A program made the position numbers and the translations under genes. Below the pieces are notes generated by a model. The model saw only the letters and a program-made list of their open reading frames with translations, made no database searches and was not told where the DNA came from. A stretch of 64,000 nt of DNA, taken from NCBI GenBank assembly GCA_963767885.1, contig CAVYFW010000003.1, positions 218,628 to 282,627 of the forward strand, written 5' to 3'. Shown one piece after another: positions 1 to 64,000 of the stretch; positions within the stretch are counted from its first letter, which is position 1; every line of letters starts with the position of its first letter. The DNA comes from an uncultured Actinomycetota bacterium. GTDB lineage: Bacteria; Actinomycetota; Thermoleophilia; Gaiellales; F1-60-MAGs149.

Positions 1-1110
1 TGGAGCTCGGCGTCTCCGGCTTCCGCGTCGACGCCGTCCCGTTCTTCCTGGAGACGGCCGGCGATCGCGGACGGCGACCGGACCTCGCCCGACCCGCACG
101 ACTACCTCCGCGAGCTGCGCGCGTTCCTCGGCCGCCGCAGCGGCGACGCCATCCTGCTCGGGCGAGGTCAACCTGCCGCACGCGGACCAGCGGCGCTTCT
201 TCGGCGGCGACGGACGGCGACGAGCTGACGATGCTGTTCGACTTCATCGGGATGCAGAAGCTGTACCTGTCGCTGGCCCGGCGGCGACGCCGCGCCCGCT
301 GGCCGAGGCCCTGCCGCCGCGGCCGCGGATCCCGCACGACGTCGCAGTGGGCGACGTTCGTGCGCAACCACGACGAGCTGACGCTCGACAAGCTCACCGA
401 CGACGGAGCGGCAGGAGGTGTTCGCCGCCTTCGGCCCGGACCCGGACATGCAGATCTACGGCCGCGGCCTGCGCCGCCGGCTGCCGCCGATGCTCGGACG
501 GCGACCCGCGCCGCATCCGGATGGTCTACAGCCTGCTGTTCTCGCTGCCCGGCACGCCGGTGCTGTTCTACGGCGAGGAGATCGGCATGGGCGAGAACCT
601 CGCCGCCGAGGGTCGCATGGCGGTGCGCACGCCGATGCAGTGGACGCCGGGCCGCAACGGCGGCTTCTCGACCGCGCCGCCGTCGCGCGCTGGCCGGCCC
701 GGTGACCGAGGGCGGGTTCGGCCCGGAGCACGTGAACGTCGAGGACGCAGCGGCGCGACCCCGACTCGCTGCTCTCCTTCGTGCACGCTGCTGGTCCGCC
801 GCTACCGCGAGTGCCCGGAGCTCGGCTGGGGCGAGCTTCGAGGTCCTCGACCAGCCGCACCCGGCGGTGCTCGCCCACCGCTCGCACGTGGGACGACGCG
901 TCGACGGTCGCCCTGCACAACCTGTCGGCCGAGCGCGGCGCACGTGCCGCTGCGGCTGGACGACTGCGACGAGGAGACGCGGCTGGTCGACCTGCTGGTG
1001 GACGGCATCACGCACGCTCGACGCGCGCGGCCGGGTCGAGATCGCCGCTCGACGGCTACGGCTACCGCTGGCTGCGGGTGGTGCCGGCGGGCAGCACGCT
1101 GCTGGCGTAG
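1..1110 (+). pseudogene. GH13 alpha-amylase-family enzyme, trehalose-synthase-like, 3' part (5' end outside window); frame broken roughly ten or more times
   Basis: Family motifs are scattered over all three + frames: GFRVDAVPFFLE (from nt 3), MLFDFIGMQKLYLSLA and FVRNHDELTLDKLTDD (ORF 231..), LFSLPGTPVLFYGEEIGMGEN..RTPMQWTPGRNGGFS (ORF 347..), FGPDPDMQIYGRGLRRRL (ORF 418..), LDGYGYRWLRVV then stop at 1108-1110 (ORF 781..1110). Confidence 0.8.
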
Positions 1111-1127
1111 CGCGGCGGGCCCTACGG

Positions 1128-1427
1128 CTAGCGGTGGTCATCGAGCACGATCTCGTGCCACGTCTCGGAGTGTCCGCCGGCCTCGGCGCCCTCGAGCGCC
1201 TCGCGGGTCTCCTGGAAGCCGGGGCTGTGGTGCCACGCCTCCCAGTCCTCACGGCGCTCCCACGTGCCGATGACGACCCGCTCGTCGCCGTCTTCGACGG
1301 GCGAGCCGAGCTGCACGGCGATCCAGCCGGGCTGGTCGCGAACGCTGGCGATGCGTCGGCGGAAGGCGGCGTCCCAGGCCTCCTCCTGCCCGGGCCGCAG
1401 GCGCACGCGGGTGACGACGGTCATCAT
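1128..1427 (-). CDS. Antibiotic-biosynthesis-monooxygenase (ABM/Dabb) domain protein, 99 aa
   Basis: Intact ORF. The sequence VTRVRLRPGQEEAWDAAF..WIAVQL..VVIGTWERREDWEAWHHSP is typical of the ABM fold. Confidence 0.75.
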   Translation of the reverse strand: MMTVVTRVRLRPGQEEAWDAAFRRRIASVRDQPGWIAVQLGSPVEDGDERVVIGTWERREDWEAWHHSPGFQETREALEGAEAGGHSETWHEIVLDDHR

Positions 1428-1498
1428 GGCTGCCTCGATTCGCTCGGCGGACGGGAGTTGGCTTCCCGGACCGGCCCGGGGTTAGGCATCGGAGCGCC

Positions 1499-2150
1499 TC
1501 AGCTCCCGGCCCGCAGGTACGCCAGCACCGCCAGCACGCGGCGGTGGTCGTCGGTCGACTGCTCGAGCCCGAGCTTGCGGAAGATCTGCCCCACGTTCGC
1601 CTCGACGGTCTTCGGGCTCAGGTAGAGAGCGCGGCAGATCGCGGCGTTGCTGCGCCCCTCGGCGAGCAGGGCGAGCACCTCGCGCTCGCGCTCCGTGAGC
1701 TCGTCCAGCGGACCCGCCTGCCGCGCGCGCTTGCACGAGCCGCGAGACGATCGTCGGGTCGATCACGCACTCGCCCTCGTGGATGCGGCGCAGGGCGTCC
1801 GCGATCACCGCGACGTCCGACACGCGGTCCTTCAGCAGGTAGCCGACCCGCTCCGGCGCCTCCTCCAGCAGGCGCGTCGCGTAGCGCGACTCCAGGTACT
1901 GCGAGAGCACGAGCACGCCGACGGTCGGGTACGCGGCGCGGATCGCCTGTGCCGCCGCCAGGCCCTCGTCGGTGTGCGTCGGCGGCATCTTGATGTCGAC
2001 GATGGCGACATCCGGGCGGCGCAGCTCGACCCGCCGCAGCAGGCCCTCGGCGTCCTCGGCCGTTCCCACCACCTCGAAGCCCGCCTCGACGAGCAGACGG
2101 GCCAGGCCCTCGCGCACCAGCACCGAGTCGTCGGCGATCACGAGCCGCAC
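1499..2150 (-). pseudogene. NarL/LuxR-family response regulator (REC + LuxR HTH), one frameshift near 1725
   Basis: The receiver (VRLVIADDSVLVREG..PDVAIVDIKMP..VLVLSQY..YLLKD) is in the frame of ORF 1482..3857. The HTH (LTEREREVLALLAEGRSNAAICRALYLSPKTVEANVGQIFRKLGL..AYLRAGS, stop at 1499-1501) is in another frame. The GTG start at 2150 (or 2141) overlaps the kinase stop at 2138-2140. Confidence 0.85.
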
Positions 2151-3857
2151 GGGATCTCCGCGCGGATCGTGACGGCGCCGCCCGCCGCACGGGCCACCGC
2201 CAGCGACCCGTCGAGCGCCAGGATGCGATCCTCCAGGTCGAGCAGGCCGTCGGGCTCCGCGGCTGCCTCCACCTCGACGACCAGCACGCCGTCGCGCTGC
2301 GCGGCCGTCACCTTCGCCGGCCCGGCCCGCGACGCCGCCGCGACGACGAGGTACGCCGCCGTCTCGGCAGCCGGCGGGAAGCGGCCCTCCGGGGCGCCGA
2401 GGATGCGGAGCGGGGTCGACGCGCCCTCCGACAGCGACTCGAACGCCGCCGCCGCGCCCTCGTCGGTCAGCACCGCGGGGTGGATGCCGTGCGCGAGCTC
2501 GCGCAGCTCGTCGACCGCCAGGCGGAGCTCGGCCTCCGCCGCCGCGAGCCGCGCCACCGCCTCGGGGTCGGCGTCGCCGAGGCGCCCCCGCAGCAGCCGG
2601 AGGGCCAGCGCGAGCGAGACGAGCCGCTGCTGGGCGCCGTCGTGGAGGTCGCGCTCCAGGCGCCGGCGCTCGGCGTCGCCGGCCTCGACGATGCGCGCGC
2701 GCGACGAGCGCAGCTCCGCGAGCTGCGCGCGCGCCTGCGCCTGCAGCCGCTCGTGCTCCAGCGCCAGGCCCGCGGCCGCGGCCACGTCCTGGACGCGCTC
2801 GGCGCGATCGGCCAGGCCGGGGTCGTGGAGCAGGACGGCGACCGTGCGGCCGTCCCGGACGAACGGCGTCGCCACCCGGTCGGGCCGCGCGTCGAGCACG
2901 ACGGGGCTGCCATCGGCCGCCGCGAAGCGGCCGTCGCCGACGGGGTACGCGACCTCGATGTCGGGTTCGCCGAGCGCGTCCGCGAGCCCGCGTCGCAGCC
3001 CGCCGGCGGACGCGGGGCCGCCCAGCTGCACGACCAGGCCCGCGACGCGGCGGCGCGTGTGCCGCGACTCCAGCAGGCCCCAGCCGACCGCCAGGCCGAG
3101 CCCCGACAGGGCCGCTGCCTGGCCGAGCCACAGCCGGCGCTCCAGCTCGCCGTTGCCGACGAACGCCTGGTCGAGGTTGGCGGCGAACGTCCACGCGACC
3201 AGCGCGAGGTAGGCACAGCCAGTCAGGACCACGGGGCCGACGACCCGGCGCCGGCCGGGGCGCGAGCGCGCGAGCCGCCACGCGGCGACGCCGGCGAGCA
3301 GGACGGCCGAGGCGAGCCCGAGCCACATCCCCGGCCCGGCCCAGCCGGTCGACGAGGTCCGCGTCGCCGTGCACCAGCAGCAGGTTGTCGGGGCACTGGC
3401 TGCACCCCTGAGCGGCCGGGTCGTACGCCAGCGCGGGCAGCACGCCGAGCACGAGCAGCCCGGTCGCGAGCGCCACGGCGACGGCCGCCCGCTCGAGCGG
3501 TGCGTGCAGCCTGCCGTCCGGGTACGCCAGCAGCGCCCAGCCGGCGAGCGCGGGGCACACGGCGCCGAGCGCGAGCCCGATCGTGAACACGACCGGCGAC
3601 CCGACTCCCGGGTTGTCCCACTCGGCGACGAACCAGGCGGCGCCGGTGAGCGCGAGCAGCGGCCCGACGGCGTTGCCGGGACGGCGCAGCGCGAACGCCG
3701 CGCCGCTCGCGATCAGGGCCCAGCCGGCGACGCAGAGCGCGAGGGAGGCGGCGAACGACCCACCCGCCGGCGAGTACGCGGGCGTCGCGCGGGCGACCGC
3801 GAGCGAGTACCCACCGAGCACGAGCCCGACCGCCGCGAGCGGGATCGTCAGCCGCAT
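2138..3857 (-). pseudogene. Membrane sensor histidine kinase, HisKA_3 family (HK1): H-box present, HATPase motifs degenerate; one frameshift near 3330-3350
   Basis: The N-terminal multi-pass sensor (MRLTIPLAAVGLVLGG.. from ATG 3857) is in the frame of ORF 1482..3857. The cytoplasmic part is ORF 2138..3328 with H-box ERDLHDGAQQRL. The C-terminal domain lacks the N, G1 and G2 boxes (YLVVAAASRAGPAKV..VEVEAAAEPDGLLDLEDRI). Confidence 0.85.
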
Positions 3858-3907
3858 GTGGCCATCGTCTCATACGGCACGCGTCCCGCCGCGGTGCTGC
3901 CCTTGCA

Positions 3908-3925
3908 CCGGACCAGGGCTAGCCC
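3908..3925. promoter_or_regulatory. Shared 18-nt motif CCGGACCAGGGCTAGCCC (palindromic core GGGCTAGCCC) in the HK1 / DctP-like divergent intergenic region
   Basis: Its reverse complement matches 17 of 18 nt with 7928..7945, upstream of the second two-component module. A second shared 10-mer, TGTGGAGCCG, lies at 3961..3970 (its complement is at 7918..7927). Confidence 0.35.
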
Positions 3926-4016
3926 CATGCTTGGCGGCAGCTGTCGAGGGGGCGCCCCGATGTGGAGCCGGAGCACCGGGCCTAGCGTCGAGGCGACCCA
4001 CGACAGGAGGTGCCCG

Positions 4017-5901
4017 ATGCAGTCCAGAAGCGTTCTCCGTCTCGCGGCGGCGACGGTCATGACCAGCCTCGTCCTCAGCTCGGCCGGCTGCGGCGACGCC
4101 ACGAGCGGGAGCGGCGACAAGGCCGGCGGCGAGGATCCGGCGCAGCCGCGCGTCCTCACGCTGGCCAGCCAGACCGGCATCCCAACGCAGATCGAGGCGT
4201 TCGCGAGGGAGGTCCAGAAGCGCTCCAACGGAACCCTCACGATCCGCTTCGAGGACGGCTGGCGCCACGGCGAGAACGGCTACGAGCAGGCCGTGCTCGA
4301 CGACCTCAAGGCAGGCAAGGTCGATCTGGCGTGGGTCGGCGCGCGCGCGTTCGACATGGTCGGCGCCGACGACTTCCAGGCACTGCTCGCCCCGCTCCTC
4401 GTCGATAGCTACGACCTCGAGGGGCGTGTCTTCGCCGCCGGCATCCCCGCGCGGATGCTGGCGGGCGTCGACGTCCCCGGCGTCGTCGGGCTCGGCGTGC
4501 TGCCCGGCCCGATGCGCAAGGTGCTCGGCGTCTCCGAACCGGTCGTAGGCCCCGACGACTTCGCGGGCCGGGTCGTCGGCCTCTCGGACGGCGGCGTGGC
4601 GCGGCAGACGCTGGAAGCGCTCGGTGCGACACCGAGGCCGCTGCCGGCGGAGGCGAAGCTCGACGGGCTCGACGCGTTCGAGCAGCAGATCTCGTCGATC
4701 GCCGGCAACTCGTACGACCAGGGCGCCACCGCGGTCACCGCCAACCTCAACATGTGGCCGCGTCCGCTCGTGCTCGTGACCGGCAAGGATCTGCTCGCGT
4801 CGCTCTCGCCGGACGCAGCAGGCCGCGCTCCGCGACGCGGGCGCGGCGACCGTGGACGAGGCGCTCGCGCTCACGAAGGCCGACGAGGCCGAGTCGGCTG
4901 CGATCCTCTGTCGGCGCGGGCTCACCTTCGCGACGGCGTCGGCCGGTGACCTCGCGGCGCTGCGCACCGCGGTCGAGCCGGTGTACGCGAGCCTCTCGGC
5001 CGACCCGGCGACGAAGGCCTACCTGGACGAGATCGCTGCGCTGAAGCAGCAGGTCGCCGCAGGCGCCGACGCGTCCCCGTGCGACGCCTCGTCCTCGACG
5101 GCGGCCGCGGCGACGATCCCGGACGGCCGCGACTCGTCGAAGGACGCGACGATCGACGGCGTCTACCGCACGACCATCAGCCGCGAGGAGCTCGAGTCGA
5201 CGCCCCTGCTGCTCGCCGCCGACGAGGTCAACGACATGAACTGGGGCGACATGACCTTGACGCTCGCCGACGGGCGCGCGACCTGGGAGCAGGCGAACGA
5301 CCTCGCGCACTTCTCGACCTCGGGCACCTACGAGGTCGACGGCGATGCGATCAGGCTCGCGTTCAGCGAGGGCGAGGTGGCCGGCGAGCAGTTCGCCGCC
5401 CACTGGAGCCTGTACCACGACACGCTCACGTTCACCCGCGACGACGAGCTCGGCGTCCTCCCAACGCCGTTCCTGCTGGAGCCGTGGCAGCGCAGCGACG
5501 CGCTGGCGGACGACTCGGACGCCGCGGTCGCCGCGCCAACGCCGATCGACGGCACGTGGGAGTACACGACGACCAAGGCGGACTTCCCCGACGAGCCGAA
5601 CATCGACGAGGAGAACTACGGCTTCTACCGCTTCGTGCTGGACGGCGGCCACTTCGAGATGACGCAGAAGAACGGCCCGTCCGACCGCTGGACGCGGGGC
5701 AGCTACACGGTCACCGGCGACACCGTCGAGTTCGAGGTCGAGGACTACGGCGGCGACGCGCCCAACGGCGCGATCGAGAAGACCGGCGAGCTCTTCGCGT
5801 TCGCGTGGAGCCTCTACCGCGACACGCTCACGATGGGGCCGGTGCCGGGCGCCATCTCGCCCGAGAACTTCACGGCGAAGCCGTGGACTCGGGTCGAGTA
5901 G
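4017..5901 (+). pseudogene. Lipoprotein: TRAP-type (DctP-like) solute-binding domain fused to a tandemly duplicated C-terminal domain; one frameshift near 4812
   Basis: RBS ACAGGAGG precedes ATG 4017, and there is a lipobox LVLSSAGC. The DctP-like body (LTIRFEDGW..LKAGKVDLAWVGARAF..GLGVLPGPMRK..FAGRVVGL) is in ORF 3369..4949 and continues in ORF 4852..5901. The C-terminal region has two similar modules ending WSLYHDTLTF and WSLYRDTLTM. Confidence 0.75.
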
Positions 5902-5948
5902 CCGCGGCCGCGTGGTAGCACGGTAGGGGGCGGCCGGCGCGCCGCCCC

Positions 5949-7530
5949 CTACGGCTGCCCGGACGCCGGGATGCGCGCCTCGAGCTCGGTGCCGCCCGCC
6001 CCGGCGGCACGCACGGCGAGGCGGCCGCCCAGCGCCTCGACCCGGTCGGCGAGCCCCCGCAGCCCCGAGCCCGACGGGTCGGCGCCGCCCCGGCCGTCGT
6101 CCGTGACGGTCACGACCACGTCGCCGTCGACCACCTCCACGAGCACGCTCGCGCGGGTCGCGCCGGCGTGCTTGGCGACGTTCGCGAGCGCCTCCGAGCA
6201 GACGAAGTACGCGGCGGCCTCCACCGCGGGCGTCTGGCGTTCGACGGCGACGTCGAGCTGGACGGGCACCGCGGATCGCGCGGCCAGCTCGGGCAGCGCC
6301 GCGGCCAGCCCGCCGTCGGCCAGCGCGCGCGGCCGGATGCCCTGCGCGAAGTCGCGCAGCTCCCCGCGGGCGCCGCGCAGCTCGTCCTCGACGGCCGCGA
6401 ACAGCGGATCCGAGGGGCCGTCCACCCCCTCGTGGGCCGTTGCGACGAGCTCCTCCACGCGGGCCAGGCGCCGCTCCGCGCCGTTGCGGAGCTCGCGCTC
6501 GATGCGCCGCCGCTGGGCATCGCCGGCCTCGACGATGCGGCGGCGCGAGGCGGCGAGCTCGAGCACGCGCTCGCGCACGTCCGCCTGCAGCCGCGCGTTG
6601 GAGAGCGCGAGCCGCGCCGCGGCGGCGACCGACTCGATCAGCGCCGGGTCGGCCAGGACCGCCTCGTCGTGGACCAGCACCGCGATCGGCACGCCGTCCT
6701 CGGCGAGCCGGGTGACGGCCCGGCCGGCGCCCGGCTCGGGGATCTCGACCGGGCGCCCGGCATCGTCGACGTACCGCTCCTCGCCGGGCAGGCGGTAGCC
6801 GACGACGAGCGAGCGATCGCCGAGCGCGCGGCCCAGCTCGTCCTGCAGGGTGCGCGTGTCGGAGCGCTTGCCGAGGTCGATGACGAGGCCGGCGACCACC
6901 GCCTCCGACCACCGCCCGCGCAGCAGGTCGACGCAGAGCACGACGGCCAGCGCCGGCGATGACGGCGTCGTACGTCCACAGCACGCCGCGGTCGGCGCCC
7001 CAGCCCGCGAGGCGGTCGACGGCGCCCAGCGCCAGCACCCCCGCGTACGCGAGGGCCGCTGCCAGCGCGGGCACGCCCGCCCGGCGCGCGGGTCCCGACG
7101 CGCGTGCGTACCCCTCGATCGCGGCGGCGGCGACCAGTGCGGCGAGCGCGAGCGTCAGCGCGTCGTCGCGGGCGAACGGCTCGACGATCGCATCGACGTA
7201 CGCGAGCACCACGGTGGCGAGGGCCAGGCGGCGCAGCAGGCGCCCGGTCGGGTACGAGATGTGCACGTGGACGAGCGGCCCGCGGTGCAGGTAGAGCGCC
7301 GCGGGCCAGAAGTTGCCCGCGAACCAGGTGAAGCCGGCGAGCGCCATCAGCGCGCCGATGCGGCTCTCGGGCCGTCGCTGCCACGCGACGACGCCGCAGG
7401 TCACCAGCACGCAGCCCACGACGCCGTCGGCGATGAGCAGCGGGAGGTCGCCGCCGTGGTACGACCTCCACTCGGCCGCGACGGCGACCGCGACGGCCAG
7501 CGGCACGAGCGCGAGTCGCAGCGCGCGCAC
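5949..7530 (-). pseudogene. Membrane sensor kinase paralogue, HisKA_3 family (HK2): intact HATPase motifs but H-box His-Asp replaced by Arg-Asn; one frameshift near 6942-6960
   Basis: The N-terminal membrane part starts at ATG 7530 (MRALRLALVPLAVAV.., ORF 4747..7530). The cytoplasmic part is ORF 5949..6941. The H-box position reads ERELRNGAERRL. N box SEALANVAKHA, G1 TDDGRGG and G2 GSGLRGLADR are all present. Confidence 0.85.
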
Positions 7531-7533
7531 GCG

Positions 7534-7890
7534 CTACCGGGGGGCGAGCGCGGCGAGCGCGGCCCCGCTGAGCTCGCTCTTGGGGATGAAGCCCCGCGCG
7601 AGGCTGCGCTGCAGCCGCCGGCGGTAGGACGCCGGGTCGCGGCTCGACGTCAGCACCACCGAGGGCCCGCCGGCGCCGCCGGTGAGCGCGTCGCACACGG
7701 CGAAGCCGTCCATGTCGGGGAGGGCGACGTCGAGCAGCACGAGCTCCGGCCCCAGCCGCGCCGCCTCGGCGATCGCGGACGCGCCGTCGTGCGCTTCGCC
7801 GACGACCTCGAATCCCTCGGCCTCGAGCAGCGCACGGGCGAAGGACCGGAACCCGGCGTGGTCGTCGACGATCAGGACGGTCGCCGCCAC
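7534..7890 (-). CDS. Stand-alone receiver (CheY-like) response regulator, 118 aa
   Basis: GTG start at 7890. Receiver signature: VLIVDDH, LVLLDVALPDMDG, VVLTSS, FIPK. No output domain. It ends 4 nt before the HK2 start. Confidence 0.85.
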   Translation of the reverse strand: MAATVLIVDDHAGFRSFARALLEAEGFEVVGEAHDGASAIAEAARLGPELVLLDVALPDMDGFAVCDALTGGAGGPSVVLTSSRDPASYRRRLQRSLARGFIPKSELSGAALAALAPR

Positions 7891-7927
7891 ACGGTGATCG
7901 TGGCAGGCGGCGGGGCGCGGCTCCACA

Positions 7928-7945
7928 GGGCTAGCCCTGGACCGG
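7928..7945. promoter_or_regulatory. Second copy of the shared motif (GGGCTAGCCCTGGACCGG) inside the 14-nt perfect palindrome CAGGGCTAGCCCTG
   Basis: Lies about 40 nt upstream of the receiver gene start (7890), in the intergenic region divergent from the secreted-protein gene at 8049. Confidence 0.35.
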
Positions 7946-8048
7946 CGGGAGCGGCGCACGGACCCTGCACAGCGCTTCCACACCGGGTCGCCGCACCCTC
8001 CTCGTACGGCGCTGGCAGGGAGCCGGCGCACCGACCAAGGAGTGGGGA

Positions 8049-8654
8049 ATGTCCGACACGGCCACCACCACCAGCGTTCGCGCCGCACGCCTCCGGCGCT
8101 CGTCCGCCGGCCGCCTCCTGCGGCGCGTGGCGCTCCCGGCGCTGCTCGCCACGGCCGCCCTCGTCGCGGCGGCGCCCGCCGGGGCCGTCACGACCACGGT
8201 GTCCAAGGGCGTCCCCGGCAAGGCCGCCAGGCCGCCGGTCTACGGCACGTACGGCGCCAACGGCGACTCCGTCATCACCGTGCCCTGGCGCCGCGTGACC
8301 GAGTCCCGGCGGTACGCCCGCTACGACCAGTGGGTCTGCGTCACGCCGCGCCTGTACCACGCCTACACGCCGGACTGGGGCACGCCGGACTGGGTCCTGG
8401 ACTCGAAGTCGACCAGCTGCGCGTGGATCGCGGCGGGCGCGAGGTACGCCGACATCGACGGCGTCGACTTCACCGGCCCTGTCGGCCTGTTCGGCTACGG
8501 CGTGGACGTCGTCGTGACGTGGTCGCTGAGCAACGGCAGGGTCATCGGCAAGCGCGTCTACGACTACGACCTCCAGAGCGACTACGTGTGCCAGAACGGC
8601 GGCTGCTACACGGGCGACGGCGTCCTCGGCGGGTTCGTCATGATGGACTTCTAG
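8049..8654 (+). CDS. Secreted hypothetical protein, 201 aa, four Cys
   Basis: RBS AAGGAG precedes the ATG. Arg-rich n-region plus hydrophobic signal (RLLRRVALPALLATAALVAAAPAGA). Intact, with a non-repetitive mature sequence. I recognise no family. Confidence 0.7.
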   Translation: MSDTATTTSVRAARLRRSSAGRLLRRVALPALLATAALVAAAPAGAVTTTVSKGVPGKAARPPVYGTYGANGDSVITVPWRRVTESRRYARYDQWVCVTPRLYHAYTPDWGTPDWVLDSKSTSCAWIAAGARYADIDGVDFTGPVGLFGYGVDVVVTWSLSNGRVIGKRVYDYDLQSDYVCQNGGCYTGDGVLGGFVMMDF

Positions 8655-8660
8655 GTCGTC

Positions 8661-8680
8661 GCGTCCGGGGCTCCGGACGC
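8661..8680 (+). terminator. Candidate stem-loop terminator GCGTCCGG-ggct-CCGGACGC
   Basis: Perfect 8-bp stem with a 4-nt loop, starting 7 nt after the stop of 8049..8654. No U-tract. Confidence 0.35.
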
Positions 8681-8838
8681 GGGACGGGCCGTCGGCTCGT
8701 CGGGTGCGCGTCACCCGCGAGCCGGCGGCCCTTCGCGCGTTCCGGCCGGCGCCGGCCGGTCCATCGCATCCCCGCGACCCGGCTCCGTAAGCTCTGGCGA
8801 CCCCGGCGGTTCCACGGTCAGACAACCGGAGGTCCTCC

Positions 8839-11800
8839 ATGCGCCTGGCTGCTCTCACCACCGCCCTGCTCGCGTCGCTCCTCGCCCTCGCCGGCACGGC
8901 GGGCGCGGCCACGTTCACCGTGAACTCCACCGGGACGGCCGACGACGCAGCGCCCGGCAACGGCGAGTGCCGCACCGCCGGCGGCGTCTGCACGCTGCGC
9001 GCGGCGGTGCGCGAGGCCGACGCGGGCGCCGGCAGCGACCGCGTGGTCGTCCCGGCCGGCACGTACACGCTGGCCGCGGGGCTGCAGGTGCACTTCCCGC
9101 TCATCCTCGAGGGCGCGGGCGCGAGCTCGACCGCGATCGACGGCGCCGGGGAGATCGTCCTGCGCCTGCTCGAGGGCGCGACGACGGTGCGGGGCGTGAC
9201 GGTGCGCGGGGGCGAGGCCCAGGGCGGCGCCGGGCTGCTCGTGGAGAGCGGCGCGACGCTGACGCTGGAGGACGCCGTCGTGACCGGCAACGACGCGTTC
9301 ACGGGCGGAGGCGGGATCTACGTCCAGGCCGGCGGCGCGGCCACGATCCGCCGCACGTCGATCAGCGGCAACCACGCCACGGGCGCGTTCGGCGGCGGCA
9401 TCTGGAACCAGGGCGAGCTCGACCTCGTCGACAGCGTGGTCGCCGACAACGAGGCCAACCGTGCCGGCGGCATCCGCAACGAGGGCGAGATGCGGCTGCG
9501 CAACGTCACCGTCAGCACCAACCGCGCGCTCTCCGACGAGGCCGGCGTCGGCGGCATCTCGCAGAACGGCTTCGCGTTCCTGAACAACGTCACGATCACC
9601 CTCAACCACGGCCGCGGCGACGTCGCGGCGTCCTTCCGCGGCGGCGGCCTCCAGACGTCGACCGGCGAGCTCACGGTGCTCCAGAACTCGGTCGTCGCGG
9701 GCAACGACGGCCACGGCGGGCCGGCGGACTGCGTCGGCCCCCTCAGCTCCGACAGCCGCTACGACCTGATCGGCGTCACCACCGCCTGCGGCCTGCCGGC
9801 CGTGACGACGACGTGGAAGCTCGGGGTCGACGCCCGGCTCGGGCCGCTCGCGAACAACGGCTCGTCCCTCCGGGGCCACCTGCCGCAGGCGACGAGCCCG
9901 CTCGTCAACGCGGGCGCGCCGTACACGCCCGGCGGTCCGGCGGCGGGCGCCTGCGAGGGCCGCGACCAGCGCGGCATCGTGCGCCTGCGCTGCGACATCG
10001 GCGCGCTCGAGCGCGAGGTGCCGGTGCCGGCGACCATCACCGTCACCTCGACGGTCGACCAGCCCGACGCGGTGCCCGGCGACGGTGACCTGCGCCACGG
10101 CCGGCGGCGCCTGCACGCTGCGGGCGGCGGTCCAGGAGGCCAACCGGCTGCCCGGCGCGCAGAACGTGGCGATCCCGACCGGCGGGTACGTCCTGTCCCT
10201 CGTCGGGTCCGAGGCCGGCCTCGACGCGGACGCCGCGGGCGACCTCGACGTGCGCGGCGAGCTCTCGCTGACCGGCGCGGGCGCGGCGGCGAGCGTCGTC
10301 GACGGCAACGCGCTCGGCCGCATCCTCGACGTCGAGGTCGGAGCCAGCCTGCGCGTCCAGGGCCTGACGCTGCACAACGGCCGCGATGCGGGCGGCGGCG
10401 CGATCCGCGCCACGAGCGCGCAGGTCACGCTCGAGCAGACGGTGCTGTCCGGCAACGTCGCCACCGGGCCGGGCGGCGCGGTGCTGATGAGCGGCCTGGA
10501 CGAGGTGCTGGTCGTGCTGGAGTCGACGTTCGAGGGCAACCGGACGACGGGCCTCGGCGGCAACGGCGGCGCGATCTCGGCCGGCGGCGACGTGACCGTC
10601 ACCGCGTCCGTCCTCGCCGCCAACCAGGCGGCAGGGTCCGGCGGCGCGCTCGCGGTCACCGGCAGCCTCCTGCTGGAGCGCTCGGCCGTGCGCGACAACC
10701 GCGCCGAGGGCGGCGTGCTCGGCAACGGCGGCGGCGTCAGCGCGACCCAGGCCGCGATCGCGGGCTCCACGCTCTCGGGCAACACCGCGTCCGCGCACGG
10801 CGGCGGCGCCTTCGTGGGCAGCGGCACGCTCGACGACTCGACCGTCTCGGGCAACGGGAGCGCCGACCGCGGCGGCGGCGTCTCGACGAACGGCACGCTC
10901 GCCCTGCGCCACGTCACGCTCGCCGGCAACACCGCGAGCGCAGGCGGCGCCGACCTCTTCGTCTTCGGCTCCGGCGCGTCGCTCTCGCTCGCCGACAGCA
11001 TCCTCGGCAGCGCTGGCGGCGCTGGCTGCGCGGGCGCGGCACCGGCGAGCGCGGGCGGCAACGTCGCCCTCGACGGCAGCTGCGCCCTGGCCGGTCCGAA
11101 CGACCGCCCGGGCGTCGACCCGCTGCTCGGCCCGCTGGCGGACAACGGCGGCGCCACCCTCACCCACCTGCCGCAGGCCGGCAGCCCGGCGATCGACAAC
11201 GGCCTCCAGCCGACGCCGGCGACCGACCAGCGCGGCGCGGCGCGCCCGCAGGGCCCGGCTGCCGACAGCGGCGCCGTGGAGGGCATCGTGGCCATCATGG
11301 GCACGCCGACCGGCGCGCCGACGGCGCTCCTGATCGGCGCCGACGCCGGGGCCACGGGCGCGGACGCCCGCGCGCTGGCCACCCTCCGCGCGCTCGGCCT
11401 GGAGGCGACCGGCATCGAGCCTGCCGCGGCCGCGACGGTCTCGCTGCAGGGCCTGCGCCTGATCGTCGTCTCGCGGACCGCGAAGCTGACGCCGGCGGTC
11501 GCCCGGCGCCTGGCCCGCGCCGGCGTCGGCATCGCGACGTGGTCGCCCGCGGCCGCCCGCCAGCTCGGCCTGGTGCGGGCGCGCGGCACGGCCGGGCTCG
11601 CACGCGGCCGCGCGCTGCGCATCACGGCCCGCGGCGTCGGGCTGCTCGGCGCGCGCGGCCGCGTGCAGCTCGTCGCGGCCAGCAAGCCCCGCATGGTCCT
11701 CGCCCGTCTGACGCCGGTCGCGACCGGTCGCGTGCAGGCGCGCGTCAACGTCCCCGGCCGGCCGGCGGCGCTCGTCACCTTCGGCAAGCGCGTCCGCCTC

Positions 11801-11920
11801 GCGGGCGGGCTGAAGGTGAACGCCCGCCGCGCGGCCCTCCCCTACGGCCCGGGCGGCGCGACGACCGCGCTGGGCCGCCAGCTCGTCGAGCGGGCGCTGA
11901 CGTGGGCGGCGGCGGGGTGA
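8839..11920 (+). pseudogene. Large secreted right-handed beta-helix protein with two CSLREA / choice-of-anchor-Q-like modules and a distinct C-terminal domain; one frameshift near 10083
   Basis: Signal peptide MRLAALTTALLASLLALAGTAGA. Module 1 has GNGECRTAGGVCTLRAAVREA..DQRGIVRLRCDIGALE (ORF 8839..). Module 2 has TCATAGGACTLRAAVQEAN..DQRGAARPQGPAADSGAVEG (ORF 10085..11920). There are many G-rich beta-helix turns. An extra g after GGCGACGGT breaks the frame. Confidence 0.8.
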
Positions 11921-12128
11921 CGATCAGCGCGCCGCGTTGTCCAGCTCGTCGGCGGCGGTGCCGGTCAGCCCGGGTGCTACGGGAGTAAGCCCGCGTCACC
12001 GCTTCTGTCGCCGTAGCGCCGGAATGGCCGTTCCGCGCCGCCGCCGGCTGGACGCCGACGCTGCCTGCCCGCGGCGCGACGTTCCGGCACGCCGACCCGC
12101 TCGTCCCTGAGGTCGTGGCGGCCGTCGG

Positions 12129-12333
12129 CTAGGGCGCGGCTGCACTCGGGGCGGCGGCCGCTGTGCCCCCAACCGACAGGGTGCCGCGCTCGACGTCCGC
12201 CACCGCTCGCCGGGGCGCCGGCGCCGGCGCCGACACCGTCGTCGCCGCTGCCGCCGCAGGCCGCGAGGGCGCCGGCGGCGAGGGCGGCGAGCACGAGCGG
12301 CACGAGCTCGCGGCGCACGCGGAGCACGGTCAT
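12129..12333 (-). CDS. Possible small lipoprotein (about 67 aa, needs one frameshift)
   Basis: RBS CAGGAGG precedes ATG 12333. Lipobox signal MTVLRVRRELVPLVLAALAAGALAAC. Third-position GC collapses after about 45 codons and recovers in another frame that stops near 12129. Confidence 0.3.
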
Positions 12334-12371
12334 GGCGGACCTCCTGCGGGGTGGCGTACCGGGGGAGCGCG

Positions 12372-13211
12372 TCAGGCCGTTCCGGCCCGCGCGTGCGGCG
12401 CGACCACCCGGGCGCGCCGCGGCCAGAGCACGTAGGCCAGCATCGGGATGGCGTACACGAGCCAGCCGGCGAGCTCGCCGACCGTCGGGTGGGGCTGGAG
12501 CCCGAACATGCCCGTCAACAGGGAGCTCGACCAGGCACCCGGAGCCACGAGCCAGCTCAGGTCCACCGCCTCGTCCTGCAGGCCGTTGAGCCAGGCGCCC
12601 TCGTGGGCCGTGTGGATCGCGCTCGCGACGAGTCCGGCGGCGACGAGCACCAGCAGCACGGCCGTCACCCGGAAGAAGCGCCCGAGGTCGAGCCGCACGC
12701 CGCCGGTGTAGATGCCCCAGCCGACGACCACCGCCACCGCCACGCCGAGCGCCGCCCCGAGACCGGCGCCGGTGCTGTCGCCGGACGCCTGGAACGCGGC
12801 GAGCAGGAACACGGCCGTCTCGAGCCCCTCGCGCATCACGGCGAAGAAGGCCATCGCCACCAGCGCCCAGACCGAGCCCTCGACGAGGGCCGCCGACGCG
12901 TGCGCGCGCAGGTCGCCGGCGAGCCCGGCGGCGTGGCGCCGCATCCACACGATCATGAACGTGACCATGCCGACGGCCACCGCCGCCACGACGGTCTCGA
13001 GCCGCTCCTGCTCGCGCTGGGGCAGCGAGCGATCCAGCACCTGCAGGGCCACGGCCGCGGCGGAGCAGAGCAGGACCGCCAGCACGACGCCCGCCCACAT
13101 CGCGCGCAGCGCATCGCGCCGGTTCTGCTGGCGGAGGAACGCGGCGATGATGCCGACGATGAGGGAGGCCTCGACGCCCTCGCGCAGACCGATGACGAAC
13201 GTGGGCAACAC
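12372..13211 (-). CDS. efeU: FTR1/EfeU-family high-affinity iron permease
   Basis: Two REGxE motifs (REGVEASL, REGLETAVFL) and a multi-pass membrane profile. GTG start at 13211 is preceded by GGAGG. No efeO or efeB nearby. Confidence 0.85.
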   Translation of the reverse strand: MLPTFVIGLREGVEASLIVGIIAAFLRQQNRRDALRAMWAGVVLAVLLCSAAAVALQVLDRSLPQREQERLETVVAAVAVGMVTFMIVWMRRHAAGLAGDLRAHASAALVEGSVWALVAMAFFAVMREGLETAVFLLAAFQASGDSTGAGLGAALGVAVAVVVGWGIYTGGVRLDLGRFFRVTAVLLVLVAAGLVASAIHTAHEGAWLNGLQDEAVDLSWLVAPGAWSSSLLTGMFGLQPHPTVGELAGWLVYAIPMLAYVLWPRRARVVAPHARAGTA

Positions 13212-13253
13212 GGAGCAGCCTCCATGCGGTGACGCCCCCGCGATCGGCGCCCC

Positions 13254-13269
13254 CTTAGGGAGCCCTAAG
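13254..13269. promoter_or_regulatory. Palindrome CTTAGGG-AG-CCCTAAG upstream of efeU
   Basis: 7-bp perfect arms in a locally AT-richer patch, about 45-58 nt upstream of the efeU start. The outer TTAGG..CCTAA recalls DtxR/IdeR iron-box half-sites, but the spacing is shorter than the 19-bp consensus. Confidence 0.3.
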
Positions 13270-13331
13270 TATCGGGGGCAGACCCGGCGCCAGGTCAAGT
13301 GACCCGGCGCACCGTGCCCGCCGAGCGGCTC

Positions 13332-14285
13332 CTACTGGAAGCGCGGCAGCACCTCGCTGCGGTAGAAGTCGAGGAAGGCGTCGTGGCCCGGGCCGACGTG
13401 GCCGACGAAGACCTCGTCGAAGCCGGCGTCGACGTACGTCTGGATGGCCGCCGCGTGCACCTCGGGGTCGGGGCCGCAGGCGAAGGAGTCCTGCAGCATC
13501 TCGGGCGTCACGAGCTCGGAGGCCTGCTCGAAGTGCGCCGGCGTCGGCAGGATCTGCGCGAGCTCGCCGGGCAGGGCCGAGTTGGGCCACAGCCGGTGGA
13601 CGGTCCGTAGGCACTCGTCGGCGTCGGGGCCGTAGCAGACCTTGAGGCCGCCCTGGGTCGGCCCCGTGCCGCCGTGCCGGCGATAGTCCGCGATGTCGTC
13701 CGCGTTCGGCTTGGTGGTGACGAAGCCGTCGCCGATGCGCGCCGCGACCTCGATCGCCTCCGGCCCGAACCCGGAGATCAGGATCTCGGGCGGCGTGTCC
13801 GGCAGCGAGTACAGACGCGCGTGCTGGACGAGGTAGAACGCGCCCTCGTGGGACTGCACGCCGCCCTCCCAGAGCAGGCGGATGATCGCGACCGCCTCCT
13901 CGAGCATCGCCAGCCGCTCGTCCGCGTAGGGCCAGTCGTCGCCGAGGACGCGCTCGTTGAGCGCCTCGCCGCTGCCCAGTCCGAGGCGGAAGCGGCCGGG
14001 CATGAGCGTGGCGACGGTGGCGGCGGCGTGGGCGATGATCGCCGGGTGCGTGCGCACGGTCGGGCAGGTCACGGCCGTCACCCAGCCCATGGAGCTCGTG
14101 ACGGAGGCGATGCCGCCGAGGACGGCCCAGACGAACGGGCTCTGGCCCTGCTCGTCGTTCCACGGGTGGAAATGGTCGGAGATCCAGCCGGCGTGGAAGC
14201 CGGCCTGCTCGGCCTTGGCGGCCGCGTCAACGAGCTCGGGACCCGTGCGCTCCTCGCTGGAGAGCGCAATGCCGATCTGTGCCAT
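13332..14285 (-). CDS. LLM-class F420-dependent oxidoreductase (G6PDH-like subgroup), 317 aa
   Basis: Intact ORF. GWISDHFHPW, RFRLGLGSGEALNE and ILISGFGPEA are typical of luciferase-like F420 enzymes. Confidence 0.85.
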   Translation of the reverse strand: MAQIGIALSSEERTGPELVDAAAKAEQAGFHAGWISDHFHPWNDEQGQSPFVWAVLGGIASVTSSMGWVTAVTCPTVRTHPAIIAHAAATVATLMPGRFRLGLGSGEALNERVLGDDWPYADERLAMLEEAVAIIRLLWEGGVQSHEGAFYLVQHARLYSLPDTPPEILISGFGPEAIEVAARIGDGFVTTKPNADDIADYRRHGGTGPTQGGLKVCYGPDADECLRTVHRLWPNSALPGELAQILPTPAHFEQASELVTPEMLQDSFACGPDPEVHAAAIQTYVDAGFDEVFVGHVGPGHDAFLDFYRSEVLPRFQ

Positions 14286-14416
14286 GCCCCCGCCATCCCC
14301 GCTCCAGCCGCCGGGAAACGCTCAGCGGGGCGGGCGGAGCGAGCGGTAGCCGGCCGGCCGCGGCGGGCCGTCCGCGCGTCAGCGCGCGCGGGCCAGCGCG
14401 TGGCCGCGTGCGACGG

Positions 14417-14629
14417 CTACGAGGACTCGTGCTTGCGCGCCGACGCCTGCCCGCCCTTGCGGCCGGCGGCGACCTTCTGCGCGTGGCTGCCGCCGCGGTG
14501 CGACTCGCCGCCGTGCTTGGACGCGTCGGGCGAGTTCGCGATGCGCGCGGCGCGCTCCTTCGACATCCCCTTGTCGCGGAGCGCCTCGTACTGCTCGTCG
14601 TTCTGGATCTGCGGTCGGTCCTTGGCCAT
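14417..14629 (-). CDS. Small basic hydrophilic protein, 70 aa (conserved MAKDRPQIxNxxQYEALRDKGMSKE-type N-terminus)
   Basis: ATG at 14629 inside ORF 14417..14959; the upstream part of that ORF is junk. Gly/Lys/His-rich tail. Confidence 0.6.
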   Translation of the reverse strand: MAKDRPQIQNDEQYEALRDKGMSKERAARIANSPDASKHGGESHRGGSHAQKVAAGRKGGQASARKHESS

Positions 14630-14667
14630 GGCCGGGATATACCCCGCCGACTGCCGGCCAATCACGG

Positions 14668-15348
14668 TCACCCGGCGACGCCGGTCGTGTCGTGAGGCGC
14701 GCCGACCGGCTTGGACTCCGGCGAGCCGCGCTGGCGCAGGAACACCGCGAAGATCGTGAAGGTCCCGACGGCGAGGAACTCCGACTGCCAGTTCTGCAGC
14801 GTCTGCTCCCAGAACTCCGGCGAGACGAGGAACTGCGGCCACGACACCGCGGCCGCCGAGTGCTGGGCCTGCTCCTCGTTGTACTGGCGCCACCCCGCCA
14901 GCGAGTGGCCGAGCCAGGACAGGAGGAACAGCACCCCCATCACCAGCAGGAGCGACCACGAGTAGAGCTGACGGCGCCAGTCCGCCACGCGTGCCCAGAC
15001 CGGCGCGTCGGCGGACGCGTGACGGCCGACCTCCTGCTGCTCGTCGCTCTCGAGGCCCGACTCCCCCGGTTTCTTCGACTCCGGCGAGCCGACCTGGAGA
15101 ACCCAGATCGTGAGCAGGATGAAGAGGAAGAACTGCAGGTACTCCGACTGCCAGTTCTCGAGCAACGCCTGGCCGAAGGCCGACGAGGTCACGTAGTCGA
15201 GGTAGCCCGGGGCGCGCTCGCCGTGCTGGGCGGCCTCGTCACGCTGGACGTGCCAGCCGGCCAGCGACTGGCCGGCCACGGCCACGAGGAACAGCAGCCC
15301 GAAGACGATGCTGAGGCTGTTGTCGCGGAGCGTCCGGCGCACTGTCAC
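14668..15348 (-). CDS. Membrane protein with internal duplication (DUF6766-like)
   Basis: Two repeats, each TM..NWQSE(Y/F)LQ/LA..TM..GSPESK. Intact 226-aa ORF with a GTG start. Confidence 0.75.
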   Translation of the reverse strand: MTVRRTLRDNSLSIVFGLLFLVAVAGQSLAGWHVQRDEAAQHGERAPGYLDYVTSSAFGQALLENWQSEYLQFFLFILLTIWVLQVGSPESKKPGESGLESDEQQEVGRHASADAPVWARVADWRRQLYSWSLLLVMGVLFLLSWLGHSLAGWRQYNEEQAQHSAAAVSWPQFLVSPEFWEQTLQNWQSEFLAVGTFTIFAVFLRQRGSPESKPVGAPHDTTGVAG

Positions 15349-15449
15349 CTACCGGCGAGCGCCAGCGCGATGTAGCCGAGCGTGCCGACCAGGCTCACGA
15401 CGACGTAGATGCAGAAGATGACCCGCGCACCGCGCATGGCGAGGGTCAT
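15345..15449 (-). CDS. Unlisted 34-aa single-TM micro-ORF, translationally coupled to 14668..15348
   Basis: MTLAMRGARVIFCIYVVVSLVGTLGYIALALAGR. Its TGA overlaps the downstream GTG (GTGA). Good third-position GC but only a weak RBS. Confidence 0.35.
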   Translation of the reverse strand: MTLAMRGARVIFCIYVVVSLVGTLGYIALALAGR

Positions 15450-15497
15450 CCCCGTTTCCGTCCGCTTCCGATCAGCGCGGCTCGCTCGACGGACGTG

Positions 15498-15995
15498 TCA
15501 GGCGGACGGCGCGTTCGGGTCCTCCTCCGCTGCGAGCAGCGTCGAGCCCTTCAGGGCCTCCTGCAGGTGGCGCTCCTGGATCGGCAAGGCCCACTCGATC
15601 AGGGCGCGGAGCTGCGGATGGCGTGCGCTCTCGTTCAACGTGCGCAGCACCTGCCAGTGCCCGACCTCGCCCGCCTCGGCCATCGTCAGGAACTCGAACC
15701 CGTCCAGGGCGTCGCTCTCGGCGTCGAGGTAGGTCTTCATCATCTCGGCGCCCTTCGCCTTCACGGTGCGCGCCTCGTCCAGGATCGCGGTCTTCTTGCC
15801 CTCGAAGCTCCCGGCGAGCTGCGTGCCCCGCTCCTCCGTCTCGACGGCCTCGTCGTGGATGCGCTGGAGCGCGTTGACCAGGGACGGGTCGTCCTCCTTG
15901 GCCAGGCCGATCACCTTCTTCGTCGCAGCCTGCCCGGCCATGGCCAGGCCGATGACCTCGCCCAGCTTCGTCTCCAGATTCGTCAGCTCCGCCAT
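15498..15995 (-). CDS. All-helical hypothetical protein, 165 aa (ferritin-like / DUF892-like, tentative)
   Basis: Intact ORF of normal composition. It has heptad-like helices and an EAGEVGHWQVL motif. Family assignment is tentative. Confidence 0.65.
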   Translation of the reverse strand: MAELTNLETKLGEVIGLAMAGQAATKKVIGLAKEDDPSLVNALQRIHDEAVETEERGTQLAGSFEGKKTAILDEARTVKAKGAEMMKTYLDAESDALDGFEFLTMAEAGEVGHWQVLRTLNESARHPQLRALIEWALPIQERHLQEALKGSTLLAAEEDPNAPSA

Positions 15996-16025
15996 GTGGC
16001 ACCTCGCCTCGTGTTCGGTTGGTGA

Positions 16026-16220
16026 TCAGCTACCGGTCGGCTGCGACCCGGTGTCCTTCGTCTGGCTCGTGCGGTCGACGGCGTCCTCGTCCCCGCCGCG
16101 CTCGCCGCCGGCGCGGTCATCGGGATCCGCGTGCGCGCCGCCGACACGCTCGGCGTGGGCGGAGTCCTTCGCGGACTGCTCGTCCTTCAAACGCGCGTCC
16201 TCGAGATGCCCTTCGCTCAT
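16026..16220 (-). CDS. Small acidic hydrophilic protein, 64 aa
   Basis: RBS GCGGAGG precedes ATG 16220. MSEGHLEDARLKDEQSAKDSAHAE.. looks like a low-complexity stress-type protein. Confidence 0.5.
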   Translation of the reverse strand: MSEGHLEDARLKDEQSAKDSAHAERVGGAHADPDDRAGGERGGDEDAVDRTSQTKDTGSQPTGS

Positions 16221-16394
16221 GGTGTCCTCCGCGTTGCAGTGGCCGGTCGCCGCATGGCTACCCGCCAGCGCCCGGAGGCAACCACGGTCGGCGATGGCCG
16301 GGGCGGACGGTTCGCCGGCGGGCGCCAGGCAGGCGCTGCGCGGCTCGGTGCGCGCCACCGCCGGGGCAGCGGTGGGAGCCCGGCGGCTGCGTCG

Positions 16395-17223
16395 CTAGCG
16401 GAGCACCGGCAGCCGGCGCGAGGCGGTGCCCAGCCAGCGGTCGCGGATGCGATGCAGGACGCGCTGCTCGCGCATCTTCAGCAGCACCGGGTCGACGTAG
16501 CCGCCGCAGCGGCGAGCCCTGCTCGAAGACGATGCCGTACAGCTCGTTGGTGGGGATGCGCCCGACCAGCTTCCCGTACCGCGTCGGGTAGGCGGTCCTC
16601 ACCGCAGCGAGGATCGGCGCGTCGTACACCGCCGCCGCGCAGCGCCCATCGGCCAGCGCCCTGAACATGCGCCGCTGGTTCTGCAGCAGGAGCGGCTTCT
16701 GCCGGGGGCGGATGCGGGTGCGGATGGCGTCGGCGCCGGTGGTGCCGCGCCCCGAGCAGAGCCGCAGCCCGCGCAGCTCGGCCAAGGTCCGCGGCAGCTC
16801 GCCGTGGTACTGGCGCGCCATCAGCACGCCCTGGTCGGCGCGCATGTACGGCTCCGAGAAGTCCACCCGCCGTTCGCGCTCCGTGGTGATGGTGGCTTCG
16901 GCGATGGCGAAGTCGTACGGCTTCGGGCGGCCGTTGATGATCGGCAGGAAGCCGGACTCGTTCACGAACTCGACACGCGGGATGCCGAGCCGGTCGGCGA
17001 TGACCTTCACGATGTCGATCTCCGCGCCTTCGGCGACGACGACCTGCGAGCCGAGCACGACCCCGAACTGGAAGTTCGGCACCGGCATGCTGAGTCCGAC
17101 CATCAGCACCCCGGGGCGCTTCGTCGGCACCGCGGTCGAGCCGGCCGGCGCGGCCAGCAGCAGCACCAGCAGGGCCAGGAGGGCGAGCAGCGCGGGGCGC
17201 CTGATCACGCTACGTGTGGACAC
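16395..17223 (-). pseudogene. Family-3 (amino-acid type) ABC substrate-binding protein, one frameshift near 16500
   Basis: Signal peptide, then VLMVGL..YDFAIAEATITTERERRVDFSEPYMRADQGVL in ORF 16258..17223. The true C-terminus GYVDPVLLKMREQRVLHRIRDRWLG..VLR is in another frame, stopping at 16395-16397. Confidence 0.75.
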
Positions 17224-19183
17224 GGGGAGCGGTGGCCTTGACGGTGGCGCCGTTGGCAGCGGTGACCCGCCACGAGATGGTGTACGAGGTGTTCTTCGAG
17301 GGTTGGATGCGGGCCGAGAGCTCCGCCTCCGGCTTCGATCCGCGCTGCTTGATGGTGATCGACGCCGTCGAGACCTTCTGGGCCTTGTTGCCCTTGCCGA
17401 CGAGCAGCTCCACCTCGTGGATGTGGGCCCGCGCCAGACCCTTCACCACGCCGGTGATGGTGAGGCCGTTCTTCTTGGCCACCTTGATGCTGACCGTCGG
17501 CTTCGAGCCGGGCGACATCTCCTCCGACTGGTAGTGCCCGCGCGGGTTGTCGGCCACCAGCTGGAAGCGGGCGTTCTCCGGTGCGTCCTTGACGGCGATG
17601 GAGAAGCTGAGCGCGTCGGTGGTGTGCTTGACGGCGGTGCGCTTCGTCAGCGCGCCCTTCGGGCCGTACTGCACCCACATGTCGGTCGGCCCCTCGGTGA
17701 CCAGCGTGCCGCGCACCGTCGGCACGCCGTCGCGGCTGACCACCCGCGCGTCGCGCACCACCGGCGACGAGACCATCGCCACGGCCCGCCCGGCGTTCAG
17801 GCGACGGCCCTGTTCGAAGTACTTGGTCAGGCCCGGGATCGGGTCGGCACTGCGCAGGATGACGTCCTTCAGCTCGGCGGCCGTCAGCGCCGGCGCGCGC
17901 TGCAGCACCAGCGCGGCGGCGCCGACCACCATCGGCGTGGCCTGCGAGGTGCCGCTGTACGTCTGGGTCTTGGTGCCGAAGCCGGTGGAGATGATGTCCA
18001 CGCCCGGCGCGCCGATCTCCACCGTGGCCGGGCCGAAGTTGGAGAAGTAGGCCAGCTTGTCCTTCTTGTCGGTGGCTCCCACGCAGATCACGTTCGGCAG
18101 GTCGTAGGCGCAGGGGTACGCGGGCTTGGTGTCGACGTTCACGGAGTCGTTGCCGGCGGCGGCGACGAACAGGACGTTCGGGTACTTGCAGAACCCCTCG
18201 GTCATCAGCTGCGACCACGAGGAGCCGGACAGGCTGAGGTTCACGACGCGCGCGCCGTACTCCTCGATGGCGTACGTGAAGCCGGCCGCCACGTCGGACG
18301 TCGAGCCGGACTCCGCCCCCAGCGCGCGTACCGCCACCACTCCGACATGGCTGGCGAGGCCGGTCACCGTGACGCCGTTATCGGATCGCGCGCCGATGAT
18401 GCCGGCCACGTGGGTGCCGTGACCGCCGTCGTCCTTGACGTCCTGCTGGTCGGACACGAAGTCCCAGCCGCGGGTGTCGTCGATCAGGCCGTTGTGGTCG
18501 TCGTCTACACCGTTCTGAGGGTCGTCGGGGTTGCGCAGCACGCCGCCGTCGATGTCCTTCGAGCCCGGGTCGACACCGGTGTCGACGACCGCCACCCGCA
18601 CCCCGGCGCCGTTGGCCAGCGCCCATGCATCCTCGGCTCGTAGGTCGCCCGGGCGGCGCGGCGCGTCCGGGGTGGAGTCGGTGATGAACGGCCACAGCCG
18701 GTGCACGTCCGGGTCGTTGGGCACCACCGTCGACCTGACCGCGTAGTCCGGCTCCGCGAACGCCACCCCGGCCCGATGCGCGACCGCCGCCGCGGCCTGG
18801 GCCGGCGTGTCGCCGGCGGCGTACTCCACGATCCGCTCCGCGAGATGCGGCCGGCGGCTGACGACGTCCGGGTCGACCACCGACAACGCCCCCGCCTGCC
18901 GGGCCGCGCTGGCCGCCGGGTCGAAGCGCACGATCAGCTGGTCGGGGATCGCCGCCCCCGCCGGCAGGGTGTGGCCGGGCGCCGCGGCGAGCGCGTCGGC
19001 GGACAGTGGTTGGACGGCCAGCGGCATGCGCGGCGCCTGCGGGCTTGCGCAGTTGACGGGCACCGCCGCACGGGCGCCGCCCGGCGCCGCGCATGCGGCA
19101 ACCACGCTCAGCGCCAAGACGGACAGCGGCGCCCCGAAGGAACGGAGCACCCCCATGTCTCGCCGGAACGTAACACCCGGCAC
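17210..19183 (-). CDS. Secreted subtilisin-like S8 serine peptidase with a C-terminal beta-rich extension, 657 aa
   Basis: Catalytic triad contexts VAVVDTGVD, HGTHVAGI and GTSQATPMV. It has a signal peptide and an inhibitor_I9-like prodomain. Intact over 1974 nt. The start could instead be ATG 19156. Confidence 0.9.
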   Translation of the reverse strand: MPGVTFRRDMGVLRSFGAPLSVLALSVVAACAAPGGARAAVPVNCASPQAPRMPLAVQPLSADALAAAPGHTLPAGAAIPDQLIVRFDPAASAARQAGALSVVDPDVVSRRPHLAERIVEYAAGDTPAQAAAAVAHRAGVAFAEPDYAVRSTVVPNDPDVHRLWPFITDSTPDAPRRPGDLRAEDAWALANGAGVRVAVVDTGVDPGSKDIDGGVLRNPDDPQNGVDDDHNGLIDDTRGWDFVSDQQDVKDDGGHGTHVAGIIGARSDNGVTVTGLASHVGVVAVRALGAESGSTSDVAAGFTYAIEEYGARVVNLSLSGSSWSQLMTEGFCKYPNVLFVAAAGNDSVNVDTKPAYPCAYDLPNVICVGATDKKDKLAYFSNFGPATVEIGAPGVDIISTGFGTKTQTYSGTSQATPMVVGAAALVLQRAPALTAAELKDVILRSADPIPGLTKYFEQGRRLNAGRAVAMVSSPVVRDARVVSRDGVPTVRGTLVTEGPTDMWVQYGPKGALTKRTAVKHTTDALSFSIAVKDAPENARFQLVADNPRGHYQSEEMSPGSKPTVSIKVAKKNGLTITGVVKGLARAHIHEVELLVGKGNKAQKVSTASITIKQRGSKPEAELSARIQPSKNTSYTISWRVTAANGATVKATAPRVHT

Positions 19184-19285
19184 GCCCTCCTACAACGGCG
19201 TCTCGCTGCGAAACGCGAGCGGCGCATCCGCAAGATCACCGTATCGCGGGACGCGGCAGCGCCGCCGTGCCGCCGATGGAGGCCC

Positions 19286-19796
19286 ATGGAGCACGGGGCG
19301 AGCACGGCACGGCGGAGCACCGTCCGGACGACGGTGATGGGGACGCTCGTCGTGATCTGCGGCCTCTTCGACACGCTGCTGATCGGTCTGCCGATCGTCG
19401 TCCTCGCCGCATGGCTGAACCCGCTCGTCGTGTTCGCGCTCGGCGTGGTCGCGGTCGTCGCCGCCAACGGCCTGTGCTGCACCTGGCTCGATCGGGAGTG
19501 GGACGGATGGCTCGCGGGCCCCGGCCGCCGGATCGAGGGCCGGCTCGACCGGATGCGCACGAGCCGGCTCATGCGTCATCCCGTGGCCTGGATCCAGCGC
19601 GAGTCCGGACCGCTGGTTCGCGCTCGGTGCCGCCGTGACGAACGCGATCACCGCGACGGTGCTCGCGCGACTGCTGACGCCGGAGCCGCTCGGCCCGCGC
19701 CGCATCCTGCTGGCGTCGCTGGCGTACGGGCTCTTCTTCGTCGGCCTCTACACGTTCGTCGGCGTCCTCGTCGGCACGGCCGCGCGCGCGGCCTGA
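19286..19796 (+). pseudogene. Small multi-pass membrane protein, one frameshift near 19615
   Basis: MGTLVVICGLFDTLLIGLPIVVLAAWLNPLVVFALGVVAVVAANG.. is in the frame of ORF 18701... It continues as WFALGAAVTNAITATVLARLL..GLFFVGLYTFVGVLVG in another frame, stopping near 19794. Confidence 0.5.
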
Positions 19797-19868
19797 AGCG
19801 GTCACCGCAGTGCACGTCTACTGTCGTTAGCGGCGCGGCGAGCGCCCCAGCTACGACAGGAGAGCACG

Positions 19869-20561
19869 ATGAGCGACGTACGGAACGTGGTGCTCGTGCA
19901 CGGCGGGTTCGTGGACGGGTCCGGCTGGGAAGGCGTCTACCACCAGCTCAAGCAGGACGGCCTGAACGTGAGCATCGTCCAGAACCCGACGCTCTCGCTG
20001 GAGGGCGACGCCGCCGTGACGCGGCGGGTGCTCGACCAGCAGGACGGCCCCGTCGTCCTCGTCGGCCACTCCTACGGCGGCGCCGTCATCACGCAGGCGG
20101 GATCGCACCCGAAGGTCGCCGGTCTCGTCTACATCGCCGCCTTCGCACCGGATGCGGGCGAGTCGGTCGGCAGCCTCGTGGCCGGCTTCCCGCAGGACGG
20201 GCCCGTGCCGCCGATCCTGCCGCCGCAGGATGGATTCCTCCTCCTCGACCGCGAGAAGTTCCATGCCGCGTTCGCGGGGGACGTGAGCGCCGAGCAGGCC
20301 GCGTTCATGGCCGACTCGCAGGTCCCGTGGGGCGTGGACGCGGCCGGCGGCCCGGTCAGCGAGGCCGCCTGGCGCAGCAGGCCGAGCTGGTACCTCGTCG
20401 CCACCGACGACCACATGATCCCGCCGCCCGCGCAGCGCACGATGGCCGAACGGGCCGGCGCGACGGTCTCGGAGGCGCCCGGCAGCCACGCCATCTACGT
20501 CTCCCAGCCGGCCTCCGTCGCCGCCGTGATCACGCAGGCGGCGCGTTCGCTCGCAACGTGA
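19869..20561 (+). CDS. Alpha/beta-fold hydrolase, 230 aa
   Basis: VVLVHGGF and the nucleophile elbow VGHSYGG; intact. Confidence 0.85.
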   Translation: MSDVRNVVLVHGGFVDGSGWEGVYHQLKQDGLNVSIVQNPTLSLEGDAAVTRRVLDQQDGPVVLVGHSYGGAVITQAGSHPKVAGLVYIAAFAPDAGESVGSLVAGFPQDGPVPPILPPQDGFLLLDREKFHAAFAGDVSAEQAAFMADSQVPWGVDAAGGPVSEAAWRSRPSWYLVATDDHMIPPPAQRTMAERAGATVSEAPGSHAIYVSQPASVAAVITQAARSLAT

Positions 20562-20587
20562 CGGCAGCGGTGTGACGAGCTGATCCT

Positions 20588-20630
20588 CGACCTGGTCGGC
20601 AGGACGCGCGGCGTCCTGCCGACCAGGTCG
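20588..20630. terminator. 43-nt perfect hairpin (20-bp stem, 3-nt loop) between convergent genes; candidate bidirectional terminator
   Basis: CGACCTGGTCGGCAGGACGC-gcg-GCGTCCTGCCGACCAGGTCG lies between the stops at 20561 (+) and 20652 (-). Confidence 0.6.
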
Positions 20631-20651
20631 TTCGAGCACGCTGCCGGGCCG

Positions 20652-21428
20652 TCAGCTCCAGGGCCCGGGCGCCTCGGCCATCTGCCCGCCGTCGACGGTG
20701 ACCGTGCAGCCGGTGACGAACGACGCGGCGGGCGAGCAGAGCCACGCGATCAGCGCCGCGACCTCCTCGGGCTCGGCCAAGCGGGCCTGCGCGTTGTAGC
20801 GCAGGCGCCCCTCGAGGACGTCGGGGCTCAGGCCCGGCTCCGTCATCGCGGTCCGGACCCAGCCGGGTGCGACGGCGACCACGCGCACACCGGCGCTGGC
20901 GAGCTCGACGCCGAAGGTCTGCGCCAGGCTGTGCAGCGCCGCCTTGGAGGCGTTGTAGGCCGCGGTGCCGCGCTCGGCCGCGAGCCCGTTGGCGGACCCG
21001 ACGAGGACGATCGCGCCGCCGCCGCCGGCACGCATGGCGCGGGCGGCCGCGCGGGCGACGAGGAAGGCGCCGACGAGGTTGATGTCGATCACCTCGCGGA
21101 AGGCGTCCGACCCGGTGTCCAGGACGCCCACGGGCGGCGGGTACACGCCGTGCGCGGCGACGACGGCGCGGAGCGGCCGCGCGCGAGCGATGTCCGCCAC
21201 CAGGGCATCGACGCCCGCCTCGTCGCGCGCGTCCAGCGCCGTGACGTGGAAGGCCGGGTCGTCCAGCGCCCGAGCGGCCGCGTCGAGGTCGCCGGCCGTG
21301 CGCGACACCGCCCACACCTCGTGCCCGGCGGCGAGCAGCGCCCGGCAGGTCGCGAGGCCGATGCCGCGCGCGCCGCCCGTCACCAGCGCGGCCGGCCGGA
21401 CGTCGGACGAGCGATCGAAGCGGGACAC
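20652..21428 (-). CDS. Short-chain dehydrogenase/reductase (SDR)
   Basis: TGGARGIG cofactor motif, catalytic YNASKAA, PGWVRT; intact 258 aa. Confidence 0.9.
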   Translation of the reverse strand: MSRFDRSSDVRPAALVTGGARGIGLATCRALLAAGHEVWAVSRTAGDLDAAARALDDPAFHVTALDARDEAGVDALVADIARARPLRAVVAAHGVYPPPVGVLDTGSDAFREVIDINLVGAFLVARAAARAMRAGGGGAIVLVGSANGLAAERGTAAYNASKAALHSLAQTFGVELASAGVRVVAVAPGWVRTAMTEPGLSPDVLEGRLRYNAQARLAEPEEVAALIAWLCSPAASFVTGCTVTVDGGQMAEAPGPWS

Positions 21429-21749
21429 GGACCGGATACGGTACTGCCGAAGGCGTCGTGAGCGCCGCCGGTCAGCGCCCGAGCAGCCGCAGCGAGACGT
21501 CCCAGAGCCGCTGGGCCTGCTCCGGGTCGAGGGCGTACGGCGCGACGCCGAAGCGGCCGGTGCGGGTCGGCCCGCTCGAGCTCGGCTGGGCCAAGCTCCC
21601 GGTGCCCGAGGCCGACCGCCAGCTGCTCGCGGTCTACCACGCCGCGCCGGGGAGCGCTAGCGCGCAGGCCCTCGCCCTTCTGGCCTCGGCGATCGCCGAG
21701 ACACGCGAGCCGGTCCGCTAGGCCTCCGCCAACGAGCTAGCCTGGCCGC

Positions 21750-22661
21750 ATGTCCACCGCCGCGTGGCCGGCCATCCGCTACTCGCTCTGGAGCGCGACG
21801 TGCGACACGCTGCACGCGCACACGCAGGTGCTCGGCAAGCTCGCCGTGCGCCTGGCGCCGGTCCAGCCCCAGCTCCAGCACACCGCGCTGCGGCTCACCG
21901 CCCGCGGCTGGGAGACGGAGCCGTTGCCCGCGCCCGACGGCTCCGGCGTGGTGGTCGTCGCCCTCGACCTCCACACCCACGAGGCCGTCGTCGAGCACAG
22001 CGACGGCCGCAGCCGCCGGGTCCCGCTGACGCCCGATCGCCCGGTCGGGGAGGTCACGCGCGACGTGCTCGGCGCCGTTCGGGCCCTCGCGGGTCCGGTG
22101 GAGATCAACCCGAAGCCCCAGGAGACGCCGTGGAGCGTGCCGCTGGACACGGACGAGGAGCACGCGACGTACGACCCGTCGCACGTCGCCCCATACTTCG
22201 CCGCCGCCACGCGCGCCGCCCTCGTGCTCGCCGCGTTCCGCGCCCCGTACCGCGGGCGATCCACGCCGGTCAACGCCTGGTGGGGCACGTTCGACCTCGC
22301 CACGTCGCTCTACTCCGGGCGGCCCGCCGACCCGCCGGGTGACGGCTACATCGCGCGCAGCGGAGGAAACGTCGAGCAGATCGAGATCGGCTGGTGGCCC
22401 GGCGACGAGCGCTACGACCAGGCCGCGTTCTTCGCCTTCGCGCACCCCACGCGGCCCGGCTACGACGGTGCGACCCTCTCGCCGCCGGCGGCCCGCTGGG
22501 AGCCGCGCCTGGAGGAGTACATCCTCGACTGGGACGACGTCCGACGCTCGCCCGACCCGCACGCCGCGGCACTCGAGTTCGCGCGCTCGGCGTTCCTCCA
22601 CGCCTGCACGGTGTGCGGGTGGGATCCGGAGCTGGCCGCCAGCGCCAATTGGCGGTCGTGA
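21750..22661 (+). CDS. DUF5996-family protein, 303 aa
   Basis: WPAIRYSLWSATCDTLHAHTQVLGKL.. matches the conserved N-terminus of that family as I remember it; intact. Confidence 0.75.
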   Translation: MSTAAWPAIRYSLWSATCDTLHAHTQVLGKLAVRLAPVQPQLQHTALRLTARGWETEPLPAPDGSGVVVVALDLHTHEAVVEHSDGRSRRVPLTPDRPVGEVTRDVLGAVRALAGPVEINPKPQETPWSVPLDTDEEHATYDPSHVAPYFAAATRAALVLAAFRAPYRGRSTPVNAWWGTFDLATSLYSGRPADPPGDGYIARSGGNVEQIEIGWWPGDERYDQAAFFAFAHPTRPGYDGATLSPPAARWEPRLEEYILDWDDVRRSPDPHAAALEFARSAFLHACTVCGWDPELAASANWRS

Positions 22662-22853
22662 CAGCGTGATCAGCTCCCGAGGACGTTGACGGCCCGCGCG
22701 ATGACGAGGATCACGACGGCGTAGGAGATGCGCCCGCGCATTGTGGATCCTGCCCCCTACGCTTCGCACGATCGCTGGTCGACGCCGCGACCCTCTACCG
22801 GTCGCACCGGCCGAGCGGAGGCGGAGCGGAGACGGTGCTGCGATGCTCGTGGC

Positions 22854-23627
22854 ATGACCATGCCGAAGACGCTGAGGCTCGCCGACACGGACGTCGCCCG
22901 GATCGGACTCGGGACGAATCGCCTCACGAACACGCCCGACAACGTCGCCCTCGTCCAGGAGGCGGTCGCCGCCGGCGTCGGCCACATCGACACGGCGCAC
23001 CTGTACACCGGCGGCGCGAGCGAGACCACGATCGGTGCTGCGCTGCCGGGCGGCCGGGACGGTTGCATCGTGGCGACGAAGGGCGGCTACCGCGCCGGCG
23101 AAGGACGCCCCGAGGTGCTGCGGGGGCAGGTCGACGAGAGCCTCCGCCTGCTGCGGACGGACAGCATCGACCTCTACTACCTCCACCGCGTCGACCCGGA
23201 GACGCCGCTCGAGGAGAGCATCACGGCGCTCAAGGGGTGCCGCGACGACGGGAAGATCCGTCACATCGGCCTCTCCGAGGTCAACGTCCAGCAGATCGAG
23301 CGGGCGCGCGAGATCGTGCCGATCGCAGCGGTCCAGAACCACTACAACCTCACCGAGCGCGGCAGCGAGGACGTCATCGACTACTGCGCCCGCGAGGGCA
23401 TCGCCTTCGTCCCCTTCTTCCCCCTGCGCGGCGACGGCGGCCCTCGCCTCGCCGAGATCGCCGAGGCGCATGGCGTGACGCGCGGGCAGATCACCCTCGC
23501 GTGGCTGCTCCAGCGATCACCGGTGATGCTCCCGATTCCGGGCACCCTGTCGCTGGACCACCTGCAGGAGAACCTGGCCGCGCTGGAGATCGAGCTGAGC
23601 CAGGCGGAGTTCGACGCGCTCCGGTAG
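22854..23627 (+). CDS. Aldo/keto reductase
   Basis: GLGTNRL, IDTAHLYTGG, DLYYLHRVD, IGLSEV, AVQNHYNL. Start is ATG 22854 inside ORF 22728... Confidence 0.9.
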   Translation: MTMPKTLRLADTDVARIGLGTNRLTNTPDNVALVQEAVAAGVGHIDTAHLYTGGASETTIGAALPGGRDGCIVATKGGYRAGEGRPEVLRGQVDESLRLLRTDSIDLYYLHRVDPETPLEESITALKGCRDDGKIRHIGLSEVNVQQIERAREIVPIAAVQNHYNLTERGSEDVIDYCAREGIAFVPFFPLRGDGGPRLAEIAEAHGVTRGQITLAWLLQRSPVMLPIPGTLSLDHLQENLAALEIELSQAEFDALR

Positions 23628-23666
23628 GGCGTCGCGGCGGCGGCCGGGACCGCCCATCAACGCGGC

Positions 23667-24167
23667 TCAGCGCGTGATGCGGAAGGTGAAGGAGAACTCC
23701 GTGGCGCTGAGGGCGTGCAGGGTCATCTCGCCCGTTGCGTGCCGGAACTTCCCGGTGCCCCCGGTGACCGCCAGGGTGCTGTCGGCGGATGGCAGCTCGA
23801 AGAACGGGCCTTCGACCGTGAGCGCGCCGCCCGGGAGCGTCGTCGTGAAGTTGCACTCCCACGTGCTGACCGCCGGGCCGAACTCCGTGCGGATGCAGAA
23901 CCCGTTGTCGACGCCGACGGCGGTGGTGTCCGTGCGCTCGAAGACCTGGTTGCGGAAGGTGAGGAGGTCGCCAACCGCATCGCCCGCACCGGGGTGCGAG
24001 ACCGTGTCCGTCGTCGCGTGCTCGATGACGACGATCGTCCGGCTGCCGCTGTGCCCGTTGCCGTGCCCGTTGCCGTGATCGCCGTCGCCGCTCGCGACGC
24101 TCACGCCGGCCACCGTGGCCATGCCGATGATGGTCACGGCGGACGCCGCCAGGATTCGTCGCCTCAT
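23667..24167 (-). CDS. Secreted dirigent / allene-oxide-cyclase-barrel-like protein with a His/Gly-rich N-terminal stretch
   Basis: Strong RBS AAGGAG before ATG 24167. Signal peptide, then GDGDHGNGHGNGHSGS, and a C-terminal LAVTGGTGKFRHATGEM motif. Confidence 0.65.
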   Translation of the reverse strand: MRRRILAASAVTIIGMATVAGVSVASGDGDHGNGHGNGHSGSRTIVVIEHATTDTVSHPGAGDAVGDLLTFRNQVFERTDTTAVGVDNGFCIRTEFGPAVSTWECNFTTTLPGGALTVEGPFFELPSADSTLAVTGGTGKFRHATGEMTLHALSATEFSFTFRITR

Positions 24168-24329
24168 CGCTTGGCTCCTTTGGTGACGAGTGTGACAAGG
24201 GGCGATTCTGCGCCGCTGCCGCCGTCGGTGCAAGCGCGTCGCGATGGGTCGGTTCGGCGCGACGTCCGGAGCGCGGCGATCCGGCACTCGAGCGGGAATA
24301 CGGCCGGAGGCGCGGCGTTGGCGTCAGCG

Positions 24330-24890
24330 GTGGCTCAGAACGGCGACGCGCTCCTGGACATCCCCGTCGAGACCATCGACGGGGAGGCGACCACCCTGGC
24401 GGTGTACCGCGGCAGCGTCCTGCTCGTGGTCAACGTGGCCTCGAAGTGCGGGCTGACGCCCCAGTACGAGGCGCTCGAGGCGCTCTACCGGCGCTACCGC
24501 GGCGACGGCTTCGTGGTGCTCGGCTTCCCCGCCAACGACTTCGGCGAGCAGGAGCCCGGCACGAATGAGGACATCGCAGCGTTCTGCGCGGACACGTATG
24601 CCGTCGACTTCCCGATGTTCGCGAAGATCGGCGTGCTCGGCGAGGGGCAGCATCCGCTCTACGCCGCGCTGACGCGGCAGCAGCCGATCGCCAGCGGCGA
24701 CAAGCCGAGCTTCCGCGAGAACCTGCGCGGATACGGCATGACGCCGACCGAGGATCCCGACGTGATCTGGAACTTCGAGAAGTTCCTCGTCGGCCGAGAC
24801 GGGGAGGTCACCGGCCGGTTCGCGCCGGACATCCTGCCCGACGATCCAGAGCTCGTGGCCGCCGTCGAGCGCGAGCTCGCCCGGCGCTGA
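24330..24890 (+). CDS. Glutathione peroxidase
   Basis: VVNVASKCGLTPQY, LGFPANDFGEQEPG, WNFEKFLV. The GTG start at 24330 is chosen by homology length. Confidence 0.9.
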   Translation: MAQNGDALLDIPVETIDGEATTLAVYRGSVLLVVNVASKCGLTPQYEALEALYRRYRGDGFVVLGFPANDFGEQEPGTNEDIAAFCADTYAVDFPMFAKIGVLGEGQHPLYAALTRQQPIASGDKPSFRENLRGYGMTPTEDPDVIWNFEKFLVGRDGEVTGRFAPDILPDDPELVAAVERELARR

Positions 24891-24901
24891 GCTGACGACT
24901 C

Positions 24902-25120
24902 TCAGCGGCGCACGCCGAGCGAGTCGTAGATCGTCTCCGGGGGCGGGTCGATCCGGTGCAGCCGGCGCCGTGCGCGCCCGATCAGGCCGGACGCGACGCG
25001 TGCGCAGGCGTGCAGGCCGTCGTAGGCCACGCCGAGCGCGACGAGGTGCATGCACGTGTGCACGACCGCCAGCGGGCGGGGCATGACCGGGCGGGCGGCA
25101 GGGGTACGAGCGGCGGACAT
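24902..25120 (-). CDS. Small hypothetical protein, 72 aa
   Basis: Good RBS GAAGGAG 7 nt before ATG 25120. I recognise no family. Confidence 0.4.
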   Translation of the reverse strand: MSAARTPAARPVMPRPLAVVHTCMHLVALGVAYDGLHACARVASGLIGRARRRLHRIDPPPETIYDSLGVRR

Positions 25121-25328
25121 GGGAACGCTCCTTCGGGGGTGGGCGGCAGCGACACGGCCATGTCGGTGCATGACTCGAGGCTACGAACGCGCACGCCGAG
25201 GTCGCGCCCGGGGTACTCCCGGCGCGAACCCTGGAGGAGCCGGCGTGGGCCGCGCCCCGCCGCGCGGCTCGCCGGCCCCGACGGCGACGAGCACGCCGTC
25301 CCGGACCGGCTCTACGCCCGCTGCACGG

Positions 25329-26045
25329 TCACTGCTGCAACCTTGGATCGCGCGTAGGGTTGGCGTACATCGGCGGGCAGCCGTCAGCGATGGCTTCGGG
25401 GCGCAGCTCGTAGTGCCAGGGTTCGTTGCGGTAGATCTGGCACAGCCCGTACTCGGCGCCGTGCTCGGACAGCCACGCCGCGGCGCCGGAGGGCCCGATG
25501 TCGACCGCGTCCCCCGACACGTGCAGCGACGTGTCCGCGGTGGCCACCCATCGGGCAGCTTCCGCTTCCGAGCCGTACTGCGAGACGGCCTCATGGAGTA
25601 GCTGTTCCTGGTACTCCGGGGTACGCCAGCCACTGTTGACGAGGAGCTCGACCCCGTCGTCCGCAGCATCCGTTGCAGCTCGGCGCAGGGCACCGAGCAG
25701 ATCGGGGTCGAGGTTGGTCACGGCCGGAAGCTCGTCGTCGAAGACCGTCACGCCGTGAGGGACGAGGCCGTCTGCCTCGCCAAGTGCACCATCGTGGTCG
25801 CCGTGGAGCGTGGGTGCTGCGGCCGAGGGCGCCGGCGACGATGCCTCGGCCGAGGACGGCGGCGACGGGGGTGCCGCGGCGGAGGACGACGGCGACAGGG
25901 GCTCCGCGGCCGAGGACGCCAGCGCCTGGTACGCGAGGACGACGCCGAGCGCCGAGCTGACGACGACGAGGACGGCGATGATGGTCGATCGGGGACGGCG
26001 AGCTCGCGTTCGTGCTGGTTCGCGGTAGGGCATGCCTGCAGTCAA
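25329..26045 (-). CDS. M15 D-alanyl-D-alanine carboxypeptidase (VanY-like), membrane-anchored with a Ser/Pro/Ala-rich linker
   Basis: LLVNSGWRTPEYQ, SLHVSGDAVDI, EPWHYE metal and active-site motifs, plus an N-terminal TM helix. Confidence 0.8.
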   Translation of the reverse strand: MTAGMPYREPARTRARRPRSTIIAVLVVVSSALGVVLAYQALASSAAEPLSPSSSAAAPPSPPSSAEASSPAPSAAAPTLHGDHDGALGEADGLVPHGVTVFDDELPAVTNLDPDLLGALRRAATDAADDGVELLVNSGWRTPEYQEQLLHEAVSQYGSEAEAARWVATADTSLHVSGDAVDIGPSGAAAWLSEHGAEYGLCQIYRNEPWHYELRPEAIADGCPPMYANPTRDPRLQQ

Positions 26046-26080
26046 CCCAGCGCGGTGTTGTCAGCACGTACGTGGTTTTC

Positions 26081-26098
26081 GATATGCCGACGATATGC
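26081..26098. repeat. Direct repeat GATATGC-cgac-GATATGC (11-nt period) in the VanY-like / SCP2 divergent intergenic region
   Basis: Two exact heptamers one helical turn apart, about 40-55 nt upstream of the VanY-like start. Confidence 0.25.
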
Positions 26099-26318
26099 TC
26101 CGGCGCCCGCCTCAGCGGGCGGCTCGTGCCCGCTCGAGGATCACCCCGTTCGGATGACGGTTCGCGGGCGACGGGTCTCTACAGTCTTGACGGATCGCAA
26201 GGTCGAGCTCGCGTCTGCCGTCGGCGTGTCCGCCTGAGCTGCCGTATCCGTCGGAGACCGAGCCTCTCGCGTCCGGCGTGGAAGCGGCGCCGGCGACGTG
26301 GATCGAAGGAGGAGCACG

Positions 26319-26675
26319 ATGACGGAGGCCACCGCGGCGTTCTTTCACGACCTCGAGGCGCGTACGAACGACCCGCTGCTGGAGAAAGTCAAGGGGACGT
26401 TGCGCTTCGAGCTCGCCCCTGAGCAGGGGGAGCTCGCCGAGCGCTGGGTGGTCGCGCTCAACAAGGGCGCGGTGATCGTCTCGCAGGAGGATGACCGCAC
26501 GGCGGACTGCACGGTTCGCGCAAAGCGGGCGCTCTTCGAGGGACTGACGACGGGCGAGGTGAACGCGATGGCGGCCGTGCTTCGTGGGGACATCGTGGTC
26601 GAGGGCGACCGCGAGTTGATTCTGCGCTTCCAGCGGCTGTTTCCCGGTCCGCCGGCTGTCGGGGGGAAGGGCTGA
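26319..26675 (+). CDS. SCP2 sterol-binding-domain protein
   Basis: RBS AGGAGG precedes ATG 26319. GTLRFEL..WVVALNKGAVIV..CTVRAKRALFEGLTTGEVNAMAAVLRGDIVVEGD is typical of SCP2. Its stop overlaps the next start (TGATG). Confidence 0.8.
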   Translation: MTEATAAFFHDLEARTNDPLLEKVKGTLRFELAPEQGELAERWVVALNKGAVIVSQEDDRTADCTVRAKRALFEGLTTGEVNAMAAVLRGDIVVEGDRELILRFQRLFPGPPAVGGKG

Positions 26676-28756
26676 TGAGCGACAGGGTCGTCAAGATCTT
26701 GGATGGCAACACCTTCGTCGTCAGCGACGAGCGGGGTGACATCGAGGCGTCGCCCACCGATCCGACGGGCCTGTTCGCGTTCGACATGCGCTTCCTGTCG
26801 AAGTGGGTGCTGACGATCGACGGCGAACGGCTGAACGCGCTCTCGACCGACGATCTCCACTACTTCGAGACGCGCTTCTTCCTGGTGCCCGGGACCGGCA
26901 CGGTCTACGTCGACGCGAAGCTCTCGGTGATCCGCCAGCGGGCGGTCGGCAGCGGCTTCCACGAGGAACTGACGATCCTCAACCACGCCGACAAGCCGGT
27001 GAGGCTGAAGGTCCGGGTCGATGCCGGCTCCGACTTCGCAGACCTGTTCGAGGTCAAGGACGCACTCCCGAAGAAGGGCAAGCTCGCCACGAGGGTCGAG
27101 GACGGTCGGCTGGTGATCTCGTACGAGCGCGACGCGTTCGTGCGCGCGACCCACGTGTCGGCGAGCGCACCGGCGACGATCGACGAAGCCGGCCTGACCT
27201 TCGACGTCGCGATCGAGCCCCACGGCCGGTGGTCGACCGACCTCGATGTCGTCACGGCGTTGCTCGGCTGGGGCGAGCGTCACGATCGTCCGAAGTACGC
27301 CCGAGGCGCCTCTCAGGCGCGTCCGAGCATGCAGGAGGACCTCGATCGCTGGATCGGCGACGCCCCCCGCGTCGCGTGCGACTCGGACGCGTTGCGGGCG
27401 ACGTACCGGCGCAGCCTGGTCGACCTGGCGGCGCTGCGCTTCTCGCCCATGACCGCCGGCCGCCGCAGCTTGCCGGCCGCGGGCCTCCCATGGTTCATGA
27501 CCATGTTCGGGCGCGACAGCATCTTCACGAGCCTGCAGGCGCTTCCGTTCACGCCGGAGCTCGCGGCGACGACGCTGGTGGAGCTCGGGATGCGCCAGGG
27601 CGCGGTGGTCGACGACTTCCGCGACGAGGACCCGGGGCGGATCCTCCACGAGATGCGCTATGGCGAGCTGACCGCGTTCGAGGAGCGGCCGCACTCGCCG
27701 TACTACGGCTGCGCCGACGCGACGCCGCTGTTCGTCGTCCTGCTCGACGAGTACGAGCGGTGGACCGGCGACGCGAGGCTCGTGCGCGAGCTCGAAACCG
27801 AGGCGCGCGCGGCGCTCAACTGGATCGACGAGTACGCGAACCTCCGGGGCGACGGCTACATCTGGTACCAGCGCCGGAACGAGCAGACGGGCCTGGAGAA
27901 CCAGTGCTGGAAGGACTCCTGGGACTCGATCTCCTACCGCGACGGCCGGCTCCCCGGCTTCCCGCGCGCCACCTGCGAGCTGCAGGGCTATGCCTACGAC
28001 GCGAAGATGCGCGGGGCGCGGCTTGCGCGGGAGATCTGGAAGGACGCGCCGTTCGCCGCGGAGCTCGAGAAGCAGGCCGAGCACCTCAAGCGCCGGTTCA
28101 ACCGCGACTTCTGGGTCGAGGACGACGAGTTCTTCGCGCTCGCCCTCGACCCCGACGGCAACCAGGTCGATGCGCTCGCCTCGAACAACGGCCACCTGCT
28201 GTGGAGCGGCATCGTCGACAAGTCCAAGGCGAAGGCCGTCGTCCGGCACCTGATGGGACCGCGGCTCTTCTCCGGCTGGGGCGTGCGGACGTTGGCCGAG
28301 GGCGAGCAGCGCTACAACCCGATCGGCTACCACGTCGGTACCGTCTGGCCGTTCGACAACTCGTTCATCGCCTGGGGGCTCCGCCGCTACGGCTTCAAGG
28401 ACGAAGCGGCACAGATCGCTGCTGGCATCCTCGACGCGGCGGAGTTCTTCGAGGGCCGGCTGCCGGAGGCGTTCGGCGGGTACGAACGGTCGCTCACGCG
28501 CTACCCGGTCCAGTACCCCACCGCGTGCAGCCCGCAGGCCTGGTCGACCGGGGCGCCGCTGCTGTTCCTGCGCACCATGCTCGGCCTCGAACCCTACGGG
28601 GAGCACCTCATCGTCGACCCGGCGCTCCCGGCCGGCACGGGTCGGCTCGAGCTGCTCGACATCCCCGGCCGGTGGGGGCGCATCGACGCCTTCGGGCGCG
28701 AGCGCGTCGAGGTCGAGCCGAAGCAGCGAAAGGCTCGGAAGCGGAGCCGGGCCTGA
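26675..28756 (+). CDS. Glycogen-debranching-enzyme-like protein (N-terminal GDE domain + amylo-alpha-1,6-glucosidase (alpha/alpha)6 domain), 693 aa
   Basis: LPWFMTMFGRDSI, ILHEMRYGE, YYGCADATPLF, ENQCWKDSWD, TVWPFDN, EAFGGY; intact over 2082 nt. Confidence 0.9.
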   Translation: MSDRVVKILDGNTFVVSDERGDIEASPTDPTGLFAFDMRFLSKWVLTIDGERLNALSTDDLHYFETRFFLVPGTGTVYVDAKLSVIRQRAVGSGFHEELTILNHADKPVRLKVRVDAGSDFADLFEVKDALPKKGKLATRVEDGRLVISYERDAFVRATHVSASAPATIDEAGLTFDVAIEPHGRWSTDLDVVTALLGWGERHDRPKYARGASQARPSMQEDLDRWIGDAPRVACDSDALRATYRRSLVDLAALRFSPMTAGRRSLPAAGLPWFMTMFGRDSIFTSLQALPFTPELAATTLVELGMRQGAVVDDFRDEDPGRILHEMRYGELTAFEERPHSPYYGCADATPLFVVLLDEYERWTGDARLVRELETEARAALNWIDEYANLRGDGYIWYQRRNEQTGLENQCWKDSWDSISYRDGRLPGFPRATCELQGYAYDAKMRGARLAREIWKDAPFAAELEKQAEHLKRRFNRDFWVEDDEFFALALDPDGNQVDALASNNGHLLWSGIVDKSKAKAVVRHLMGPRLFSGWGVRTLAEGEQRYNPIGYHVGTVWPFDNSFIAWGLRRYGFKDEAAQIAAGILDAAEFFEGRLPEAFGGYERSLTRYPVQYPTACSPQAWSTGAPLLFLRTMLGLEPYGEHLIVDPALPAGTGRLELLDIPGRWGRIDAFGRERVEVEPKQRKARKRSRA

Positions 28757-28816
28757 CGACGAGCAGCGCCCGGACAGGTGATGGATCGATGATCGCGACC
28801 TCCGCTCGCGCGTGAG

Positions 28817-30303
28817 TCAGACGCCTTCGATCGCCGTCAGTCGCCCGGAGCGGATGGCCTCCGTGAAGGCACGGAAGTCGTCCTCGTTCTGATCGGCGTA
28901 GCGCTCGGAGAAGTCGACGAGGGCCCGGGTGAAGGCATCGCTCCGGCCCAGGTAGGCCGCGATCGCGATCGGGTCGCCCGAGCGCGCGTGCGCTCGCGCG
29001 AGCGTCCAGCCGCACAGGCGTCCGTACAGGCTCAGGCCGGTAGCGTCGAGCGACTCCACGTCCACGGACATCTTCATGTCCCGGAGCTGACGCCAGTACA
29101 GGTAGCGATCGGCGTTCGCGTCCCTGGTCCAGCCCAGGAAGATGTCGCTGGCAGCCTGCATCAGCCGCTGGCCCTGCACCACGCGTTCGCCGTGCTGCCG
29201 GTGGCGGCTCCTGGGCAGATGGTCCTCGAGCACCGACGCCGTCGCCTCCTTGACCTGCAGGAACAGGGGGTCCTGCTGGTCGCGGCCCTCGAGCAGCACG
29301 ATGAACGCTCGCGTGCCGACGCTCCCGACGCCGACGACCTTGCGCGCCATGTCGACGAACCGGAACCGCTCGAGCAGCTGGCGCCGATCGTCCTGCAACG
29401 TCGTTCGATAGCCGCGGAACTGCCCGCCGCACCACCTGCTCGAGCTCGGCGCTGGAGATGCCAAAGGTCGCCTCCAGCTCGCGCGCCGGGACGACGATCG
29501 GCGGCTGGCTGACGATCCGGTAGCGCCCGTCCACCTTCTCGGCGAGCTTGGAGAGCGCCTGCAGGCTGTCGCGCGTGCGCGCCTTCGCGGCGCCCTTCTC
29601 GATCGCCTTCACCCGCTCCTGCTGTTCCTTCTTGACGCGGGCGCTCCGCTTCGCTCCCCCCGCGCTGCGAAGCGCGTCCAGCAGCCGAGCCTCGGACATG
29701 TGCGCGTACCAGATGTCGAGCGTCGACAGCTCCGCGAACTCGGCCATCGACTGCTGGTACGCCTGAACCGAGGCCCGTGTCGCGTCGCGGCTCTCGGCCT
29801 GGCGGAAGCCGTTGTTGCGCGCCGCGATGGCGAAGCTCGCGGCCATGCGCATGACGTCGTACTCGAACGGGCCCGGCAGGGTCTCGTCGAAGTCGTTGAG
29901 GTCGAAGAGCAGGGTGCGCTCCGGCGAGGCGAACGCCCCGAAGTTCGACAGGTGCGCGTCGCCGCAGAGCTGAACCGTCAGGCCCGCCCTGGGCGTGCTC
30001 GCCAGGTCGGCGGCCATGATCTTGGCCGCCCCGCGGTAGAAGGTGAACGGCGACACCATCATCCGCCCATGCCGCACCGGCACGAGGTCGGGCTCACGCG
30101 TCGCGTTCTGCTCCTCGAGCAGGGCGAGAGGGTCCGGGCGGCTCGGGGCCGGCGTCCAACCCGCATGGCTCGACCGAGGCACCTGCCGCCGCAGACTCCC
30201 TGCCGCGGGCACGACGCTCCGCGACGCTCGGGTGGTCGACCCGCGCGGGGATCGACCTCGAGGCTCGCCTCCCGGCTTCGGCACCCTCGACCTGGTCGGT
30301 CAT
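28817..30303 (-). pseudogene. DUF2252-family protein, two frameshifts (near 30190 and 29440)
   Basis: RBS AAGGAG precedes ATG 30303. VPRSSHAGWTPAPSRPDPLALLEEQ..LCGDAHLSNFG (ORF 28608..30284) and KVVGVGSVGTRAFIVLLEG (ORF 28817..29464) are family-typical. Confidence 0.8.
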
Positions 30304-30393
30304 CTCTCGGCTCCTTCGCTGTCGTGACGGTACTACCGCAGCGATCGCTGCGTCATCAACCGCGGCCGAGATCCACCGGGCGCCAGCCTCGGA

Positions 30394-31510
30394 TCAGCGG
30401 GCGCTTCCCGTCGTGGCCACGGACTCGCTTCGGCGGCCGTCGACGAGCTCCCGGACCCGCGGGATGACCTGCTCGCCGTAGAGCTCGATCGCCGTCATGA
30501 GCTGCTCGTGGGTGAGGCCCGGCATGCCGAACTTGAGGTCGAAGCGGCTCGCGTCGAGCACGTCGAGATTGGCGGCGATCTTGCGGGCGACGGTCTCGGG
30601 CGAGCCGACGTAGAGCGCGCCCTCGGGGCCGACGTCGAACGCGAAGTACGTCCTCGGTCGGGGCACGGAAGCCGCGCTCCCTGCCGACCCGGCTGATCGT
30701 CTCGTGCCAGTGGGGCCAGAACTCGGCCCGCGCCTGCTCGTCGGTCTCGGCGACGTGGCCCGGTGCGTGCACGCCGACCGGCCTGTCCGGCTGGCCGAAC
30801 TCGCGCAGCGCCTCGCGGTACAGCTGCGAGAAGGGCGCGAAGCGCGCCGGCGGGCCGCCGATGATGGCGAGCATCAGGGAGAAGCCGTAGCGGGCCGCGC
30901 GGATCACGGACTCCGGGGTGCCGCCGACGCCGACCCAGACCGGGAACGGCCCGGACTCGAGGTGCGGGACGACGTCCTGCTGGTGCAGCGGCGCCCGGGT
31001 CGTGCCCTGCCAGCTGACGGGGCCGCCCCGCAGCAGCTCGGCGAAGAGGTTGGTCTTCTCCTCGAACAGGCGCTCGTAGTCGGCCAGGTCGTAGCCGAAG
31101 AGCGGGAACGACTCGATGCTCGAGCCGCGACCCAGGATCACCTCCGCGCGACCCTGCGAGATCGCGTTCAGCGTCGAGTAGCGCTGGAACACGCGGACGG
31201 GATCGTCGGAGCTGAGCACGATCACCGCGGAGCCGAGATGGATGCGGGTCGTCCGCGCGGCGATCGCTGCCAGCGCCACGTCGCCGGCGGGCATCGGGAA
31301 GTCGTTGGTGTGGTGCTCGCCGATGCCGAAGAAGTCGACGCCGACCCGATCCGCCAGCACGCCCTGCTCGACGACGCTGCGGATCGTCTCCGCGTGGCTC
31401 AGCGGCCGACCGTGCTGGTCGTAGATCAGGTCGCCGAAGGTGTCGAGGCCGAGGACGAGGCCGGCCGGCCGGTCGGGGTCTTCGGTGAGGTCGGTGGTTG
31501 CGGTGGTCAT
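30394..31510 (-). pseudogene. LLM-class flavin-dependent oxidoreductase, one frameshift near 30660
   Basis: FFGIGEHH, RIHLGSAV and VILGRGS in ORF 30356..31546 (start ATG 31510). The C-terminus YFAFDVGPEGALYVGSPETVARKI is in ORF 30394..30666. Confidence 0.8.
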
Positions 31511-31550
31511 GTGGGTCTCCGAGGTGATGGTCGAGGAGCGGCGCATCGCA

Positions 31551-31574
31551 TAACTTCTGTTTTCGAAGTAACTA
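31551..31574. promoter_or_regulatory. AT-rich imperfect palindrome TAACTTC-tgttttc-GAAGTAA in the LLM / HxlR divergent intergenic region
   Basis: This is the lowest-GC patch of the 86-nt divergent promoter region, with 6 of 7 complementary arms. Confidence 0.3.
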
Positions 31575-31596
31575 CGATCGTGCTAGGTTCATTCCC

Positions 31597-31980
31597 GTGG
31601 CGAAGACGACCCGCTCCCGACCGGCCGCAGGGAGCGAGGCGTGCGCGCGCAGCGACGCCTCCCTGGTCCGCGCGTTCGAGCTCCTCGGCCGCCGCTGGAC
31701 GGGGGTCATCCTCGGCACGCTCAGCGACCGCTCGGCGAGCTTCCGCGAGCTCGCCCGCGCCGTTCCCGGCATCGGCGACTCGATGCTCTCCACGCGCCTC
31801 GCCTCGCTCACCGAGGCTGGCCTGGTCACCCGCACCGTCGACGAGGGGCCGCCGATCGCGGTCGCCTACCAGCTCACCGACGCGGGCCGCGCGCTGCTCC
31901 CGGCGCTCGAGCAGATCAGCCGCTGGGCCGACGAGCACCTGCCGACCGCCGCGTCGCCTGCGTTGCCACGGCCGGTGTAG
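31597..31980 (+). CDS. HxlR-family transcriptional regulator
   Basis: LLGRRWTGVILGTL..FRELARAVPGIGDSMLSTRLASLTEAGLVTR; divergent from the LLM oxidoreductase. Confidence 0.85.
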   Translation: MAKTTRSRPAAGSEACARSDASLVRAFELLGRRWTGVILGTLSDRSASFRELARAVPGIGDSMLSTRLASLTEAGLVTRTVDEGPPIAVAYQLTDAGRALLPALEQISRWADEHLPTAASPALPRPV

Positions 31981-32235
31981 CTCCCTACGGCTGAGCCGGG
32001 ATCGCCCGATGCTGTTTCAGCCACGCCAGCACGTCGCCGGCATTTCGATCCGGCGGAAACACCGGAGTAGAAGACGTGGCTGATGCGCGCGTCGTGGGCG
32101 TGCCCCACGTCTTCCAGGCCTACTCCGCGATCCTCGACGAGGCGACCGCGGCGCTGGACCGAGCCGGACGGTTCCTGTCGTCGCATCTCGCCGGCGCCGT
32201 CGTCAACCCGGCTCGACTCTAGGGAGCCTCCAGCC

Positions 32236-32700
32236 ATGGCCTCGCACACCGAGCTCACGCCGTCCGAGGCCGCCGACCGGCTTGCGATTCGCGAGCTGTT
32301 CGACGCGTACGCGCACTGCGCCGACCGCCGTGACGCCGAAGGGCAACAGGCGCTCTTCACCGACGACACCACCTTCGCGGTCTACATGGACGGCGAGGGC
32401 AGCGAGCCGACCTACGTCCTCCACGGACGAGCGGCGCTCGCGCCCGTGTTCGACGACCTGAACCGCTACGAGGCGACGACGCACTTCAACGGCCAGAGCA
32501 CGGTCGTCATCGAGGGCGACCGCGCCACCGGCGAGAGCTACACGATCGCGCACCACCTCTTCTCCGAAGGCGGCAACCGCACGATCATGATCGCCTCGCT
32601 CCGGTACCTTGACACGTTCGCCAAGATTGCAGGCAGCTGGTTCTTCGCCGAGCGGAGCCTCTTCGTCGACTGGAGCGAGACGCGACCGTCGACACCGTGA
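32236..32700 (+). CDS. SnoaL-like / NTF2-fold protein
   Basis: ATG 32236 follows AGGGAG. IRELFDAYAHCADRRD..LFTDD..TTHFNGQ is typical of SnoaL_4. Confidence 0.8.
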   Translation: MASHTELTPSEAADRLAIRELFDAYAHCADRRDAEGQQALFTDDTTFAVYMDGEGSEPTYVLHGRAALAPVFDDLNRYEATTHFNGQSTVVIEGDRATGESYTIAHHLFSEGGNRTIMIASLRYLDTFAKIAGSWFFAERSLFVDWSETRPSTP

Positions 32701-32764
32701 ACCTGATCCCGGACGACGCGGATCCGTCGGCTTCCCGCACCACGTGCCGCCACGGAGGAACGAC

Positions 32765-34324
32765 GTGTCCACGCCCCCGAGCCCATTCCTCTCCCCATCG
32801 CAGCTCGGGACGCTCGCCGCGATCGGCGAGGAGCGCACGGCGCCGGTCGGTGAGCTGCTGTACCGGGTCGGCGATCGGACGTATCCGTTCATCGCGATCC
32901 TCGAAGGAGAGGTCGCGATCGTCGACGCCGTCGGAAACGTCCTGGTCCGGCACGGCCCCTCGGGCTTCCTCGGCGAGCTGAACATCCTGTCGGGGCAGAC
33001 GGTCTTCGTCAACGCCCTCGTGACCGAGCCGGTGCGCTACATCGCCGTCGAGCGCAGCGCGCTGCGCTCGCTCCTCAACGAGGACGGCCCGCTCAGCGAC
33101 CTGCTCCTCTCCACGTTCATCGCCCGCCGCGAGGCCTTGCAGAGCGTCGAGGGGATCGGGGTCGAGATCGTCGGCCCCCATGGTTCCGAGCCGACGATGC
33201 GCATGCTCGACTTCGCCCGTGCGAACCGTCTCCCGTACACCTGGCAGGAGTCGGCCCCGCCCGGCGGCGGCGCGCTACCGCTCGTGCGGCTGCCCGGCGG
33301 GCGAGAGCTGCATGGTCCGACCAGCGGCGAGGTGTTGCGCGCGCTCGGGATCGGGCTCGAGCTCGCACCCCGCGAGGAGGTCGACCTGCTGATCGTGGGC
33401 GCCGGGCCGGCGGGCCTCGCTGCCGCGGTCTACGGCGCCTCCGAAGGCCTCGACACGCTGGTCGTCGAGAGCACCGCGCTCGGTGGGCAGGCCGGGTCGT
33501 CCCGACGAATCGAGAACTACCTCGGCTTTCCCGCGGGCATCAGCGGCACCGAGCTGACCAGCCGGGCGGTGGCCCAGGCGCGCAAGTTCAACGCACGCAC
33601 CGCGACCCCGTACCGCGCGCTCTCCCTCGAACCAGGCGACGGACGTCACCTGGTCCGGCTCGAGGACGACCGCGAGATCGCCGCCCGTGCCGTCCTGCTC
33701 GCGACGGGTGCGCAGTACCGCCGGCTACCGGTCGACAGGCTGGCGGAGTTCGAGGGACTGACGGTGCTCTACGCCGCCGGGGCGCCCGAGGCCCACCTCT
33801 GTGCCGGCTCGCGCGTCGCCGTGGTCGGCGGCGGCAACTCCGCCGGGCAGGCAGCCGTGTGGCTCGCCCGCGGCGGCGCGCTCGTCTCCCTGCTCCACCG
33901 CCGTGCCGATCTCCGCGAGACGATGTCCGACTACCTGATCCACGACCTCGAGCGGTATGGCGTCACCATCCACGACGGAAGCGAGATCGCGGCGCTCCAC
34001 GGCGAGGCCGGGCACCTCGAGGCCGTCACGCTGGTGAGCGGCGCGCGCCTTCCCTTCGCGTTCATGTTCCTGTTCCTCGGCGCGCTGCCGTGCACCGAGT
34101 GGCTCGACGACACCGTGAGCCGCGACCGCGACGGGTTCATCCTCACCGGCGCCGCGGCGAACATGGACAGCCTGCTCGAGACCGGCATCCCCGGCGTGTT
34201 CGCGGCCGGTGACGTCCGCTCCGGGTCGACCAAGCGCTGCGCCACCGCCGTCGGCGAAGGGTCGATGGCCGTCCAGCTCATCCATGCCCACCTCTCCCGT
34301 ACCCCTGCCGTCGAGAGGACGTGA
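32765..34324 (+). CDS. Cyclic-nucleotide-binding domain fused to a thioredoxin-reductase-like FAD/NAD(P) oxidoreductase
   Basis: GTG 32765 follows GGAGG. The N-terminal cNMP domain has GFLGELNILSG. It is followed by LLIVGAGPAGLAAAVY, VAVVGGGNSAGQAA and FAAGDVR. Confidence 0.85.
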   Translation: MSTPPSPFLSPSQLGTLAAIGEERTAPVGELLYRVGDRTYPFIAILEGEVAIVDAVGNVLVRHGPSGFLGELNILSGQTVFVNALVTEPVRYIAVERSALRSLLNEDGPLSDLLLSTFIARREALQSVEGIGVEIVGPHGSEPTMRMLDFARANRLPYTWQESAPPGGGALPLVRLPGGRELHGPTSGEVLRALGIGLELAPREEVDLLIVGAGPAGLAAAVYGASEGLDTLVVESTALGGQAGSSRRIENYLGFPAGISGTELTSRAVAQARKFNARTATPYRALSLEPGDGRHLVRLEDDREIAARAVLLATGAQYRRLPVDRLAEFEGLTVLYAAGAPEAHLCAGSRVAVVGGGNSAGQAAVWLARGGALVSLLHRRADLRETMSDYLIHDLERYGVTIHDGSEIAALHGEAGHLEAVTLVSGARLPFAFMFLFLGALPCTEWLDDTVSRDRDGFILTGAAANMDSLLETGIPGVFAAGDVRSGSTKRCATAVGEGSMAVQLIHAHLSRTPAVERT

Positions 34325-34325
34325 C

Positions 34326-34646
34326 GTGACCCAACCTGTGTGCACCCATCTGGACCAGATCGCCGTTCGCGAGCTGCCGGCGTCGGTGGAGGGCTGCGAG
34401 GACTGCCTGCGCATGGGCGGCAAGTGGCTGCACCTCCGGATCTGCCTGACCTGCGGCCATGTCGCCTGCTGCGACGACTCGCCCAACCGGCACGCCACGG
34501 CGCACGCCCACGCGACGTCGCACCCGATCATCCGATCGCTCGAGCCCGGCGAGGACTGGAACTGGTGCTACGTCGACGACGTCGCGTTCCGCATCGACGG
34601 GATCCACGGCGAGACGCGCATCCCGCCGTCGCCGCTGCTGCAGTAA
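34326..34646 (+). CDS. UBP-type zinc-finger protein
   Basis: CTHL..CEDC..HLRICLTCGHVACCDDSPNRHATAHAHATSHP. Starts 1 nt after the upstream stop. Confidence 0.8.
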   Translation: MTQPVCTHLDQIAVRELPASVEGCEDCLRMGGKWLHLRICLTCGHVACCDDSPNRHATAHAHATSHPIIRSLEPGEDWNWCYVDDVAFRIDGIHGETRIPPSPLLQ

Positions 34647-34775
34647 CGGGGCGGCGGGGGCCACGGTGCGGATGGTCATGCGTCGCGTTGCTCGGTGATC
34701 CACGACGCCGCGAACGTCGTCCTCATCGGCGACGCACTGCTGATTCGCAGCCGGCTTCGCCAATAGGATCAACCG

Positions 34776-35685
34776 GTGATCAATCTCGAGGTCTTCGGCG
34801 ACTCGGCCGCGATGTCGACGGTCGCGGGGTGCTCGACGAGGTCGACGGCGTCAGCCGGGTCAGGGTTGTCCACGCAGCGCGGGCGGGGCACTCCATCGTC
34901 TCGGCCGCAGTGCGCCCAGATGCGGTCGACCCGCTGTTGGAGGCGCTGCGCCGGCAAGGCGTGCCCAATGCCGACATCACGCTGACGCGCGTGGAGGTCG
35001 TCGGCACGCTGGCCACCGGACCGGGCGAGGCGAGCCTCGTGTGGGCCGACGTCCTCGGCACGGCCTGGCTGAACGCGCGACCGTTCGCGAGCTACCTGGC
35101 GTTCATGTTCGTGGCTGGCGTGATCGCCTGTTACGGCGTGATCGATGGCAACACGATTCTGATCGTCGGTGCGATGGCGGTCAGCCCGGACCTTCTGCCG
35201 ATCACCGCGATAAGTGTCGGCATCGTCGGTCGTCGGCCGACGCTCGCAGGTCGTGCGTTGCTGACGCTCGCACTGGGCCTCGCGGTCGCGAGCGCCGCGG
35301 CGGCGATCTTCGCGTTGGCCCAGGATCAGTTCGACCTCATCCCGGCTGGCTTCGACCTGCAAGAGACCGGGGTGCTGGGCAGCCTCACGAGCGTCAATGA
35401 CGAGACGATCGCGGTCGCCCTGGCTGCCGGCGTGGCTGGCATGCTGGCGCTCGAGACCCGCGCCAGCTCGGGCGTCGGCGTAGCCATCTCGGTGACGACG
35501 ATTCCCGCCGCCGCGTATCTGGGCGTCGCGGCCGGGCTGGGCGAGTTCGACGGAGTCCGCAGGCGCACTGGGCGTGCTCGGCACGAACGTCGCGATGATG
35601 GTGGTGGGCGCGGTCGCCACGCTCGCACTTCAAGGTGTGCTCTCGCATCGCAACGCCCCCACGCGGCGTCGCGGCGCCCTCTGAA
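34776..35685 (+). pseudogene. DUF389-family membrane protein, two frameshifts (near 34830 and 35556)
   Basis: VINLEVFGDSAAMSTVAG (ORF 34776..) joins LDEVDGVSRVRVVH..VGAMAVSPDLLPI..ALETRASSGVGVAISVTTIPAAAY (ORF 34340..), then a third frame ending ..LSHRNAPTRRRGAL with the stop near 35683. The first break is at a G-run (GCGGGGTGC). Confidence 0.75.
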
Positions 35686-35721
35686 GGCGTCCGCCGGTGA
35701 GGGCGCGCCGTCGAATCACCT

Positions 35722-36327
35722 TCAGCGCGTAGCCGCGCGTGTCCTGGCGCTCGGAGATACGGGCGCCGCATACGGGGCACCGTCCTGCCGCCGGTCGTGG
35801 CGTTCCGCGGCAGCCAGTCCGAGCGTTAGCGCCGTGCCCTCGTCGAAGTCACGCGAGCCGAGCCCCGGGTGCCGCCAGCCCCACTGCGTACGGCGCCAGC
35901 CACGGCGCAGGAGGAACAGCCGATCGCGCATCTCGCGGCGCTCGTCGCCGTTCACGAGTCCCCCTCGCACGCCGACGCGGGACGCGAGCCCGTTTCGTAC
36001 GCCGCCCGCATCGCGCGGAACGAGTCTACAGAGGACATGGTTCGGAGCCTTTCGCAGTGCGTGCTTGCGGCCGCGCCAGGGCGGATTCGGAAGTGACGGG
36101 CCAGCCAACCGTGATTGGCGTCTGCAGACATCCTCCACCATGCGGAGCAACCGCGGTATGACACGATCATGCTCAGCGGCCAGAAGTGCCGGCCACCCGC
36201 ATGCCGAGCAGCACCGCGGGCGCGGCCTCGTCCGCGCCACCGTTCGAGCGGGACCCGCGTCCGCCCTCAGCCGGACGACGTCGTATCGTAGCCGGTCGAC
36301 TACCGCCTCCAGCGGCGGCGCAGGCAA
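35722..36327 (-). CDS. Hypothetical ORF, possibly a degraded gene (start unclear)
   Basis: The 3' half has genome-typical third-position GC. ERREMRDRLFLLRRGWRRTQWGWRH loosely recalls Vsr/DUF559-type C-termini. The 5' half has lower GC and poor composition. Confidence 0.3.
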   Translation of the reverse strand: MPAPPLEAVVDRLRYDVVRLRADAGPARTVARTRPRPRCCSACGWPALLAAEHDRVIPRLLRMVEDVCRRQSRLAGPSLPNPPWRGRKHALRKAPNHVLCRLVPRDAGGVRNGLASRVGVRGGLVNGDERREMRDRLFLLRRGWRRTQWGWRHPGLGSRDFDEGTALTLGLAAAERHDRRQDGAPYAAPVSPSARTRAATR

Positions 36328-36330
36328 CGC

Positions 36331-37092
36331 CTACTCGAGCCGGAGGGCGACGAGCGCGGCGGCCAGCAGGGCGTGGGCGATGGCGAGCGCGAACAGGGCG
36401 TGGTCGGCCGGTCGGGCGAGCACCTCGACGGTCGCTGCCTCCGTGCGCCCGTCGGCGTGCTCGATGTCACCGTGAACCCGAACCGAGCCGCGGCGCAGCC
36501 GGCGCGCCCAGTTCGAGAGGTGTCGCTGGGCGTAGCTCGTCGCGGCGGCGAAGGCCGCCCCGAGGGCGATCGGCACGGTGACCGACCCGCCCTGCGCGAA
36601 GCCGGCGACGACGACCGGGAACGCCCCCCATCCGAGAGCGAAGACGTGGTCGGTGTGGAGCATCCCGCCGGCGAGCTCGAGGTTGTAGGCCACGACGAGG
36701 ACGACTCCGACAGCGACGAAGGCGAGGAGCCACCCCCCGACCTCGCTGACGCCTGCAAGTCCGATGGCTGCCGCCGCGCCGAGCGAGACCGTCGCGGCGA
36801 GCACGAGCACGGGCCGCGGCACCGCCGTGCAGAGCGGTCGATCGTGCAGCTCGTCGAGGCAGTGTGCCGCGATGCCGACCGCGAGGAAGAAGGCCGCGAT
36901 GGTCCAGATCAGGCGACTGACGTCGAGCTGGCTGGCGAGCGAGGCGCCGATCGCCACGTAGGAGAGGTGCCAAACCGTGTACGGCGGATGCAGCAGCGTG
37001 ACGTAGTCGCGCCACCCGCCCGGTCGGAGCGCGTAGAACGAGGCGCGCTGCGTGTCATCGGCCAGCGCGCACACCCCAGACGACGACGCCAC
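36331..37092 (-). CDS. Polytopic membrane protein with the Asp-rich motif HCLDELHDRP (prenyltransferase-like, tentative)
   Basis: Intact 253-aa ORF with about 7 predicted TM segments. It overlaps the upstream methyltransferase by 38 nt. Confidence 0.7.
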   Translation of the reverse strand: MASSSGVCALADDTQRASFYALRPGGWRDYVTLLHPPYTVWHLSYVAIGASLASQLDVSRLIWTIAAFFLAVGIAAHCLDELHDRPLCTAVPRPVLVLAATVSLGAAAAIGLAGVSEVGGWLLAFVAVGVVLVVAYNLELAGGMLHTDHVFALGWGAFPVVVAGFAQGGSVTVPIALGAAFAAATSYAQRHLSNWARRLRRGSVRVHGDIEHADGRTEAATVEVLARPADHALFALAIAHALLAAALVALRLE

Positions 37093-37795
37093 CGCCGAGG
37101 CTCAGGCGCCGTACCTGCACGTCGACCGCTCCGGCCTCCTCACACAGCGACCTGAGGCGCGCGGGCGGATAGCTGGCGGCAAAGGCGCTGATGCTCGGTC
37201 GCAGGTAGCGGCCCACCTCGGCCCAGCCGGGTGAGACCAGCCGGCCCAGCAGCGGCAGCCCGACACCGGTGTACGTGCGCCACAGCGCGCGCGCAACTTC
37301 GTTCGGCGGCACGCCGAAGTCGAGCAGCGCCAGCGGCGCGCCCGGCCTCAGCGCACGCAGCAGACGCGTGAGCGTCGCTCCAGGCTCGTCGACGTAGCGA
37401 AGCAGGTATCCGGCCGTGAGACCGTCGAACGAGGCCTCCGGCAGCTCCAGGGACTCGGCCGAACCGAGACGCAGCTCGATGCGGTCATCCAGGCCGGCCC
37501 GAGCGATGCGTGTGCGCGCGCCGGCCAGCATCTCGGGCGACTGGTCCACGCCGACGACGGTGCATCCGTACCGCTGCACCATGGCGCGAGCGATCGCGCC
37601 CGTCCCCGTGGCGACGTCCAGCACCCGCGCGCCGGGCGCAACGGGCACGCGCCGCACGAGGAAGCGGCGCCACCGTGGGTCCTGGCCGAACGACAGGATC
37701 GCCGCCCAACGGTCGTAGTCGTGGCCCAGCGGAGCGAACAGCTCGCGTGCCACCTCGCCGATCGTGCCCTGCCCGCTCACGCCCGCGCTCCACAT
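37055..37795 (-). CDS. Class I SAM-dependent methyltransferase (UbiE/MenG-like)
   Basis: VLDVATGTGAIA motif I, VVGVDQSPEML, FDGLTAGYLLRY; intact. Confidence 0.85.
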   Translation of the reverse strand: MWSAGVSGQGTIGEVARELFAPLGHDYDRWAAILSFGQDPRWRRFLVRRVPVAPGARVLDVATGTGAIARAMVQRYGCTVVGVDQSPEMLAGARTRIARAGLDDRIELRLGSAESLELPEASFDGLTAGYLLRYVDEPGATLTRLLRALRPGAPLALLDFGVPPNEVARALWRTYTGVGLPLLGRLVSPGWAEVGRYLRPSISAFAASYPPARLRSLCEEAGAVDVQVRRLSLGGGVVVWGVRAGR

Positions 37796-37958
37796 TGACC
37801 GCCGTCCGGACGCCCTCTCGGACGGCGTGGACGGATGCTTGCCCGGCTAGCGTAGTGCAGTCGACGGCGCGATCGCGCGCAGCGGCGCGCCCGCCGGATG
37901 TCTGACGCCAGGGCGTTGCGTCGTCCGCGCGTGACGGGCGCGACCGGCGCGGACCGCG

Positions 37959-38405
37959 TCAGCGACCGACGGTCGGCGTCTGACCGTCACCGTCGTCGCC
38001 CTTCTCGCCGCGGCGAGACTCGTCGTCTCCATCGGGCCCGGCGCGATCGGCCAGGAAGCGTACGTCGAAGCCGGCCGGCGCGTGGATGTTGAGCAGCCTC
38101 GCGTACGCGCCGGTGTGGTTGTGGAAGCCGTGCGCGACCCCGGGTCGGGCGAGGACGAACGTGCCCGCGGCGGCAACGAACGCTCCGTCGTCGCCGTCGA
38201 ACGTGACCTCGCCCTCGAGCACGTAGAACGCGTCGTCCTCGTCCGCGTGCTCGTGCGGCGGCACGCCCGTCGACCACGGGTCGATCAGGATCGTGCAGAC
38301 GTTCAGACGCGGCGTGTCGTCGCTCGTGGCGAGGAACTCGACGTCGCCCGAGCGCTTCCCCGCGCCGGGCCGAACGACGAGGAGACGGTCGGTGCTGGCG
38401 GCCAT
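37959..38405 (-). CDS. Cupin-domain protein with an acidic C-terminal tail
   Basis: PPHEHADEDDAFYVLEGEV..PGVAHGF cupin motifs; intact 148 aa. Confidence 0.8.
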   Translation of the reverse strand: MAASTDRLLVVRPGAGKRSGDVEFLATSDDTPRLNVCTILIDPWSTGVPPHEHADEDDAFYVLEGEVTFDGDDGAFVAAAGTFVLARPGVAHGFHNHTGAYARLLNIHAPAGFDVRFLADRAGPDGDDESRRGEKGDDGDGQTPTVGR

Positions 38406-38511
38406 GGCCCGATGGTGACAGGCCAGGAGGCCGGGCGTGCAGCGTCCCCTTCCGCCGCTCGCCCTCCGACCCGGTCGGAGCCGACGGAGGGCAGCGGTCT
38501 ACCGCGCGGGC

Positions 38512-39372
38512 TCACCCATAGGCCCTCAGCCGCAGCAGGGTGCGGTTCTCGATCTGCCGGACGCGCTCGCGGCTGACGCCGAGGGTGCCGGCCACCTCCG
38601 CGAGCGTCATCGGGTCCTCGCCGGTGAGGCCGAAGCGGCACTCGATCAGCCGGCGATCGCGCGGGGGCAGCGTGGCCAGCATGGTGCTCAGCTCCTCCGA
38701 GCCGACCTTGTCCACCACGGCCACGTCGGGCCGGTACTGCTCGTCGTCCCTGACGAAGTCACCCAGCACGTCATCCCCGTCGTCGCCCACCGGCGACTCC
38801 AGCGAGACCGGCTGCTGATCGACCCGGATGAGCTGCTCCACGCGCTGCGGCGTGAGCTCCATCGTCTCCGCGAGCTCATCGACCGTCGGCTCACGCTCGA
38901 GCTCCTGGGCCAGCCGGACACGCGTCTTGATCAGGCGGTTGACCTGATCGACGATGTGCACCGGTAGGCGGATGGTGCGGGCCTGATCGGCGAGCCCGCG
39001 CGAGACAGCCTGGCGAATCCACCAGCTGGCATAGGTCGAGAACTTGTAGCCCTTGCGCCAGTCGTACTTCTCGACCGCCCGCATGAGCCCGACGTTGCCC
39101 TCCTGGATCAGGTCCAGGAACAACATGCCGCGGCCCGTGTAGCGCTTGGCGATCGATACCACCAGGCGCAGGTTGGCCTCGATCAGCCGTTGGCGGGCCG
39201 CCTCATCGCCGGCCTCGATGGCCTTGGCGAGCGACACCTCCTCCGCCGCGGTGAGCAGCCGGACCCTGCGAGTCTCGCGCAGGTAGTCGGTGACCAGGTC
39301 GTGCTCGCGGTGGTGGACGTCGACGTTGACCGTCGCCACCTGCTCCTCCACCTGCTCCTCAACCAGCAGCAT
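38512..39372 (-). CDS. Group-2 (SigB/HrdX-like) sigma-70 family RNA polymerase sigma factor
   Basis: Regions 1.2-4 are present: [78 protein letters not shown]. Confidence 0.9.
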
Positions 39373-39443
39373 CAGGGCTGAACCCGGGTGCCGTGGGATG
39401 CGAGGCAGAGCACGTCGCAGACGGTACTTTTCTTGCAGTTCAT
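39372..39443 (-). other. Candidate 23-codon upstream ORF ([23 protein letters not shown]) whose stop overlaps the sigma-factor ATG
   Basis: The TGATG junction is at 39370-39374. The ORF has three Cys codons and sits in an unusually AT-rich leader (39373-39560). No obvious RBS. Confidence 0.2.
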
Positions 39444-39774
39444 GGGCGCTAGGTCGTCGCTTTTCACTTCGATACTTGGCAAAACTTCAGAATTGTAGTG
39501 AATAGCAACGCGCGGAGCGAGGGCGTGTCCCCCGAATGCACCGATCGCTGCAATGGGCAGCCGCATTACGAACGGACGCGCAAGCGCGGGCACGGCGCCC
39601 GCGGCCGAGCCTGATCAGATCCGCCGCTCGACCCCGCGGACGTCGTCGCGCCGCCGGTCGACCTGCGCGGCGTCGCCCCGGGGCCGCAAGCACCGAAGTC
39701 GCCTCGCGGCGCCTGGGAACCTGCATCATCGACGGGAGCAGCTCGTGTCGTCCATCCCGGGAAGGAAGCAGCGC

Positions 39775-40326
39775 ATGGCCTCGCTGGTCCTGAAGATGTC
39801 CGTCTCGCTCGACGGCTACGTCGCACCAGTCGACGGGAGCACCGACTGGATCGCTACGGGACGCTCCGATGACGCCCTCAGTTGGACCGTCGAGACCGTG
39901 AGCAACGCCGGCGCGCACCTCATGGGTGCCGCAACCTACGCGGGGTGGGCCACCTACTGGCCCGGCGCCTCCGGGCCGTTCGCCAAGCCGATGAACGAGA
40001 TCCCCAAGGTCGTGTTCTCGCACTCGCTCGCGTCCGCCGACTGGGGCGAGACGACGATCGCCGGCGGCGATCTGACCGCAACCATCATGCGGCTCAAGCA
40101 GGATCGCTCCGACGGGTACCTGCTCGCCCACGGCGGGGTACGGTTCGCCCGATCGCTGGTCGAGACCGGCCTGATCGACGAGTACCGCCTTGTCGTCCAC
40201 CCGGTCGTCCTGGGCGCGGGCGAGCGGCTCTTCCGCGCACCGCTCACCATCGAGCCGATCAGCACCACCGCCTTCAGCGGGGGAGGCGTCGCCCACGTCT
40301 TCGCGGCGCCCCCGGGAACTGCCTAG
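39775..40326 (+). CDS. Dihydrofolate-reductase-family protein (RibD C-terminal domain)
   Basis: MSVSLDGYVA..HLMGAATY..IPKVVFS..LLAHGG..LIDEYRLVVHPVVLG. Confidence 0.85.
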   Translation: MASLVLKMSVSLDGYVAPVDGSTDWIATGRSDDALSWTVETVSNAGAHLMGAATYAGWATYWPGASGPFAKPMNEIPKVVFSHSLASADWGETTIAGGDLTATIMRLKQDRSDGYLLAHGGVRFARSLVETGLIDEYRLVVHPVVLGAGERLFRAPLTIEPISTTAFSGGGVAHVFAAPPGTA

Positions 40327-40349
40327 AGGTCGCCCGACCTCGCGGTCGG

Positions 40350-42048
40350 CTACGCCGAGGGCTCGACGCCGTAGATGCGACGCGCGGCCTCGGGCGAGAC
40401 GTGGCGATCTGCGAGATCCTCGTGCACGAGCCCTGGGTCGCGCTCGGCCGGATCGCCGAAGCCGCCGCCGCCGCCCGTCATCGTGCGGATCACGTCGCCG
40501 CGCCGGAGCGGCATCGTGCTGCACTTGAGCAGCCGTCGCTCGTCGTCGCGACCCGGGTTGACGACGACGATGGGCGGGGTCGCGTCCTGGCCGCCGAAGA
40601 GGCCCCAGGCGGGCGTCCGCGAGCGCTCGAACCAGAGCGACATGACCGCGGCCTCGCCGTCGAGCGTGTACTCGCGGACGACGCCGTTGCCGCCGCGCCA
40701 CTGCCCGGGCCCGCCGGAGTCGGGGCGGAAGCCGTAGTGGGTCATCCGCAGCGGGTACTTCGTCTCCAGCACCTCGATCGGCGAGGTCCTTGAGCGAGCC
40801 GTTGACGTTGTTGATCAGCCCGTCCTGCGCCGTCGGAGCCGTTCCACGCGCCCCAGCCGCCGACGGTCGGCTCGAGGTCGAAGCCACGGCTGGCCGTTGC
40901 GGTGGTCGATGCCCGAGCAGCACGATCACCATCGAGTCGCCGTAGCTCGCGCCGGCCGCCTGCTCGGGCAGCACGTCGGACGAGCGCCTTGACGACGAGG
41001 TCGATCAGCAGGCCGAGCTGCGTGAAGTACCACTGGCACGGCGCGGGCGGCTGGGCGGCGAGCATCGAGCCGGGCCGCACGCGCACCGTGCAGCGGGCGG
41101 AACGCGCCGCCGTTCGGCGGGTTGTCGGGGTTGATCAGGAGCTTGTAGGCGACGCGACAGGCGCGAGATCGCCTGCGCCTCGCCGCAGTTGACCGGGCCC
41201 GGCTGCGGCGTCGTCGGTCTCGGAGAGGTCGATCGTCATCTCGTCGCCGCGCGATCTCGACGGAGAGCCGCACCCAGCACGGCTCGGCCGAGTCGACGCC
41301 GTCGTCGTCCAGGCATCCCTTCGGCGTGGTAGACGCCGTCGGGGATCGCCGCGACGGCCGCCCGCTCGAGGCGCTCCGTCTGCGCGAAGATCTCGTCCCG
41401 CGCCGCGGCGATCGTCTCGGTGCCGTACCGGTCGATGATCGCCGCGCAGGCGCTTCTGCCCGGTGCGCGCGCACGCGATCTGCGCGCCGAGGTCGCCGAT
41501 CGCCGGATAGGAGAAGCGGCTGTTGCGGCCGAGCAGGTCGGTCACGTCCCGGCGCTGGATCGCCTCCCTCGACGACCTTGGTCGGACCGAGCCGGATGCC
41601 CTCCTGGAAGATGCTCGTCGAGTCCATCGGCCCGCCCGGGTCCTTCGCGCCGACGTCGAGCCAGTGCGCGCGGCGACGCGGCGAAGCCGACCAGCTCGTC
41701 GTCGTGGAAGATCGGCCCGAAGACCGTCATGTCGTTGAGGTGCGTGCCGGTCAGGTACGAGTCGTTCATGATCCAGACGTCGCCGGGACGCCACGCCTCG
41801 CGGCCGTACATCTCCTCCGTCAGGCGCGTGCAGATCTCGAGGTTGCCGAGGAAGATCGGCAGGCCCGCCGACTGCCCGAGGACGCGGTGGTCGGCGTCGA
41901 GCAGCGCGACCGAGCAGTCCTTCATCTCGTAGATGACCGGCGTGTAGGCCGAGCGGATCAGCGTCGCGTTCATCTCGTCCGCGGCCGCCGTGAACGCGCT
42001 GCGGATGATCTCGGTCGTGATCGGGTCGACCGCGTTCGTGGCAGCCAT
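40350..42048 (-). pseudogene. hyuB: Hydantoinase B / oxoprolinase family subunit, copy 1; frame broken about ten or more times
   Basis: Co-linear with intact copy 3 but spread over ORFs 41542..42048, 41135..42517, 40926..41627, 40742..41086 and 40350..40772. The first 125 aa are near-identical in pattern (MAATNAVDPITTEIIRSAF..GPIFHDDELVGFAAS). Confidence 0.85.
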
Positions 42049-44124
42049 CAGGCGTCCTCTCCGGTCGCTGATGACGAGCGAGCCGAACGGCGTCGACGCG
42101 CAGGCGTGCGCCGGGCGGGACGACCGTCGTCGCGGTCGTGCTCCGTCGATGATCGCCGGGCCCGTCGAGCACCGCGCCCGGCGCGAGGTCGTCGCGGTGC
42201 ACGATCGTCGTCGGCAGCGCCTGCGCGGTCGAAGACGACCTCCCGCGTACCGCTGCCGGTAGCGTCGTGCGCGTCGACTCCGTGCTGCCGCGCCGGGTCG
42301 GCGCGGCCGAGGTCGCCGAGCGCCGTCGTGCGGACGACGACGAGCTCGACCGGCGCGCCGGGGTTGGCGTGGCCGAAGCGCGTGCTCGTGCGCCTCGTGG
42401 AAGCGGTCGGCGAGCTGCGTCGTCGAAGTCCTCCTCGAGCGGCTCGTCGGCGCCGAGCAGCGGGATCGTCAGGGTGTACTCCTGACCGACGTAGCGGATG
42501 TCGAGCGCATGCTCCACGCGGCCGGTGTCGCGGCGCGATGCCCTCCTCCTCGAGCGAGGCGTCGAAGCCTCCGCCTCGAGCTCGCGCGAGCGTCGCGGCG
42601 AGGTCGGCGTGATCGAGCGCCGCGAGCGGAGTGAAGTAGGCGCGCGCCGAGGTCCTTGCGGATCTCGGTCTCCAGCATCCCCCAGGCGGAGAACGCGCCG
42701 GGGAAGCGGCGGGACGATCGACCTCGCGCGATCTCGAGCTCCCGGGCGAGGAAGACGGCGTGCATCGGCCCGGCGCCGCCGAAGGCGACGAGCGCGAAGT
42801 CGCGCGGCTCGATGCCCTTCTCGACGGTCAGCGTGCGGATCGCCTGCGCCATCTTCGCGTTGATGACGTCGCAGATGCCCTCGGCCAGCTCGATCGGTCT
42901 CGAGGCCGAGCTCGTCGCCGAGCGCCGGCGAGCGCCTGCTCGGCCGCGTCGACGTCGAGCGTCATCTGGCCGCCGGCGAAGTACGGCCGGGTCGATGCGG
43001 CCGAGCGACGAGGTTCGCGTCGGTGACGGTCGGCCGTCGTGCCGCCGCGGCCGTAGCAGGCGGGGCCGGGGTCGGCGCCGGCGCTCTCCGGCCCGACGCG
43101 CAGGCCGCCCGCCTCGGCGTAGGCGAGCGAGCCGCCGCCGGCGCCGATCGTGTGGATGTTGACGACCGACATCAGGAGCGGGAAGCCCTCGAGCGTCGTC
43201 TCGGACGACGACGTCGGGCTTGCCGTCGACGACCAGGCTGACGTCGAAGCTCGTGCCGCCCATGTCGATGCAGATCAGGTTCGGCCGGTCGAGCATGCGC
43301 GCCAGCGCGACGCCGCCCATCGTCCCGCCGACCGGCCCGGAGAGCAGGGTCTGCAGCGAGCAGCTCGCGCGCCGACTGCGGCCGTGACGATGCCGCCGCA
43401 CGACTGCATCACGTGCAGCGGCACGGACAGCCCGCGGCGCTGCAGCTCGCTCTCGAGCCGCTCGAGGTAGCGGCGCACGACCGGCGCGGTGTAGGCGTCG
43501 ATGACCGCCGACGAGGTGCGCTCGTACTCGCGCCACTCGCGCGCGACGCGGTGCGAGAGGGAGACGGTGATCGCCGTCGAGCTCCTCGAGCAGGATCTCC
43601 TCGGCGCGCAGCTCGTGCGCCGGGTTGACGTAGGAGAACAGGAAGCGCGACGGCGACGGCGCCGAAGCCCTCCTCCCGCGCGCGCCGCGCCGCGGCGCGG
43701 ACGGCGTCCTCGTCCAGCGGCTCGAGCTCCTCGCCCGCCCAGTTCGAGCCGGCCGCCGATCTCGACGATGTCGCTGCGCGGGCACGAGCGGCGTCGGCTT
43801 GCGGTAGTGGATGTCGTAGAGGCGCAGTGCGGTTGCCGCGGGCGATGTGGTAGACGTCGCCGGCGCCGCGCGTCGCCAGCAGCAGCACCGCTCGCCGCGG
43901 CGCTGGAGGAAGGCGTTCAGGCCCTGCGTCGTGCCGTGCACCGTGAACGCCGATCTCGGCGGGCGTGTCGACGACGGCGCCGAGCGCCGCGAAGACGCCC
44001 TCGGTGAGGTCGCTTCGGCGTCGTCGACGACTTGCCCGCGCGGTACGTCCCGCTGCTCCTCGTCGTAGGCGACGACGTCCGTGAACGTGCCGCCGATGTC
44101 CATCGAGACCCGGTAGCGGCTCAT
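42048..44124 (-). pseudogene. hyuA: Hydantoinase A / oxoprolinase family subunit, copy 1; frame broken about a dozen times
   Basis: MSRYRVSMDIGGTFTDVV at ATG 44124. In-frame islands (FTVHGTTQGLNAFLQRRGER, FLFSYVNPAHELRAEEIL, LQTLLSGPVGGTMG..IDMGGTSFDVSLVVDG, AKMAQAIRTLTVEKGIEPRDFALVAFGGAGPMH) alternate with off-frame stretches of ORF 42469..44283. The stop overlaps the hyuB start (TGATG). Confidence 0.85.
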
Positions 44125-44366
44125 CCGGCCACCGCTCCGGCCCGGCGTGCTGCCGCGCACCTGCGCAGGAACGCACGCGGCCCGACCCGACGCCGCTCGC
44201 TGCGCGTCCGTCGCGGGCTCGTTCCGGCCTGGATCGCTAGCTCGTTCATGACACGCGCCTCTCCACCTGGGACGGCTCGGCATTCCTGCGCGGGTCAGTC
44301 TAGTAGCGGAGATACGAGAACACCAGACGTCCGCGATCGAGCGCGTCGTCTATGCTTGGACGGCGG

Positions 44367-44924
44367 ATGAACGCGGTGCTGGGACACGTCGGACGCCAGC
44401 TGCGCGCTCTGCGCACGGCCCGGCGGATCTCCCTCGCCGACCTGGCGCAGGACGTCGGCTACTCCGAGGGGTACCTCTCGCAGGTCGAGAACGGCGCCAC
44501 CGTGCCCGCCCTCAGCCTCCTCGCCGCCATCGCGGCGTCGCTGGGCACCGACATGACCGCCTTCTTCCCGCCGGAGGACTACCCGCGCGTGCACGTCTCG
44601 CGCGCCGGCGACCCGCACAAGGTGCGCATCGCGCCGAACGCGCGCGAGGAGTACACCCTGCTGACCCCGCGCGACCCGCAGGCGACGTTCACGGCGCTCG
44701 TCCACCAGCTCTACCCCACGGACGAGACCGTCCAGTACCGCCACGTCGGCGAGCGCTTCGCCCTCATCCTCGACGGCGAGGTCAGCCTCCGGATCGGCGG
44801 CGAGCAGTACGACCTCGGCGTCGGCGACACGATCCACTACTCCTCGCACGCCGAGCACGAGCTGCGCGTGACCTCGAACGGACCCGCCGAGATCCTATGG
44901 TTCGTCAGCCCGGCGATCATCTAG
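44367..44924 (+). CDS. XRE-family HTH + C-terminal cupin regulator (1a)
   Basis: RQLRALRTARRISLADLAQDVGYSEGYLSQVENG plus a cupin domain (HVGERFALILDGEVSL..GDTIHY). Start chosen by co-linearity with paralogue 59836... Divergent from hyuA copy 1. Confidence 0.85.
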   Translation: MNAVLGHVGRQLRALRTARRISLADLAQDVGYSEGYLSQVENGATVPALSLLAAIAASLGTDMTAFFPPEDYPRVHVSRAGDPHKVRIAPNAREEYTLLTPRDPQATFTALVHQLYPTDETVQYRHVGERFALILDGEVSLRIGGEQYDLGVGDTIHYSSHAEHELRVTSNGPAEILWFVSPAII

Positions 44925-44950
44925 CCGACCCGAGCTCGCTGCTCCTGCGC

Positions 44951-45469
44951 ATGGGCAGCCGGCTGCGAGCTCGCCGCCGGGAGCTGGGACGCACCCTCGC
45001 CGAGGTCGCCGGCCCGGCCGACGTCTCGGTCTCCTACCTGTCCGCGGTCGAGAAGGGCACCAACCAGCCGTCCCTGCAGGTGCTGGTGCGGATCGTCCAC
45101 GCGCTCGACCTGCGGATCGCCGACGTGCTGCGAGCCGAGGGCCAGAACCACGTGCGGGTCGCGACGGTCACCGACGCCGCGCCCGGTGGCAAGGTCATCT
45201 CGCACGCCGGCCTGCAGCTCGAGATCGTCGCGCTGACCGCGCGCCCCGGCGACGCCGGGGCGTGCCCCGTGACGCTCGACGAGCGCGACCTCGCGGTCGT
45301 CGTCCACCGGGGTGCGATCGTCGTCTCGGTCGACGGCGACGACCACGAGCTCCACACCGCAGACGCGCTGGACGCCCGTCTGCCCGGCGCCGTCGTCTGG
45401 CGCGTGCTCGGCGACGAGCCGGCGACGACGATCTGGGCGTCGGGACGGGCCTTGACCGCCGGGATCTGA
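44951..45469 (+). CDS. Second XRE-family HTH + cupin-like regulator (1b)
   Basis: SRLRARRRELGRTLAEVAGPADVSVSYLSAVEKG plus a beta-rich C-terminal domain; paralogue of 60405... Confidence 0.8.
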   Translation: MGSRLRARRRELGRTLAEVAGPADVSVSYLSAVEKGTNQPSLQVLVRIVHALDLRIADVLRAEGQNHVRVATVTDAAPGGKVISHAGLQLEIVALTARPGDAGACPVTLDERDLAVVVHRGAIVVSVDGDDHELHTADALDARLPGAVVWRVLGDEPATTIWASGRALTAGI

Positions 45470-45473
45470 CCGC

Positions 45474-46754
45474 TCAGGCGCGCGCCGCGACCAGGCCGCA
45501 CCAGTCCCGCACGAGCGTCACGAGCCCCGCCGTGACGTCCGCCACGGAGGGCAGCCAGACCCGCTCGTCGGCGGCGTGCAGGCCCTCGCCGGTGGCGCCG
45601 TAGAGGACGGTCGGCACGCCGGCGACGAGGCCGTAGGTGCGGGCGTCGGCGGCGCCGAGGACCGCGACGCGATCCGGCTCCCGGCCGGTCACCTCGCGGG
45701 CCGCTGCGGCCATCGCGCCGACGACCGCGGCGTCGTGCTCGAGCACGTAGGCGGGCGCGACGAAGCCCGGCCAGGTGACCTCGGGCGGCCGCGAGCCGAT
45801 GGGCGCGAGCGCCTCCTCGACCCGGCGGCGCACGTCGGCGATGTCGTGGCCCGGCAGGAGCGAGATGCGGCAGCGCAGGCGACAGTCGGGCGCAACGATC
45901 GAGGGGAGGACGCCGGCACCGACGACGCCGACGTTGACGAACACCGGGCGCGGCATGTCGAACGGCGGCTGCGCGTCGCGGTTGAGGGTGTCCTCGACCT
46001 CGCGCAGGGCCGCGAGCGCGTCGCCGATGAGCTCGACGGCGGAGCGGCCGCGCTGCTTCTCCGCGGTGTGCGACGCCGTGCCGATGAGGCGCACGTCGAA
46101 CCACAGCAGCCCGACCTGCGCCGTGCACAGATGACCGCCGGTCGGCTCCACGAGCACGCACGCGTCGACGTCCGCCTGGCCCGCCAGCGCGCAGGCAAGG
46201 GCTCCGTTGCCGCCCAGCTCCTCCTCGACGACGCTGTGCAGCGCGAGCCGGGATGCCGGTTGCAGCCCGAGGCGGCGGAGCACGCGCAGCGCGCCCACCA
46301 TCGCGGCGAGGCCGCTCTTCATGTCGCATGCGCCGCGGCCATACAGCCAGCCGGTGCCGTCGCGTCGCGGCTCGAAGGGCGCGCCGCTCCACAGGTCGGC
46401 GGGGTCCGCCGGCACGACGTCCACGTGTCCGCCCAGGAGCAGCGAGCGCCCGGCCGCCCCGCCGACGTCGGCCGGCGGCTGCCACGTCGCGACGACGTTC
46501 CGCTTGGCGCTGACGTCCCAGTCGAGGCGCGCGTGCAGCGGGTGCGCGCCCAGCACGGCCGGGTCGAGGCCGACGTCGGCCACCTCGAGGCCGACCGCGG
46601 CGAACGCGTCGGCCATCAGCACCTGGCCCGGCTCCTCGTCGCCGCACAGCGTCGGGGCCGCGACCAGCGAGCAGAGCAGGTCCTCGACGCCGGCCCGCTC
46701 GGCCTCGACGGCCGCGCGGATCTCCGCGGCGCCGGGCCGGACGCGGTCGCTCAT
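45474..46754 (-). CDS. M20-family metallopeptidase / deacylase (ArgE/DapE-like)
   Basis: LLLGGHVDVVP, GRGACDMKSG, EEELGGNG; intact 426 aa. Its start overlaps the hyuB-2 stop (ATGA). Confidence 0.85.
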   Translation of the reverse strand: MSDRVRPGAAEIRAAVEAERAGVEDLLCSLVAAPTLCGDEEPGQVLMADAFAAVGLEVADVGLDPAVLGAHPLHARLDWDVSAKRNVVATWQPPADVGGAAGRSLLLGGHVDVVPADPADLWSGAPFEPRRDGTGWLYGRGACDMKSGLAAMVGALRVLRRLGLQPASRLALHSVVEEELGGNGALACALAGQADVDACVLVEPTGGHLCTAQVGLLWFDVRLIGTASHTAEKQRGRSAVELIGDALAALREVEDTLNRDAQPPFDMPRPVFVNVGVVGAGVLPSIVAPDCRLRCRISLLPGHDIADVRRRVEEALAPIGSRPPEVTWPGFVAPAYVLEHDAAVVGAMAAAAREVTGREPDRVAVLGAADARTYGLVAGVPTVLYGATGEGLHAADERVWLPSVADVTAGLVTLVRDWCGLVAARA

Positions 46755-48477
46755 CGGCGGGCGGTGAACGTCTCGGGGCTCACGGTGACGCCGTACTGCT
46801 CGAGCGCCTCCTCGACCGTCACGTAGCCGTTGCGCACGTCGTCGGCGACGGCCTCGGGGTCGCGCTCGTGCGGATCGCCGTAGCCGCCGCCCGTGGCCGT
46901 GACGATGCGCACGAGGTCGCCGGCGCCGAGCGGGTGCCGCGCGACCTTCCCGAAGCGCTGCTCGGAGCCGTCCGCCGTGATCACGTCGACGTGGTTCGTC
47001 GAGCCGTTCTGCGCCGCCGTGCAGGCCCCACGCGGGAAACGCGTGGCGGCCGGCGGTCGAGGTGACGATCCAGCCGTCGCGCAGGATGCGGTACTCGCGG
47101 ATGCAGCCCGGGACCGCCGCGCTGCCGGCCCGCGCCGGCGCCGATCGGGTCGAGGCCGAAGCGCTCGACGCGCAGGCCGAAGCGTGCCTCGGCGACCTCC
47201 GCCTGCGTCACGAACGTCTCGCCGTCGAGGCAGCAGAACTGGCCGACGACGCCGTCGCGCCGACGGGTTCGCGCCCCAGCCGCCGACCTCCGGCTCGACG
47301 AGCACGACGAAGTCGCCGGTGTCGGCGTGCGGGCCGGCGACGATCGTGCCGCAGACCGACGCCATGTGGCCCGCGCCGCAGCCGGTCCGGGCAGGTGCGG
47401 CGCCATCGCCCGCCAGATCAGCTCCGCGCCGAAGGTCAGCGACTCCCAGTAGATCGAGCAGGGCGCGGGCCGCTCGGCGGAGAGGATCGATCCCGGCGGG
47501 CAGATCACCCGCAGCGGCGCGAAGGAGCCGTGGTTCGCCGCCGCGCTCGGCGTTCGTCAGCGCCTTGAACGCCACCTGCGCGGCGGAGAGCAGGCCGGTC
47601 GAGGTGTTGTTCACGGGCCCGGCGACCTGCGGGTGCGAGCCGCGTGAAGTCGCAGATGAACTCGTCGTCGGTGATCGTGACCTTCACCCGCACCTCGAAC
47701 GGGCCGTCTGCCGAGGCCGTCGTCGTCGATGTAGTCGACCGCGTCGAACGTCGCCCTTCGGCAGCTTCGCCAGCTCGAGCCGCGCGATCGTCTCGCCGTG
47801 CTCGATCAGCGCCTCGATCGTCTCGAGCACCGACGTCGACGCCGTACTTGTCGCAGACCTCGCGGAACGCGCGCTCGCCGACGCGCATCGCCGCCGCCTG
47901 CGCCATCAGGTCGCCGATCGTCTGCTCGGGCGTGCGCACGTTCGACGCGATCAGGTCGACGAGCGCCTCGTTCCGCTCGCCGCGGCTCCAGATCTTGACG
48001 TTCGGGAACTGGAGCCCCTCCTGGTAGATCTCGGTGGAGTCGGTCGTGAAGGAGCCGGGCGACATGCCGCCGACCTCGGTCCAGTGCGCCTTCGACACCG
48101 CGAACGCGAGCGAGCTGGCCGTCGACGAAGATCGGCGCGACGAGCGACACGTCCGAGAGGTGCGAGCCGCCGCCGATGTACGGGTCGTTCGTGATCACGA
48201 TGTCGCCGGGCTCGAGCCGGCCCTCCCACTTCGTCCAGCACGGCCTCGACGCTCGTCGTCAGCATGCCGATGAAGCCGGTCACGCCCTGGCCCTGCGTGA
48301 CCAGCCGCGCCGCTCGCGTCGGTCAGCCCGGTCGCGAAGTCGAGCACCTCGTAGATGATCGGGCTCATCGAGGTGCGCAGCAGCGTCGACGAACATCTCG
48401 TCGCCGACGGCGGCGAGGCGCGTCCTTGATGACCTCGATCGTGAACGGGTCGCCGCGTCGTCTTGCTCGGTCTGCAT
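46751..48477 (-). pseudogene. hyuB: Hydantoinase B / oxoprolinase family subunit, copy 2 (a subfamily divergent from copies 1 and 3); many frameshifts
   Basis: Fragments: MQTEQDDAA..LAAVGDEMFV (ATG 48477), ITNDPYIGGGSHLSDVSLVAPIFVDG (ORF 47806..48198), EIYQEGLQFPNVKIW (ORF 47505..), VVLVEPEVGGWGA and IVTATGGGYGDPHERDPEAVADDVRNGYVT (ORF 46751..47614). Confidence 0.8.
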
Positions 48478-48479
48478 CC

Positions 48480-50559
48480 TCAGGCTCCGGTGCGGACGAT
48501 GATGTTGCCGAAGCCGGTCGACGGTCGCCGTACATGCCGGGCGGCACGAGCGTCGTCGTCGCGGTCTCCTCGATCGCGGCGGGCCCGTCGATCTCGGCGC
48601 CCGGCGCCGAGCGCCGCCCGGTCGTAGACGGCCGCCTCGACCCGGCCGCGCTCGTCGAAGTCGATCGACGCGGCTGCCCGTGCGCGCCGGCGTCGCCGTC
48701 GCCGCCGGCGCGATCTCCCGCAGCGGCGGCTTGGCGCACCGTGCCGTACGCCGCGTGAGCCGGAACGTCACGAGCTCCGCCGGGCACGTCGAGCCGGAAC
48801 GTGTAGAGACGCTCGTGCGCGTCGTCGAAGCGGCGCCGCATCTCCGTCGCGCGTCGTCTCGTCGAGCGGCGCCGTCGGGAATCGGCACGGTCACCGTGTG
48901 CTCCTGCCCAGGTAGCGCATGTCCGCCTGGCGCACGAGGCGCACGTCGTCCGCGGCGACCCGCTCGCTCGCGAACGTCGCCGGCATCAGCTCCTCGAGCT
49001 CCGCCCAGATGGCGCCGGTGCGGTCCGGCGTCTGCGCGCGCGTCGAGCCGCATCAGCGACGTGCGCACGACGTCGTGGCGGATGTCGCTCATCAGCATGC
49101 CCGAGCGCCGAGAAGTGGCCCGGCGCCGTCGGCACGATCACCTCCGGGCACCTTCAGCTCCGCCGCCAGGAGCGCGCCGTGCAGCGGGCCGCCGCCGCCG
49201 CAGGCGACGAGCGCGAACTCTCGCGGGTCGCGGCCGCGCCGGACCGAGACCAGCCGGAGCAGGTTGACCATGCTCGCGTTGGCGATGCGCAGGATGCCGC
49301 GCGCCGTGTCCTCGAGCGACGGTGCCGAGCCGCTCGCCGAGCGCGGCCGATCGCGGCCCGCGGCGAGCTCCTCGTCGAGCGGCATGCGGCCGCCCATGAA
49401 GGCGACGGCGCCGATCCGACCGGTGACGAGGTTCGCGTCCGTCAGCGTCGCCTCCGTGCCGCCGCGCCCGTAGCACGCGGGGCCCGGATCGGCGACCGCC
49501 GAGTGCGGGCCGACCTTCAGCGAGCCCGCCGGGTCGATCCAGGCGATCGAGCCGCCGGCCATGCCGATCTCGATGATGTCGACGACCGGCACCTTCAGCG
49601 GATAGCCGGCGTTCCGCGGGGTCGCGGTCGATGTGGTAGTCGGCCGTCAGGCGCACCTCGCCGCCCTCGACCAGGCTCGACTTCGCGGTCGTGCCGCCGA
49701 CGTCGAAGGTGATCAGGTTCGGCCGCCCGATCGCCGCGCCGACGACGGCGGCGCCGATGATGCCGCCGACCGGCCCGGACTCGACGAGGTTGATCGGCGC
49801 CTGCCGGCGGCGACGTCGAAGCGCGACAGCCCGCCGTTCGACTGCATCGCGAAGTGCGTGTCGCGGTCGATGCCCGCGGCGTGCAGCCGCTCCGAGAGCC
49901 GCGTCAGGTACTGGCGGACGGTCGGCTTCACGTAGGCGTCGAGCACCGTCGTCGACGTGCGGTCGTACTCGCGCCACTCGCCGGACAGCTCGTGCGAGAC
50001 CGACAGCGTCGCACGTCGGGCCACTCCTCGGTGACGATCGCCGCCGCGCGCCGCTCGTGCTCCGGGTTGGCGTAGGCGTGCAGGAGGCAGATCGCGACCG
50101 CCTCGACGCCCGCGTCGCGCAGCGCGCGCACGGCCGCCCGGCGCACGCTCTCCTCGTCGAGCGGCGCCGACCACGCGCCCCTGGTAGTCGAGCCGCTCCT
50201 CCACCTCGAAGCGCAGGTGGCGGGGCACGAACGCGCTGCGGCTTGCGGAAGACGAAGTTGTAGAGGTCGGGCCGGTTGCCCTTCGCGATCTCGAGCACGT
50301 CCCGGAAGCCCTGCCGTGGTGATCAGGCCGACGCGCGCGCCCTTGCGCTCGGTCAGCGCGTTGATCACGACGGTCGTGCCGTGCGCCAGGAACGCCGACG
50401 TCGTCGAGCTCCGTCTGCCCGACGGCGTCCAGGACGCCCTCCTCGAAGGCCCGCGGCGTCGTCGCCGCCTTGGCCAGCGCCGACGTCGCCCGTCTCCTCG
50501 TCGAGGTGGACGAGGTCGGTGAACGTCCCGCCGATGTCGACGGCCACGCGCAGGGACAT
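48480..50559 (-). pseudogene. hyuA: Hydantoinase A / oxoprolinase family subunit, copy 2; many frameshifts
   Basis: MSLRVAVDIGGTFTDLV at ATG 50559. Other fragments: FLAHGTTVVINALTERKGARVGLITTAG, VLEIAKGNRPDLYNFVFRKPQ, FDVGGTTAKSSLVEGGEV, PVVDIIEIGMAGGSIAW, and REFALVACGGGGPLHGALLAAELKVP, spread across four frames. Confidence 0.8.
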
Positions 50560-50562
50560 CGC

Positions 50563-51502
50563 CTAGTTCCTCCTGAGGTACTGGTCGCCCGCCACGGCGG
50601 CGAAGATCAGAATGCCCTGGGCGGTGAGCTGGTAGGTGGGGTCGATGCCCAGCAGGTTGAAGCCGTTGCCGATCAGCGCGAGGATCAGCACGCCGACCAC
50701 TCCGCGCCAGACCGCGCCCGAGCCGCCGAAGATGCTCGTGCCTCCGACGACTGCCGCCGCGATGGCCTGGAAGGCGATGGTGTCGTTGAACGAGTTCGAC
50801 GCACCGCTGCCGTAGCGGCCGGCGTACATGACGCCCGCCAGGCCCCCGGCGAGCCCGGCGAGGACGTAGCAGCGGCGTCTGCACCGACATCACGCGGACG
50901 CCGGACAGCCGCGCCGCCTCGGCGTTGTCGCCGACGGCGTACACGTAGCGGCCGAAGACGCTGCGGGCGAGCAGGACGCCGACGACGAGGGCGAAGGCGA
51001 GGGCGATGAAGACGACACCCTTCGCGCCGAAGAGGCGGCCCGTGAAGAGGTTCGTGAGCGTCTCGCGGTCGCCCGGATCCTCGATCGCGACGACGCTGCC
51101 GCCCGAGATCACGATCGCCAGGCCCTTGAAGGCGAAGCCGGTGGCGAGCGTGCCGATGAACGAGTTGACGTGGGTGGCGCCGATCGCGATGCCGTTGACG
51201 AGGCCGAGCGCCGACGCCGGCGGCCGAGCCCCGCGACGATGCCCAGCGGCCAGCCGCCGAGGTTGACCCCGCCGCAGGCCACGATGGCCGCGACGGTCGC
51301 GGTCGAGGCCACCGAGAGGTCGAAGATGCCCGCGATGATGCAGACGGTGATCGCGGTCGTCAGCACGAACAGCTCCGACGACTGATCGAGCACGTTGAGC
51401 AGGTTGTCCTTGCTGCAGGAACGTGCTGGTCGAGACCGAGAGGACCAGGAACAGCATGACGAGGAAGATGACGATGCCGAGATCGCGGGCGCGGGCCTTC
51501 AC
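50563..51502 (-). pseudogene. CUT2-type (ribose/sugar-like) ABC transporter permease; at least 4 frameshifts
   Basis: MKARARDLGIVIFLVMLFLVLSV (ATG 51502), LDQSSELFVLTTAITVCIIAGIFDLSVAS (ORF 51109..), NGIAIGATHVNSFIGTLATGF.. and the C-terminus IFGGSGAVWRGVVGVLILALIGNGFNLLGI (ORF 50563..50829). Confidence 0.75.
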
Positions 51503-53072
51503 CGCCGCAGGCTACCTCTCCGAGCCTGTCCGAAGCACGCCCGCAACACCTCCTCGCTCCCGGCATCCGGCCCGAACTCCCTGACGACCCGGCCCAGGCG
51601 CAGCGCCAGGGTGCGGTGCGCGAGGCCGACCACCTCCTCGATCTCGCTGGAGATGGCGATGATCGCGATCCCGCCGGCGGCGAGCTCGACGAGCAGCTTG
51701 TGGATCTCCCCCTTCGCGCCGACGTCGACGCCGCGCGTCGGCTCGTCCACGATCAGGACGCGTGGTGTGCCGCGCGAGCCAGCGGGCGAACAGCACCTTC
51801 TGCTGGTTGCCGCCGGAGAGCGTGCCGACCGTCGCCTCGATGCCGGTCCCGCGCACGTCGAGGCGGTCGAAGAGGCTCCGCACGCGGCGCGCCTCGCTGG
51901 CGCGCCGGACGAAGCCGGCGCGCTCGTGCTGGTCGAGCGTGGACAGCGTGATGTTCTCCCGGATCGAGCGCAGCAGCAGCAGCCCCTCGTCCTTGCGGCT
52001 CTCCGGCACCATCGCGATGCCGTGCGCGGATCGCCTCGCGCGGGCTGCGCACGGCGATCGGCTCGCCGTCGAGGAGGATCTCGCCGGCGTCGCTCCGGTC
52101 GGCGCCGAAGAGCAGGCGGGCGGTCTCGGTGCGCCCGGCGCCGACGAGGCCGGCGAGCCCGACGATCTCGCCCGCGCGCACGTGCGAGCGAGACGTCGCG
52201 CACGACGTCGCCGCGGCGCAGGCCCCGTCGCCTCGAGCACGACGGGCGCATCGGTCGACGCCGCCTTCGGCGGATACGTCAGGTCGACGTCGCGCCCGAC
52301 CATCGCCGCGACCAGCGTCTGCGGCGTCTCGACCGAGGCCGGGCCCGTGCGGACGACGCGCGCGTCGCGCATCACGGTCACGGTCTCCGACGACGGCGAG
52401 CACCTCGTCGAGGTAGTGGGAGACGAGCACGATCGACGTGCCCTCGCGCGGCGAGGCGGCGGATCACGTTCAGCAGCCGGTCGGTCTCGTCCGCGGTCAG
52501 CGCGGCGGTCGGCTCGTCCATCACGATCATCCGCGCGTCCGCGCGCGAGCGCGCGCAGGATCTCGACCTTCTGCTGGTCGGCCACGCGCAGGCCGCCGAC
52601 GATCGGCGTCCGGCGAGAGTCCGAAGCCGATCCGCTCGTCGAGCGCCCGGTAGGCACGTCCGTAGCGCCCCCCGGTCGACCATGCCGGCCCGTCGCGGCT
52701 CGACGCCGAGGAACACGTTCCCCTCGACCGTGCCCTGGCGGACGAGGGCGATCTCCTGCGCGATCAGGGCGATGCCACAGTCGAGCGCGTCGCGCGGCGC
52801 CGAGAAGCGCACCGGCTCGCCGTCGACGAGGATCTCGCCCTCGTTCGGCTGGTGGGCGCCGCCGATCGCCTTGGCAAGCGTCGACTTGCCGGCGCCGTTC
52901 TCGCCGACGAGGCCGTGCACGGAGGCGCGGCCGAAGGCGACGGACACGTCGCGGAGCGCGCGAACGCCGCCGAAGTTCTTCGAGACGCCGCGAACCTCGA
53001 CGAGGGGGCCGGCCGTCGGGCCGGCCCCCTCGCTCGAGTGGGGCGTCGGATCGCTTCTGGGTCGGAAGCCAC
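51499..53072 (-). pseudogene. CUT2-type ABC transporter ATP-binding protein (two NBDs); about 8 or more frameshifts
   Basis: Walker A GENGAGKSTL, MDEPTAALT, second Walker [19 protein letters not shown] and [15 protein letters not shown] are distributed over ORFs 52378..52947, 51753..52430, 51512..52657 and 51499..52251. The start near 53072 is tentative. Confidence 0.8.
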
Positions 53073-53077
53073 CTGCG

Positions 53078-54306
53078 TCAGCCGAGGTCGGAGTAGACCC
53101 CTTCGACGTCCGCCAGCACGTCCTTCGTGCCGTGCGGATCGTGGAGCGTCTGCGTGTCGAAGGAGGTGGGCGGGTTGAGGTCGTTCGCCGCCAGCACCCC
53201 GACGTCGACCGAGGTGGTGCCGAGGCCGGGCAGGTCCATGTAGTAGAGGGCGTACCAGGTGCCGTCGTTGACGTGCGCGAAGGCCTCGGTGGAGGAGCCG
53301 TTGCCGATCAGCGCGACCTTGCTGGTGTCGACGACGTCGGTGGCTCCGAGGATCGCCTGCGACGAGCCGACCATCACGTTGACGTCCGGGTTCGCCTGCA
53401 TGACGTCCTGCGCGGCCTTCTGCCCGGTCTCCGGCGTGTAGCCGCCCTCGGGCTCGGCAACGAGCTTCGGCGTCGGGCGCCCCCTCGGCCAGCGCGGCCT
53501 TGAAGGCGTCCGTGCGGGCGTTGTCGAGGGGCAGGGTCTTCAGGCCCTGGAGGTACGCGACCTTGCAGGGCGACTTGTCTGCACAGGCCGAGGCCGCGAG
53601 CTCGCCGAGCACCGTGCCGTTCGCGATCGGCGTCTCGCCGACCACGTACGTGCCCTCGACCTGCGGCTCGAGCGTGTCGAACTTGCCACCGAACGGCGTG
53701 AACGCGGCGACGACCTTGACGCCCTTGGCGGTCGCCTCGGCGGCGGCGGAGCCGGCGCCGACCGGGTCGGTCGCGAGCACCACGTAGACCTGGGCGTCGC
53801 CCTTCGCCGTCTGGTCCTGCATCGCCTTCACCTGCGCCGGGCCGTCGTAGGCCGGGCCGGTGAGGTCGACGAACTCGATGCCGAGCTTCTCCGTCTCCGC
53901 CTTCACGGCCTGCGGCGACGGCCTGGGTGAACGAGTTCGACTTCCAGAAGCCGAAGAACGCGAGCTTCTTGACGTTACCGGCCTCGGTCGGCGCGCTGAT
54001 GCCGGCAACGGCCTCGGTCGCAGCCTCGGTCGCCTCCGATGTGGCGGCCTCGGTGGCTTCCGAGGTGGCCTCCTCGGTGGCGGCCTCGGTGGCTTCCGAG
54101 GTGGCCTCCTCGGTGGCGGCCTCGGTCGCCGCCTCGCTGGTCGCGGCCTCCGTGGCCGGCGCCTCCGCGGCGCTCGTCGCGGCCGGCGCGGCGCTCTCCG
54201 CCGACGTCGTGCCATCGTCGTCGCCGCCGCACGCCGCCGCCAGGCTGACGACGCCGATCACGATGACGGTGAGCCACGCCCACCACCTGCTGTTTCGTCC
54301 CATCAT
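53078..54306 (-). pseudogene. Sugar-type (Peripla_BP_4-like) ABC substrate-binding lipoprotein with a Thr/Glu/Ala-rich repeat linker; at least 3 frameshifts
   Basis: Lipobox VSLAAAC after ATG 54306. The body KLAFFGFWKSNSF / VYVVLATDPVG..KVVAAFTPFGG / NVMVGSSQAILGA..IGNGSS is split over ORFs 53374..54306, 52764..54215 and 53078..53401. Confidence 0.8.
54041..54130. repeat. 36-bp tandem repeat, about 2.4 copies, inside the SBP linker
   Basis: GTGGCGGCCTCGGTGGCTTCCGAGGTGGCCTCCTCG occurs exactly twice (54041-54076 and 54077-54112), then once partially. It encodes TEEATSEATEAA repeats on the minus strand. Confidence 0.85.
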
Positions 54307-55457
54307 CCGCTCCCCTCCTCTGAGAGTGGTTCCGCACTGTCGCCCGCGGTCGCGAAGGCCGGCGGGACGACGAGCTCACGGGGCAGCGAGGAGATGATCG
54401 TCGGCTCGCCGTCCGTGACGACGACGACGTCCTCGATGCGAATGCCTCCGATGCCGGCGGCGTAGATGCCCGGCTCGATCGTCAGCACCGTGCCCGCCGC
54501 CATGGGCGCGTCGCCGCGCGGCGTCAGGAACGGCGGCTCGTGCACGTCGATGCCGATCGCGTGGCCGGCGCCGTGCAGGCACGCGCCGAGCTCCGGCGAG
54601 GCCTCGACGACCGTGCGCTGCGCCGCGTCGACGTCGCGGCCCGTGGCACCGGCGCGGGCGACCTCGATCGCGCGGGTCTGCGCCTCCATGACGACGTCCC
54701 AGGCGGCCCGCGCCCACTCGCTCGGCTCGCCGGCCGACCCGCAGCGCGTGAGGTCGGCCCAGTAGCCGTCGATCTGCGCCGAGATGTCCGCGCAGATCAC
54801 CTCCCCACGGCGCAGCTGACGCGCGCCGGGCTTGCCGTGCGGGTTGGCGGCGTTGGCGCCGAACAGCACGAGCGCGTGCGCGTCCGTGGCGCCGGCCTCG
54901 CGCAGCAGGTTCGACACCTTGGCGTTGACGGCGTGCTCGACGTCGCCCTCCCCCAGCTCGTCGAACATCCGCGCCATCACGCGCTCGACGATGTCGACGG
55001 CGTGGCGGATGCGCTCGATCTCGGCGGCGTCCTTCGCCTCGCGCAGCGCCATCAGGATGCGACCTGCGGGCCGCAGCTCCTTGCCGGCGGCGGTCAGCGC
55101 CAGCGCGCGTCCGTAGACGAGGTGGTCCTCCTCGACGCCGACGGCCGCGCCCTCGCCGAGCGCGGCCACGACGTCGGCCATGCCGTCGGACGACGCCGGG
55201 TAGACGACGCGCTCGAAGCTGCGCGGGACGTCGGCGATGGCCTCGGACTCGAGGTGCGGCACGACGATCGTCGGGCGGCCGCGGACGGGCACGGCGACGG
55301 CGAAGAGGCGCTCGAGCTGGATGCTGGAGAACCCGGTCAGGTACGCGATCGAGGCGTCGCTCGTCGCCAGCACGGCCTGGAGGCCCGCATCCGCCGCGGC
55401 GCTCCGCACCGCGTCGAGACGTGCCTCGAACACTCCCGTTGCAGCGGCGTCGCTCAT
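54303..55457 (-). CDS. M24-family Xaa-Pro peptidase (creatinase-like N-domain + metal-dependent pita-bread domain)
   Basis: Metal-ligand contexts ICADISAQIDGYWADLTR, HGAGHAIGIDVHE, TIEPGIY, IRIEDVVVV. Intact 384 aa. Its stop overlaps the SBP start (ATGA). Confidence 0.9.
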   Translation of the reverse strand: MSDAAATGVFEARLDAVRSAAADAGLQAVLATSDASIAYLTGFSSIQLERLFAVAVPVRGRPTIVVPHLESEAIADVPRSFERVVYPASSDGMADVVAALGEGAAVGVEEDHLVYGRALALTAAGKELRPAGRILMALREAKDAAEIERIRHAVDIVERVMARMFDELGEGDVEHAVNAKVSNLLREAGATDAHALVLFGANAANPHGKPGARQLRRGEVICADISAQIDGYWADLTRCGSAGEPSEWARAAWDVVMEAQTRAIEVARAGATGRDVDAAQRTVVEASPELGACLHGAGHAIGIDVHEPPFLTPRGDAPMAAGTVLTIEPGIYAAGIGGIRIEDVVVVTDGEPTIISSLPRELVVPPAFATAGDSAEPLSEEGSG

Positions 55458-55512
55458 CGGCCGATTCCAGAATCGACGGAATCTACGGGCAGCGGCAGGA
55501 ATTGAGCCGCGC

Positions 55513-55878
55513 TCACGACGCCTCCGCCTCGACCGCCAGCACGACGTCGTAGACCGCGCCGCGCACGGCCGCGTCGAAGTCGCCTTCGACGAGCTCTGCG
55601 AGCATCGGCCGGGTCGCCTCCCGCAGCGGGTTCGCGAGCCACCCCTCGTAGGCGCCGGCGTCGCGCCAGAGCGCCGTCACGAGGATCGGCGCACCCGGCT
55701 CGCGCGGCACCTGGAGCTCTGCCGACAGGCAGCCCTCCTGTCGCAGCGCGGTCTCGAGGATCTCCTCTCGACGGTACAGACCGACGATGTCGTCGCTGCC
55801 GCCCGCGCGGGGCGGCAGGTAGAGAACGCTGCGGATCAACGCCGGCTCGCTTCCGGGTCGGAATTCCTGTTCGCGCAT
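55513..55878 (-). CDS. Small ABM/Dabb-like protein, 121 aa (tentative)
   Basis: ATG 55878 inside ORF 55513..56061. ILVTALWRDAGAYEGWLANPLRE resembles ABM-domain proteins. It lies between hyuB copy 3 and the M24 gene. Confidence 0.55.
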   Translation of the reverse strand: MREQEFRPGSEPALIRSVLYLPPRAGGSDDIVGLYRREEILETALRQEGCLSAELQVPREPGAPILVTALWRDAGAYEGWLANPLREATRPMLAELVEGDFDAAVRGAVYDVVLAVEAEAS

Positions 55879-55948
55879 CCTACTTTCAAACCAACAGGAA
55901 TCGCAAGGGGCGGCGACCCCGTCCCGTCGGTCGCTGTCGCGATCCCGG

Positions 55949-57634
55949 TCACCGGCCGTCCCAGCCGTACGTCGAGCGCGCCTGCTCGCGGCTGACGACG
56001 CCGTCGCGCACGTCGCGGGCGATCGCCTCCTGCTGCCGCTCCGCCGGATCGCCGTAGCCACCGCCGCCGCCCGTCAGCCCGCGGATCACGTCGCCCCGCC
56101 CGACCCGTAGCCGCGCGGCCTTGAGCAGGTGGCGCTCGTCCTCGCGGCCGGGGTTGACGACGACGTCGGGCCCGGCGCCGTCAGCGCCCCCGGCGAGGCC
56201 CCAGGCGGGCGTGCGCGAGCGCTCCCACCAGAGCGACACGTACGCCTCCTCGCAGTCGAAGGCGAACTCGCGGATGACGCCGTGGCCGCCGCGGAACCGT
56301 CCCGCTCCGCCCGAGTCCGGACGGATGCGGTACTCCGTCATGCGCATCGGCAGGCGCGTCTCGAGCACCTCGATCGGCAGGTCCTTCATCCCGGCGTTGA
56401 CGCTGTTGATGAGCGCGCTCTCGCCGTCGCCGGTCGACCACCCGCCCCAGCCGCCGGTCGTCGGCTCGATGTGGAAGAAGCCGCCACCCGTGCGGTGGTC
56501 GAGGCCGGCGACCATGAAGATCATGGAGTCGCCGTAGCTCGCCGCCGCGGCTCGCTCCGGCAGCACCGGGGCGAGCGCCTTGACGACGAGGTCGATGAGC
56601 AGGCCGAGCGGCGTGAAGTACCAGGCACACGGCGCCGGCGCCTCGGCGGCCAGCACGGAGCCGCGGCGCACGCGCACCTCGAGGGCGCGGAAGGAGCCGC
56701 CGTCGGTGGGCCGCGCGGGGTCGACGAGCAGCTTGAAGGCGACGCGGCAGGCGGAGATCGCCTGCGCCTCGCCGCAGTTCACGGGCCCGCCGCGCAGGTC
56801 GCTGGACTCGCCCAGGTCGACGATCATGCGGTCGCCGGCGACCTCCACGCGCACGCGCACCCAGACGGGCTCGCCGAGGCGGATGCCGTCGTCGTCGAGA
56901 CAGCCCTCGGCGGTGTACACGCCGTCGGGGATCGCCGCGACGATCTCCCGCTCGAGCCGCTCCGTCTGCTCGTAGATGCGGTCGCGCGCGGCGGTCACGG
57001 TCGGCATGCCGAAGCGGTCGATGATCGCGCCGAGCCGCTGCTCGCCGATGCGCACGCAGGCCATCTGCGCCTGCAGGTCGCCGAGCATCGGCTGCGGGAA
57101 GCGGGAGTTGCGCGACAGCAGGTCGAGCATGTCGCGGCGGGGCACGCCGCCCTCGACGAGCCGCGTCGGCCCGAGGCGCAGGCCCTCCTGGAAGATCTCC
57201 GTGGAGTCCATGGGCGCGCCGGGGTCCTTCGCTCCGACGTCGAGCCAGTGCGCGCGCGAGGCCGCGAAGCCGACGAGGGCCTCGTCGTGGAAGATCGGCC
57301 CGAAGACCGTGACGTCGTTGAGGTGGGTGCCGGCGAGGTAGGAGTCGTTCATGATCCAGACGTCACCGGGTCGCCACGCCTCGCGGCCGTACCACTCCTC
57401 CGTCAGACGCGTGCAGATCTCGAGGTTGCCGAGGAAGATCGGCAGGCCGGACGACTGGCCGAGGACGCGGTGGTCGGCGTCGAGCAGCGCGACCGAGCAG
57501 TCCTTCAGCTCGTAGATGATCGGCGTGTACGCGGACCGGATCAGCCCGGCGTTCATCTCGTCGGCGGCGGACGAGAACGCGCTCCGGATCACCTCGGTGG
57601 TGATCGGGTCGACGGCGATGCTGGTGGCGGCCAT
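55949..57634 (-). CDS. hyuB: Hydantoinase B / oxoprolinase family subunit, copy 3, intact (561 aa)
   Basis: Uninterrupted ORF. DPITTEVIRSAF, NDSYLAGTHLNDV, GGWGG, GGGGYGDP. Confidence 0.9.
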   Translation of the reverse strand: MAATSIAVDPITTEVIRSAFSSAADEMNAGLIRSAYTPIIYELKDCSVALLDADHRVLGQSSGLPIFLGNLEICTRLTEEWYGREAWRPGDVWIMNDSYLAGTHLNDVTVFGPIFHDEALVGFAASRAHWLDVGAKDPGAPMDSTEIFQEGLRLGPTRLVEGGVPRRDMLDLLSRNSRFPQPMLGDLQAQMACVRIGEQRLGAIIDRFGMPTVTAARDRIYEQTERLEREIVAAIPDGVYTAEGCLDDDGIRLGEPVWVRVRVEVAGDRMIVDLGESSDLRGGPVNCGEAQAISACRVAFKLLVDPARPTDGGSFRALEVRVRRGSVLAAEAPAPCAWYFTPLGLLIDLVVKALAPVLPERAAAASYGDSMIFMVAGLDHRTGGGFFHIEPTTGGWGGWSTGDGESALINSVNAGMKDLPIEVLETRLPMRMTEYRIRPDSGGAGRFRGGHGVIREFAFDCEEAYVSLWWERSRTPAWGLAGGADGAGPDVVVNPGREDERHLLKAARLRVGRGDVIRGLTGGGGGYGDPAERQQEAIARDVRDGVVSREQARSTYGWDGR

Positions 57635-59674
57635 CAGGCCTCCTTCCCGATCCGCATCAGCAGCGCCCCGAGGGCATCCACCACGAGCGTGGTGCCCGGC
57701 GGGACGACCGTCGTCGCGGTCTGCTCGTTGACGATGGCCGGCCCGTCGACCGCGGTGCCGGGGGCGAGATGGGAGCGCTCGAGGATCTGCGTGTCACGCG
57801 GGGCGCGGCCGAAGACGGCGGCGCGGCGAGGGGCGCTGCCGTTGCCGGAGACGACGTCGGGTGGCGCCGGTGCGGCGCGGCCGAGGTCGCCGAGCGCCGT
57901 CGTGCGGACGACCACGAGCTCGACGGGCGCGCCGGGGTTCGCGTGCCCGTAGCGGGTCTCGTGCGCGTGGTGGAAGCGCTCCTCCAGGCGGTCGAGGAAG
58001 GCGTCGCGCTGCGGGTCGTCGGCGCCGTCGATGGGGATCGTCAGCGTGTACTCCTGGCCCACGTAGCGGACGTCGACCGGCATGCAGCAGCAGCCGCGTG
58101 TCGGCCGGCACGCCCTCCCGATCGAGCGCTGCGACGCCGTCGCCCTCGAGCGCGGCGCACGCGGCGGCGAGCTTGTCCAGCGGCGCCTCGCGCGCGACGG
58201 CGTAGAACGGCTGGCTGAAGTCCTGGCGGATCTGCGTCTGCAGCATGCCCCAGGCGGAGAACGCGCCCGGGTCGGCCGGGACGATGACCTCCGCGATCTC
58301 GAGCTCGCGGGCGAGGAAGGCGGCGTGCATCGGGCCGGCGCCGCCGAACGCGACGAGCGAGAAGTCGCGCGGCTCGATGCCCTGCTCCACCGTGAGCGTG
58401 CGGATCGCCTGCGCCATCCGCGCGTTGATGACGTCGAGGATGCCCTCGGCCAGCTCCTCCACGCCGAGTCCGAGCTCGCCCGCGAGGTCGGCGACCGCGG
58501 CGCGGGCCGCCCCGACGTCGAGCGTCATCGTGCCGCCGGCGAAGTGCTCCGGGTCGACGCGGCCGAGCACGAGGTTCGCGTCCGTCACGGTCGGCCGCGT
58601 CCCACCGCGGCCGTAGCAGGCAGGGCCCGGGGCGGCCCCGGCGCTCTCCGGGCCGACGCGGAGCCCGCCGGCCTCCGAGCGAGCCAGCGAGCCGCCGCCC
58701 GCGCCGATGGTGTGGATGTTGACGATGCTCATGAGCAGCGGGAAGCCCTCGAGCGAGGTCTCCGAGGCGACGTCGGGCTGTCCGTCGACGACCAGCGAGA
58801 CGTCGAACGAGGTGCCGCCCATGTCGATGCCGATGAGGTTCGGGCGCTGCAGTGCCTCCGACAGCGCGACGAGCCCCATGGTGCCGCCGACGGGTCCGGA
58901 GAGCAGCGTCTGCAGCGGCCGGTCGCGCGCGCTCTCCGCGGTGAGGATGCCGCCGTTCGACTGCATCACGTGGAGCGGCACGGCGAGGCCGCGGTCGCGC
59001 ATCTCGTCCTCGAGCCGCCGCAGGTAGCGGCGGACGACGGGTGCCGTGTAGGCGTCGAGCACCGTCGAGGCGGTGCGCTCGTACTCGCGCCACTCCCGTG
59101 CGACGCGGTGCGAGAGCGAGACGGGCACCTCGCCCAGCTCCTCGCGCAGGATCTCCGCCGCGCGCAGCTCGTGGGCCGGATCGACGTAGGAGAAGAGGAA
59201 GGCGATCGCCACGGAGCCGAAGCCCTCGTCGCGCACCCGCTGCGCCGCCGCCCGGATCGCCGCCTCATCGAGCGGGGCGAGCTCCTCGCCGGTGTAGGTG
59301 AGGCGACCGGGGATCTCGACGATGTCGCCGAGCGGGACGAGCGGCTCGGGCTTCTCGTAGTGCAGGTCGTAGAGGCGGTGGCGGTCGCCGCGCGCGATGT
59401 GGTAGACGTGGCCGGCGCCGGCCGTGGCGAGCAGCAGCACACGCTCGCCGCGGCGCTGCAGGAAGGCGTTCAGCCCCTGCGTCGTGCCGTGCACCGTGAA
59501 GTCGATCTCGGCGGGGGAGTCGATCACCTGCGCGAGTCCCGCGAGCACGCCCTCCGCGAGGTCGTGGGGGGTCGTGGACGACTTGCCGGCGGCGTAGCGG
59601 CCACGCTCCGTGTCGTAGGCGACGACGTCGGTGAACGTGCCGCCGATGTCCATCGAGACCCTGTACGCGCCCAT
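57634..59674 (-). pseudogene. hyuA: Hydantoinase A / oxoprolinase family subunit, copy 3; single frameshift near 58085
   Basis: ORF 57794..59674 (MGAYRVSMDIGGTFTDVV..) carries about 530 good residues. The C-terminus VDVRYVGQEYTLTIP..LMRIGKEA is in ORF 57634..58083. RBS AGGAGG precedes ATG 59674. Confidence 0.9.
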
Positions 59675-59785
59675 CCGGCCTCCTACTCGCCGTTCCGCTC
59701 CTGCTTGATGACTCCCGGCAGAAGAGGAAGGGCACTGCCGCGAGATCCCGGATTCGAGCTGTGCATTACTCCCTGGGTGAAGATA

Positions 59786-59805
59786 CGTTCTCTGAGAAGA
59801 GAACG
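59786..59805. promoter_or_regulatory. Perfect 20-bp palindrome CGTTCTCT-gaga-AGAGAACG; candidate XRE operator in the hyuA-3 / regulator divergent promoter
   Basis: 8-bp arms with a 4-nt spacer, 30 nt upstream of ATG 59836. A TAGACT -10-like hexamer (59823-59828) lies 7 nt before that ATG. Confidence 0.4.
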
Positions 59806-59835
59806 CAAGCGCCTCGCTGAGCTAGACTCGCGGCG

Positions 59836-60393
59836 ATGGACTCGGTGGTGATGGACATCGGTCGGCAGCTGCGCGCGCTGCGCCGCGCCCGTCGCCGGAC
59901 GCTCGAGGAGCTCGCCGCCGAGACCGGCTTCACCAGGAGCTACCTGTCCCAGATCGAGACGGGCGAGGCGACGCCGAGCCTCGGAGCGCTCGCCGCGATC
60001 GCGGCTGCGCTCGGCACCGAGCTCGCAGCCTTCTTCCCGCTCCGGGCCGGCCCGGCAGTCCACGTCTCGCGCGCCGGCGACCCGGTGAAGCTGCGCGTCG
60101 AGCCGAACTCGCACGAGGAGTACGTCGTCCTCGGCGGACGCCGGCCGGGGGCCGCCTTCACCGCCGTGCTCGCCCGCTACTTCCCGGGCGAGTCGGTGGG
60201 CCGCAACAGCCACCTCGGAGAGCGCTTCGCCCTCGTGTTGTCAGGTGACGTCGCGATCAACGTCGGCGGCGAGCGGCGGACGCTGGCCCCGGGCGAGTGG
60301 CTGCACTACGCCGCGCAGCCGGAGGACACGCTCGAGGTCGTCTCCCACGGACCTGCGGAGGTGCTTTGGCTGGTCGTGCCGGCGATGATCTGA
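59836..60393 (+). CDS. XRE-family HTH + cupin regulator (3a)
   Basis: RQLRALRRARRRTLEELAAETGFTRSYLSQIETG plus a cupin domain (HLGERFALVLSGDVAI..GEWLHY). Paralogue of 44367..44924. Confidence 0.85.
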   Translation: MDSVVMDIGRQLRALRRARRRTLEELAAETGFTRSYLSQIETGEATPSLGALAAIAAALGTELAAFFPLRAGPAVHVSRAGDPVKLRVEPNSHEEYVVLGGRRPGAAFTAVLARYFPGESVGRNSHLGERFALVLSGDVAINVGGERRTLAPGEWLHYAAQPEDTLEVVSHGPAEVLWLVVPAMI

Positions 60394-60404
60394 ACGGAGA
60401 CGGG

Positions 60405-60930
60405 ATGGCGCTCGCCGCGAGCGTCGGCAGCCGCCTGCGCGCCCGCCGCGCGGCACTCGGCTGGACGCTCGCGGAGACGGCCGCCCAGGCCGACGTCTCG
60501 GTCTCCTACCTCTCCTCGATCGAGGTCGGACGCAGCGTGCCGTCGCTGCCGATCCTCGCGCGGGTCTCGACGACGCTCGGCCTCTCGCTCAACGAGGCGC
60601 TGCGCGGCCTCGGTCGCAACGTCGTCGACGGCGGGCGGCTCGACAGCGGCGCGCCGGGAGTCGAGCGCACCTCCAGCCCGTCCCTGGAGCTGGAGATCGG
60701 CACGCTCGTCGCAGACCCGGGCAGCGCCGGCCCGAGCCCTGTGCCGGTCAGCGGCGGCGAGCTCTTCGTCTACGTCGTCGCCGGTGCACTCGAGGTGGAG
60801 CTCGACGGGACGCCGCACATGCTCCGGCGGGGCGACTCGATCGACGCGGAGGCGCCCGGCGTCCGCCGCCTACCGCGTTCCGGACGAGGAGCGCTCGGTC
60901 AGCGTCTGGTCGACCGTGCCGGGCTCCTGA
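60405..60930 (+). pseudogene. Second XRE-family HTH + cupin-like regulator (3b), one frameshift near 60850
   Basis: ATG 60405 follows GGAG. SRLRARRAALGWTLAETAAQADVSVSYLSSIEVG. The C-terminus ASAAYRVPDEERSVSVWSTVPGS is in another frame, with the stop at 60928-60930. Confidence 0.75.
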
Positions 60931-60974
60931 CCTCAGCACGATCCTGACAGCCGACCTCGAGGGGTCGGCATAGC

Positions 60975-61955
60975 GTGACGGCCGTGATCGTGCGGAGTTT
61001 CGCGGTGCTCATCGGTGCGGCGACGGGCCGGTTCCGTGGCCGCACCGGGCGAGCCGAGGGGCGGCGGGTGGCTGCACGGACGGCGGTGTCGGCCCCCGAC
61101 GGCACCGTGCTCCTGCTGCTCGCGCTCTATGCGTGCTGGGGCTCGGCGATTCCGGCGATGAAGCTGATGGTCGACACGGTGCCGCCGCTCGGCGGGGCGA
61201 CGCTGGTCTTCCTGGTCGCCGGGCTCGTGCTCGCTGCGGCGGCGCGTGGGCGGCCTGCGCCCACGCGCGCGCAGGTGCGCCACTTGGCGGTCGCCGGCGT
61301 GTTGCTGCTGGTCGGTGGGCAAGGGCTCGCGATGGTGGCGCTGACCGAGGTGACCGCCAGCCTCGGCGCGATCCTCGCGGCGACGATCCCGCTGTGGGTC
61401 GTGCTCTTGAGCGGGTTGACCGGCACCCCTGTGTCGGTCGCGTCGCTGGTGCGGCTCGCGGCCGGGTTCGGCGGCATCGCGATCGTGGTGGCGACGGCGC
61501 CGGACAGCGCGATCGGCGGGGCGCCGTGGGCGGTCGCGGCGTTCTGCGTCGCGCCGATCCTGTGGGCCGCGGGGAGCCTGCTGACGGCGCACGGCGACCG
61601 ACCGCCCGATCGAGTGGTCGCCAATGCGGTTCAGCTGCTCGCCGGTGGCACGGTGCTGTTGCTGCTCGCGTTGTCGCTCGGCGAGCTCGATCCGGCTCGT
61701 TGGTCGGACGTCAGCTCGACATCCGCCGGGGCGGCGGTGTTTCTGCTGGTCTTCGACTCGCTCGTCGGCTTCATGCTCTACACGCGCCTACTGGCCAGCG
61801 CGCCGGCGCCGCTGGTCAGCACCTATGCCTACGTCACACCGCTTGTCGGCGCCGTGGTGGGCGCGACCGTGCTCGACGAGCCGCTCTGGGCCGGCGCGTT
61901 TGTCGGAGCGGCCCTGGTGACCGGCGCGGTCGCGCTCGAGCTGCGCGGGCGATGA
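60975..61955 (+). CDS. EamA/DMT-family transporter (true start probably downstream of 60975)
   Basis: About ten TM segments in two EamA-like halves (LLLALYACWGSAIPAMK.., ..FLLVFDSLVGFMLYTRLL). Confidence 0.8.
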   Translation: MTAVIVRSFAVLIGAATGRFRGRTGRAEGRRVAARTAVSAPDGTVLLLLALYACWGSAIPAMKLMVDTVPPLGGATLVFLVAGLVLAAAARGRPAPTRAQVRHLAVAGVLLLVGGQGLAMVALTEVTASLGAILAATIPLWVVLLSGLTGTPVSVASLVRLAAGFGGIAIVVATAPDSAIGGAPWAVAAFCVAPILWAAGSLLTAHGDRPPDRVVANAVQLLAGGTVLLLLALSLGELDPARWSDVSSTSAGAAVFLLVFDSLVGFMLYTRLLASAPAPLVSTYAYVTPLVGAVVGATVLDEPLWAGAFVGAALVTGAVALELRGR

Positions 61956-61999
61956 GGCGCGCGAGGTCGAGCAGGCGCGGTCGGGCGAGGCAGCCGCGA

Positions 62000-63004
62000 T
62001 CAGAGCGAGATCGTCGTTCCGACCGCGCTCTGCACGAACGCGTCGGGGAACCGGCGCGCAAGACGGTGCACCGCTTTCCAGCCGGTGCAGTGGGCCGGCA
62101 TCAGCAGCCCGGGCTGGAGATCGTCGAAGGCCGCGACGGTCGGTTCGATGATCGGCTCGAACATCGGTCCGCTGAGGTGGAAGCCGCCGATCACGGCGGC
62201 GATGCGCGTCTCGCCCGTGAGCCGCTGCGCGTGCCGCACGACGTTGATGATCCCGGCGTGCCCGCAGCCGGTGAGGACGACGAGCCCGCGCTCGGCGAGG
62301 CGCAGCACGATCGCCTGGTCGTCGAGGATCAGCGGGTCGGGCTCCCAGCGATCGCGAACGTGCGCCTCGTGTCCCAGGAAGCCGGTCTCGAACGGCGTCG
62401 TGCGATCGACCTCGCCTGTCACGAGCAGCGACCCGTCGAGCAGGAACGACGGTTGCTCGTCCTCGACGATCTCGAAGCCGACGCCCTCGAGTGCGGCGCG
62501 GCTGGTCGCGGGCAGCTCGGCCGGCTCGAGGCCCGGAATGGCGATCCGGCGACGCCGCCAGAAGGCAGGATGGATGAGCACGGGGAGGTTGACGCGTCCG
62601 AGCTCCCTCGCGATCCCCTCCATCCCGGCGACGTGGTCCCAGTGGCCGTGGCTGAGCACGATCGTCTCGATCTCGCTCGGCGAGAGCTCCAGCCGGCGCA
62701 TGTTCTCGACGACACCGGTCGGCGTGACGCCGGCATCGAAGAGGATCGTCCGCTCGCGGCCGCCGGTCGTCACGCGAACGAGCGCCGAGAAGCCCGGCTG
62801 GGCGATCAGCGCATCGGGCAGGCCGTCGTCGGTGAGAGCGGAAGCTGCGCGTGGCTTCGCGAGGTGGTACAGCCAGGTCGTGCGCCCGACCTGCTGCGTG
62901 GGGAACAGCAGAGGGTCGGTCACGTTGTCCATCAGGATCGTGATCCGGACGGCGTCGACCGGGGCGAGCGGAACGGCGGCCATGGCCACCGCCAAGGATG
63001 CCAC
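62000..63004 (-). CDS. MBL-fold metallo-hydrolase
   Basis: LSHGHWDHVAGM, TGCGHAG, plus other beta-lactamase-fold motifs; intact 334 aa. Confidence 0.85.
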   Translation of the reverse strand: MASLAVAMAAVPLAPVDAVRITILMDNVTDPLLFPTQQVGRTTWLYHLAKPRAASALTDDGLPDALIAQPGFSALVRVTTGGRERTILFDAGVTPTGVVENMRRLELSPSEIETIVLSHGHWDHVAGMEGIARELGRVNLPVLIHPAFWRRRRIAIPGLEPAELPATSRAALEGVGFEIVEDEQPSFLLDGSLLVTGEVDRTTPFETGFLGHEAHVRDRWEPDPLILDDQAIVLRLAERGLVVLTGCGHAGIINVVRHAQRLTGETRIAAVIGGFHLSGPMFEPIIEPTVAAFDDLQPGLLMPAHCTGWKAVHRLARRFPDAFVQSAVGTTISL

Positions 63005-63055
63005 AGCGCCGCCGACTGGAGTCCGCGAGTCGACAGCCTCGACGGCGGATTGCCG

Positions 63056-63794
63056 TCAGTTGATCTCGGCGATCTCCGCGGCTAGCTCGATAGCCACGGT
63101 CTCATCGATGTTCGGCCCGCTGAGCGACCACCGACGCTTCCCGTCGATCCAGACGAGGGTGGTGTTCCCGCCGAGGTCCTGGCCGTAGAAGCCAGGTTGC
63201 CCATCGATCGTTCACCTGGTGGACGCACGTACAGCTCTCGTCAAGGGACCGGAACGAGCCCACCTCTTCGTCGACGGGCATCGCTCGCTCGCTGACCAGA
63301 GCGGCGTTCGCGACTCCTCGCTGCTCGTGCAGGAACGCCGCGACTCGTCCCTCCGGGTGGGCGGTAACGACCTCCGGCACGACCCCGGCGGGCAGCCGGA
63401 ACGTCGTGCCGGCCGCTCGCGCCGCTCCCTTCGGCGTCTCGAACGTCCGTGCGCTCCCGCCTTCCACCCAGGCACGAACCTCTAAGGGACTACGCGTATC
63501 GGGCGCGACCGTCAAGACGTCGTCGCCGCCGCAACCAGTGAGCCCTGCAGCCGCTACCGCCAGCGCACCAACGACCCGTCGAGCGCCACGACGCGCGGCC
63601 CGCGGGCACGCTTCGGTGTGGTTGACGATCCGCACCTCGGCGAAGTGCCACTGCGTCGGGTACGCACCTTGCCAGTGCCCCTCGCGCACGAGGAGCCGGG
63701 GACGCCGAGCACGTTCGAGGACGACTGCGAGAAGGCCGAGCACGAGGCCGGCCGCGCCGCTCCCGAACCCGACGACCCGCCACGCCTCGCCCAT
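63056..63794 (-). pseudogene. Hypothetical lipoprotein-like protein, one frameshift near 63205; start uncertain
   Basis: Lipobox-like VVGALAVAAAGLTGC lies inside ORF 63102..63827. The C-terminus IDGQPGFYGQDLGGNTTLVWIDGKRRWSLSGPNIDETVAIELAAEIAEIN is in another frame, stopping at 63056-63058. No in-frame start sits directly before the signal peptide. Confidence 0.4.
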
Positions 63795-63842
63795 GTGCGC
63801 ATTGTGACGGACGCTCGGGGAGCGCACGCCCGCCGCGGCGGC

Positions 63843-64000
63843 TCAGGCGCCGTGGAGCGCCTGCATGTTCGCGCTGCATGATCGCCTCGACCGGGGCCAG
63901 CTGCTCCGCCGGGCTGAAGATGACGAACTCGGTGCCGGCCTCGGTGAACGGCGTGTGGCCCGGGCGGCACGTAGAACGCGTCGCCGGCCTCGTAGACCTC
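63843..64000 (-). pseudogene. Cupin-domain protein, C-terminal part only (runs off the window), two apparent frameshifts
   Basis: EVYEAGDAFYVPPGHTPFTEAGTEFVIFSPAEQLAPVEAIMQ..NMQALHGA can be read only by switching frames at a CCCGGGCC run and near 63860. Confidence 0.45.

Follow-up and report, generated by a model that had tools for sequence, protein, structure and literature searches.

The window, here meaning the whole 64,000-nucleotide stretch of DNA that was analyzed, contains three hyu modules, a set of ABC transporter genes, two peptidase genes, two regulator genes, and the end of a GH13 enzyme gene, along with other genes. Frame switches were called with a reference-free, 7-state codon-usage Viterbi procedure trained on the intact genes of the window, and only robust, same-strand switches away from stop codons were counted. 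Homology-based counts come from our own frameshift-aware protein-versus-DNA alignment to homologues. The relatives compared include an independent, Flye-named metagenome contig (L005), which has 93.4% nucleotide identity to the window over 11.8 kb, and five contigs from short-read assemblies (L001, L002, L006, L007, and L008).

The Viterbi procedure identified 98 frame switches in the window, 77 of which fall inside three zones that make up 18% of its length. Zone 1 (1-1110) has 13 switches (11.7 per kb), zone 2 (40780-44126) has 24 (7.2 per kb), and zone 3 (47006-54000) has 40 (5.7 per kb). The remaining 52.5 kb contains 21 switches. The zones have 6-12 switches per kb and the rest of the window has 0.4 per kb (p about 1e-28); counts in 2-kb bins are likewise overdispersed (chi-square, p=7e-29). 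The uneven frameshift density described in the original prediction was borne out, with clustering stronger than was stated there, and its count of at least 23 genes with frame corrections fits our count of about 24. Within the three zones there is one surplus base per about 70-130 bases. The spacing of events inside the zones is exponential (CV 0.92-0.94, KS p 0.36-0.95), indicating random placement.

Zone 1 covers the C-terminal fragment of a GH13 enzyme (1-1110, plus strand), composed of the alpha-amylase catalytic end and a SupH-like C domain. This fragment contains 13-16 frame switches, where 10 or more had been predicted, and 12-14 of them are insertion-type. The stitched protein matches PF00128 and PF22157. 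The left edge of zone 1 lies beyond the window start.

Zone 2 covers most of the first hyu module. The hyuB copy 1 gene (40355-42048, minus strand) contains 13 one-base insertions, no deletions, and no stops. The insertions are at about 41673, 41561, 41443, 41319, 41249, 41200, 41163, 41090, 40981, 40917, 40880, 40828, and 40779, the first of these being the extra C near 41670 relative to copy 3 that had been noticed earlier. The final ~425 nucleotides ahead of the stop codon are insertion-free in the nucleotide alignment to L005. HyuB1 is 92.3% identical in amino acids to the intact L005 orthologue over 559 residues. The hyuA copy 1 gene (42088-44124, minus strand) has 26 shifts (23 of +1 and 3 of +2) and no stops, and its product is 74% identical to the corrected HyuA3 over 665 residues. 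The first module had been credited with two dozen breaks; the actual number by homology alignment is about 39.

Zones 2 and 3 are separated by an insertion-free interval of 2,953 nucleotides (44054-47006). It contains the first 72 nucleotides of hyuA1, two HTH/cupin regulator genes (44367-45419, plus strand), an M20 peptidase gene identified by its Pfam matches (45474-46754, minus strand), intergenic sequence, and the last ~215 nucleotides of hyuB2. No extra bases are present in this interval, versus about 22 expected at the local rate.

Zone 3 begins in hyuB copy 2 (46783-48466, minus strand), which has 15 +1 shifts and no stops when aligned with HyuB of the short-read contig L008, and 17 extra bases relative to L005. 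It is followed by hyuA copy 2 (48488-50559, minus strand), with 24 shifts (20 of +1 and 4 of +2), no stops, and 90.3% identity to the intact L005 HyuA2 over 680 residues. At least one of the +2 shifts consists of two insertions 3 nucleotides apart (50008 and 50011). The ABC permease (BPD_transp_2; 50568-51538, minus strand) has four +1 shifts and 94.4% identity to the intact L005 permease. The ABC ATPase (51534-53031, minus strand) contains two ABC_tran domains and nine +1 shifts, located at 52659-51769, and its first ~370 nucleotides are shift-free. It is 63% identical to the ATPases of L008 and L006, and the shifts are identical with either reference. The periplasmic substrate-binding protein (SBP) gene (53089-54310, minus strand) has two +1 shifts (53907 and 53468) relative to the L008 Peripla_BP_4 protein and forms the tapering upper edge of the zone. 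These per-gene counts confirm the dozens of breaks predicted for hyuAB copy 2 and the ABC genes.

Beyond zone 3, the M24 peptidase gene of the creatinase/prolidase type (54303-55457, minus strand), assigned by Pfam, is intact and has no shifts relative to the L008 M24 protein. The hyuB copy 3 gene (55949-57634, minus strand) is also intact, with a full-length PF02538 match in a single Viterbi frame, and served as the paralogue reference. The hyuA copy 3 gene (57641-59674, minus strand) contains one +1 insertion, placed near 58078 relative to the L005 HyuA2 and at 58085 by the Viterbi switch. Due to this insertion, the open frame at 57794-59674 is artificially truncated; the corrected protein regains a normal C-terminus. 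The six intervals that had been called uninterrupted (17210-19183, 26675-28756, 55949-57634, 45474-46754, 54303-55457, and 32765-34324) each have a single frame and full-length Pfam matches.

Insertion-type shifts also occur singly outside the zones, in unrelated genes across the window, at a background of about 0.3-0.4 per kb. One is at 4815 (plus strand) in a DctP-type solute-binding gene, where a single PF03480 match (residues 49-319) crosses the switch at residue 260. Another is in a gene for a 1,023-residue beta-helix protein (plus strand). The extra G predicted near 10083 was found here near 10085 (GGT-G-ACC), with the Viterbi switch at 10101, and a three-frame reading restores the internal repeat motif PGDG.C.TAGGACTLRAA. 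A DUF2252 gene has a shift at 29430 (minus strand), and its single PF10009 match, full-length on the profile (1-392 of 392), crosses the switch at residue 232. A luciferase-like monooxygenase gene has one at 30650 (minus strand), and its PF00296 match (residues 52-332) crosses the switch at residue 306. The event proposed near 63950 is also present (CCCGGGCC). At the G-run change proposed at about 34828 there is a GGGG run with a deletion-type switch.

The lesions are of nearly one kind. Over eight genes (hyuB1, hyuA1, hyuB2, hyuA2, permease, ATPase, SBP, and hyuA3), the frameshift-aware alignment gave 87 +1 shifts and 7 +2 shifts, with no clear deletions. No in-frame stops were found in these eight genes over more than 3,000 corrected codons, and no larger deletions were found in the corrected broken genes when aligned with homologues. 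Viterbi typing of the switches gave 86 insertion-type versus 12 deletion-type. The breaks had been described as 1-nucleotide indels. The one-base length was upheld, but the events are not indels generally; they are almost exclusively insertions.

Programmed ribosomal frameshifting, transcriptional slippage, or phase variation would account for the frame changes themselves and has nothing further in its favor. The 13-26 sites per gene share no common motif or slippery run, lie outside repeats, and differ in position between the window and L005. With so many sites in each gene and no site motif, this explanation is refuted, and its probability is negligible.

Decaying genes accumulate deletions of various sizes, at least as many as insertions, along with nonsense mutations, and they show relaxed dN/dS and a loss of codon bias. 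Such a mixed lesion spectrum was not found in the broken genes, and the signs of relaxed selection (dN/dS toward 1, conserved residues hit) were not found either. After removal of the extra bases, dN/dS is 0.21-0.32 in the broken genes versus 0.42 in the intact M20 gene. Codon bias is not eroded, with a GC3 of 0.97-0.99 in the zones and 0.94-0.97 in intact genes. Of 291 columns with at least 97% conservation in a set of 120 homologues, the corrected HyuB1 deviates in one, and intact homologues deviate in 0-5. Stitched proteins of the broken genes give full-length Pfam matches. Apart from the frame breaks, nothing in these genes points to decay.

Recent inactivation of redundant hyu copies was raised in the original prediction as the biological alternative; it would have to be very recent and would involve two hyu modules and their transporter. 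Redundancy is plausible with three hyu modules present, and heavy breakage is found in hyu modules 1 and 2 and the neighboring ABC genes but not in the M20, M24, and regulator genes, which are intact. The insertion-only spectrum, the lack of stops and larger deletions, the low dN/dS, and the intact conserved residues leave this alternative unsupported. The distribution of breaks also argues against it. Along a single operon, there are 11.6 breaks per kb in hyuA2, 1.6 per kb in SBP, and none in M24. This sevenfold difference within one operon, together with the end of zone 2 inside hyuB1, indicates that the zones ignore gene boundaries. Like events occur in isolation in unrelated genes, and the extra bases are unlike slippage products and match alleles of homologues. 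Decay in Mycobacterium leprae and in recent symbionts resembles the window in having many broken frames in one region with homology still recognizable; the window differs in lacking varied deletions, nonsense mutations, relaxed dN/dS, and loss of codon bias. Selective decay is very improbable.

Relatives carry the corresponding genes intact, which also speaks against the decay reading. In L005, hyuB1, hyuA2, and the permease are intact. This contig is broken elsewhere by the same insertion-type events, including in its Cpn60 (chaperonin) gene, with 35 switches in 21.7 kb (31 insertion-type versus 4 deletion-type by Viterbi). The five short-read contigs contain the same gene cluster in intact form, and the same procedure gave only 7 switches in 68 kb of their assemblies (0.1 per kb). 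The insertion signature tracks assembly type rather than lineage. The frame breaks are almost certainly some form of consensus or assembly artefact, as the original prediction had preferred on weighing artefact against gene decay; the lesion spectrum, dN/dS, GC3, conserved columns, and relatives all bear this out.

The identity of the extra base distinguishes between artefacts. It is unlike both of its neighbors in 73 of 94 events, where random insertion would give 46-55%. In 37 of 60 events it is a synonymous alternative of a neighbor (44% expected at random). Random insertion is rejected on neighbor identity (p=5e-10 to 6e-6) and on the synonymous alternative (p=0.006). Simulated tandem SNP alleles predict 72.6% unlike both neighbors and 69.7% synonymous alternatives, in agreement with both observed values. 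The synonymous-alternative signal fell from 24/32 to 37/60 as less reliably framed events were added.

The extra base was also compared with third homologues. At adjacent sites differing from L005, it equals the copy-3 base in 8 of 15 hyuB1 events and 14 of 31 hyuA1 events (chance 11% for both). In hyuA2, the extra base agrees with a Gaiellaceae MAG orthologue in 11 of 21 events (chance 17%). Combined, 33 of 67 events match (p about 1e-9). Extra bases in L005 are allele-like too (9/23 versus 11% by chance, p=4e-4). The extra base acts like a real allele of the site next to it. Roughly half of these bases have no third-homologue match; true SNP alleles behave alike, and there is room for some ordinary noise.

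Generic indel noise of unpolished long reads, with random errors surviving at very low depth, was the form of artefact originally proposed. Frameshift-causing long-read indels are a known problem, gauged by IDEEL-type tests and fixed by tools such as Kastor (PMC12007338; PMC13087279), and soil long-read assemblies of low coverage are reported to contain more frameshift errors (PMC13087279). The one-base events, their exponential spacing within zones, an extra-base composition equal to background, and the lack of a flanking motif at the insertions are consistent with such noise. As with published long-read indel errors, which are worse in low-coverage, high-diversity soil metagenomes, one-base length errors split well-conserved genes, the Flye-named contig is affected, and short-read relatives are spared. 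The published errors are deletion-biased and homopolymer-linked (PMC12007338), unlike those of the window, which are insertions only, are not accompanied by substitution noise (HyuB1, 1/291 columns), and avoid homopolymers, the opposite of the nanopore profile (PMC12007338). Of the 65 runs of at least 5 bases in the window, just 7 lie inside the zones, and with the extra base mostly unlike both neighbors, the breaks do not fall in homopolymers. GC-rich stretches, the suggested cause, do not explain the zones either; their GC is 0.71-0.75, no richer than the rest, and the GC-richest bins (0.78-0.79) hold one event each. Random noise could not produce the excess of homologue-allele matches, and this explanation is unlikely.

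A second possibility is that polishing wrongly drew reads of module 3 (hyuA3/hyuB3), a paralogue with 78-84% nucleotide identity, onto module 1, and that these reads supplied their alleles. In its favor, the extra base is the adjacent copy-3 base in 22 of 46 module-1 insertions. The other 24 have no copy-3 match, and in 6 of 15 hyuB1 events neither adjacent site distinguishes copy 3 from L005. The match of 48% is on a par with the rate for genuine window-versus-L005 SNP alleles, which match copy 3 in 37-46%. The window contains no close paralogue of zones 1 and 3, the allele signal persists in hyuA2 with an outside MAG, and copy 3 itself is nearly clean. Mis-recruitment is improbable.

The specific cause is probably a tandem-allele consensus from mixed, closely related haplotypes, judging from sequence comparison. 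At many of the sites where two such haplotypes differ by a substitution, the consensus would write both alleles side by side, adding exactly one base and shifting the frame. The window probably originates from a long-read metagenome assembly, and the haplotypes are probably co-occurring strains in that metagenome whose reads piled onto one contig. The polisher is the step presumed to be at fault. We reason that a likelihood polisher may treat a missing read base as cheap and a substitution as expensive, and so would prefer 'XY' where reads split between X and Y. We know of no published description of exactly such a tandem-allele error for a named polisher. The finding serves as a quality flag and is of low biological interest.

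Real recent insertions, from an unknown insertion-only mutational process acting in both the window strain and a sister strain, are extremely improbable. Such a process might be faulty repair in which recombination with a diverged homologue leads to copying of the alternative base. It would have hit hyu modules 1 and 2, the transporter, and the GH13 gene here and other genes in the sister strain, and its side-by-side alleles would amount to a new mutational signature.

Under the tandem-allele consensus, density would be uneven because the error is possible only where a second, diverged haplotype was co-aligned; nearly identical strains, or one strain alone, would give a clean consensus. Collapsed haplotypes or strain mixtures in assemblies of heterogeneous populations usually appear in descriptions as bubbles or mosaic substitutions. 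The window may resemble them in that errors would be limited to stretches where two diverged haplotypes are piled together, and it differs in keeping both alleles in tandem, with frameshifts as the result. The dS relative to L005 is 0.026 for M20 and 0.15 for hyuA2 and hyuB1, and the clean interval at 44054-47006 roughly corresponds to the tract where the window and L005 diverge least. Insertion density does not simply scale with divergence, since this interval contains about 60 mismatches to L005, yet no insertions. The segment at 51600-52113 also has low divergence from L005, yet contains two insertions.

G+C content is 70-79% across the whole window. At this G+C, all six frames contain open frames, so coding frames were judged by codon-position composition and homology rather than by ORFs. 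In a plot of third-position G+C, the frames are stable in most of the window and fragmented in 1-1110, 40.3-44.1 kb, and 46.8-54.3 kb. Frame switches were also called without references, using a Viterbi model with seven states (three frames per strand and non-coding), codon log-odds from seven intact window genes, and in-frame stops disallowed. A switch was counted only if it stayed on the same strand, the old frame was still open, and both flanks were at least 40 nt long. There are 98 switches that pass this filter.

The switches can be sorted into three dense zones and a sparse remainder. Zone 1 (1-1110, a GH13 gene fragment) has 13 switches, or 11.7 per kb. Zone 2 (40780-44126) has 24 (7.2 per kb) and zone 3 (47006-54000) has 40 (5.7 per kb), while the other 52.5 kb contain 21, or 0.4 per kb. 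The clustering claimed in the original prediction is confirmed by these densities and by a dispersion test in 2-kb bins (p=7e-29). The genes it described as uninterrupted are each single-frame with a full-length Pfam match, and the events it described near 41670, 10085, and 63950 were borne out on re-reading the sequence. Applied as a control to five short-read assemblies of relatives (68 kb at 70-72% G+C), the same model called 0, 3, 2, 2, and 0 switches, a rate of 0.1 per kb. Insertion placement within the zones is random, with exponential spacing (CV 0.92-0.94, means of 68 and 93 nt), which rules out regular spacing. The breaks of zone 2 end approximately 425 nt ahead of the hyuB1 stop codon.

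Plain tblastn with paralogues gave a similarity of only 40-56%. This is an underestimate because the alignments bridged the shifts, and a frameshift-tolerant protein-versus-DNA aligner was therefore written for the homology-based counts. Shifts of one extra base (+1) or two (+2) were counted in nine genes. The most affected are hyuA1 (23 +1 and 3 +2, against corrected HyuA3) and hyuA2 (20 +1 and 4 +2, against HyuA2 of L005, a syntenic relative contig from a Flye-named metagenome assembly). The remaining genes have only +1 shifts: 15 in hyuB2 (reference L008 HyuB), 13 in hyuB1 (L005 orthologue), 9 in the ABC ATPase (L008 and L006), 4 in the permease (L005 permease), 2 in the binding protein (L008), and 1, near 58078, in hyuA3 (L005 HyuA2). 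The M24 peptidase (L008) has none. The total is 87 +1 and 7 +2 shifts, and the frameshift-aware alignment of these nine genes contains no clear deletion and no in-frame stop. At least one +2 shift is in fact a pair of insertions, at 50008 and 50011, separated by 3 nt.

Outside the zones, insertion-type events again predominate among the isolated switches (17 of 21 in the Viterbi calls), and a single Pfam domain runs across the switch at 4815 (DctP), 29430 (DUF2252), and 30650 (luciferase-like). Only the switch near 34828, at a GGGG run, is a candidate homopolymer-linked or deletion-type event. Four short stretches, 34324-34830 (+), 24911-25987 (-), 11928-12375 (-), and 63000-64000 (-), each contain several close switches of mixed type; they could represent short genes, non-coding DNA, or minor clusters of errors. 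In hyuA copy 3 (57641-59674, minus strand), the seemingly intact open frame 57794-59674 carries the insertion near 58078 and finishes in about 95 out-of-frame residues. The true C-terminal domain is in the frame of ORF 57634-58083.

Recent inactivation of redundant hyu copies had been offered as the biological alternative. It is contradicted by dN/dS against L005, computed once the extra bases were removed (hyuB1 0.25, hyuA2 0.32, permease 0.21, ATPase part 0.29; 0.42 for the intact M20 peptidase), by third-position G+C of 0.97-0.99 in the zones, and by the retention of conserved residues. Of the 291 columns with at least 97% conservation in a set of 120 homologues, corrected HyuB1 differs from the majority at 1, and intact homologues differ at 0-5. 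Third positions hold 56-68% of window-L005 differences in the broken genes, like the clean stretch. Break density falls along one operon from 11.6 per kb in hyuA2 through 4-6 in the permease and ATPase and 1.6 in the binding protein to 0 in M24, a gradation unlike the neutral decay of a dead operon. The affected genes should be taken as intact, the breaks represent no biological feature, and the decay reading is not supported.

Ordinary long-read noise does not quite account for the breaks. The original prediction had tied them to extremely GC-rich stretches; the zones are no higher in G+C than the remaining window, which rules out G+C content as a driver. Homopolymers are ruled out as well: of 94 events, 73 have an extra base unlike either of its neighbours (random insertion gives 46-55%), and of the 65 runs of five or more bases in the window, just 7 fall in the zones. 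The composition of the inserted bases matches the background, and their flanking sequences contain no motif, methylation-like or other. In published profiles (PMC12007338), errors of nanopore assemblies are biased towards deletions and linked to homopolymers, unlike the zone events, which are insertion-only, non-homopolymer, and leave conserved residues unaffected. Frameshift errors are reported to be commoner in soil long-read assemblies (PMC13087279). The original preference for an artefact over decay stands, with another, more specific mechanism favoured.

The extra bases favour sites adjoining third codon positions. In the most reliable frames, 24 of 32 are synonymous alternatives of a neighbouring base, and 37 of 60 are overall, with 44% expected by chance. 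In a simulation built on real window-L005 substitutions, with both variants of a site kept side by side, 72.6% of extra bases differ from both neighbours and 69.7% are synonymous alternatives, in agreement with the data (p=0.30 and 0.21). The neighbour test (p=5e-10 to 6e-6) and the synonymous test (p=0.006) both reject random insertion. The C/G pair type of the extra base and its third-position neighbour does not tell the models apart.

As a direct test, the extra base was compared with the base of a third homologue at an adjacent site where L005 differs. With window copy 3 as the homologue, where 11% would match by chance, the matches are 8 of 15 in hyuB1 (p=8e-5) and 14 of 31 in hyuA1 (p=1e-6). 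When the homologue is a Gaiellaceae MAG orthologue taken from a short-read assembly, 11 of 21 match in hyuA2 (chance 17%, p=2e-4). The three sets together give 33 matches in 67 events (p about 1e-9). Genuine substitution alleles agree with copy 3 at 37-46%, and the extra bases therefore behave exactly like alleles. Reads mis-recruited from copy 3 cannot be the general source of the extra bases, as copy-3 support is absent for half of the module-1 events and zone 3 is without a close paralogue. Each break is thus probably a polymorphic site at which both alleles were kept side by side in the consensus.

Such tandem alleles would require reads of two related haplotypes on one contig, and breaks would therefore be expected only where a second, diverged haplotype co-aligned. 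A likelihood polisher for which deletions are cheap and substitutions expensive would, we infer, favour "XY" for split reads. A literature search for a named account of tandem-allele insertions returned only general descriptions of long-read frameshift errors.

L005 (ENA ERZ25039565, contig_61149) is syntenic with the window. The alignment of its positions 1-11683 to window 52113-40350 is 93.4% identical and has 142 gap openings, of which 94 are a single extra base in the window and 36 a single extra base in L005. In L005, hyuB1, hyuA2, and the permease are intact, and hyuA1, the start of hyuB2, a Cpn60 gene, and others are broken by like events at other positions (31 insertion-type and 4 deletion-type switches). 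Its hyuA1 has 17 +1 and 4 +2 shifts. Break positions shared with the window in hyuA1, 6 of 21 within 3 residues, are at about chance by our own estimate. L005's own extra bases show the same allele-like matching, in 9 of 23 cases against 11% by chance. In more distant relatives, short-read contigs have the same cluster intact (regulators, ABM, HyuA, HyuB, M24, binding protein, ATPase, permease, and second HyuA).

Window 44054-47006 (2,953 nt) has no extra base against L005, with about 22 expected at the average rate. This interval approximately overlaps the least-diverged tract, most bins having 1-8 mismatches per 250 nt. Insertion density is not strictly proportional to divergence, and haplotype balance or depth would presumably also matter under the tandem-allele mechanism.

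Once the extra bases are removed, the hyu modules, ABC transporter, and GH13 gene should be treated as intact, and claims of gene loss or redundancy-driven decay should not rest on their breaks. The biological weight is small and the data-quality weight greater: with about 100 extra bases in the window, a gene caller would give dozens of fragments and completeness estimates would drop. The signature (insertion-only, non-homopolymer, extra base equal to the alternative allele of the neighbouring site) is simple to screen for. It points to strain mixture at the consensus step and not to read accuracy, so a further round of polishing from those mixed reads may leave the insertions in place.

The closest HyuB1 relative among 5.8 billion proteins is the intact L005 protein (92% identical; next 86%), and stitched HyuB1 has hundreds of homologues at 80-86% identity. 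Nearest relatives of the hydantoinase-type genes are from soil metagenomes and MAGs labelled Thermoleophilia, Gaiellaceae, and Solirubrobacteraceae. Exact-protein look-ups of three intact window genes gave no match, and the M20 protein, scanned against genome and metagenome contigs, has relatives at up to 46% identity.

Three hydantoinase/oxoprolinase-type hyuA-hyuB modules lie in 40350-59700, each near an HTH/cupin regulator pair. The modules share the region with a sugar-type ABC transporter, an ABM-domain gene, and peptidases of the M24 and M20 types. Intact variants of this cluster are present in Gaiellaceae and other Thermoleophilia-like MAGs (L006, L007, and L008). The substrate-binding protein has, at about 54000-54200 (-), a long low-complexity N-terminal linker of repeated ATSEA/ATEEA-type units behind a lipoprotein-like signal sequence. 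Divergence from L005 (5300-7900) is much reduced at 44100-46900, where M20 has a dS of 0.026; the value is 0.15 for hyuA2 and hyuB1 on either side. This tract holds the two regulators and the M20 peptidase and could be a recent recombination tract or merely a strongly conserved core. L005 synteny stops exactly after the hyuB1 stop codon (window 40350), chaperonin fragments follow in L005, and an alpha/beta-hydrolase gene 20 kb away in the window (19794-20895) matches L005 14243-15348 at 87%, which indicates a probable rearrangement between the two. Of the third-position differences in 40350-52113, 78% (200/255) are C/G transversions, which fits a presumed strong pressure for G or C at these positions in the lineage. 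The gene at 8854-11927 (+) encodes a beta-helix protein, secreted and about 1,020 residues long, with an internal duplicated module, every copy of which opens with a motif like PG.G.C.TAGG.CTLRAA..EA.

What the first reader, a model, noticed from the sequence alone, without database searches (positions are those of the whole stretch)
2138..7530. Two paralogous HisKA_3 sensor kinases with complementary catalytic defects
HK1 (2138..3857) keeps a canonical H-box (ERDLHDGAQQRL). The stretch that should carry the HATPase_c N, G1 and G2 boxes instead reads YLVVAAASRAGPAKV..VEVEAAAEPDG..LLDLEDRILALDG. There is no N-box Asn, no DxGxG and no GxGLxG. I translated the other two frames of that stretch and they hide no such motifs.

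HK2 (5949..7530) is the mirror image. It has N box SEALANVAKHA, G1 TDDGRGG and G2 GSGLRGLADR, but its H-box reads ERELRNGAERRL (CGC AAC where CAC GAC is expected). So the phospho-acceptor His-Asp is Arg-Asn.

The two proteins are otherwise co-linear: a multi-pass N-terminal sensor, a central domain, then DHp and CA. HK1 is followed by a NarL/LuxR regulator. HK2 is preceded by a stand-alone receiver.

My inference is that they form an obligate hetero-pair in which the ATP-binding domain of HK2 phosphorylates the His of HK1 in trans. Alternatively, HK2 is a pseudokinase or modulator of the HK1 pathway. I know of no characterised split of this kind in the NarX/DesK-type family.
Basis: partly seen in the sequence, partly recalled or inferred. 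Interest (0 to 1): 0.75.

Follow-up and report, generated by a model that had tools for sequence, protein, structure and literature searches.

The report
Split sensor kinase in two genes
Two neighbouring sensor-kinase genes each lack a different essential catalytic part, and because this pairing is kept across many Actinomycetota they most likely work together as one kinase, a rare arrangement not yet described for this kinase family.

Summary
On the minus strand, HK1 (3857..2138) has a canonical HisKA_3 H-box but no N, G1 or G2 box. HK2 (7530..5949) has all three ATP-binding boxes but Arg-Asn where His-Asp should be.

The whole window is indel-rich, so these look like assembly errors. Intact orthologues are 570 and 527 aa.

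Both defects are evolutionarily fixed:
- All 116 HK1 orthologues keep LHDGAQQRL and a conserved, lid-less pseudo-ATPase domain.
- All 107 HK2-family sequences keep Asn, DxGxG and GxGLxG, while the His column drifts (R 89, H 11, S 5, N 1, G 1).

The genes form a conserved five-gene module: receiver-HK2, a DctP-like binding lipoprotein, then HK1-NarL regulator. HK1 was present in all 26 HK2 loci long enough to tell, and HK2 in all 6 loci reached from HK1. The two kinase trees mirror each other. Canonical relatives sit in receiver-HK-NarL operons, which suggests duplication followed by complementary loss.

Best reading (about 0.55): one heteromeric kinase in which the HK2 ATPase phosphorylates the HK1 His in trans. 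Precedents exist in other families (FasBC, CheA3/CheA4), so this is a new variant of a known kind.

The parts
1499..2150 (-). RR1, a NarL/LuxR-type response regulator (receiver plus GerE-type HTH). It starts 13 nt inside the end of HK1. One frameshift at about 1715-1731 puts the HTH in another frame.
   Evidence: Response_reg hit, E 2e-15. The HTH sequence ...LDELTEREREVLALLAEGRSNAAI...KTVEANV... is in a second frame. The intact orthologue in L001 is 221 aa with Response_reg and GerE. The acceptor Asp, Ser and Lys are conserved in 20 orthologues.
2138..3857 (-). HK1: a multi-pass membrane sensor, a small central domain, a HisKA_3 DHp domain with the phospho-acceptor His, and a degenerate ATPase-like domain. 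One extra G in the run at 3329-3332 breaks the frame.
   Evidence: Orthologues are about 570 aa and carry only PF07730.
2621..2656 (-). HK1 H-box ERDLHDGAQQRL, with His codon CAC at 2642-2644 and the DxxxQ phosphatase motif intact.
   Evidence: Invariant in 116 orthologues: mean column identity is 1.00 from H to H+7.
2141..2413 (-). HK1 pseudo-CA domain. It keeps the alpha/beta sandwich but has no N-box Asn, no DxGxG, no GxGLxG and no ATP lid. It is acid-rich where G1 and G2 would be.
   Evidence: No HATPase_c hit. The AF2 model gives pLDDT 82-91 with a b-a-b-b-a-b-b order, and DesKC DHp+CA chains dominate the top Foldseek PDB matches (ranks 2-14; rank 1 is the engineered LOV-histidine kinase 4gcz_B). 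Mean column identity is 0.73 across 116 orthologues. Used alone as a query it finds 444 clusters, and 40 of 42 full-length ones have LHDG without an N box or G2.
4017..5901 (+). DctP-family solute-binding lipoprotein (signal peptide ...LVLSSAGC) with a C-terminal extension. It is divergent from HK1 and convergent with HK2. It has a frameshift at about 4814-4850.
   Evidence: PF03480 DctP, E 3e-14, with a weak Lipocalin_4 hit in the C-terminal part; frames. It lies between the two operons in nearly all related loci. No DctQ or DctM gene appears in the annotated related loci.
5949..7530 (-). HK2: the same architecture as HK1, with an intact CA domain but Arg-Asn in place of the H-box His-Asp. 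One extra base at about 6953-6954 breaks the frame.
   Evidence: Orthologues are about 527 aa and carry only PF02518. P0121 is 95% identical and intact.
6465..6500 (-). Degenerate H-box of HK2, ERELRNGAERRL (Arg CGC at 6486-6488, Asn AAC at 6483-6485).
   Evidence: The His column in 107 sequences is R 89, H 11, S 5, N 1, G 1. The H+1 column is E 56, A 17, D 16, Q 5, N 3. Mean identity of the two columns is 0.51.
6042..6197 (-). ATP-binding motifs of HK2: N box at 6165-6197, G1 at 6084-6104, G2 at 6042-6071.
   Evidence: N-box Asn, the G1 D..G.G residues and the G2 G.GL.G residues are each present in 107 of 107 sequences.
7534..7890 (-). RR2, a stand-alone receiver domain of 118 aa. Its stop codon lies 3 nt before the HK2 start.
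   Evidence: Response_reg hit, E 8e-17. The acceptor residues DD, D, T/S and K are conserved in 40 orthologues.

Best explanation
The five genes RR2-HK2, the DctP-like lipoprotein gene and HK1-RR1 encode one signalling system, in which HK1 and HK2 together form a single functional histidine kinase.

Proposed mechanism:
- HK2 supplies the only ATP-binding catalytic domain.
- HK1 supplies the only phospho-acceptor His, the intact phosphatase motif and the conserved regulator-docking surface.
- The most likely geometry is a DHp heterodimer. The HK2 CA domain phosphorylates the HK1 His in trans. The reciprocal half-site is dead on both counts, because it pairs the HK1 pseudo-CA with the HK2 Arg. 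The dimer is therefore permanently asymmetric, with one active site.
- HK1~P then passes phosphate to the NarL-type RR1, and probably also to the single-domain RR2.
- The lipoprotein most likely delivers an extracellular ligand signal to one or both membrane sensors.

Proposed origin: a receiver-HK-NarL operon in which the kinase gene was duplicated. The ATP lid was lost in one copy first. The now redundant His was then lost in the other copy.

Shown here: the motif states, their conservation, the gene linkage and the co-divergence. Inferred: the physical heterodimer, the direction of phosphoryl transfer, and the roles of RR2 and the binding protein.
For: 1. The complementary motif states are confirmed.
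2. They are fixed across orthologues. HK1 keeps LHDGAQQRL and a degenerate CA domain in 116 of 116 close orthologues, in all related loci, and in 40 of 42 distant full-length cluster representatives. HK2 keeps the N, G1 and G2 residues in 107 of 107.
3. The pseudo-CA domain is under purifying selection. Its mean column identity is 0.73, against 0.69 for the real CA of HK2. It still models as a CA-like fold matching DesKC.
4. In HK2 the relaxed regions are the acceptor columns (0.51) and the alpha1 stretch after them (0.46, against 0.74 in HK1). Its dimerisation helices stay conserved at 0.87 and 0.74.
5. Linkage is tight. All 26 HK2 loci with enough flank contain HK1. The other 25 contigs end within 816 nt of the last HK2 or DctP feature. 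All 6 loci reached from the HK1 side contain HK2.
6. The genes are shuffled but kept together. L133 has HK1-RR1-RR2-HK2 in one operon. Streptomyces L006 has DctP-RR2-HK2-RR1 opposite HK1. L113 has RR2-HK2-RR1.
7. Each paralogue clade has 100/100 bootstrap support, and the two clades have mirrored branching order.
8. Canonical relatives lie in receiver-HK-NarL operons. The module therefore looks like one ancestral system with its kinase split in two.
9. There is a graded series. Basal pairs L010 and L022 have an HK1 that lost the lid but keeps a G1 remnant, and an HK2 that still has HD. L019 and the crown group have lost His.
10. A published precedent works this way: FasB supplies the kinase domain and FasC supplies His246 in a heterodimer (PMC12675982).
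Against: - No biochemical or interaction data exist for this system. AlphaFold-Multimer was not available.
- His is present in about 10% of close HK2 orthologues and in two basal lineages, so HK2 may autophosphorylate in some organisms.
- Whether this DHp phosphorylates in trans is unknown. Directionality depends on loop handedness, and it is reported as uncertain for NarX and NarQ (PMC8199190). A cis-acting fold would make the heterodimer model fail.
- RR2 is encoded with HK2, not HK1, which could point to a distinct HK2-RR2 function.
- In the window itself both genes are frameshifted, so pseudogenisation in this particular genome cannot be formally excluded.
Confidence: 0.55

Rival explanations
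1. This is a split kinase without a stable heterodimer. HK1 and HK2 each form homodimers, and the HK2 CA domain phosphorylates the HK1 His in transient encounters. This would resemble CheA3/CheA4 or the reported M. tuberculosis Rv0600c/Rv0601c pair.
For: It rests on the same complementarity and linkage evidence as the main model. CheA3 and CheA4 work through transient complexes (PMC3591291). Both proteins keep full DHp helices that could homodimerise.
Against: Both proteins are membrane-anchored with paralogous DHp domains, and the trees are tightly mirrored, which fits a stable complex more easily. A homodimer of HK2 would carry two conserved ATPase domains facing non-phosphorylatable Arg residues.
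Confidence: 0.15
2. HK2 is a DivL-like pseudokinase that does not donate phosphate to HK1. It reads the phosphorylation state of the single-domain receiver RR2, or binds ATP as a signal, and allosterically modulates HK1 or another kinase. HK1 acts mainly as a phosphatase or phosphotransferase for RR1.
For: HK2 lacks the His and is co-transcribed with a stand-alone receiver, as in the DivL-DivK pairing (PMC4211667, listed). HK1 keeps the HisKA_3 phosphatase motif DxxxQ.
Against: The ATP-binding residues of HK2 are invariant in 107 of 107 sequences, which argues for catalysis rather than a mere scaffold. The HK2 surface that would dock a receiver (alpha1 after the H-box) is its least conserved part, at 0.46. 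HK1 would then have no source of phosphate, yet its His is invariant.
Confidence: 0.12
3. These are two independent pathways that merely share a locus. HK2 uses another acceptor residue or another substrate with RR2. HK1 is phosphorylated by an unrelated kinase or by a small-molecule donor and signals to RR1.
For: The genes lie in two separate operons in most loci. About 10% of HK2 orthologues have a His at the canonical column.
Against: No alternative conserved His exists in the HK2 DHp: the GIHP His of the consensus is Arg in the window. Linkage survives gene-order rearrangements, including single-operon forms. The trees are mirrored. The ancestral form is a single receiver-HK-NarL operon.
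Confidence: 0.08
4. This is an artefact or decaying pseudogenes. The missing motifs result from sequencing errors or from gene decay in this genome.
For: The window is full of frameshifts. Four of the five cluster genes have one.
Against: The motif states are shared by more than 100 independent assemblies for each gene, with intact ORFs of 570 and 527 aa. No motifs are hidden in other frames. A relative 95% identical to HK2 is intact and also carries Arg.
Confidence: 0.02

Closest known systems
FasB/FasC/FasA three-component system of group A Streptococcus (PMC12675982)
   Same: It has two paralogous membrane sensor-kinase-like proteins encoded side by side. They heterodimerise rather than homodimerise. 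One (FasB) provides the needed kinase domain. The other (FasC) provides the needed His and the sensing membrane part, and its kinase domain is dispensable. One DNA-binding regulator is the output.
   Different: It belongs to a different kinase family (a six-TM kinase with a ComE-like regulator) and a different phylum (Firmicutes). In Fas, both proteins still carry both domains by sequence, and FasB still has a His (H284), so the division of labour was found by mutagenesis. Here it is written into the sequences. Fas has no associated binding protein and no second receiver.
CheA3/CheA4 split kinase of Rhodobacter sphaeroides (PMC3591291)
   Same: Neither protein autophosphorylates alone. The ATP-binding protein phosphorylates the His-carrying protein, which is also the phosphatase. 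Modelling predicts ultrasensitive behaviour.
   Different: It is a CheA-class kinase with a separate Hpt-type P1 domain, it is cytoplasmic, and whole domains are absent rather than degenerate. The His is not in a DHp dimerisation domain, so no DHp heterodimer is involved.
Rv0600c (HK1) / Rv0601c (HK2) / TcrA of Mycobacterium tuberculosis
   Same: This is an actinobacterial system with two sensor-kinase genes and one regulator (PMC3544749). From my own knowledge (Shrivastava et al.), one protein carries the ATP-binding domain and the other the His-containing domain. That detail was not checked here.
   Different: As I recall, the two are short complementary fragments of one kinase, not two full-length paralogues each keeping a degenerate copy of the missing part, and the regulator is of OmpR type. 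There is no binding protein and no second receiver.
DivL pseudokinase of Caulobacter (PMC4211667)
   Same: It is a histidine-kinase fold with the phospho-acceptor His replaced. It is associated with a single-domain receiver and acts through another kinase.
   Different: DivL modulates CckA allosterically and does not need catalysis. Here the ATP-binding residues of HK2 are invariant, and the partner lacks its own ATPase.
AbrC1/AbrC2/AbrC3 of Streptomyces coelicolor (PMC4428217)
   Same: This is an actinobacterial system with two kinases and one regulator.
   Different: Both AbrC kinases autophosphorylate on their own in vitro, so they have no complementary defects.
Canonical HisKA_3 kinases (DesK, NarX/NarQ) and the single-gene relatives in L004, L005, L008, L009, L011, L018 and L028
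   Same: They share the DHp family, and DesKC is the best-matching family among solved structures. The single-gene relatives share the N-terminal sensor and central domain, and they sit in receiver-HK-NarL operons.
   Different: Each canonical protein has both the His and a complete N/G1/G2 ATPase domain in one chain.

Membership tests
HisKA_3 sensor histidine kinase (complete, autophosphorylating): HK1 | DHp domain with the H-box His followed by an acidic residue, and the DxxxQ motif | tested here: met
   PF07730 hit, E 3e-12. LHDGAQQRL is invariant in 116 orthologues.
HisKA_3 sensor histidine kinase (complete, autophosphorylating): HK1 | HATPase_c domain with N-box Asn, G1 DxGxG and G2 GxGLxG | tested here: not met
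   No PF02518 hit. The motifs are absent in all three frames and in all orthologues. The fold is retained without the lid.
HisKA_3 sensor histidine kinase (complete, autophosphorylating): HK2 | HATPase_c domain with N, G1 and G2 boxes | tested here: met
   PF02518 hit, E 4e-7. The catalytic residues are present in 107 of 107 sequences.
HisKA_3 sensor histidine kinase (complete, autophosphorylating): HK2 | Phospho-acceptor His in the H-box | tested here: not met
   The window has Arg-Asn (CGC AAC). There is no PF07730 hit. The column is R 89, H 11, S 5, N 1, G 1.
Split or heteromeric histidine kinase (FasBC, CheA3/CheA4 type) | Neither partner has the full catalytic set, and the missing parts are complementary | tested here: met
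Split or heteromeric histidine kinase (FasBC, CheA3/CheA4 type) | The partners are genetically linked and co-inherited | tested here: met
   26 of 26 informative HK2 loci and 6 of 6 HK1-side loci hold both genes. The two clades have mirrored topology and 100/100 support.
Split or heteromeric histidine kinase (FasBC, CheA3/CheA4 type) | ATP-dependent phosphorylation of the His partner only when both proteins are present | not testable with these tools
   This needs in vitro [gamma-32P]ATP assays.
Split or heteromeric histidine kinase (FasBC, CheA3/CheA4 type) | Physical interaction or heterodimerisation of the two proteins | not testable with these tools
   No multimer prediction or interaction assay was available. 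Only monomer AF2 was run.
DivL-type pseudokinase: HK2 | Catalytic ATPase activity is dispensable, so ATP-binding motifs are free to degenerate | tested here: not met
   The N, G1 and G2 residues are invariant in 107 of 107 sequences.
TRAP transporter solute-binding protein (DctP): gene at 4017..5901 | Match to the DctP family 7 binding-protein domain, plus an export or lipoprotein signal | tested here: met
   PF03480 hit, E 3e-14 in the window and 2e-23 in L001. The N-terminus is ...LVLSSAGC.
TRAP transporter solute-binding protein (DctP): gene at 4017..5901 | Adjacent DctQ/DctM membrane transporter genes | tested here: not met
   No DctQ or DctM family appears in the gene tables of L001 and L130-L133, which cover about 2-8 kb of flank around the module. 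The window itself was not scanned for them.

The most novel reading that the evidence does not exclude
A widespread class of obligately heteromeric HisKA_3 sensor kinases exists in Actinomycetota, apparently undescribed (two targeted full-text searches found no report). It spans Acidimicrobiia, Thermoleophilia and some Streptomyces, and comprises hundreds of 50%-identity clusters.

In this reading the DHp dimer is hard-wired to be asymmetric. One half-site is live (HK2 ATPase acting on the HK1 His). The other has been turned into a permanent non-catalytic clamp, in which the acid-rich HK1 pseudo-ATPase sits against the Arg that replaced the HK2 His.

Two different membrane sensors would then feed one phosphorylation site. 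The HK1 sensor carries a conserved CxxC loop. The HK2 sensor carries a conserved His-rich HRGPLVHLHISYP motif. A DctP-like ligand-binding lipoprotein would add a further input. The graded series of relatives would record the order of complementary loss after gene duplication.
Probability: 0.4. Interest if true: 0.75.

Novelty: new variant of a known kind. Interest (0 to 1): 0.6.

Why it matters
Histidine kinases are normally homodimers, and each chain carries both the acceptor His and the ATPase. Structural work suggests that only one of the two active sites fires at a time, but this asymmetry is hard to study in a symmetric homodimer. A natural pair in which both defects fall on the same half-site would be a ready-made asymmetric kinase.

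Such a pair would help in several ways:
- It would test directly whether HisKA_3 kinases phosphorylate in trans.
- It would show how a dead ATPase domain is kept for a non-catalytic role.
- It would show how two different membrane sensors and a binding protein converge on one phosphorylation site.

The relatives also give a clear evolutionary series: canonical single kinase, then lid-less copy with an intact partner, then fully complementary pair. This illustrates how duplication and complementary loss lock two genes into mutual dependence.

There is also a practical point for annotation. Hundreds of proteins now labelled 'sensor histidine kinase' cannot work alone.

Tried and rejected
It returned mostly ordinary HisKA_3 kinases at 35-50% identity, not the 60-67% orthologues. 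It was still useful for four distant pairs (L006, L010, L019, L022) and for the canonical outgroups.
- The look-up of encoding contigs found no record for the window's own protein P0001. It returned no DNA for the 95%-identical P0121. The source organism of the window was therefore not identified. The listing of cluster members added little taxonomy.
- HK1 and HK2 as exclusive sister clades got only 13/100 support, so I do not claim they are each other's closest paralogues.
- Literature searches for direct evidence that DesK or HisKA_3 kinases autophosphorylate in trans gave only general statements about loop handedness. The trans requirement remains an assumption of the model.
- Rfam and tRNA scans of the window found nothing.
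- I considered a linker-fused HK1-HK2 AlphaFold run and dropped it.
- I considered pseudogenes or sequencing artefacts as the cause of the motif defects and rejected this.
- I looked for an alternative acceptor His in HK2 and rejected the idea. The only other conserved DHp His (in GIHP) is Arg in the window.

Full report
**What is in the window**

The region has about 75-80% G+C. On the minus strand it encodes, in order of transcription:
- RR2, a 118-aa stand-alone receiver (7890..7534);
- HK2 (7530..5949);
- then, after an intervening plus-strand gene, HK1 (3857..2138);
- RR1, a NarL/LuxR-type regulator (2150..1499) that overlaps the HK1 stop codon.

Between the two operons, on the plus strand, lies a DctP-family solute-binding lipoprotein gene (4017..5901). 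It is divergent from HK1 and convergent with HK2.

**Check of the observation**

Pfam finds HisKA_3 but no HATPase_c in HK1, and HATPase_c but no HisKA_3 in HK2. NCBIfam matches show the same split. HK1 aligns to kinase models only through the DHp domain. HK2 aligns through to the C-terminus. The other two frames of the HK1 C-terminus hide no ATP-binding motifs.

HK1 and HK2 are co-linear paralogues, at 37% identity over about 400 residues.

Neither kinase is a continuous ORF in the window.
- HK1 switches frame in a GGGG run at 3329-3332.
- HK2 has one extra base at about 6953-6954. This is shown by comparison with P0121, an intact 526-aa protein that is 95% identical.
- RR1 and the binding-protein gene each have a frameshift too.

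A GC3-based frame plot of all 64 kb shows dozens of same-strand frame switches without stop codons. In 41-54 kb they come every 100-300 nt. The assembly is therefore indel-rich, and the frameshifts are most likely errors rather than biology. I treat the genes as intact for interpretation and flag that this needs polishing data.

**Are the defects real and conserved?**

Yes. The HK1 query returned 119 clusters at 58-67% identity, nearly all about 570 aa, with HisKA_3 as the only Pfam domain. The HK2 query returned 120 clusters, mostly about 527 aa, with HATPase_c and usually no HisKA_3.

In 116 full-length HK1 orthologues:
- the H-box LHDGAQQRL is invariant;
- the C-terminal domain is uniformly degenerate, with consensus ...ETAAYLVVAEAAKAG...VDVEAEAEPEGLVDLEDRVGALDGRL...IRAEIPCG;
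- there is no N-box Asn, no DxGxG and no GxGLxG, and the domain is about 16 residues shorter than the HK2 CA domain.

This domain is nonetheless conserved. Its mean column identity is 0.73, against 0.69 for the real CA of HK2. An AlphaFold2 model gives it pLDDT 82-91, with the strand-helix order of a CA sandwich lacking the ATP lid. DesK DHp+CA chains fill ranks 2-14 of the Foldseek PDB matches, aligned over about 220 columns; rank 1 is an engineered LOV-histidine kinase.

Searching 1.8 billion cluster representatives with this 100-residue domain alone found 444 clusters at E <= 0.001. Of 42 full-length hits, 40 combine an LHDG or VHDG H-box with no N box and no G2 box. HK1-type proteins therefore form a large family.

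In 107 HK2-family sequences:
- the N-box Asn, the G1 Asp/Gly residues and the G2 Gly/Leu residues are present in 107 of 107;
- the His column reads R 89, H 11, S 5, N 1, G 1;
- the next column is equally variable.

The two acceptor columns (0.51) and the following alpha1 stretch (0.46) are the least conserved parts of the HK2 DHp. In canonical kinases that stretch contacts the regulator, and the equivalent HK1 value is 0.74. The coiled-coil and alpha2 helices stay conserved.

**Linkage**

An Acidimicrobiales MAG contig (L001) has exactly the window's layout, with intact genes: receiver (118 aa)-HK2 (527 aa), DctP (479 aa, opposite strand), HK1 (572 aa)-GerE regulator (221 aa).

A metagenome scan seeded with the HK2-specific central domain returned 46 loci. 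Together with the genome loci, this gives 51 loci that hold an HK2-type gene. Of these, 26 also hold an HK1-type gene. In the other 25, the contig ends within 816 nt of the last HK2 or DctP feature, so there is no counter-example. Some of the 26 are near-duplicates, so the number of independent cases is closer to 20.

Starting from HK1, all six loci examined contain HK2: L001, L003 and L130-L133.

Gene order varies while the set stays together:
- one to three DctP genes may lie between the operons;
- L115 and L127 have no DctP gene between them;
- L133 has HK1-RR1-RR2-HK2 as one operon;
- Streptomyces sp. NPDC001536 (L006) has DctP-RR2-HK2-RR1 opposite a lone HK1;
- L113 has RR2-HK2-RR1.

Genes outside the five are not conserved. 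Both regulators keep their acceptor residues.

**Evolution**

In a neighbour-joining tree, all HK1-type and all HK2-type sequences form two clades. Each has 100/100 bootstrap support, and the internal order is the same in both: L010/L019/L022 are basal, then L115/L117/L121, then L006/L113, then the core group. The pair has therefore been inherited as a unit across Acidimicrobiia, Thermoleophilia/Gaiellaceae and some Actinomycetes, going by the names.

The nearest single-gene relatives have both the His and complete N, G1 and G2 boxes. In at least seven genomes they sit in a receiver-HK-NarL three-gene operon. A canonical module of this kind lies next to the split one in L121.

The split module thus looks like that ancestral operon with its kinase duplicated and partitioned.

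The basal pairs are intermediates. In L010 and L022, HK1 has lost the lid, G2 and the N-box Asn but keeps an 'EDDG' G1 remnant, and HK2 still reads LHDG. L019 and the crown group have lost the His: Arg in most, Ala in L006 and Thr in L113. Loss of the ATP site in HK1 is therefore older and universal. Loss of the His in HK2 came later and happened more than once, and that column now drifts.

**Mechanism**

The simplest account is that the two proteins make one kinase. HK2 binds ATP, and HK1 carries the His, the phosphatase motif and the regulator-docking surface.

If the DHp domains heterodimerise and phosphorylation is in trans, both defects fall on the same half-site (HK1 pseudo-CA facing the HK2 Arg). 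The other half-site (HK2 CA facing the HK1 His) is then fully intact. If phosphorylation were in cis, both sites would be dead. The model therefore predicts trans handedness, which I could not verify. Reviews say only that handedness decides cis or trans, and that NarX and NarQ are unclear.

The rest of the mechanism is inference:
- The regions of the HK1 pseudo-CA that replace G1 and G2 are strongly acidic, and HK2 prefers Arg at the old His position. This suggests the dead half-site may have become a fixed clamp.
- RR1 is the likely transcriptional output.
- RR2 may be a second acceptor or phosphate sink inherited from the ancestral operon.
- The orphan DctP-like lipoprotein probably acts as a ligand-binding co-sensor. 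No DctQ or DctM genes appear in the annotated related loci.

**Comparison with known systems**

Division of labour between two kinase-like proteins is known.
- FasB/FasC of group A Streptococcus heterodimerise. The FasB kinase domain and FasC His246 are the required parts (PMC12675982).
- CheA3/CheA4 of R. sphaeroides phosphorylate only together (PMC3591291).
- M. tuberculosis Rv0600c/Rv0601c/TcrA has two kinase genes and one regulator (PMC3544749). The split of functions between them is from my own memory.
- DivL is a His-less pseudokinase paired with a single-domain receiver (PMC4211667).
- In contrast, the two Streptomyces AbrC kinases each autophosphorylate alone (PMC4428217).

In two targeted full-text searches for such systems, out of eight searches run in all, I found no description of a HisKA_3 pair with sequence-level complementary degeneration, of the pseudo-CA family, or of the five-gene module with a DctP-like protein. 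I therefore rate this as a new variant of a known kind.

**Verdict**

Interest is 0.6. The system is a clean and widespread natural case that would make kinase asymmetry and trans-phosphorylation directly testable, but it has functional precedents elsewhere.

Noticed in passing
window 1-64000, especially 41300-43760, 47000-48230 and 49145-53900: A GC3 frame-plot shows dozens of same-strand reading-frame switches with no stop codon, every 100-300 nt in these stretches. The assembly looks indel-rich, as if from long reads without polishing. Any ORF-based reading of this window needs frameshift correction.
   Followed up: partly
window 8839-11920 (+): This is a large secreted protein with beta-helix-like repeats. 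It has two copies of a Cys-containing motif (...GECRTAGGVCTLRAAVREA... and ...TCATAGGACTLRAAVQEAN...). It is also broken by a frameshift near 10085-10117.
   Followed up: no
window 231-1273 (+): Fragments of an alpha-amylase or trehalose-synthase-like gene (FVRNHDELTLDKL..., ...LPGTPVLFYGEEIGMGENL...) are spread over at least two frames.
   Followed up: no
HK1 N-terminal sensor (window about 3380-3420, minus strand) and HK2 N-terminal sensor (window about 7215-7290, minus strand): The two membrane sensors carry different conserved motifs. HK1 orthologues keep a Cys pair (GCxQCPxNLL). HK2 orthologues keep a His-rich stretch (LYLHRGPLVHLHISYPTGRL). Both share a YP(S/T)GRL element. This hints at different inputs, possibly redox or metal. 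No Pfam family covers this domain.
   Followed up: partly
L121 17639-20354 and L122 17723-19596: A canonical receiver-HK-NarL module, with His and complete N, G1 and G2 boxes, lies directly downstream of the split module on the same contig. The ancestral-type and derived systems therefore coexist in one genome.
   Followed up: partly
L133 1162-7199; L006 5150-11101; L113 2-2051: These loci show rearranged versions of the module. L133 has HK1-RR1-RR2-HK2 as a single operon. In a cultured Streptomyces (L006) the NarL regulator has moved behind HK2. L113 has RR2-HK2-RR1. Streptomyces sp. NPDC001536 is a culturable host for experiments.
   Followed up: partly
window 4852-5898 (+); L001 5767-7206: The DctP-like protein has a C-terminal extension of variable length: about 627 aa in total in the window, 479 aa in L001, and 594-598 aa in L130 and L131. 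The extension contains repeated WSLY(R/H)DTLTF-like elements and gives a weak Lipocalin_4 hit. Some loci carry two or three tandem DctP-like genes.
   Followed up: no
window 1128-1427 (-): A small ORF of 99 aa lies immediately downstream of RR1. By eye it resembles an antibiotic-biosynthesis-monooxygenase-like protein (...WEAWHHSPGFQETREAL...). It is not conserved next to the module in other loci.
   Followed up: no

Follow-up and report, generated by a model that had tools for sequence, protein, structure and literature searches.

Two two-component operons in this locus carry nearly the same 18-nt sequence in their promoter regions, which raises the question of whether a single regulator reads both copies and, if so, which protein it is and how it acts. 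An earlier note had proposed that the sequence is a shared regulatory site, plausibly bound by a LuxR-type regulator encoded nearby. We have addressed this question in the window, the whole 64-kb stretch of DNA that was analysed, and in about 80 orthologous loci from uncultured soil Actinomycetota. Judged by this comparison, the palindrome before both signalling operons appears to be a real, conserved regulator-binding site and a control element of an ordinary kind. Our preferred reading, to which we give a probability of about 0.68, is that the two copies and a third site would be operators of one dimeric factor, most likely phosphorylated RR1 (RR1~P), acting as a class II activator of the module.

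The first copy of the 18-mer, CCGGACCAGGGCTAGCCC, lies at 3908-3925 on the plus strand, and its reverse complement with one mismatch, CCGGTCCAGGGCTAGCCC, at 7928-7945 on the minus strand. Ungapped similarity between the copies extends over 32 nt at 78% (3894-3925 and 7928-7959). There are exactly two occurrences of the core, GGGCTAGCCC, in the 64 kb, where 0.07 would be expected; none of 100 shuffles of the window reached this count. A perfect 14-nt palindrome, CAGGGCTAGCCCTG, is present at 7926-7939, and the 10-mer TGTGGAGCCG is found exactly at 3961-3970 on the plus strand and 7918-7927 on the minus strand. The earlier note had placed all of these elements correctly, and had correctly seen the core nowhere else in the window. 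With one mismatch allowed the 10-mer shows no enrichment in the window (7 found, 8.2 expected) and is therefore meaningful solely by adjoining a palindrome. It forms the -35 zone beside a palindrome in both promoters, and its copy at 3961-3970 belongs to a further palindrome, site A (3947-3958), and not to the 3908-3925 copy.

Database-wide the 18-mer is not rare, with 26 matches in 596 Gb of species-representative genomes, none of them homologous to the window locus. These counts, from the window and from a collection of genomes other than its own, speak against a MITE, a REP element or a common genome-wide repeat, the last of which the earlier note had named as a way for its proposal to fail. 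One unrelated conserved family in the same scan happens to contain the 18-mer. What selection preserves across the orthologues is AGGG-N4-CCCY followed by GAT, and not the whole 18-mer, whose CTAG centre and CCGGWCC flank are variable. The functional unit is this 12-16 nt AGGG-N4-CCCY(GAT) element, so that the shared motif survives in a shorter form than was first described.

Sites and promoter geometry

The palindrome of the RR2-HK2 promoter has its dyad at 7932.5, which places it 42.5 nt ahead of the RR2 start codon. The extended -10-like element, TGC-CACGAT, sits only 6 nt upstream of the RR2 GTG (7890), which implies that the RR2-HK2 mRNA is leaderless, with its putative start positioned from the conserved hexamer. 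This geometry is kept across the 54 RR2-upstream regions compared: 47 loci have the dyad 42-44 nt from the start codon, in 53 TGn-NANNNT ends 6-8 nt before that codon, and palindrome and hexamer are separated by 24 nt in 40 loci and by 23-25 nt in 48. The family consensus of the -35 zone is GATGCGg, and the window deviates from it with GTG at the position where the orthologues have GAT, their most informative flank. In the window the RR2 promoter resembles a fusion of the left flank of site B with the right flank of site A from which about 34 nt are absent, and its match (18 nt + 10 nt) exceeds the length that orthologues conserve.

The intergenic region between HK1 and the DctP-like lipoprotein gene (IGR1) holds the remaining sites (Table 1). 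Site A and the DctP-like promoter that it belongs to went unrecognised in the earlier note. Site A is followed by GA-TGTGGAGCCG (3959-3970) and then by the -10 hexamer TAGCGT exactly 24 nt past the palindrome, the same spacing as in the RR2 promoter, and from this geometry we infer that it would be the activator site of the lipoprotein gene. Nearly all IGR1 orthologues carry a conserved block at this site, CACATCGGGGCGCTCCCTCGA, and equivalent sites in other loci reach PWM scores of 11-14. The gene has a Shine-Dalgarno sequence, AGGAGG, at 4005-4010 and an ATG at 4017, and the CCTCC complement is conserved in IGR1 orthologues. Site B has its dyad at 3920.5, at a distance of 32 nt from site A and 63.5 nt ahead of the HK1 ATG. 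Site C is a weak candidate, with a presumed dyad some 40.5 nt before the HK1 ATG; a block here, CGCAAGGGC, is kept in closer orthologues, and the spacing is variable among loci, with a full site at -42.5 in L038 and equivalents at -40.5 in L046 and -37.5 in L050. The order TGCGACGAT, then 6-7 nt, then ATG is conserved in IGR1 orthologues, and the -10-like element, from which the putative start is placed, implies that the HK1-RR1 mRNA is also leaderless. There are thus three sites, possibly four, serving three promoters.

Table 1. Genes and putative control elements of the locus (window coordinates).
Feature	Position	Strand	Remarks
RR1, NarL/LuxR-family response regulator (receiver + GerE-type HTH)	1499..2150	-	Frame break near 1731
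HK1, membrane HisKA_3 kinase paralogue	2138..3857	-	One frame break near 3330
Extended -10-like element TGA-GACGAT	3864..3872	-	6 nt upstream of HK1 ATG (3857)
Site C, tentative	3892..3903	-	Only half-site TGCAAGGGC (3899-3907, plus strand) conserved
Site B, AGGGCTAGCCCC (first 18-mer copy)	3915..3926	+	PWM score 12.0, second-best in window
Site A, AGGGGGCGCCCC	3947..3958	+	PWM score 10.5
-35 zone of DctP-like gene promoter, TGTGGAGCCG	3961..3970	+	Family consensus GATGTGC
-10 hexamer TAGCGT of DctP-like gene promoter	3983..3988	+	Conserved block TCGACGCTAcG (reverse strand) in IGR1 orthologues
DctP-like lipoprotein (TRAP-type solute-binding domain)	4017..5901	+	One frame break near 4808-4816
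HK2, paralogue of HK1 (38% identity)	5949..7530	-	One frame break near 6952
RR2, stand-alone receiver domain, 118 aa	7534..7890	-	No output domain
Extended -10-like element TGC-CACGAT	7897..7905	-	24 nt downstream of palindrome
-35 zone of RR2-HK2 promoter, TGTGGAGCCG	7918..7927	-	Directly adjoins palindrome
Palindromic site of RR2-HK2 promoter, AGGGCTAGCCCT (second 18-mer copy)	7927..7938	-	PWM score 16.0, best in window
Secreted 201-aa protein, divergent from RR2	8049..8654	+	Outside conserved cluster

We propose that a dimer of RR1~P would bind the AGGG-N4-CCCY-GAT inverted repeats. At the RR2-HK2 and DctP promoters the site, 24 nt upstream of the -10 hexamer, has its dyad 42.5 nt from the putative start, which in the leaderless case is the start codon. 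Here it abuts a poor -35 zone (TGTGGA or GATGCG), and a dimer at about -42.5 would sit where class II activators classically bind. At the HK1-RR1 promoter site B lies one step further upstream (about -63.5), and a weaker half-site near -41 may contribute. RR1~P would then switch on all three transcription units of the five-gene module at once, giving positive feedback. The region 3750-8150 contains no sigma-70 consensus promoter, and this, taken with the lack of a matching RNA family or of excess folding (see below), fits activator-dependent promoters.

It could also be argued that the palindromes are operators at which RR1 or another binder represses, with the dimer lying over the -35 zone in negative autoregulation. 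The site does abut or overlap the -35 zone at two promoters, and the extended -10 (TGn) could support basal transcription independent of a -35 element, which would need a block. However, class II activators typically show just this arrangement, a dyad at about -42.5 beside a non-consensus -35, as in the lux box, and positive autoregulation is usual among two-component systems. Arrays of two to three sites, spaced by about 32 nt and placed upstream of the core promoter, again resemble those of activators. None of these arguments is decisive, and we consider repression rather unlikely.

The five-gene cluster and its candidate regulator

All of the sites belong to a conserved cluster of RR2-HK2, the DctP-like lipoprotein gene and HK1-RR1, which is syntenic in L027 and dozens of metagenome loci with flanking genes that differ between them. 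The gene layout given previously was right, with both two-component operons on the minus strand and the lipoprotein and 8049 genes on the plus strand. The suggestion that four units are co-controlled and share one architecture does not describe a conserved feature. Of the two divergent partners the DctP-like gene has its own site A; the 8049 gene has no homologue beside any of 82 related clusters, and other lineages place different secreted-protein genes at its position. Its product matches no Pfam family and no exact record in the collection searched. We consider the 8049 gene a lineage-specific target at most.

Within the cluster, the C-terminal part of the lipoprotein is a duplicated lipocalin-like region, and the L027 orthologue is a single 598-aa gene; no TRAP membrane subunits are encoded near it. 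RR2 keeps the acidic pocket, Asp, Thr/Ser and Lys of a receiver. RR1, HK1, HK2 and the lipoprotein gene each have one frame break in the window; should the breaks be genuine and not due to misassembly, the system would be inactive in this organism.

RR1 combines a receiver with a GerE/LuxR-type HTH and is encoded together with the sites. In the window Response_reg is found and the HTH can be read across the frame break, and the L027 orthologue carries PF00072 and PF00196. NCBIfam and PDB comparison place RR1 in the NarL family, with scores far below every NCBIfam equivalog cut-off, and its closest solved relatives are the response regulators VraR, DevR/DosR and DesR. These proteins bind inverted repeats as dimers, and an inverted repeat with two symmetric half-sites suits an HTH dimer. 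As the only DNA-binding protein in the cluster, and one that travels with the motif, RR1 is the natural candidate and the likely binder of the palindromes.

We trained a PWM only on orthologous sites outside the window and then ran it on the 64 kb. The best matches are at 7925-7940, 3913-3928, 3091-3106 and 3945-3960; all four fall inside the five-gene cluster, three of them in the two intergenic regions, and the window has no further strong sites elsewhere. The score alone is not significant, as simulated 64-kb sequences give a mean maximum of 13 and about 1.2 matches scoring at least 12. In the other loci, too, extra strong sites fall inside or immediately beside the cluster. This distribution bears on whether the palindromes are bound by a factor encoded elsewhere, such as a global regulator, with RR1 having different targets. 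Room for such a factor is left by the indirect link between RR1 and the motif: comparison of the RR1 recognition helix with arm type meets contigs of the switched-arm clade (described below) that end before or inside the HTH. A global regulator would, however, be expected to have sites outside the cluster, and no further regulator is conserved beside it, the neighbours being different in L027, L028 and the window. We therefore regard a factor encoded elsewhere as improbable.

Conservation and concerted change of the sites

The footprint was counted in the 54 RR2-upstream regions and in 25 HK1/DctP intergenic regions. AGGG-N4-C[CA]C is present at the aligned RR2-upstream position in 45 of the 54 loci, and the GGG-N4-CCC of site B at its aligned place in 21 of the 25, with both arms switched in two more. 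In both sets the surrounding sequence diverges. In L104 and L105 both arms have become GTGGC..GCCAC, and this switch has occurred in both intergenic regions. The central four nucleotides of site B and the RR2 site agree at 2.86 of 4 positions within genomes and at 1.94 of 4 between genomes. None of 20,000 permutations was as good, a p-value that is overstated since the loci are phylogenetically related. Within a genome, then, the two sites evolve in concert in their variable parts. The proposal of a shared cis-regulatory site of both two-component promoters is borne out by a distance to the start codon that stays fixed in dozens of loci orthologous to the window's.

It might be supposed that the copies are alike through history only, by duplication, gene conversion or chance in GC-rich DNA, and that nothing binds them. 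HK1 and HK2 are paralogues, the 26 database matches show the 18-mer arising by chance or in unrelated contexts, and the long match in the window, with its composite RR2 promoter, suggests local homogenisation. Yet AGGG-N4-CCCY has stayed, with a fixed spacing to the start codon, in loci whose proteins are only 45-70% identical and whose flanks diverge. History alone would leave this unexplained, and likewise the concerted arm switch in both regions. The phylogenetic footprint thus appears largely to refute this explanation, which we hold to be very improbable; homogenisation probably explains only the extra match length in the window lineage. That the perfect 14-nt palindrome instead forms a nucleic-acid hairpin (a terminator, attenuator or mRNA-stability element) is scarcely credible, given a stem of only 4-5 bp, folding energies no better than shuffles (z -0.44 to +0.59), no terminator-like site and no match to a known structured RNA in Rfam at E<=1, conservation in the main clade of the arm sequence itself beyond complementarity, and the position of the sites upstream of the putative starts of leaderless mRNAs.

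Complementary kinases and known systems

The two kinases of the module show complementary defects. In the window HK1 keeps an intact H-box (DLHDGAQQ), lacks the N, G1 and G2 motifs for ATP binding and gives no HATPase_c Pfam match. Its orthologues, 28 of 28, have LERDLHDGAQQ unchanged, and none of them has the N-box Asn, G1 or G2. HK2 in the window has an intact ATP-binding domain and an Arg at the phospho-acceptor position (ELRNG). Of 94 members of the HK2 family, 80 have R at this position and 6 have H, with S seen in 4, N in 2 and G and Q in 1 each, so that loss of the His is not universal (about 6% keep it). The N motif is present in 93 of the 94, G1 in 91 and G2 in 94. Because each kinase lacks a different essential part, HK1 and HK2 probably work only together. 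The shared site ties together a five-gene sensing module with two reciprocally defective sensor kinases, and their complementary defects mean that co-expression of the module would make functional sense.

The layout resembles the lux box of the Vibrio fischeri luxI promoter, where a dimer with a GerE/LuxR-type HTH binds an inverted repeat that has its dyad at about -42.5 and abuts a weak -35, and transcription depends on the activator. The dyads at two promoters in the window would stand at the same distance from the putative start. Unlike LuxR, RR1 is a response regulator controlled by phosphorylation and no receptor of acyl-homoserine lactones; the conserved element spans 12-16 nt and not 20 nt, the sequences are unrelated and the mRNAs here are putatively leaderless. 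The DosR/DevR box of mycobacteria, with a consensus of roughly TTSGGGACTWWAGTCCCSAA, is a 20-nt palindrome read by a NarL-family regulator, with GGGAC..GTCCC half-sites and GGG/CCC triplets 8 nt apart. It shares with our sites the inverted GGG...CCC arms, the multiple sites upstream of promoters and, in our reading, control of the regulator's own operon, and DevR, likewise from actinobacteria, is among RR1's closest solved relatives. The triplets here are, however, 4 nt apart and the flanking bases differ, so that the sites are no DosR/DevR boxes, and by its equivalog scores RR1 is not a DosR/DevR orthologue.

For the kinases a close parallel may be the FasB/FasC/FasA 'three-component' system of group A Streptococcus, in which two membrane sensor-kinase-like paralogues heterodimerise and feed one response regulator, one giving the phospho-acceptor His with a dispensable kinase domain (a pseudokinase) and the other the kinase domain (PMC12675982). 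HK1, with the His and without ATP motifs, and HK2, with ATP motifs and mostly without the His, show the same division of labour at the sequence level. The Fas proteins are, in contrast, ComE/LytTR-linked and not of the HisKA_3/NarL type, and belong to another phylum; in our module, described from sequence, the kinases lie in separate operons that would share an operator, alongside a receiver-only protein and a DctP-like lipoprotein. Kinase function is also divided between two proteins in CheA3/CheA4 of Rhodobacter sphaeroides, as we predict for HK1 and HK2. There one protein has the phosphorylatable domain and the other the ATP-binding catalytic domain, neither autophosphorylates alone, and modelling predicts switch-like behaviour (PMC3591291). 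CheA3 and CheA4 are chemotaxis kinases from which whole domains are missing, whereas HK1 and HK2 keep the full layout and their motifs have decayed reciprocally.

Shared motif and the five-gene unit

The two copies of the 18-nt motif proposed in the earlier note were both found, CCGGACCAGGGCTAGCCC at 3908-3925 on the plus strand and CCGGTCCAGGGCTAGCCC at 7928-7945 on the minus strand, with one mismatch between them. The sequence check also recovered the perfect 14-nt palindrome CAGGGCTAGCCCTG at 7926-7939 and the shared 10-mer TGTGGAGCCG, which has exact copies at 3961-3970 (plus strand) and 7918-7927 (minus strand). The window's 64 kb contain exactly two copies of the 10-nt core GGGCTAGCCC, where 0.07 would be expected, and no shuffle out of 100 had as many. 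With one mismatch allowed, the 10-mer occurs seven times in the window against 8.2 by chance; being no commoner than chance, it draws its meaning only from its position. The ungapped likeness of the two motif regions reaches 32 nt at 78%, and global alignment in both orientations of the intergenic region between the HK1 and DctP genes (IGR1) with that upstream of RR2 (IGR2) gave no homology past the motif. Searching the literature with the core gave unrelated eukaryotic or vector matches only.

A common genome-wide repeat, the case named at the outset as fatal to a regulatory reading, did not emerge. Scanning 596 Gb of species-representative genomes, a collection that does not include the source genome, with CCGGWCCAGGGCTAGCCC gave 26 loci, none of them homologous to the window locus. 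Twelve are members of a single unrelated sequence family, conserved in uncultured (MFD) Actinomycetota and Mycobacterium MAGs, and the remainder are scattered singletons, about as many as estimated by hand for chance in GC-rich DNA; the motif is therefore not a known dispersed repeat. The unrelated family carries the same 18-mer in a conserved stretch of at least about 108 nt, GTCGACCGCCGAGACGAACC...CCGGACCAGGGCTAGCCCACCGTCCACC... (database loci L004-L006, L009, L012, L013, L016, L017, L019, L024 and L026). It recurs across many uncultured Actinomycetota and Mycobacterium MAGs, with two copies on one 1-Mb contig (L017, L019), and may represent a mobile element or a conserved gene.

Features of the gene cluster and of the promoter regions within it (blocks 1-6 are those conserved in the IGR1 alignment, listed from the DctP side)
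Feature	Position	Strand	Description
RR1	1499-2150	minus	receiver domain and LuxR/GerE HTH
HK1	2138-3857	minus	first gene of its operon, followed by RR1
DctP-like lipoprotein gene	4017-5901	plus	
HK2	5949-7530	minus	second gene of the RR2 operon
RR2	7534-7890	minus	receiver only; first gene of its operon, followed by HK2
Secreted-protein gene	8049-8654	plus	201 aa, no family
RR2 site, 12-mer	7927-7938	minus	followed by 24 nt, then CACGAT
RR2 -10-like hexamer, CACGAT	7897-7902	minus	followed by 6 nt, then GTG at 7890
Block 1			Shine-Dalgarno complement
Block 2	3983-3988		TCGACGCTAcG; -10 hexamer TAGCGT on the DctP strand
Block 3, site A (12-mer)	3947-3958		CACATCGGGGCGCTCCCTCGA
Block 4, site B (12-mer)	3915-3926		CATGGGGCTAGCCCTCG; first copy of the 18-mer
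Block 5			TGCAAGGGC; half-site after site B, toward HK1
Block 6			TGCGACGAT, followed by 6-7 nt and the HK1 ATG

A protein search with reconstructed HK2 recovered a large family of 523-527 aa at 60-72% identity, with one member at 95%; every member comes from soil metagenomes and MAGs with an Acidimicrobiales, Gaiellaceae or Actinomycetota label. The L027 and L028 contigs carry RR2-HK2, the DctP-like gene on the other strand and HK1-RR1 in synteny, as a single unit of five genes. Another 80 loci came from a metagenome scan, and tblastn mapping followed the five-gene order down to about 45% identity. The genes flanking the cluster vary from locus to locus. The shared motif marks the two seemingly separate two-component modules as one unit. 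The DctP/TRAP solute-binding lipoprotein has no TRAP membrane subunits nearby, and its C-terminal region holds an internal direct repeat (5366-5430 and 5768-5832, 65 nt, 75% identical) and a lipocalin-like Pfam match.

A single frame break interrupts each of RR1 (near 1731), HK1 (near 3330), the lipoprotein gene (near 4808-4816) and HK2 (near 6952); all four are otherwise full-length, stop-free and 60-80% identical to their orthologues. These breaks, which may be assembly errors or recent pseudogenisation, fit an indel-prone assembly better than gene decay; genuine breaks would leave the whole module inactive in the source organism. The gene at 8839-11920 is also broken once, near 10000, so that five consecutive, otherwise intact and full-length genes are affected.

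Conserved putative operator and promoter geometry

Alignment of 55 RR2-upstream regions revealed a fixed arrangement. All main-clade loci have CAGGG-N4-CCCyGATGCG, about 15 variable nt, TGC(G/C)ACGAT and then, after 6-8 nt, a GTG or ATG. Of 54 loci, 47 have a distance of 42-44 nt between dyad and RR2 start codon, 40 have the palindrome 24 nt from the -10-like hexamer, and in 53 TGn-NANNNT ends 6-8 nt ahead of the start codon. The RR2 promoter of the window has exactly this spacing. Given this fixed spacing, we read the signature as an extended -10 promoter whose mRNA would be leaderless and whose dimer site would have its centre near -42.5 relative to the predicted transcription start.

A related layout was found in 26 aligned HK1/DctP intergenic regions, where about 20 nt of variable sequence separate sites A and B. 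In DctP-strand orientation site A reads AGGG-N4-CCCC-GATGTG and then, after 24 nt, TAGCGT, which is the geometry of the RR2 promoter. The shared 10-mer is thus the -35 zone adjoining the palindrome in both intergenic regions; its presence in the two was correctly noted, and in IGR1 it is part of site A rather than of the 18-mer copy. Orthologues conserve the arms, AGGG and CCCY, together with the GAT flank, and the information content is highest at CAGGG, CCC and GAT. The central CTAG varies (CCAA, TTAA, ACAG, TATG, CTAC and others), as does the CCGGWCC flank. The motif of the earlier note stands as a shared cis site, its extent now redrawn to the arms and GAT and its number raised by site A.

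In the most divergent clade the arms upstream of RR2 are GTGGC..GCCAC in place of AGGG..CCCT, with the promoter position unchanged (loci L099, L101, L104, L105 and L107). The two most divergent loci, L104 and L105, carry these arms in both intergenic regions, an apparent change of operator specificity. In the window, the RR2 promoter resembles site B's left flank fused to site A's right flank, the intervening 34 nt or so being gone, which would explain why the RR2 site there lacks the conserved GAT flank of the family. We infer that the extra length of the match in the window is probably historical, arising by loss of about 34 nt through recombination between directly repeated palindromes or by gene conversion from promoter to promoter.

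Other readings of these regions were also considered. An ECF-sigma promoter (GGAGCC-N16-CGTC at DctP) was rejected, as the orthologue blocks fit a TGn-NANNNT or TAGCGT -10 element plus palindrome and not GGAAC/CGTC. An RNA structure was rejected as well, with no match to an Rfam family and palindromes that fold no better than shuffles. A scan for E. coli-type promoters and terminators returned nothing, including no terminator-like site, and is uninformative at the 73% G+C of the window.

A candidate common regulator and its putative targets

Using a PWM trained on RR2-promoter sites only, with the window excluded, we ranked the distinct sites of the whole window. The first was 7925-7940 (score 16.0), followed by 3913-3928 (12.0), 3091-3106 within the HK1 gene (11.0) and site A at 3945-3960 (10.5); all four fall within the five-gene cluster and three in the two intergenic regions. 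The score is not significant by itself, as the maximum in simulated sequences of 64 kb averages 13, and the case therefore rests on position and conservation. The best match outside the cluster, TCAGGGCTGAACCCGG at 39372-39387, scored 9.7, under the chance maximum. Other loci have strong matches at the same three promoters, often with 2-3 sites in an array and a spacing of about 32-45 nt. The centres of site B and the RR2 site match at 2.86 of 4 positions within a genome and at 1.94 between genomes, a value reached in 0 of 20,000 permutations, although the test took in related loci and the p-value is overstated. Together, the paired arm switch and the within-genome centre match point to concerted evolution of the sites.

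RR1, a generic NarL-family regulator (best NCBIfam match MadR, score 123 against a cut-off of 300), is the sole DNA-binding protein conserved alongside the sites; its closest solved relatives are VraR, DevR and DesR. That one regulator, plausibly the LuxR-type one encoded at 1499..2150, controls both modules and their divergent partners, as first suggested, is supported for the core unit in so far as footprint and concerted change argue for a shared operator there, with RR1 the probable binder; the 8049 gene does not hold as a conserved partner. The element is of a textbook kind, the autoregulatory operator of a two-component system; more unusual is the system under its predicted control.

In the mechanism we propose, a dimer of RR1~P, the presumed binder, would occupy the AGGG-N4-CCCY(GAT) sites. 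At the RR2-HK2 and DctP-like promoters the candidate sites would have their centre at about -42.5, again counted from predicted starts; at the HK1-RR1 promoter, which also has a weak half-site near -41, it would be at about -63.5. Bound RR1~P would recruit RNA polymerase where the promoters have no usable -35 element, and all five genes would be co-induced in a positive feedback, if the sign of regulation is as we suppose. A serious variant keeps the same sites and has them act in repression rather than activation. It is also possible that the binder is a factor encoded away from the cluster, RR1 being favoured by its conservation with the sites. Sequence history alone cannot explain the likeness of the motifs, since it fails to account for the retention of a fixed geometry over the observed divergence.

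For the 8049 gene, taken earlier as a co-controlled partner, an exact-sequence look-up of the protein found no record and no orthologous locus mapped contains a homologue. Other lineages have extra secreted-protein genes inserted in or beside the cluster, encoding PD40/TolB-like beta-propeller, SGNH-type hydrolase and small secreted proteins. These lie between DctP and HK1 in L048, L049, L066, L069, L070, L075, L083, L084 and L089, and upstream of RR2 in L060, L083 and L092. Each is preceded by 1-3 high-scoring palindromes of its own, and they are probably variable members of the regulon. By this precedent the 8049 gene could be a lineage-specific target, one that conservation does not favour. 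The gene at 8839-11920 encodes a large secreted protein with two copies of a C(T/S)LRAAV(R/Q)EA-type motif (GVCTLRAAVREAD, GACTLRAAVQEAN); after these come long repeats rich in glycine and alanine, of beta-helix-like appearance.

A kinase pair with complementary defects

The HisKA_3 kinases HK1 and HK2, paralogues with 38% identity over 345 aa, have reciprocal defects that run through both families. In HK1 orthologues LERDLHDGAQQ, with the H-box His, is kept in 28 of 28, the ATP-binding motifs (N-box Asn, G1 and G2) are missing in all 28, and no HATPase_c Pfam match was found. Among 94 HK2-family proteins, 80 carry Arg and six His at the acceptor position, and N, G1 and G2 are present in 91-94; one member is labelled by NCBI only as 'ATP-binding protein'. 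These reciprocal defects suggest an obligate split or heteromeric kinase, and with such a pair co-regulation of the two operons makes sense.

We tentatively propose, at a probability of roughly 40%, that the unit is a novel 'five-component' sensor, widely conserved in uncultured soil Actinomycetota. The shared operator would be its transcriptional glue, and an obligate pair would combine the His of HK1 with the ATP-binding domain of HK2. The transporter-less DctP-like lipoprotein, perhaps a co-sensor and not part of a transport system, would sense outside the cytoplasm, with RR2 as a phosphate sink or connector. Positive feedback by RR1 on three promoters would give a switch-like response, and lineage-specific secreted proteins would be driven by it as well.

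The motif provides a concrete predicted binding site and promoter geometry, both testable, in a lineage without cultured or genetically tractable members, and the unit carries the conserved kinase pair in hundreds of soil metagenome contigs. For annotation, HK1-type and HK2-type proteins should not be called independent kinases. If the proposal is true, a solute-binding protein without a transporter has possibly been recruited for sensing, and the pair adds a natural, sequence-defined obligate kinase/pseudokinase partnership to the few studied cases. In one of these, FasB/FasC of group A Streptococcus, the His comes from the pseudokinase and the kinase domain from its partner (PMC12675982). 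At the level of sequence inference, HK1/HK2 resemble FasB/FasC in this division of His and kinase domain, and likewise the split kinase CheA3/CheA4 (PMC3591291).

Follow-up and report, generated by a model that had tools for sequence, protein, structure and literature searches.

A probable cyclic-amide island of soil Actinomycetota with three HyuA/HyuB systems and paired XRE-cupin regulators

In a contig stretch of 64,000 nucleotides (the window), a tblastn search with HyuA3 and HyuB3 located three loci each for HyuA and HyuB, every one of them on the minus strand (40350-44124, 46751-50559 and 55949-59674). On balance, we favour the reading that the stretch holds a single copy of a catabolic island of soil Actinomycetota, conserved but uncharacterised, together with an older paralogous mini-module, hyuA1-hyuB1. 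The core of the island is a tightly packed ten-gene run, hyuA3-hyuB3-ABM-M24-SBP-ATPase-permease-hyuA2-hyuB2-M20, which would import a cyclic amide of the lactam, hydantoin or cyclic-dipeptide type; the ATP-dependent HyuAB enzymes would open its ring and the prolidase-like M24 and ArgE/DapE-like M20 enzymes would finish the hydrolysis. The substrate class is a guess drawn from the enzyme families, and the Peripla_BP_4/BPD_transp_2 transporter type, more typical of sugars, counts against it. Both transcription units, the ten-gene run and hyuA1-hyuB1, are divergent from a pair of regulator genes with overlapping reading frames, a and b, whose products most likely form a heteromeric local repressor of the hyu units.

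Features of the stretch (window coordinates):
40350..42048, minus strand: hyuB1, Hydantoinase_B, ~561 aa (PF02538, 555 bits); 13 frame corrections, single-base insertions from 41673 to 40779 in a frameshift-aware alignment to HyuB3 and the intact P0103 (hyuB1 orthologue on the sister contig); start abutted by the hyuA1 stop
42048..44124, minus strand: hyuA1, Hydant_A_N and Hydantoinase_A, ~683 aa; 26 frame corrections
44125..44366: divergent intergenic region of module 1, candidate operators
44367..44924, plus strand: reg1a, a-type XRE-cupin regulator, 185 aa, intact (HTH_31 50 bits, Cupin_2 48.4 bits); divergent from hyuA1
44897..45469, plus strand: reg1b, b-type regulator, 190 aa, intact (XRE HTH and predicted degenerate cupin); start overlaps reg1a by 28 nt
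45474..46754, minus strand: M20 (ArgE/DapE-family) deacylase, 426 aa, intact (NF005306, 350.6 bits, under the cutoff of 376); final gene of the ten-gene run, convergent with reg1b
46751..48477, minus strand: hyuB2, Hydantoinase_B, ~572 aa; 16 frame corrections; 508 of 572 positions identical to the intact L012 orthologue (alignment)
48480..50559, minus strand: hyuA2, ~684 aa; 24 frame corrections; 614 of 682 positions identical to the intact 682-aa sister-contig orthologue (alignment)
50563..54306, minus strand: ABC transporter of three genes, 15-16 frameshifts in total
50563-51538, minus strand: permease (BPD_transp_2) of this transporter; 4 frame corrections
~51526-53058, minus strand: fused double ATPase; 9-10 frame corrections
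53078-54306, minus strand: Peripla_BP_4 binding protein (SBP) with a repetitive Ala/Thr/Glu linker; 2 frame corrections
54303..55457, minus strand: M24 metallopeptidase (Pfam Creatinase_N and Peptidase_M24), 384 aa, intact; closest solved relatives are Xaa-Pro dipeptidases/prolidases
55513..55839, minus strand: small ABM-domain protein (PF03992), 108 aa, intact
55949..57634, minus strand: hyuB3, 561 aa, uninterrupted (P0001 99% identical)
57634..59674, minus strand: hyuA3, ~679 aa; one +1 frameshift at ~58078
59675..59835: divergent intergenic region of module 3, candidate operator
59836..60393, plus strand: reg3a, a-type XRE-cupin regulator, 185 aa, intact (HTH_31 56.4 bits, Cupin_2 32.7 bits); divergent from hyuA3
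60366..60930, plus strand: reg3b, b-type regulator; one +1 frameshift at ~60861, corrected; start likely TTG 60366 (28-nt overlap with reg3a), alternatively ATG 60405; N-terminus agrees with the b-family consensus

As written in the window, hyuB3 is the only uninterrupted hyu ORF, and about 97 single-base indels break genes including hyuA1, hyuB1, hyuA2, hyuB2 and those of the ABC transporter; the first-pass annotation had placed the three HyuA/HyuB pairs correctly and had missed the frameshifting of most of them. Taken at face value, this number of frameshifts would make true pseudogenes of the transporter and of both module 1 and module 2, so that hyuA3B3 and the small accessory genes alone would still function, and the roughly 5-6 hyuA1 frameshift positions common to the window and the sister contig lean the same way. 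We hold this to be very improbable. Around 95% of the frameshifts are +1 insertions, 75% lie outside homopolymers and the inserted bases follow the genome composition, while at 43 of 51 isolated insertions (84%) the two alleles of a neighbouring polymorphic site are written one after the other, against 10% in controls (p=1.6e-34). Apart from one stop codon in the permease and another right at the end of hyuB2, the corrected frames are stop-free, with dN/dS of 0.11-0.42 and substitutions biased to third codon positions. On the branch specific to the window there are, depending on the outgroup, 3-30 substitutions per gene against 7-22 extra bases, and insertions equal or outnumber substitutions in most gene/outgroup combinations (hyuA1 has 22 extra bases and 10 substitutions specific to the window). 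Furthermore, hyuB1 and hyuA2 are intact on the sister contig, which carries frameshifts of its own at different positions, and further assemblies of the population are frameshifted at other places again. Because the insertions hold both alleles serially and the corrected frames are almost free of stops, the frameshifts are consensus artefacts. Their large number in modules 1 and 2 comes from two haplotypes having been merged during assembly, and in the organism itself the affected genes are most likely whole. The coincidence in hyuA1 exceeds exact-column chance, so a few lesions in this gene may be real.

After frame correction, the HyuA copies matched Hydant_A_N and Hydantoinase_A in Pfam (A2 and A3 also Hydant_A_C) and the HyuB copies matched Hydantoinase_B, in agreement with the hydantoinase/oxoprolinase assignment made at first pass, where both HyuB N-termini had been quoted exactly. 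Amino acid identity is 72% between HyuA1 and HyuA3 and 71% between HyuB1 and HyuB3, and the enzymes, regulators and layout of modules 1 and 3 are all homologous, as had been observed. The more divergent subfamily proposed for module 2 is borne out as well, A2 being 42-43% identical to A1/A3 and B2 35-39% to B1/B3. A segmental duplication had been suggested for modules 1 and 3; as a recent event within this genome it has to be abandoned, since HyuB1 and HyuB3 were sisters in 0 of 100 bootstraps. HyuB1 is nested among orthologues from other lineages (identity up to 86%) and HyuB3 is placed elsewhere; the paralogy of modules 1 and 3 is old.

Module 2, initially taken as a separate unit, is the distal part of the packed run of module 3. 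Across 80 loci screened with tblastn the layout reads regb<rega<>(M24)-ABM-hyuA-hyuB-(M24)-SBP-ATPase-permease-hyuA2-type-hyuB, and many genomes keep the architecture in which an ABC transporter lies between two Hyu systems. The same cluster layout was found with intact genes in Illumina metagenome contigs. In most related loci the ABM protein accompanies hyuA as a conserved partner, and several related loci encode one HyuA with two HyuB paralogues. A search of other genomes for hyuAB next to two XRE-cupin genes, as the first-pass annotation had advised, recovered that arrangement.

The pairing of regulators is real and conserved, as had been supposed: b is present in 24 of 24 related loci with an a-type gene, mostly from Thermoleophilia and Acidimicrobiia. 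In the loci observed, b always has a directly upstream with overlapping frames, and in all 19 fully resolved pairs the end of the a frame runs into the start of b, the overlap being 4 or 28 nt long. The a family has conserved RHxGERF and HYSSHxxH motifs in its alignment and a His/Glu-lined cupin, whereas the b family lacks these conserved residues; both keep the conserved XRE recognition helix. In Pfam, reg1b matched an HTH only and no cupin, and Cupin_2 in reg3b scored 21.9 bits, below the cutoff of 27.2; for the distal regulators, a cupin fold had to be demonstrated by profile comparison and predicted structure. Profile-profile comparison with hhalign gave full-length homology of the two families (99.7% over 173 columns), and the AF2 model of reg1b (pLDDT 82) has five helices and a beta barrel, with 1y9q and the cupin domain of 6b8w as best PDB matches. 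Mean column identity among 60 b sequences is 53%, with invariant positions in both domains. The distal regulator b is a paralogue of a that keeps the HTH and a predicted cupin fold but has lost the His/Glu residues. The HTH-cupin label earlier given to all the regulators thus stands at Pfam thresholds for the proximal ones and through hhalign and the model for the distal ones, while the picture of a sensor pair gives way to one in which the second member has a degenerate cupin and is not an equivalent sensor.

Candidate operators are weak and clade-specific. In module 1 they are CACCTGCGCAGGAA (44158-44171) and TTCCTGCGCGGGTC (44283-44296), both weakly supported, and two of the four window copies of TTCCTGCGC fall inside the same intergenic region. 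Module 3 has a perfect inverted repeat, CGTTCTCT-N4-AGAGAACG, at 59786-59805, proposed as a candidate operator only. Several intergenic regions of related loci contain two separate palindromes, e.g. TCCTG-N5-CAGGA twice in L050 and L068. A simple scan found no promoter-like sites.

Most likely, we infer, the a and b proteins are made together and act as a heteromeric local repressor, which would sit on operators in the divergent intergenic region until a substrate or intermediate, bound by the cupin of a, lifts repression. The two regulators could also be independent, each with its own homodimer and operator and possibly its own effector; a might, for example, control the hyu run and b autoregulate or answer a second signal. 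The recognition helix conserved in both proteins, the double palindromes of L050 and L068 and the homodimeric action of known XRE-cupin factors (PMC7901475) would all suit such independence. We nevertheless consider it unlikely: the loss of the conserved His/Glu residues makes b unlikely to sense a ligand as a does, its occurrence only behind an overlapping a gene speaks for a tie between them, and the fused double proteins described below point to joint action of two modules. It is also conceivable, if quite improbable, that b antagonises or modulates a by binding it in a complex that is non-productive or has altered specificity, much as SlrR acts on SinR, both XRE proteins, in Bacillus. A sensor domain that is degenerate and yet, in the model, keeps its fold would be compatible with this role, as would the overlapping frames, which imply fixed co-expression; co-translation at a fixed ratio would, however, be odd for a regulator of a regulator, and we saw no sign of separate control of b.

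The Hyu proteins share their domains with N-methylhydantoinase (7HK5/9H03, fused A-B), the caprolactamase CapAB (6YRA), 5-oxoprolinase and HyuAB of Pseudomonas sp. NS671, and the two-subunit hyuA-hyuB order with abutting genes is that of hydantoinase/oxoprolinase systems. Among solved structures, N-methylhydantoinase matched best, with 434 and 293 bits, followed by caprolactamase with 387 and 215 bits. Just as the classical hyu operon includes hyuC, the run here has an M20 hydrolase. Unlike known systems of this kind, the cluster includes ABM, a prolidase-like M24 enzyme and a Peripla_BP_4 ABC transporter as partners and has two or three Hyu systems. Against the caprolactamase equivalogs, with cutoffs of 1000, scores were 481-537 for CapA and, for CapB, 280-282 with full-length B1 and B3 and 107 with partial B2. 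Both subunits are also distantly homologous to those of acetone/acetophenone carboxylases (5M45/5SVB, 5L9W), and the related loci with one HyuA and two HyuB recall the multi-paralogue Apc complexes, but these matches are much weaker (no more than 307 bits, with cutoffs of 1250-1500) and the cluster showed no genes for carboxylase gamma or epsilon subunits. With all copies far under the NCBIfam caprolactamase and acetophenone carboxylase equivalog cutoffs, the earlier statement that the substrate is not readable from sequence is upheld.

According to PMC7901475, XRE-cupin factors repress metabolic genes in their own neighbourhood and contact palindromic sites as dimers. Like ErfA, PsdR and PauR of P. 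aeruginosa (PMC7901475), PuuR of E. coli and 1Y9Q of Vibrio cholerae, which is the best solved match of the a profile, the b profile and the reg1b model, the regulators combine an N-terminal XRE HTH with a C-terminal cupin in ~185 aa and adjoin metabolic or transport genes; known members control the adjoining genes, and the same placement suggests such control here. With 41.8 bits against a cutoff of 211, this is not an orthologue of PuuR. The members described so far are encoded by one gene and work as homodimers; in this cluster two paralogues whose reading frames overlap always occur together, and one of them has a predicted degenerate cupin. Tandem or heterodimeric forms are not mentioned in PMC7901475 or elsewhere in the literature searched, in which the obligate a/b pairing appears undescribed. 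Local repression by XRE-cupin proteins was already known, and the first-pass remark on the lack of a described logic with two consecutive HTH-cupin proteins per module holds for the paired form only. Single-chain (XRE-cupin)x2 proteins (P0299, P0304, P0318, P0325, P0386 and P0388), likewise without a description in the literature searched, occur in varying contexts: P0325 is divergent from a hyuA homologue and two of three sampled have other neighbourhoods; they are at most putative orthologues of a/b. Like the a/b pair they combine two XRE-cupin modules, and unlike it they do so in one polypeptide with both cupins above Pfam thresholds.

A tblastn search that used the module 3 proteins as queries recovered three hyuA and three hyuB loci at the positions given in the first-pass annotation; all six lie on the minus strand, and both HyuB N-termini that the annotation quoted match the sequence exactly. 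What it had observed is real, but its description of the region was incomplete. From hyuA3 to the M20 deacylase gene several reading frames overlap, and the gaps between the others measure 0-110 nt; from this spacing the ten genes read as one putative transcription unit. Module 2, which had been set apart as a module of its own, would thus be the distal portion of the module 3 unit.

Genes of the Hyu region and its flanks, by window position.
37959-38405, stand-alone cupin protein (flank)
38512-39372, minus strand, sigma-70 family factor (flank)
39778-40323, plus strand, RibD_C-like reductase (flank)
40350-44124, minus strand, hyuA1 and hyuB1, a separate two-gene unit
45474-46754, minus strand, ArgE/DapE-family M20 deacylase
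46751-48477, minus strand, hyuB2
48480-50559, minus strand, hyuA2
50563-51538, minus strand, permease
about 51526-53058, minus strand, double ATPase
53078-54306, minus strand, Peripla_BP_4 binding protein
54303-55457, minus strand, M24 peptidase, closest solved relatives Xaa-Pro dipeptidases
55513-55839, minus strand, ABM-domain protein
55949-57634, minus strand, hyuB3, the sole uninterrupted hyu frame in the ORF list
57634-59674, minus strand, hyuA3
60975-61955, EamA transporter (flank)
62000-63004, MBL-fold protein (flank)

The distal regulator gene of module 1, reg1b, and the M20 gene converge and are 4 nt apart. The flanking regions surveyed comprised window positions 36331-40326 and 60975-63004; Rfam and tRNA scans across the window found nothing. 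In the ABC binding protein, a repetitive linker rich in Ala/Thr/Glu follows the signal/lipobox region; it is encoded by a 12/36-nt tandem repeat at 54009-54166, whose copy number differs between the window and a related contig. This sister contig (ENA metagenome contig ERZ25039565 contig_61149, 33.6 kb; loci L001 and L002) aligns collinearly over window 40350-60931 at 93.5-96% nucleotide identity, and collinearity stops at 40350. The window has a G+C content of ~72%, and metagenome-assembled genomes of Gaiellaceae and Thermoleophilia supply its closest protein matches; the best HyuB match in a species-representative genome collection is 73%.

Frame corrections were counted with a custom frameshift-tolerant protein-to-DNA aligner, using intact orthologues from the sister contig, the related locus L012 and Illumina contigs as references. 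They number 26 in hyuA1, 24 in hyuA2, 16 in hyuB2, 13 in hyuB1, 9-10 in the ATPase gene, 4 in the permease gene, 2 in the binding protein gene and 1 each in hyuA3 and reg3b, and nearly all are +1 insertions. Such insertions are dense, about 1 per 100 nt, at window 40700-44100 and 47000-54000. The sister contig, in which hyuB1 and hyuA2 are intact, carries frameshifts of its own in other places (24 in hyuA1, one each in hyuA3, reg1b and the M24 gene). Related-population assemblies of the same accession series are fragmented too, and in one database protein frameshifts have joined reg1a to reg1b.

True pseudogenisation of modules 1 and 2 is contradicted by the spectrum of the insertions, by a branch test and by a two-allele test. 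The corrected window frames are free of stops except for single ones in the permease gene and at the extreme end of hyuB2, and differences between window and sister contig are skewed to third codon positions, with dN/dS of 0.11-0.42. On the window branch, with L012 or the related locus L011 as outgroup, genes show 3-30 substitutions against 7-22 extra bases, a ratio implausible for natural decay. Sequencing error of the homopolymer type is rejected because 98 of the 131 single-base insertions relative to the sister contig have no identical adjoining base; the inserted bases have the base composition of the genome. The sister contig diverges by 6-7% in the insertion-dense segments and by about 1% in the indel-free ones. 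Moreover, 43 of 51 isolated window-only insertions adjoin a site at which sister contig and outgroup differ, and at those 43 sites the window has both alleles in series (control rate 10%, p=1.6e-34). Thus the assembly consensus fused two haplotypes where these differ, at about 40.7-44.1 kb and 47-54 kb, and the frameshifted genes are very probably intact in the organism. A practical lesson is that closely spaced +1 "frameshifts" in metagenomes assembled from long reads may be two alleles in series, and regions of this kind should not be taken for pseudogenes. One caveat is that about 5-6 hyuA1 frameshift positions coincide between window and sister contig; at codon resolution 6 were observed within 1 aa versus ~2.7 expected, a marginal excess over chance, and MAFFT tends to draw gaps together. 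The hyuA1 of the sister contig (L002 7936-9998) has a very long contig-specific branch of about 205 substitutions, distributed roughly 1:1:1.7 over codon positions and matching the hyuA3 paralogue by eye in several cases, which suggests either gene conversion or cross-talk between the paralogues during polishing.

Pfam family models were run on the frame-corrected translations and all six Hyu proteins passed them: the HyuA copies scored 173-185 bits with Hydant_A_N (PF05378) and 297-340 bits with Hydantoinase_A (PF01968), and with Hydantoinase_B (PF02538) HyuB1 scored 555 bits, HyuB3 547 and the C-terminal part of HyuB2 257. By domain content, the three pairs thus belong to the hydantoinase/oxoprolinase (HyuA/HyuB) family. 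The caprolactamase CapAB equivalogs (NCBIfam NF050156 and NF050157, cutoff 1000 bits) were not reached, with 481-537 bits for the HyuA copies, 280-282 for HyuB1 and HyuB3 and 107 for the partial HyuB2, nor were those of acetophenone carboxylase ApcA/C/D (cutoffs 1250-1500 bits; at most 307 bits). With all copies so far under these cutoffs, the earlier statement that the substrate cannot be read from sequence holds. The best PDB match of the Hyu proteins, a distant one at 434 and 293 bits over the full length, is the fused N-methylhydantoinase (7HK5/9H03); caprolactamase (6YRA), also among the closest solved structures, is likewise distant. The M24 partner is closer to prolidases than to creatinase. 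In the creatinine pathway an N-methylhydantoinase would be accompanied by creatinine/cytosine deaminase and N-carbamoylsarcosine amidase (CSHase); the cluster showed a gene for neither a deaminase nor a CSHase. The combination of a prolidase-like M24 peptidase with an M20 deacylase suggests a ring-opened amide or dipeptide-like intermediate; the literature searched held nothing relevant on a link between HyuAB, prolidase and diketopiperazines.

The likeness of modules 1 and 3 had been attributed to a segmental duplication. A recent event is ruled out by the HyuB tree and the identity table: HyuA1 and HyuA3 are 72% identical, HyuB1 and HyuB3 71%, the proximal (a) regulators 51% and the distal (b) regulators 44%, and orthologues of HyuB1 in other lineages reach 86% identity. 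For HyuB3, the sister contig alone holds a relative above 77%. In the neighbour-joining tree HyuB1 falls deep within a large clade and HyuB3 groups with P0002, HyuB1 and HyuB3 being sisters in 0/100 bootstraps. Modules 1 and 3 are thus ancient paralogues or xenologues. Both divergent spacers (44125-44366 and 59675-59835) contain GTTCTC ... GTATCT(C/T)C (44305-44325; 59776-59810), and the module 1 spacer resembles that of module 3 minus about 12 nt, including one palindrome arm, which points to common ancestry of the two spacers.

The first-pass annotation had proposed a search for the hyuAB and regulator-pair neighbourhood in other genomes. A HyuB-alignment scan of one genome per species yielded 80 loci, whose neighbours were mapped by tblastn. 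At 24 loci the b and a genes are divergent from the order (M24)-ABM-hyuA-hyuB-(M24)-binding protein-ATPase-permease-hyuA2-type-hyuB(-hyuB); most of these belong to Thermoleophilia (Gaiellaceae, Solirubrobacterales, Conexibacter sp. S30A1, Capillimicrobium) and some to Acidimicrobiia. This unit also occurs, with intact genes, on Illumina metagenome contigs. Several Hyu systems per cluster are thus a conserved design and not a peculiarity of the window. In many related clusters (L004-L008, L016, L026-L030, L035) two HyuB paralogues come after a single HyuA2-type gene, a layout that recalls multi-paralogue carboxylase complexes. Streptomyces, Amycolatopsis and similar genera have homologues of 60-65% identity that are not accompanied by the regulator pair. 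At the related locus L083 (1-9600) a second M24 gene and an amidase gene take the place of HyuAB, and the a/b pair is divergent from a run of the two M24 genes, the amidase gene and the ABC transporter; the pair therefore tracks the M24/transporter core and not HyuAB alone. The carriers of this conserved cluster of HyuAB, ABM protein, prolidase-like M24, M20 deacylase and ABC transporter are soil Actinomycetota that are abundant but have received little study. Conexibacter sp. S30A1, whose regulator pair lies on NZ_CP097127 at around 1.529-1.551 Mb, is a carrier in culture in which the cluster could be tested.

The two consecutive regulators per module proved to be a real and conserved couple, b adjoining a at every a-bearing locus. 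In 19/19 fully resolved pairs the stop of a overlaps the start of b by 4 or about 28 nt; both window pairs have the 28-nt form, with the reg1b start at ATG 44897 and that of reg3b most likely at TTG 60366. All four window regulators exceed the cutoffs for an N-terminal XRE-type HTH (Pfam HTH_3 and HTH_31). Their designation as HTH-cupin proteins was borne out by Pfam for the a-type only (Cupin_2, 48.4 bits for reg1a and 32.7 for reg3a), whereas reg1b had no cupin match and reg3b stayed below cutoff; for b it was recovered by profile comparison and predicted structure. Alignments of 21 a-type and 20 b-type proteins showed that RHxGERF and HYSSHxxH are conserved in the barrel of a; the b family lacks both motifs and has invariant positions of its own in both domains. 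Profile-profile comparison (hhalign) aligned the families over 173 columns, through the barrel, at 99.7% probability, and the structure predicted for reg1b by AlphaFold2 (pLDDT 82) consists of five helices and, after them, a beta barrel. In the PDB it is matched best by 1Y9Q, an HTH_3-cupin regulator of Vibrio cholerae, and by 6B8W, the cupin domain of an XRE regulator in isolation (TM 0.81 on the target for 6b8w). About a third of the b homologues have a precomputed Cupin_2 match. The C-terminal domain of b is thus a predicted cupin.

The b family is small, with 52 cluster representatives at E<=1e-30 among 1.84 billion proteins. The search also found single-chain proteins, 387-417 aa long, in which the HTH and the cupin domain each occur twice, one encoded divergently from a HyuA homologue 40% identical to the window HyuA copies and two others in unrelated contexts; at L093 (668-3191) two such genes are adjacent on the same strand. 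It is conceivable, though rather doubtful, that a and b form an obligate heteromeric XRE-cupin repressor of a ligand-sensing subunit and a sensor-dead paralogue, a two-chain equivalent of the (XRE-cupin)x2 single-chain proteins, and together with these define an undescribed two-module class that gates an uncharacterised ATP-dependent cyclic-amide catabolism widespread in soil Thermoleophilia/Acidimicrobiia. Should the pairing prove functional, these metabolic repressors, a very common family in bacteria, would include an asymmetric sensor with one ligand-competent and one ligand-dead subunit. Such a design is known in other regulator families; the literature searched did not yield it for XRE-cupin proteins. 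What stands out is that two XRE-cupin paralogues, one of them with a degenerate sensor, are conserved as a couple whose frames overlap and are linked to a Hyu-based catabolic cluster that is itself uncharacterised.

Candidate operators are, in the module 3 spacer, the inverted repeat CGTTCTCT-N4-AGAGAACG at 59786-59805, a perfect one of 8-N4-8 form, and, in the spacer of module 1, two sites of the TTCCTGCGC type, one at 44158-44171. The 14-mer TTCCTGCGCAGGAA has 6 matches at <=3 mismatches versus 1.65 expected, 2 of them in the module 1 spacer, which is suggestive only. A single operator motif common to 21 intergenic regions was not found; the palindromes seen there are clade-specific (TTTGC-N4/5-GCAAA, TCCTG-N5-CAGGA, CCTGCGCAGG), so that the window candidates are tentative. 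A sigma-70-type promoter scan of both spacers found nothing.

Full-text literature searches returned no description of XRE-cupin pairs or heterodimers, or of their link to hyuAB. The window regulators reach 41.8, 36.3 and 20.6 bits with PuuR (NCBIfam NF007408, cutoff 211 bits) and fall outside that equivalog. XRE-cupin factors of Pseudomonas are local repressors of neighbouring metabolic genes and bind palindromes as dimers (PMC7901475); tandem or heterodimeric members are not mentioned there. The general regulatory logic is thus already known. Known XRE-cupin factors have palindromic operators; here inverted repeats and clade-specific palindromes are seen, with no motif shared across genomes. 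The adjacency and divergent orientation of the regulators to metabolic and transport genes are kept in the 24 loci and in further metagenome contigs, and by gene adjacency the window regulators would fit the local-action layout of the XRE-cupin family.
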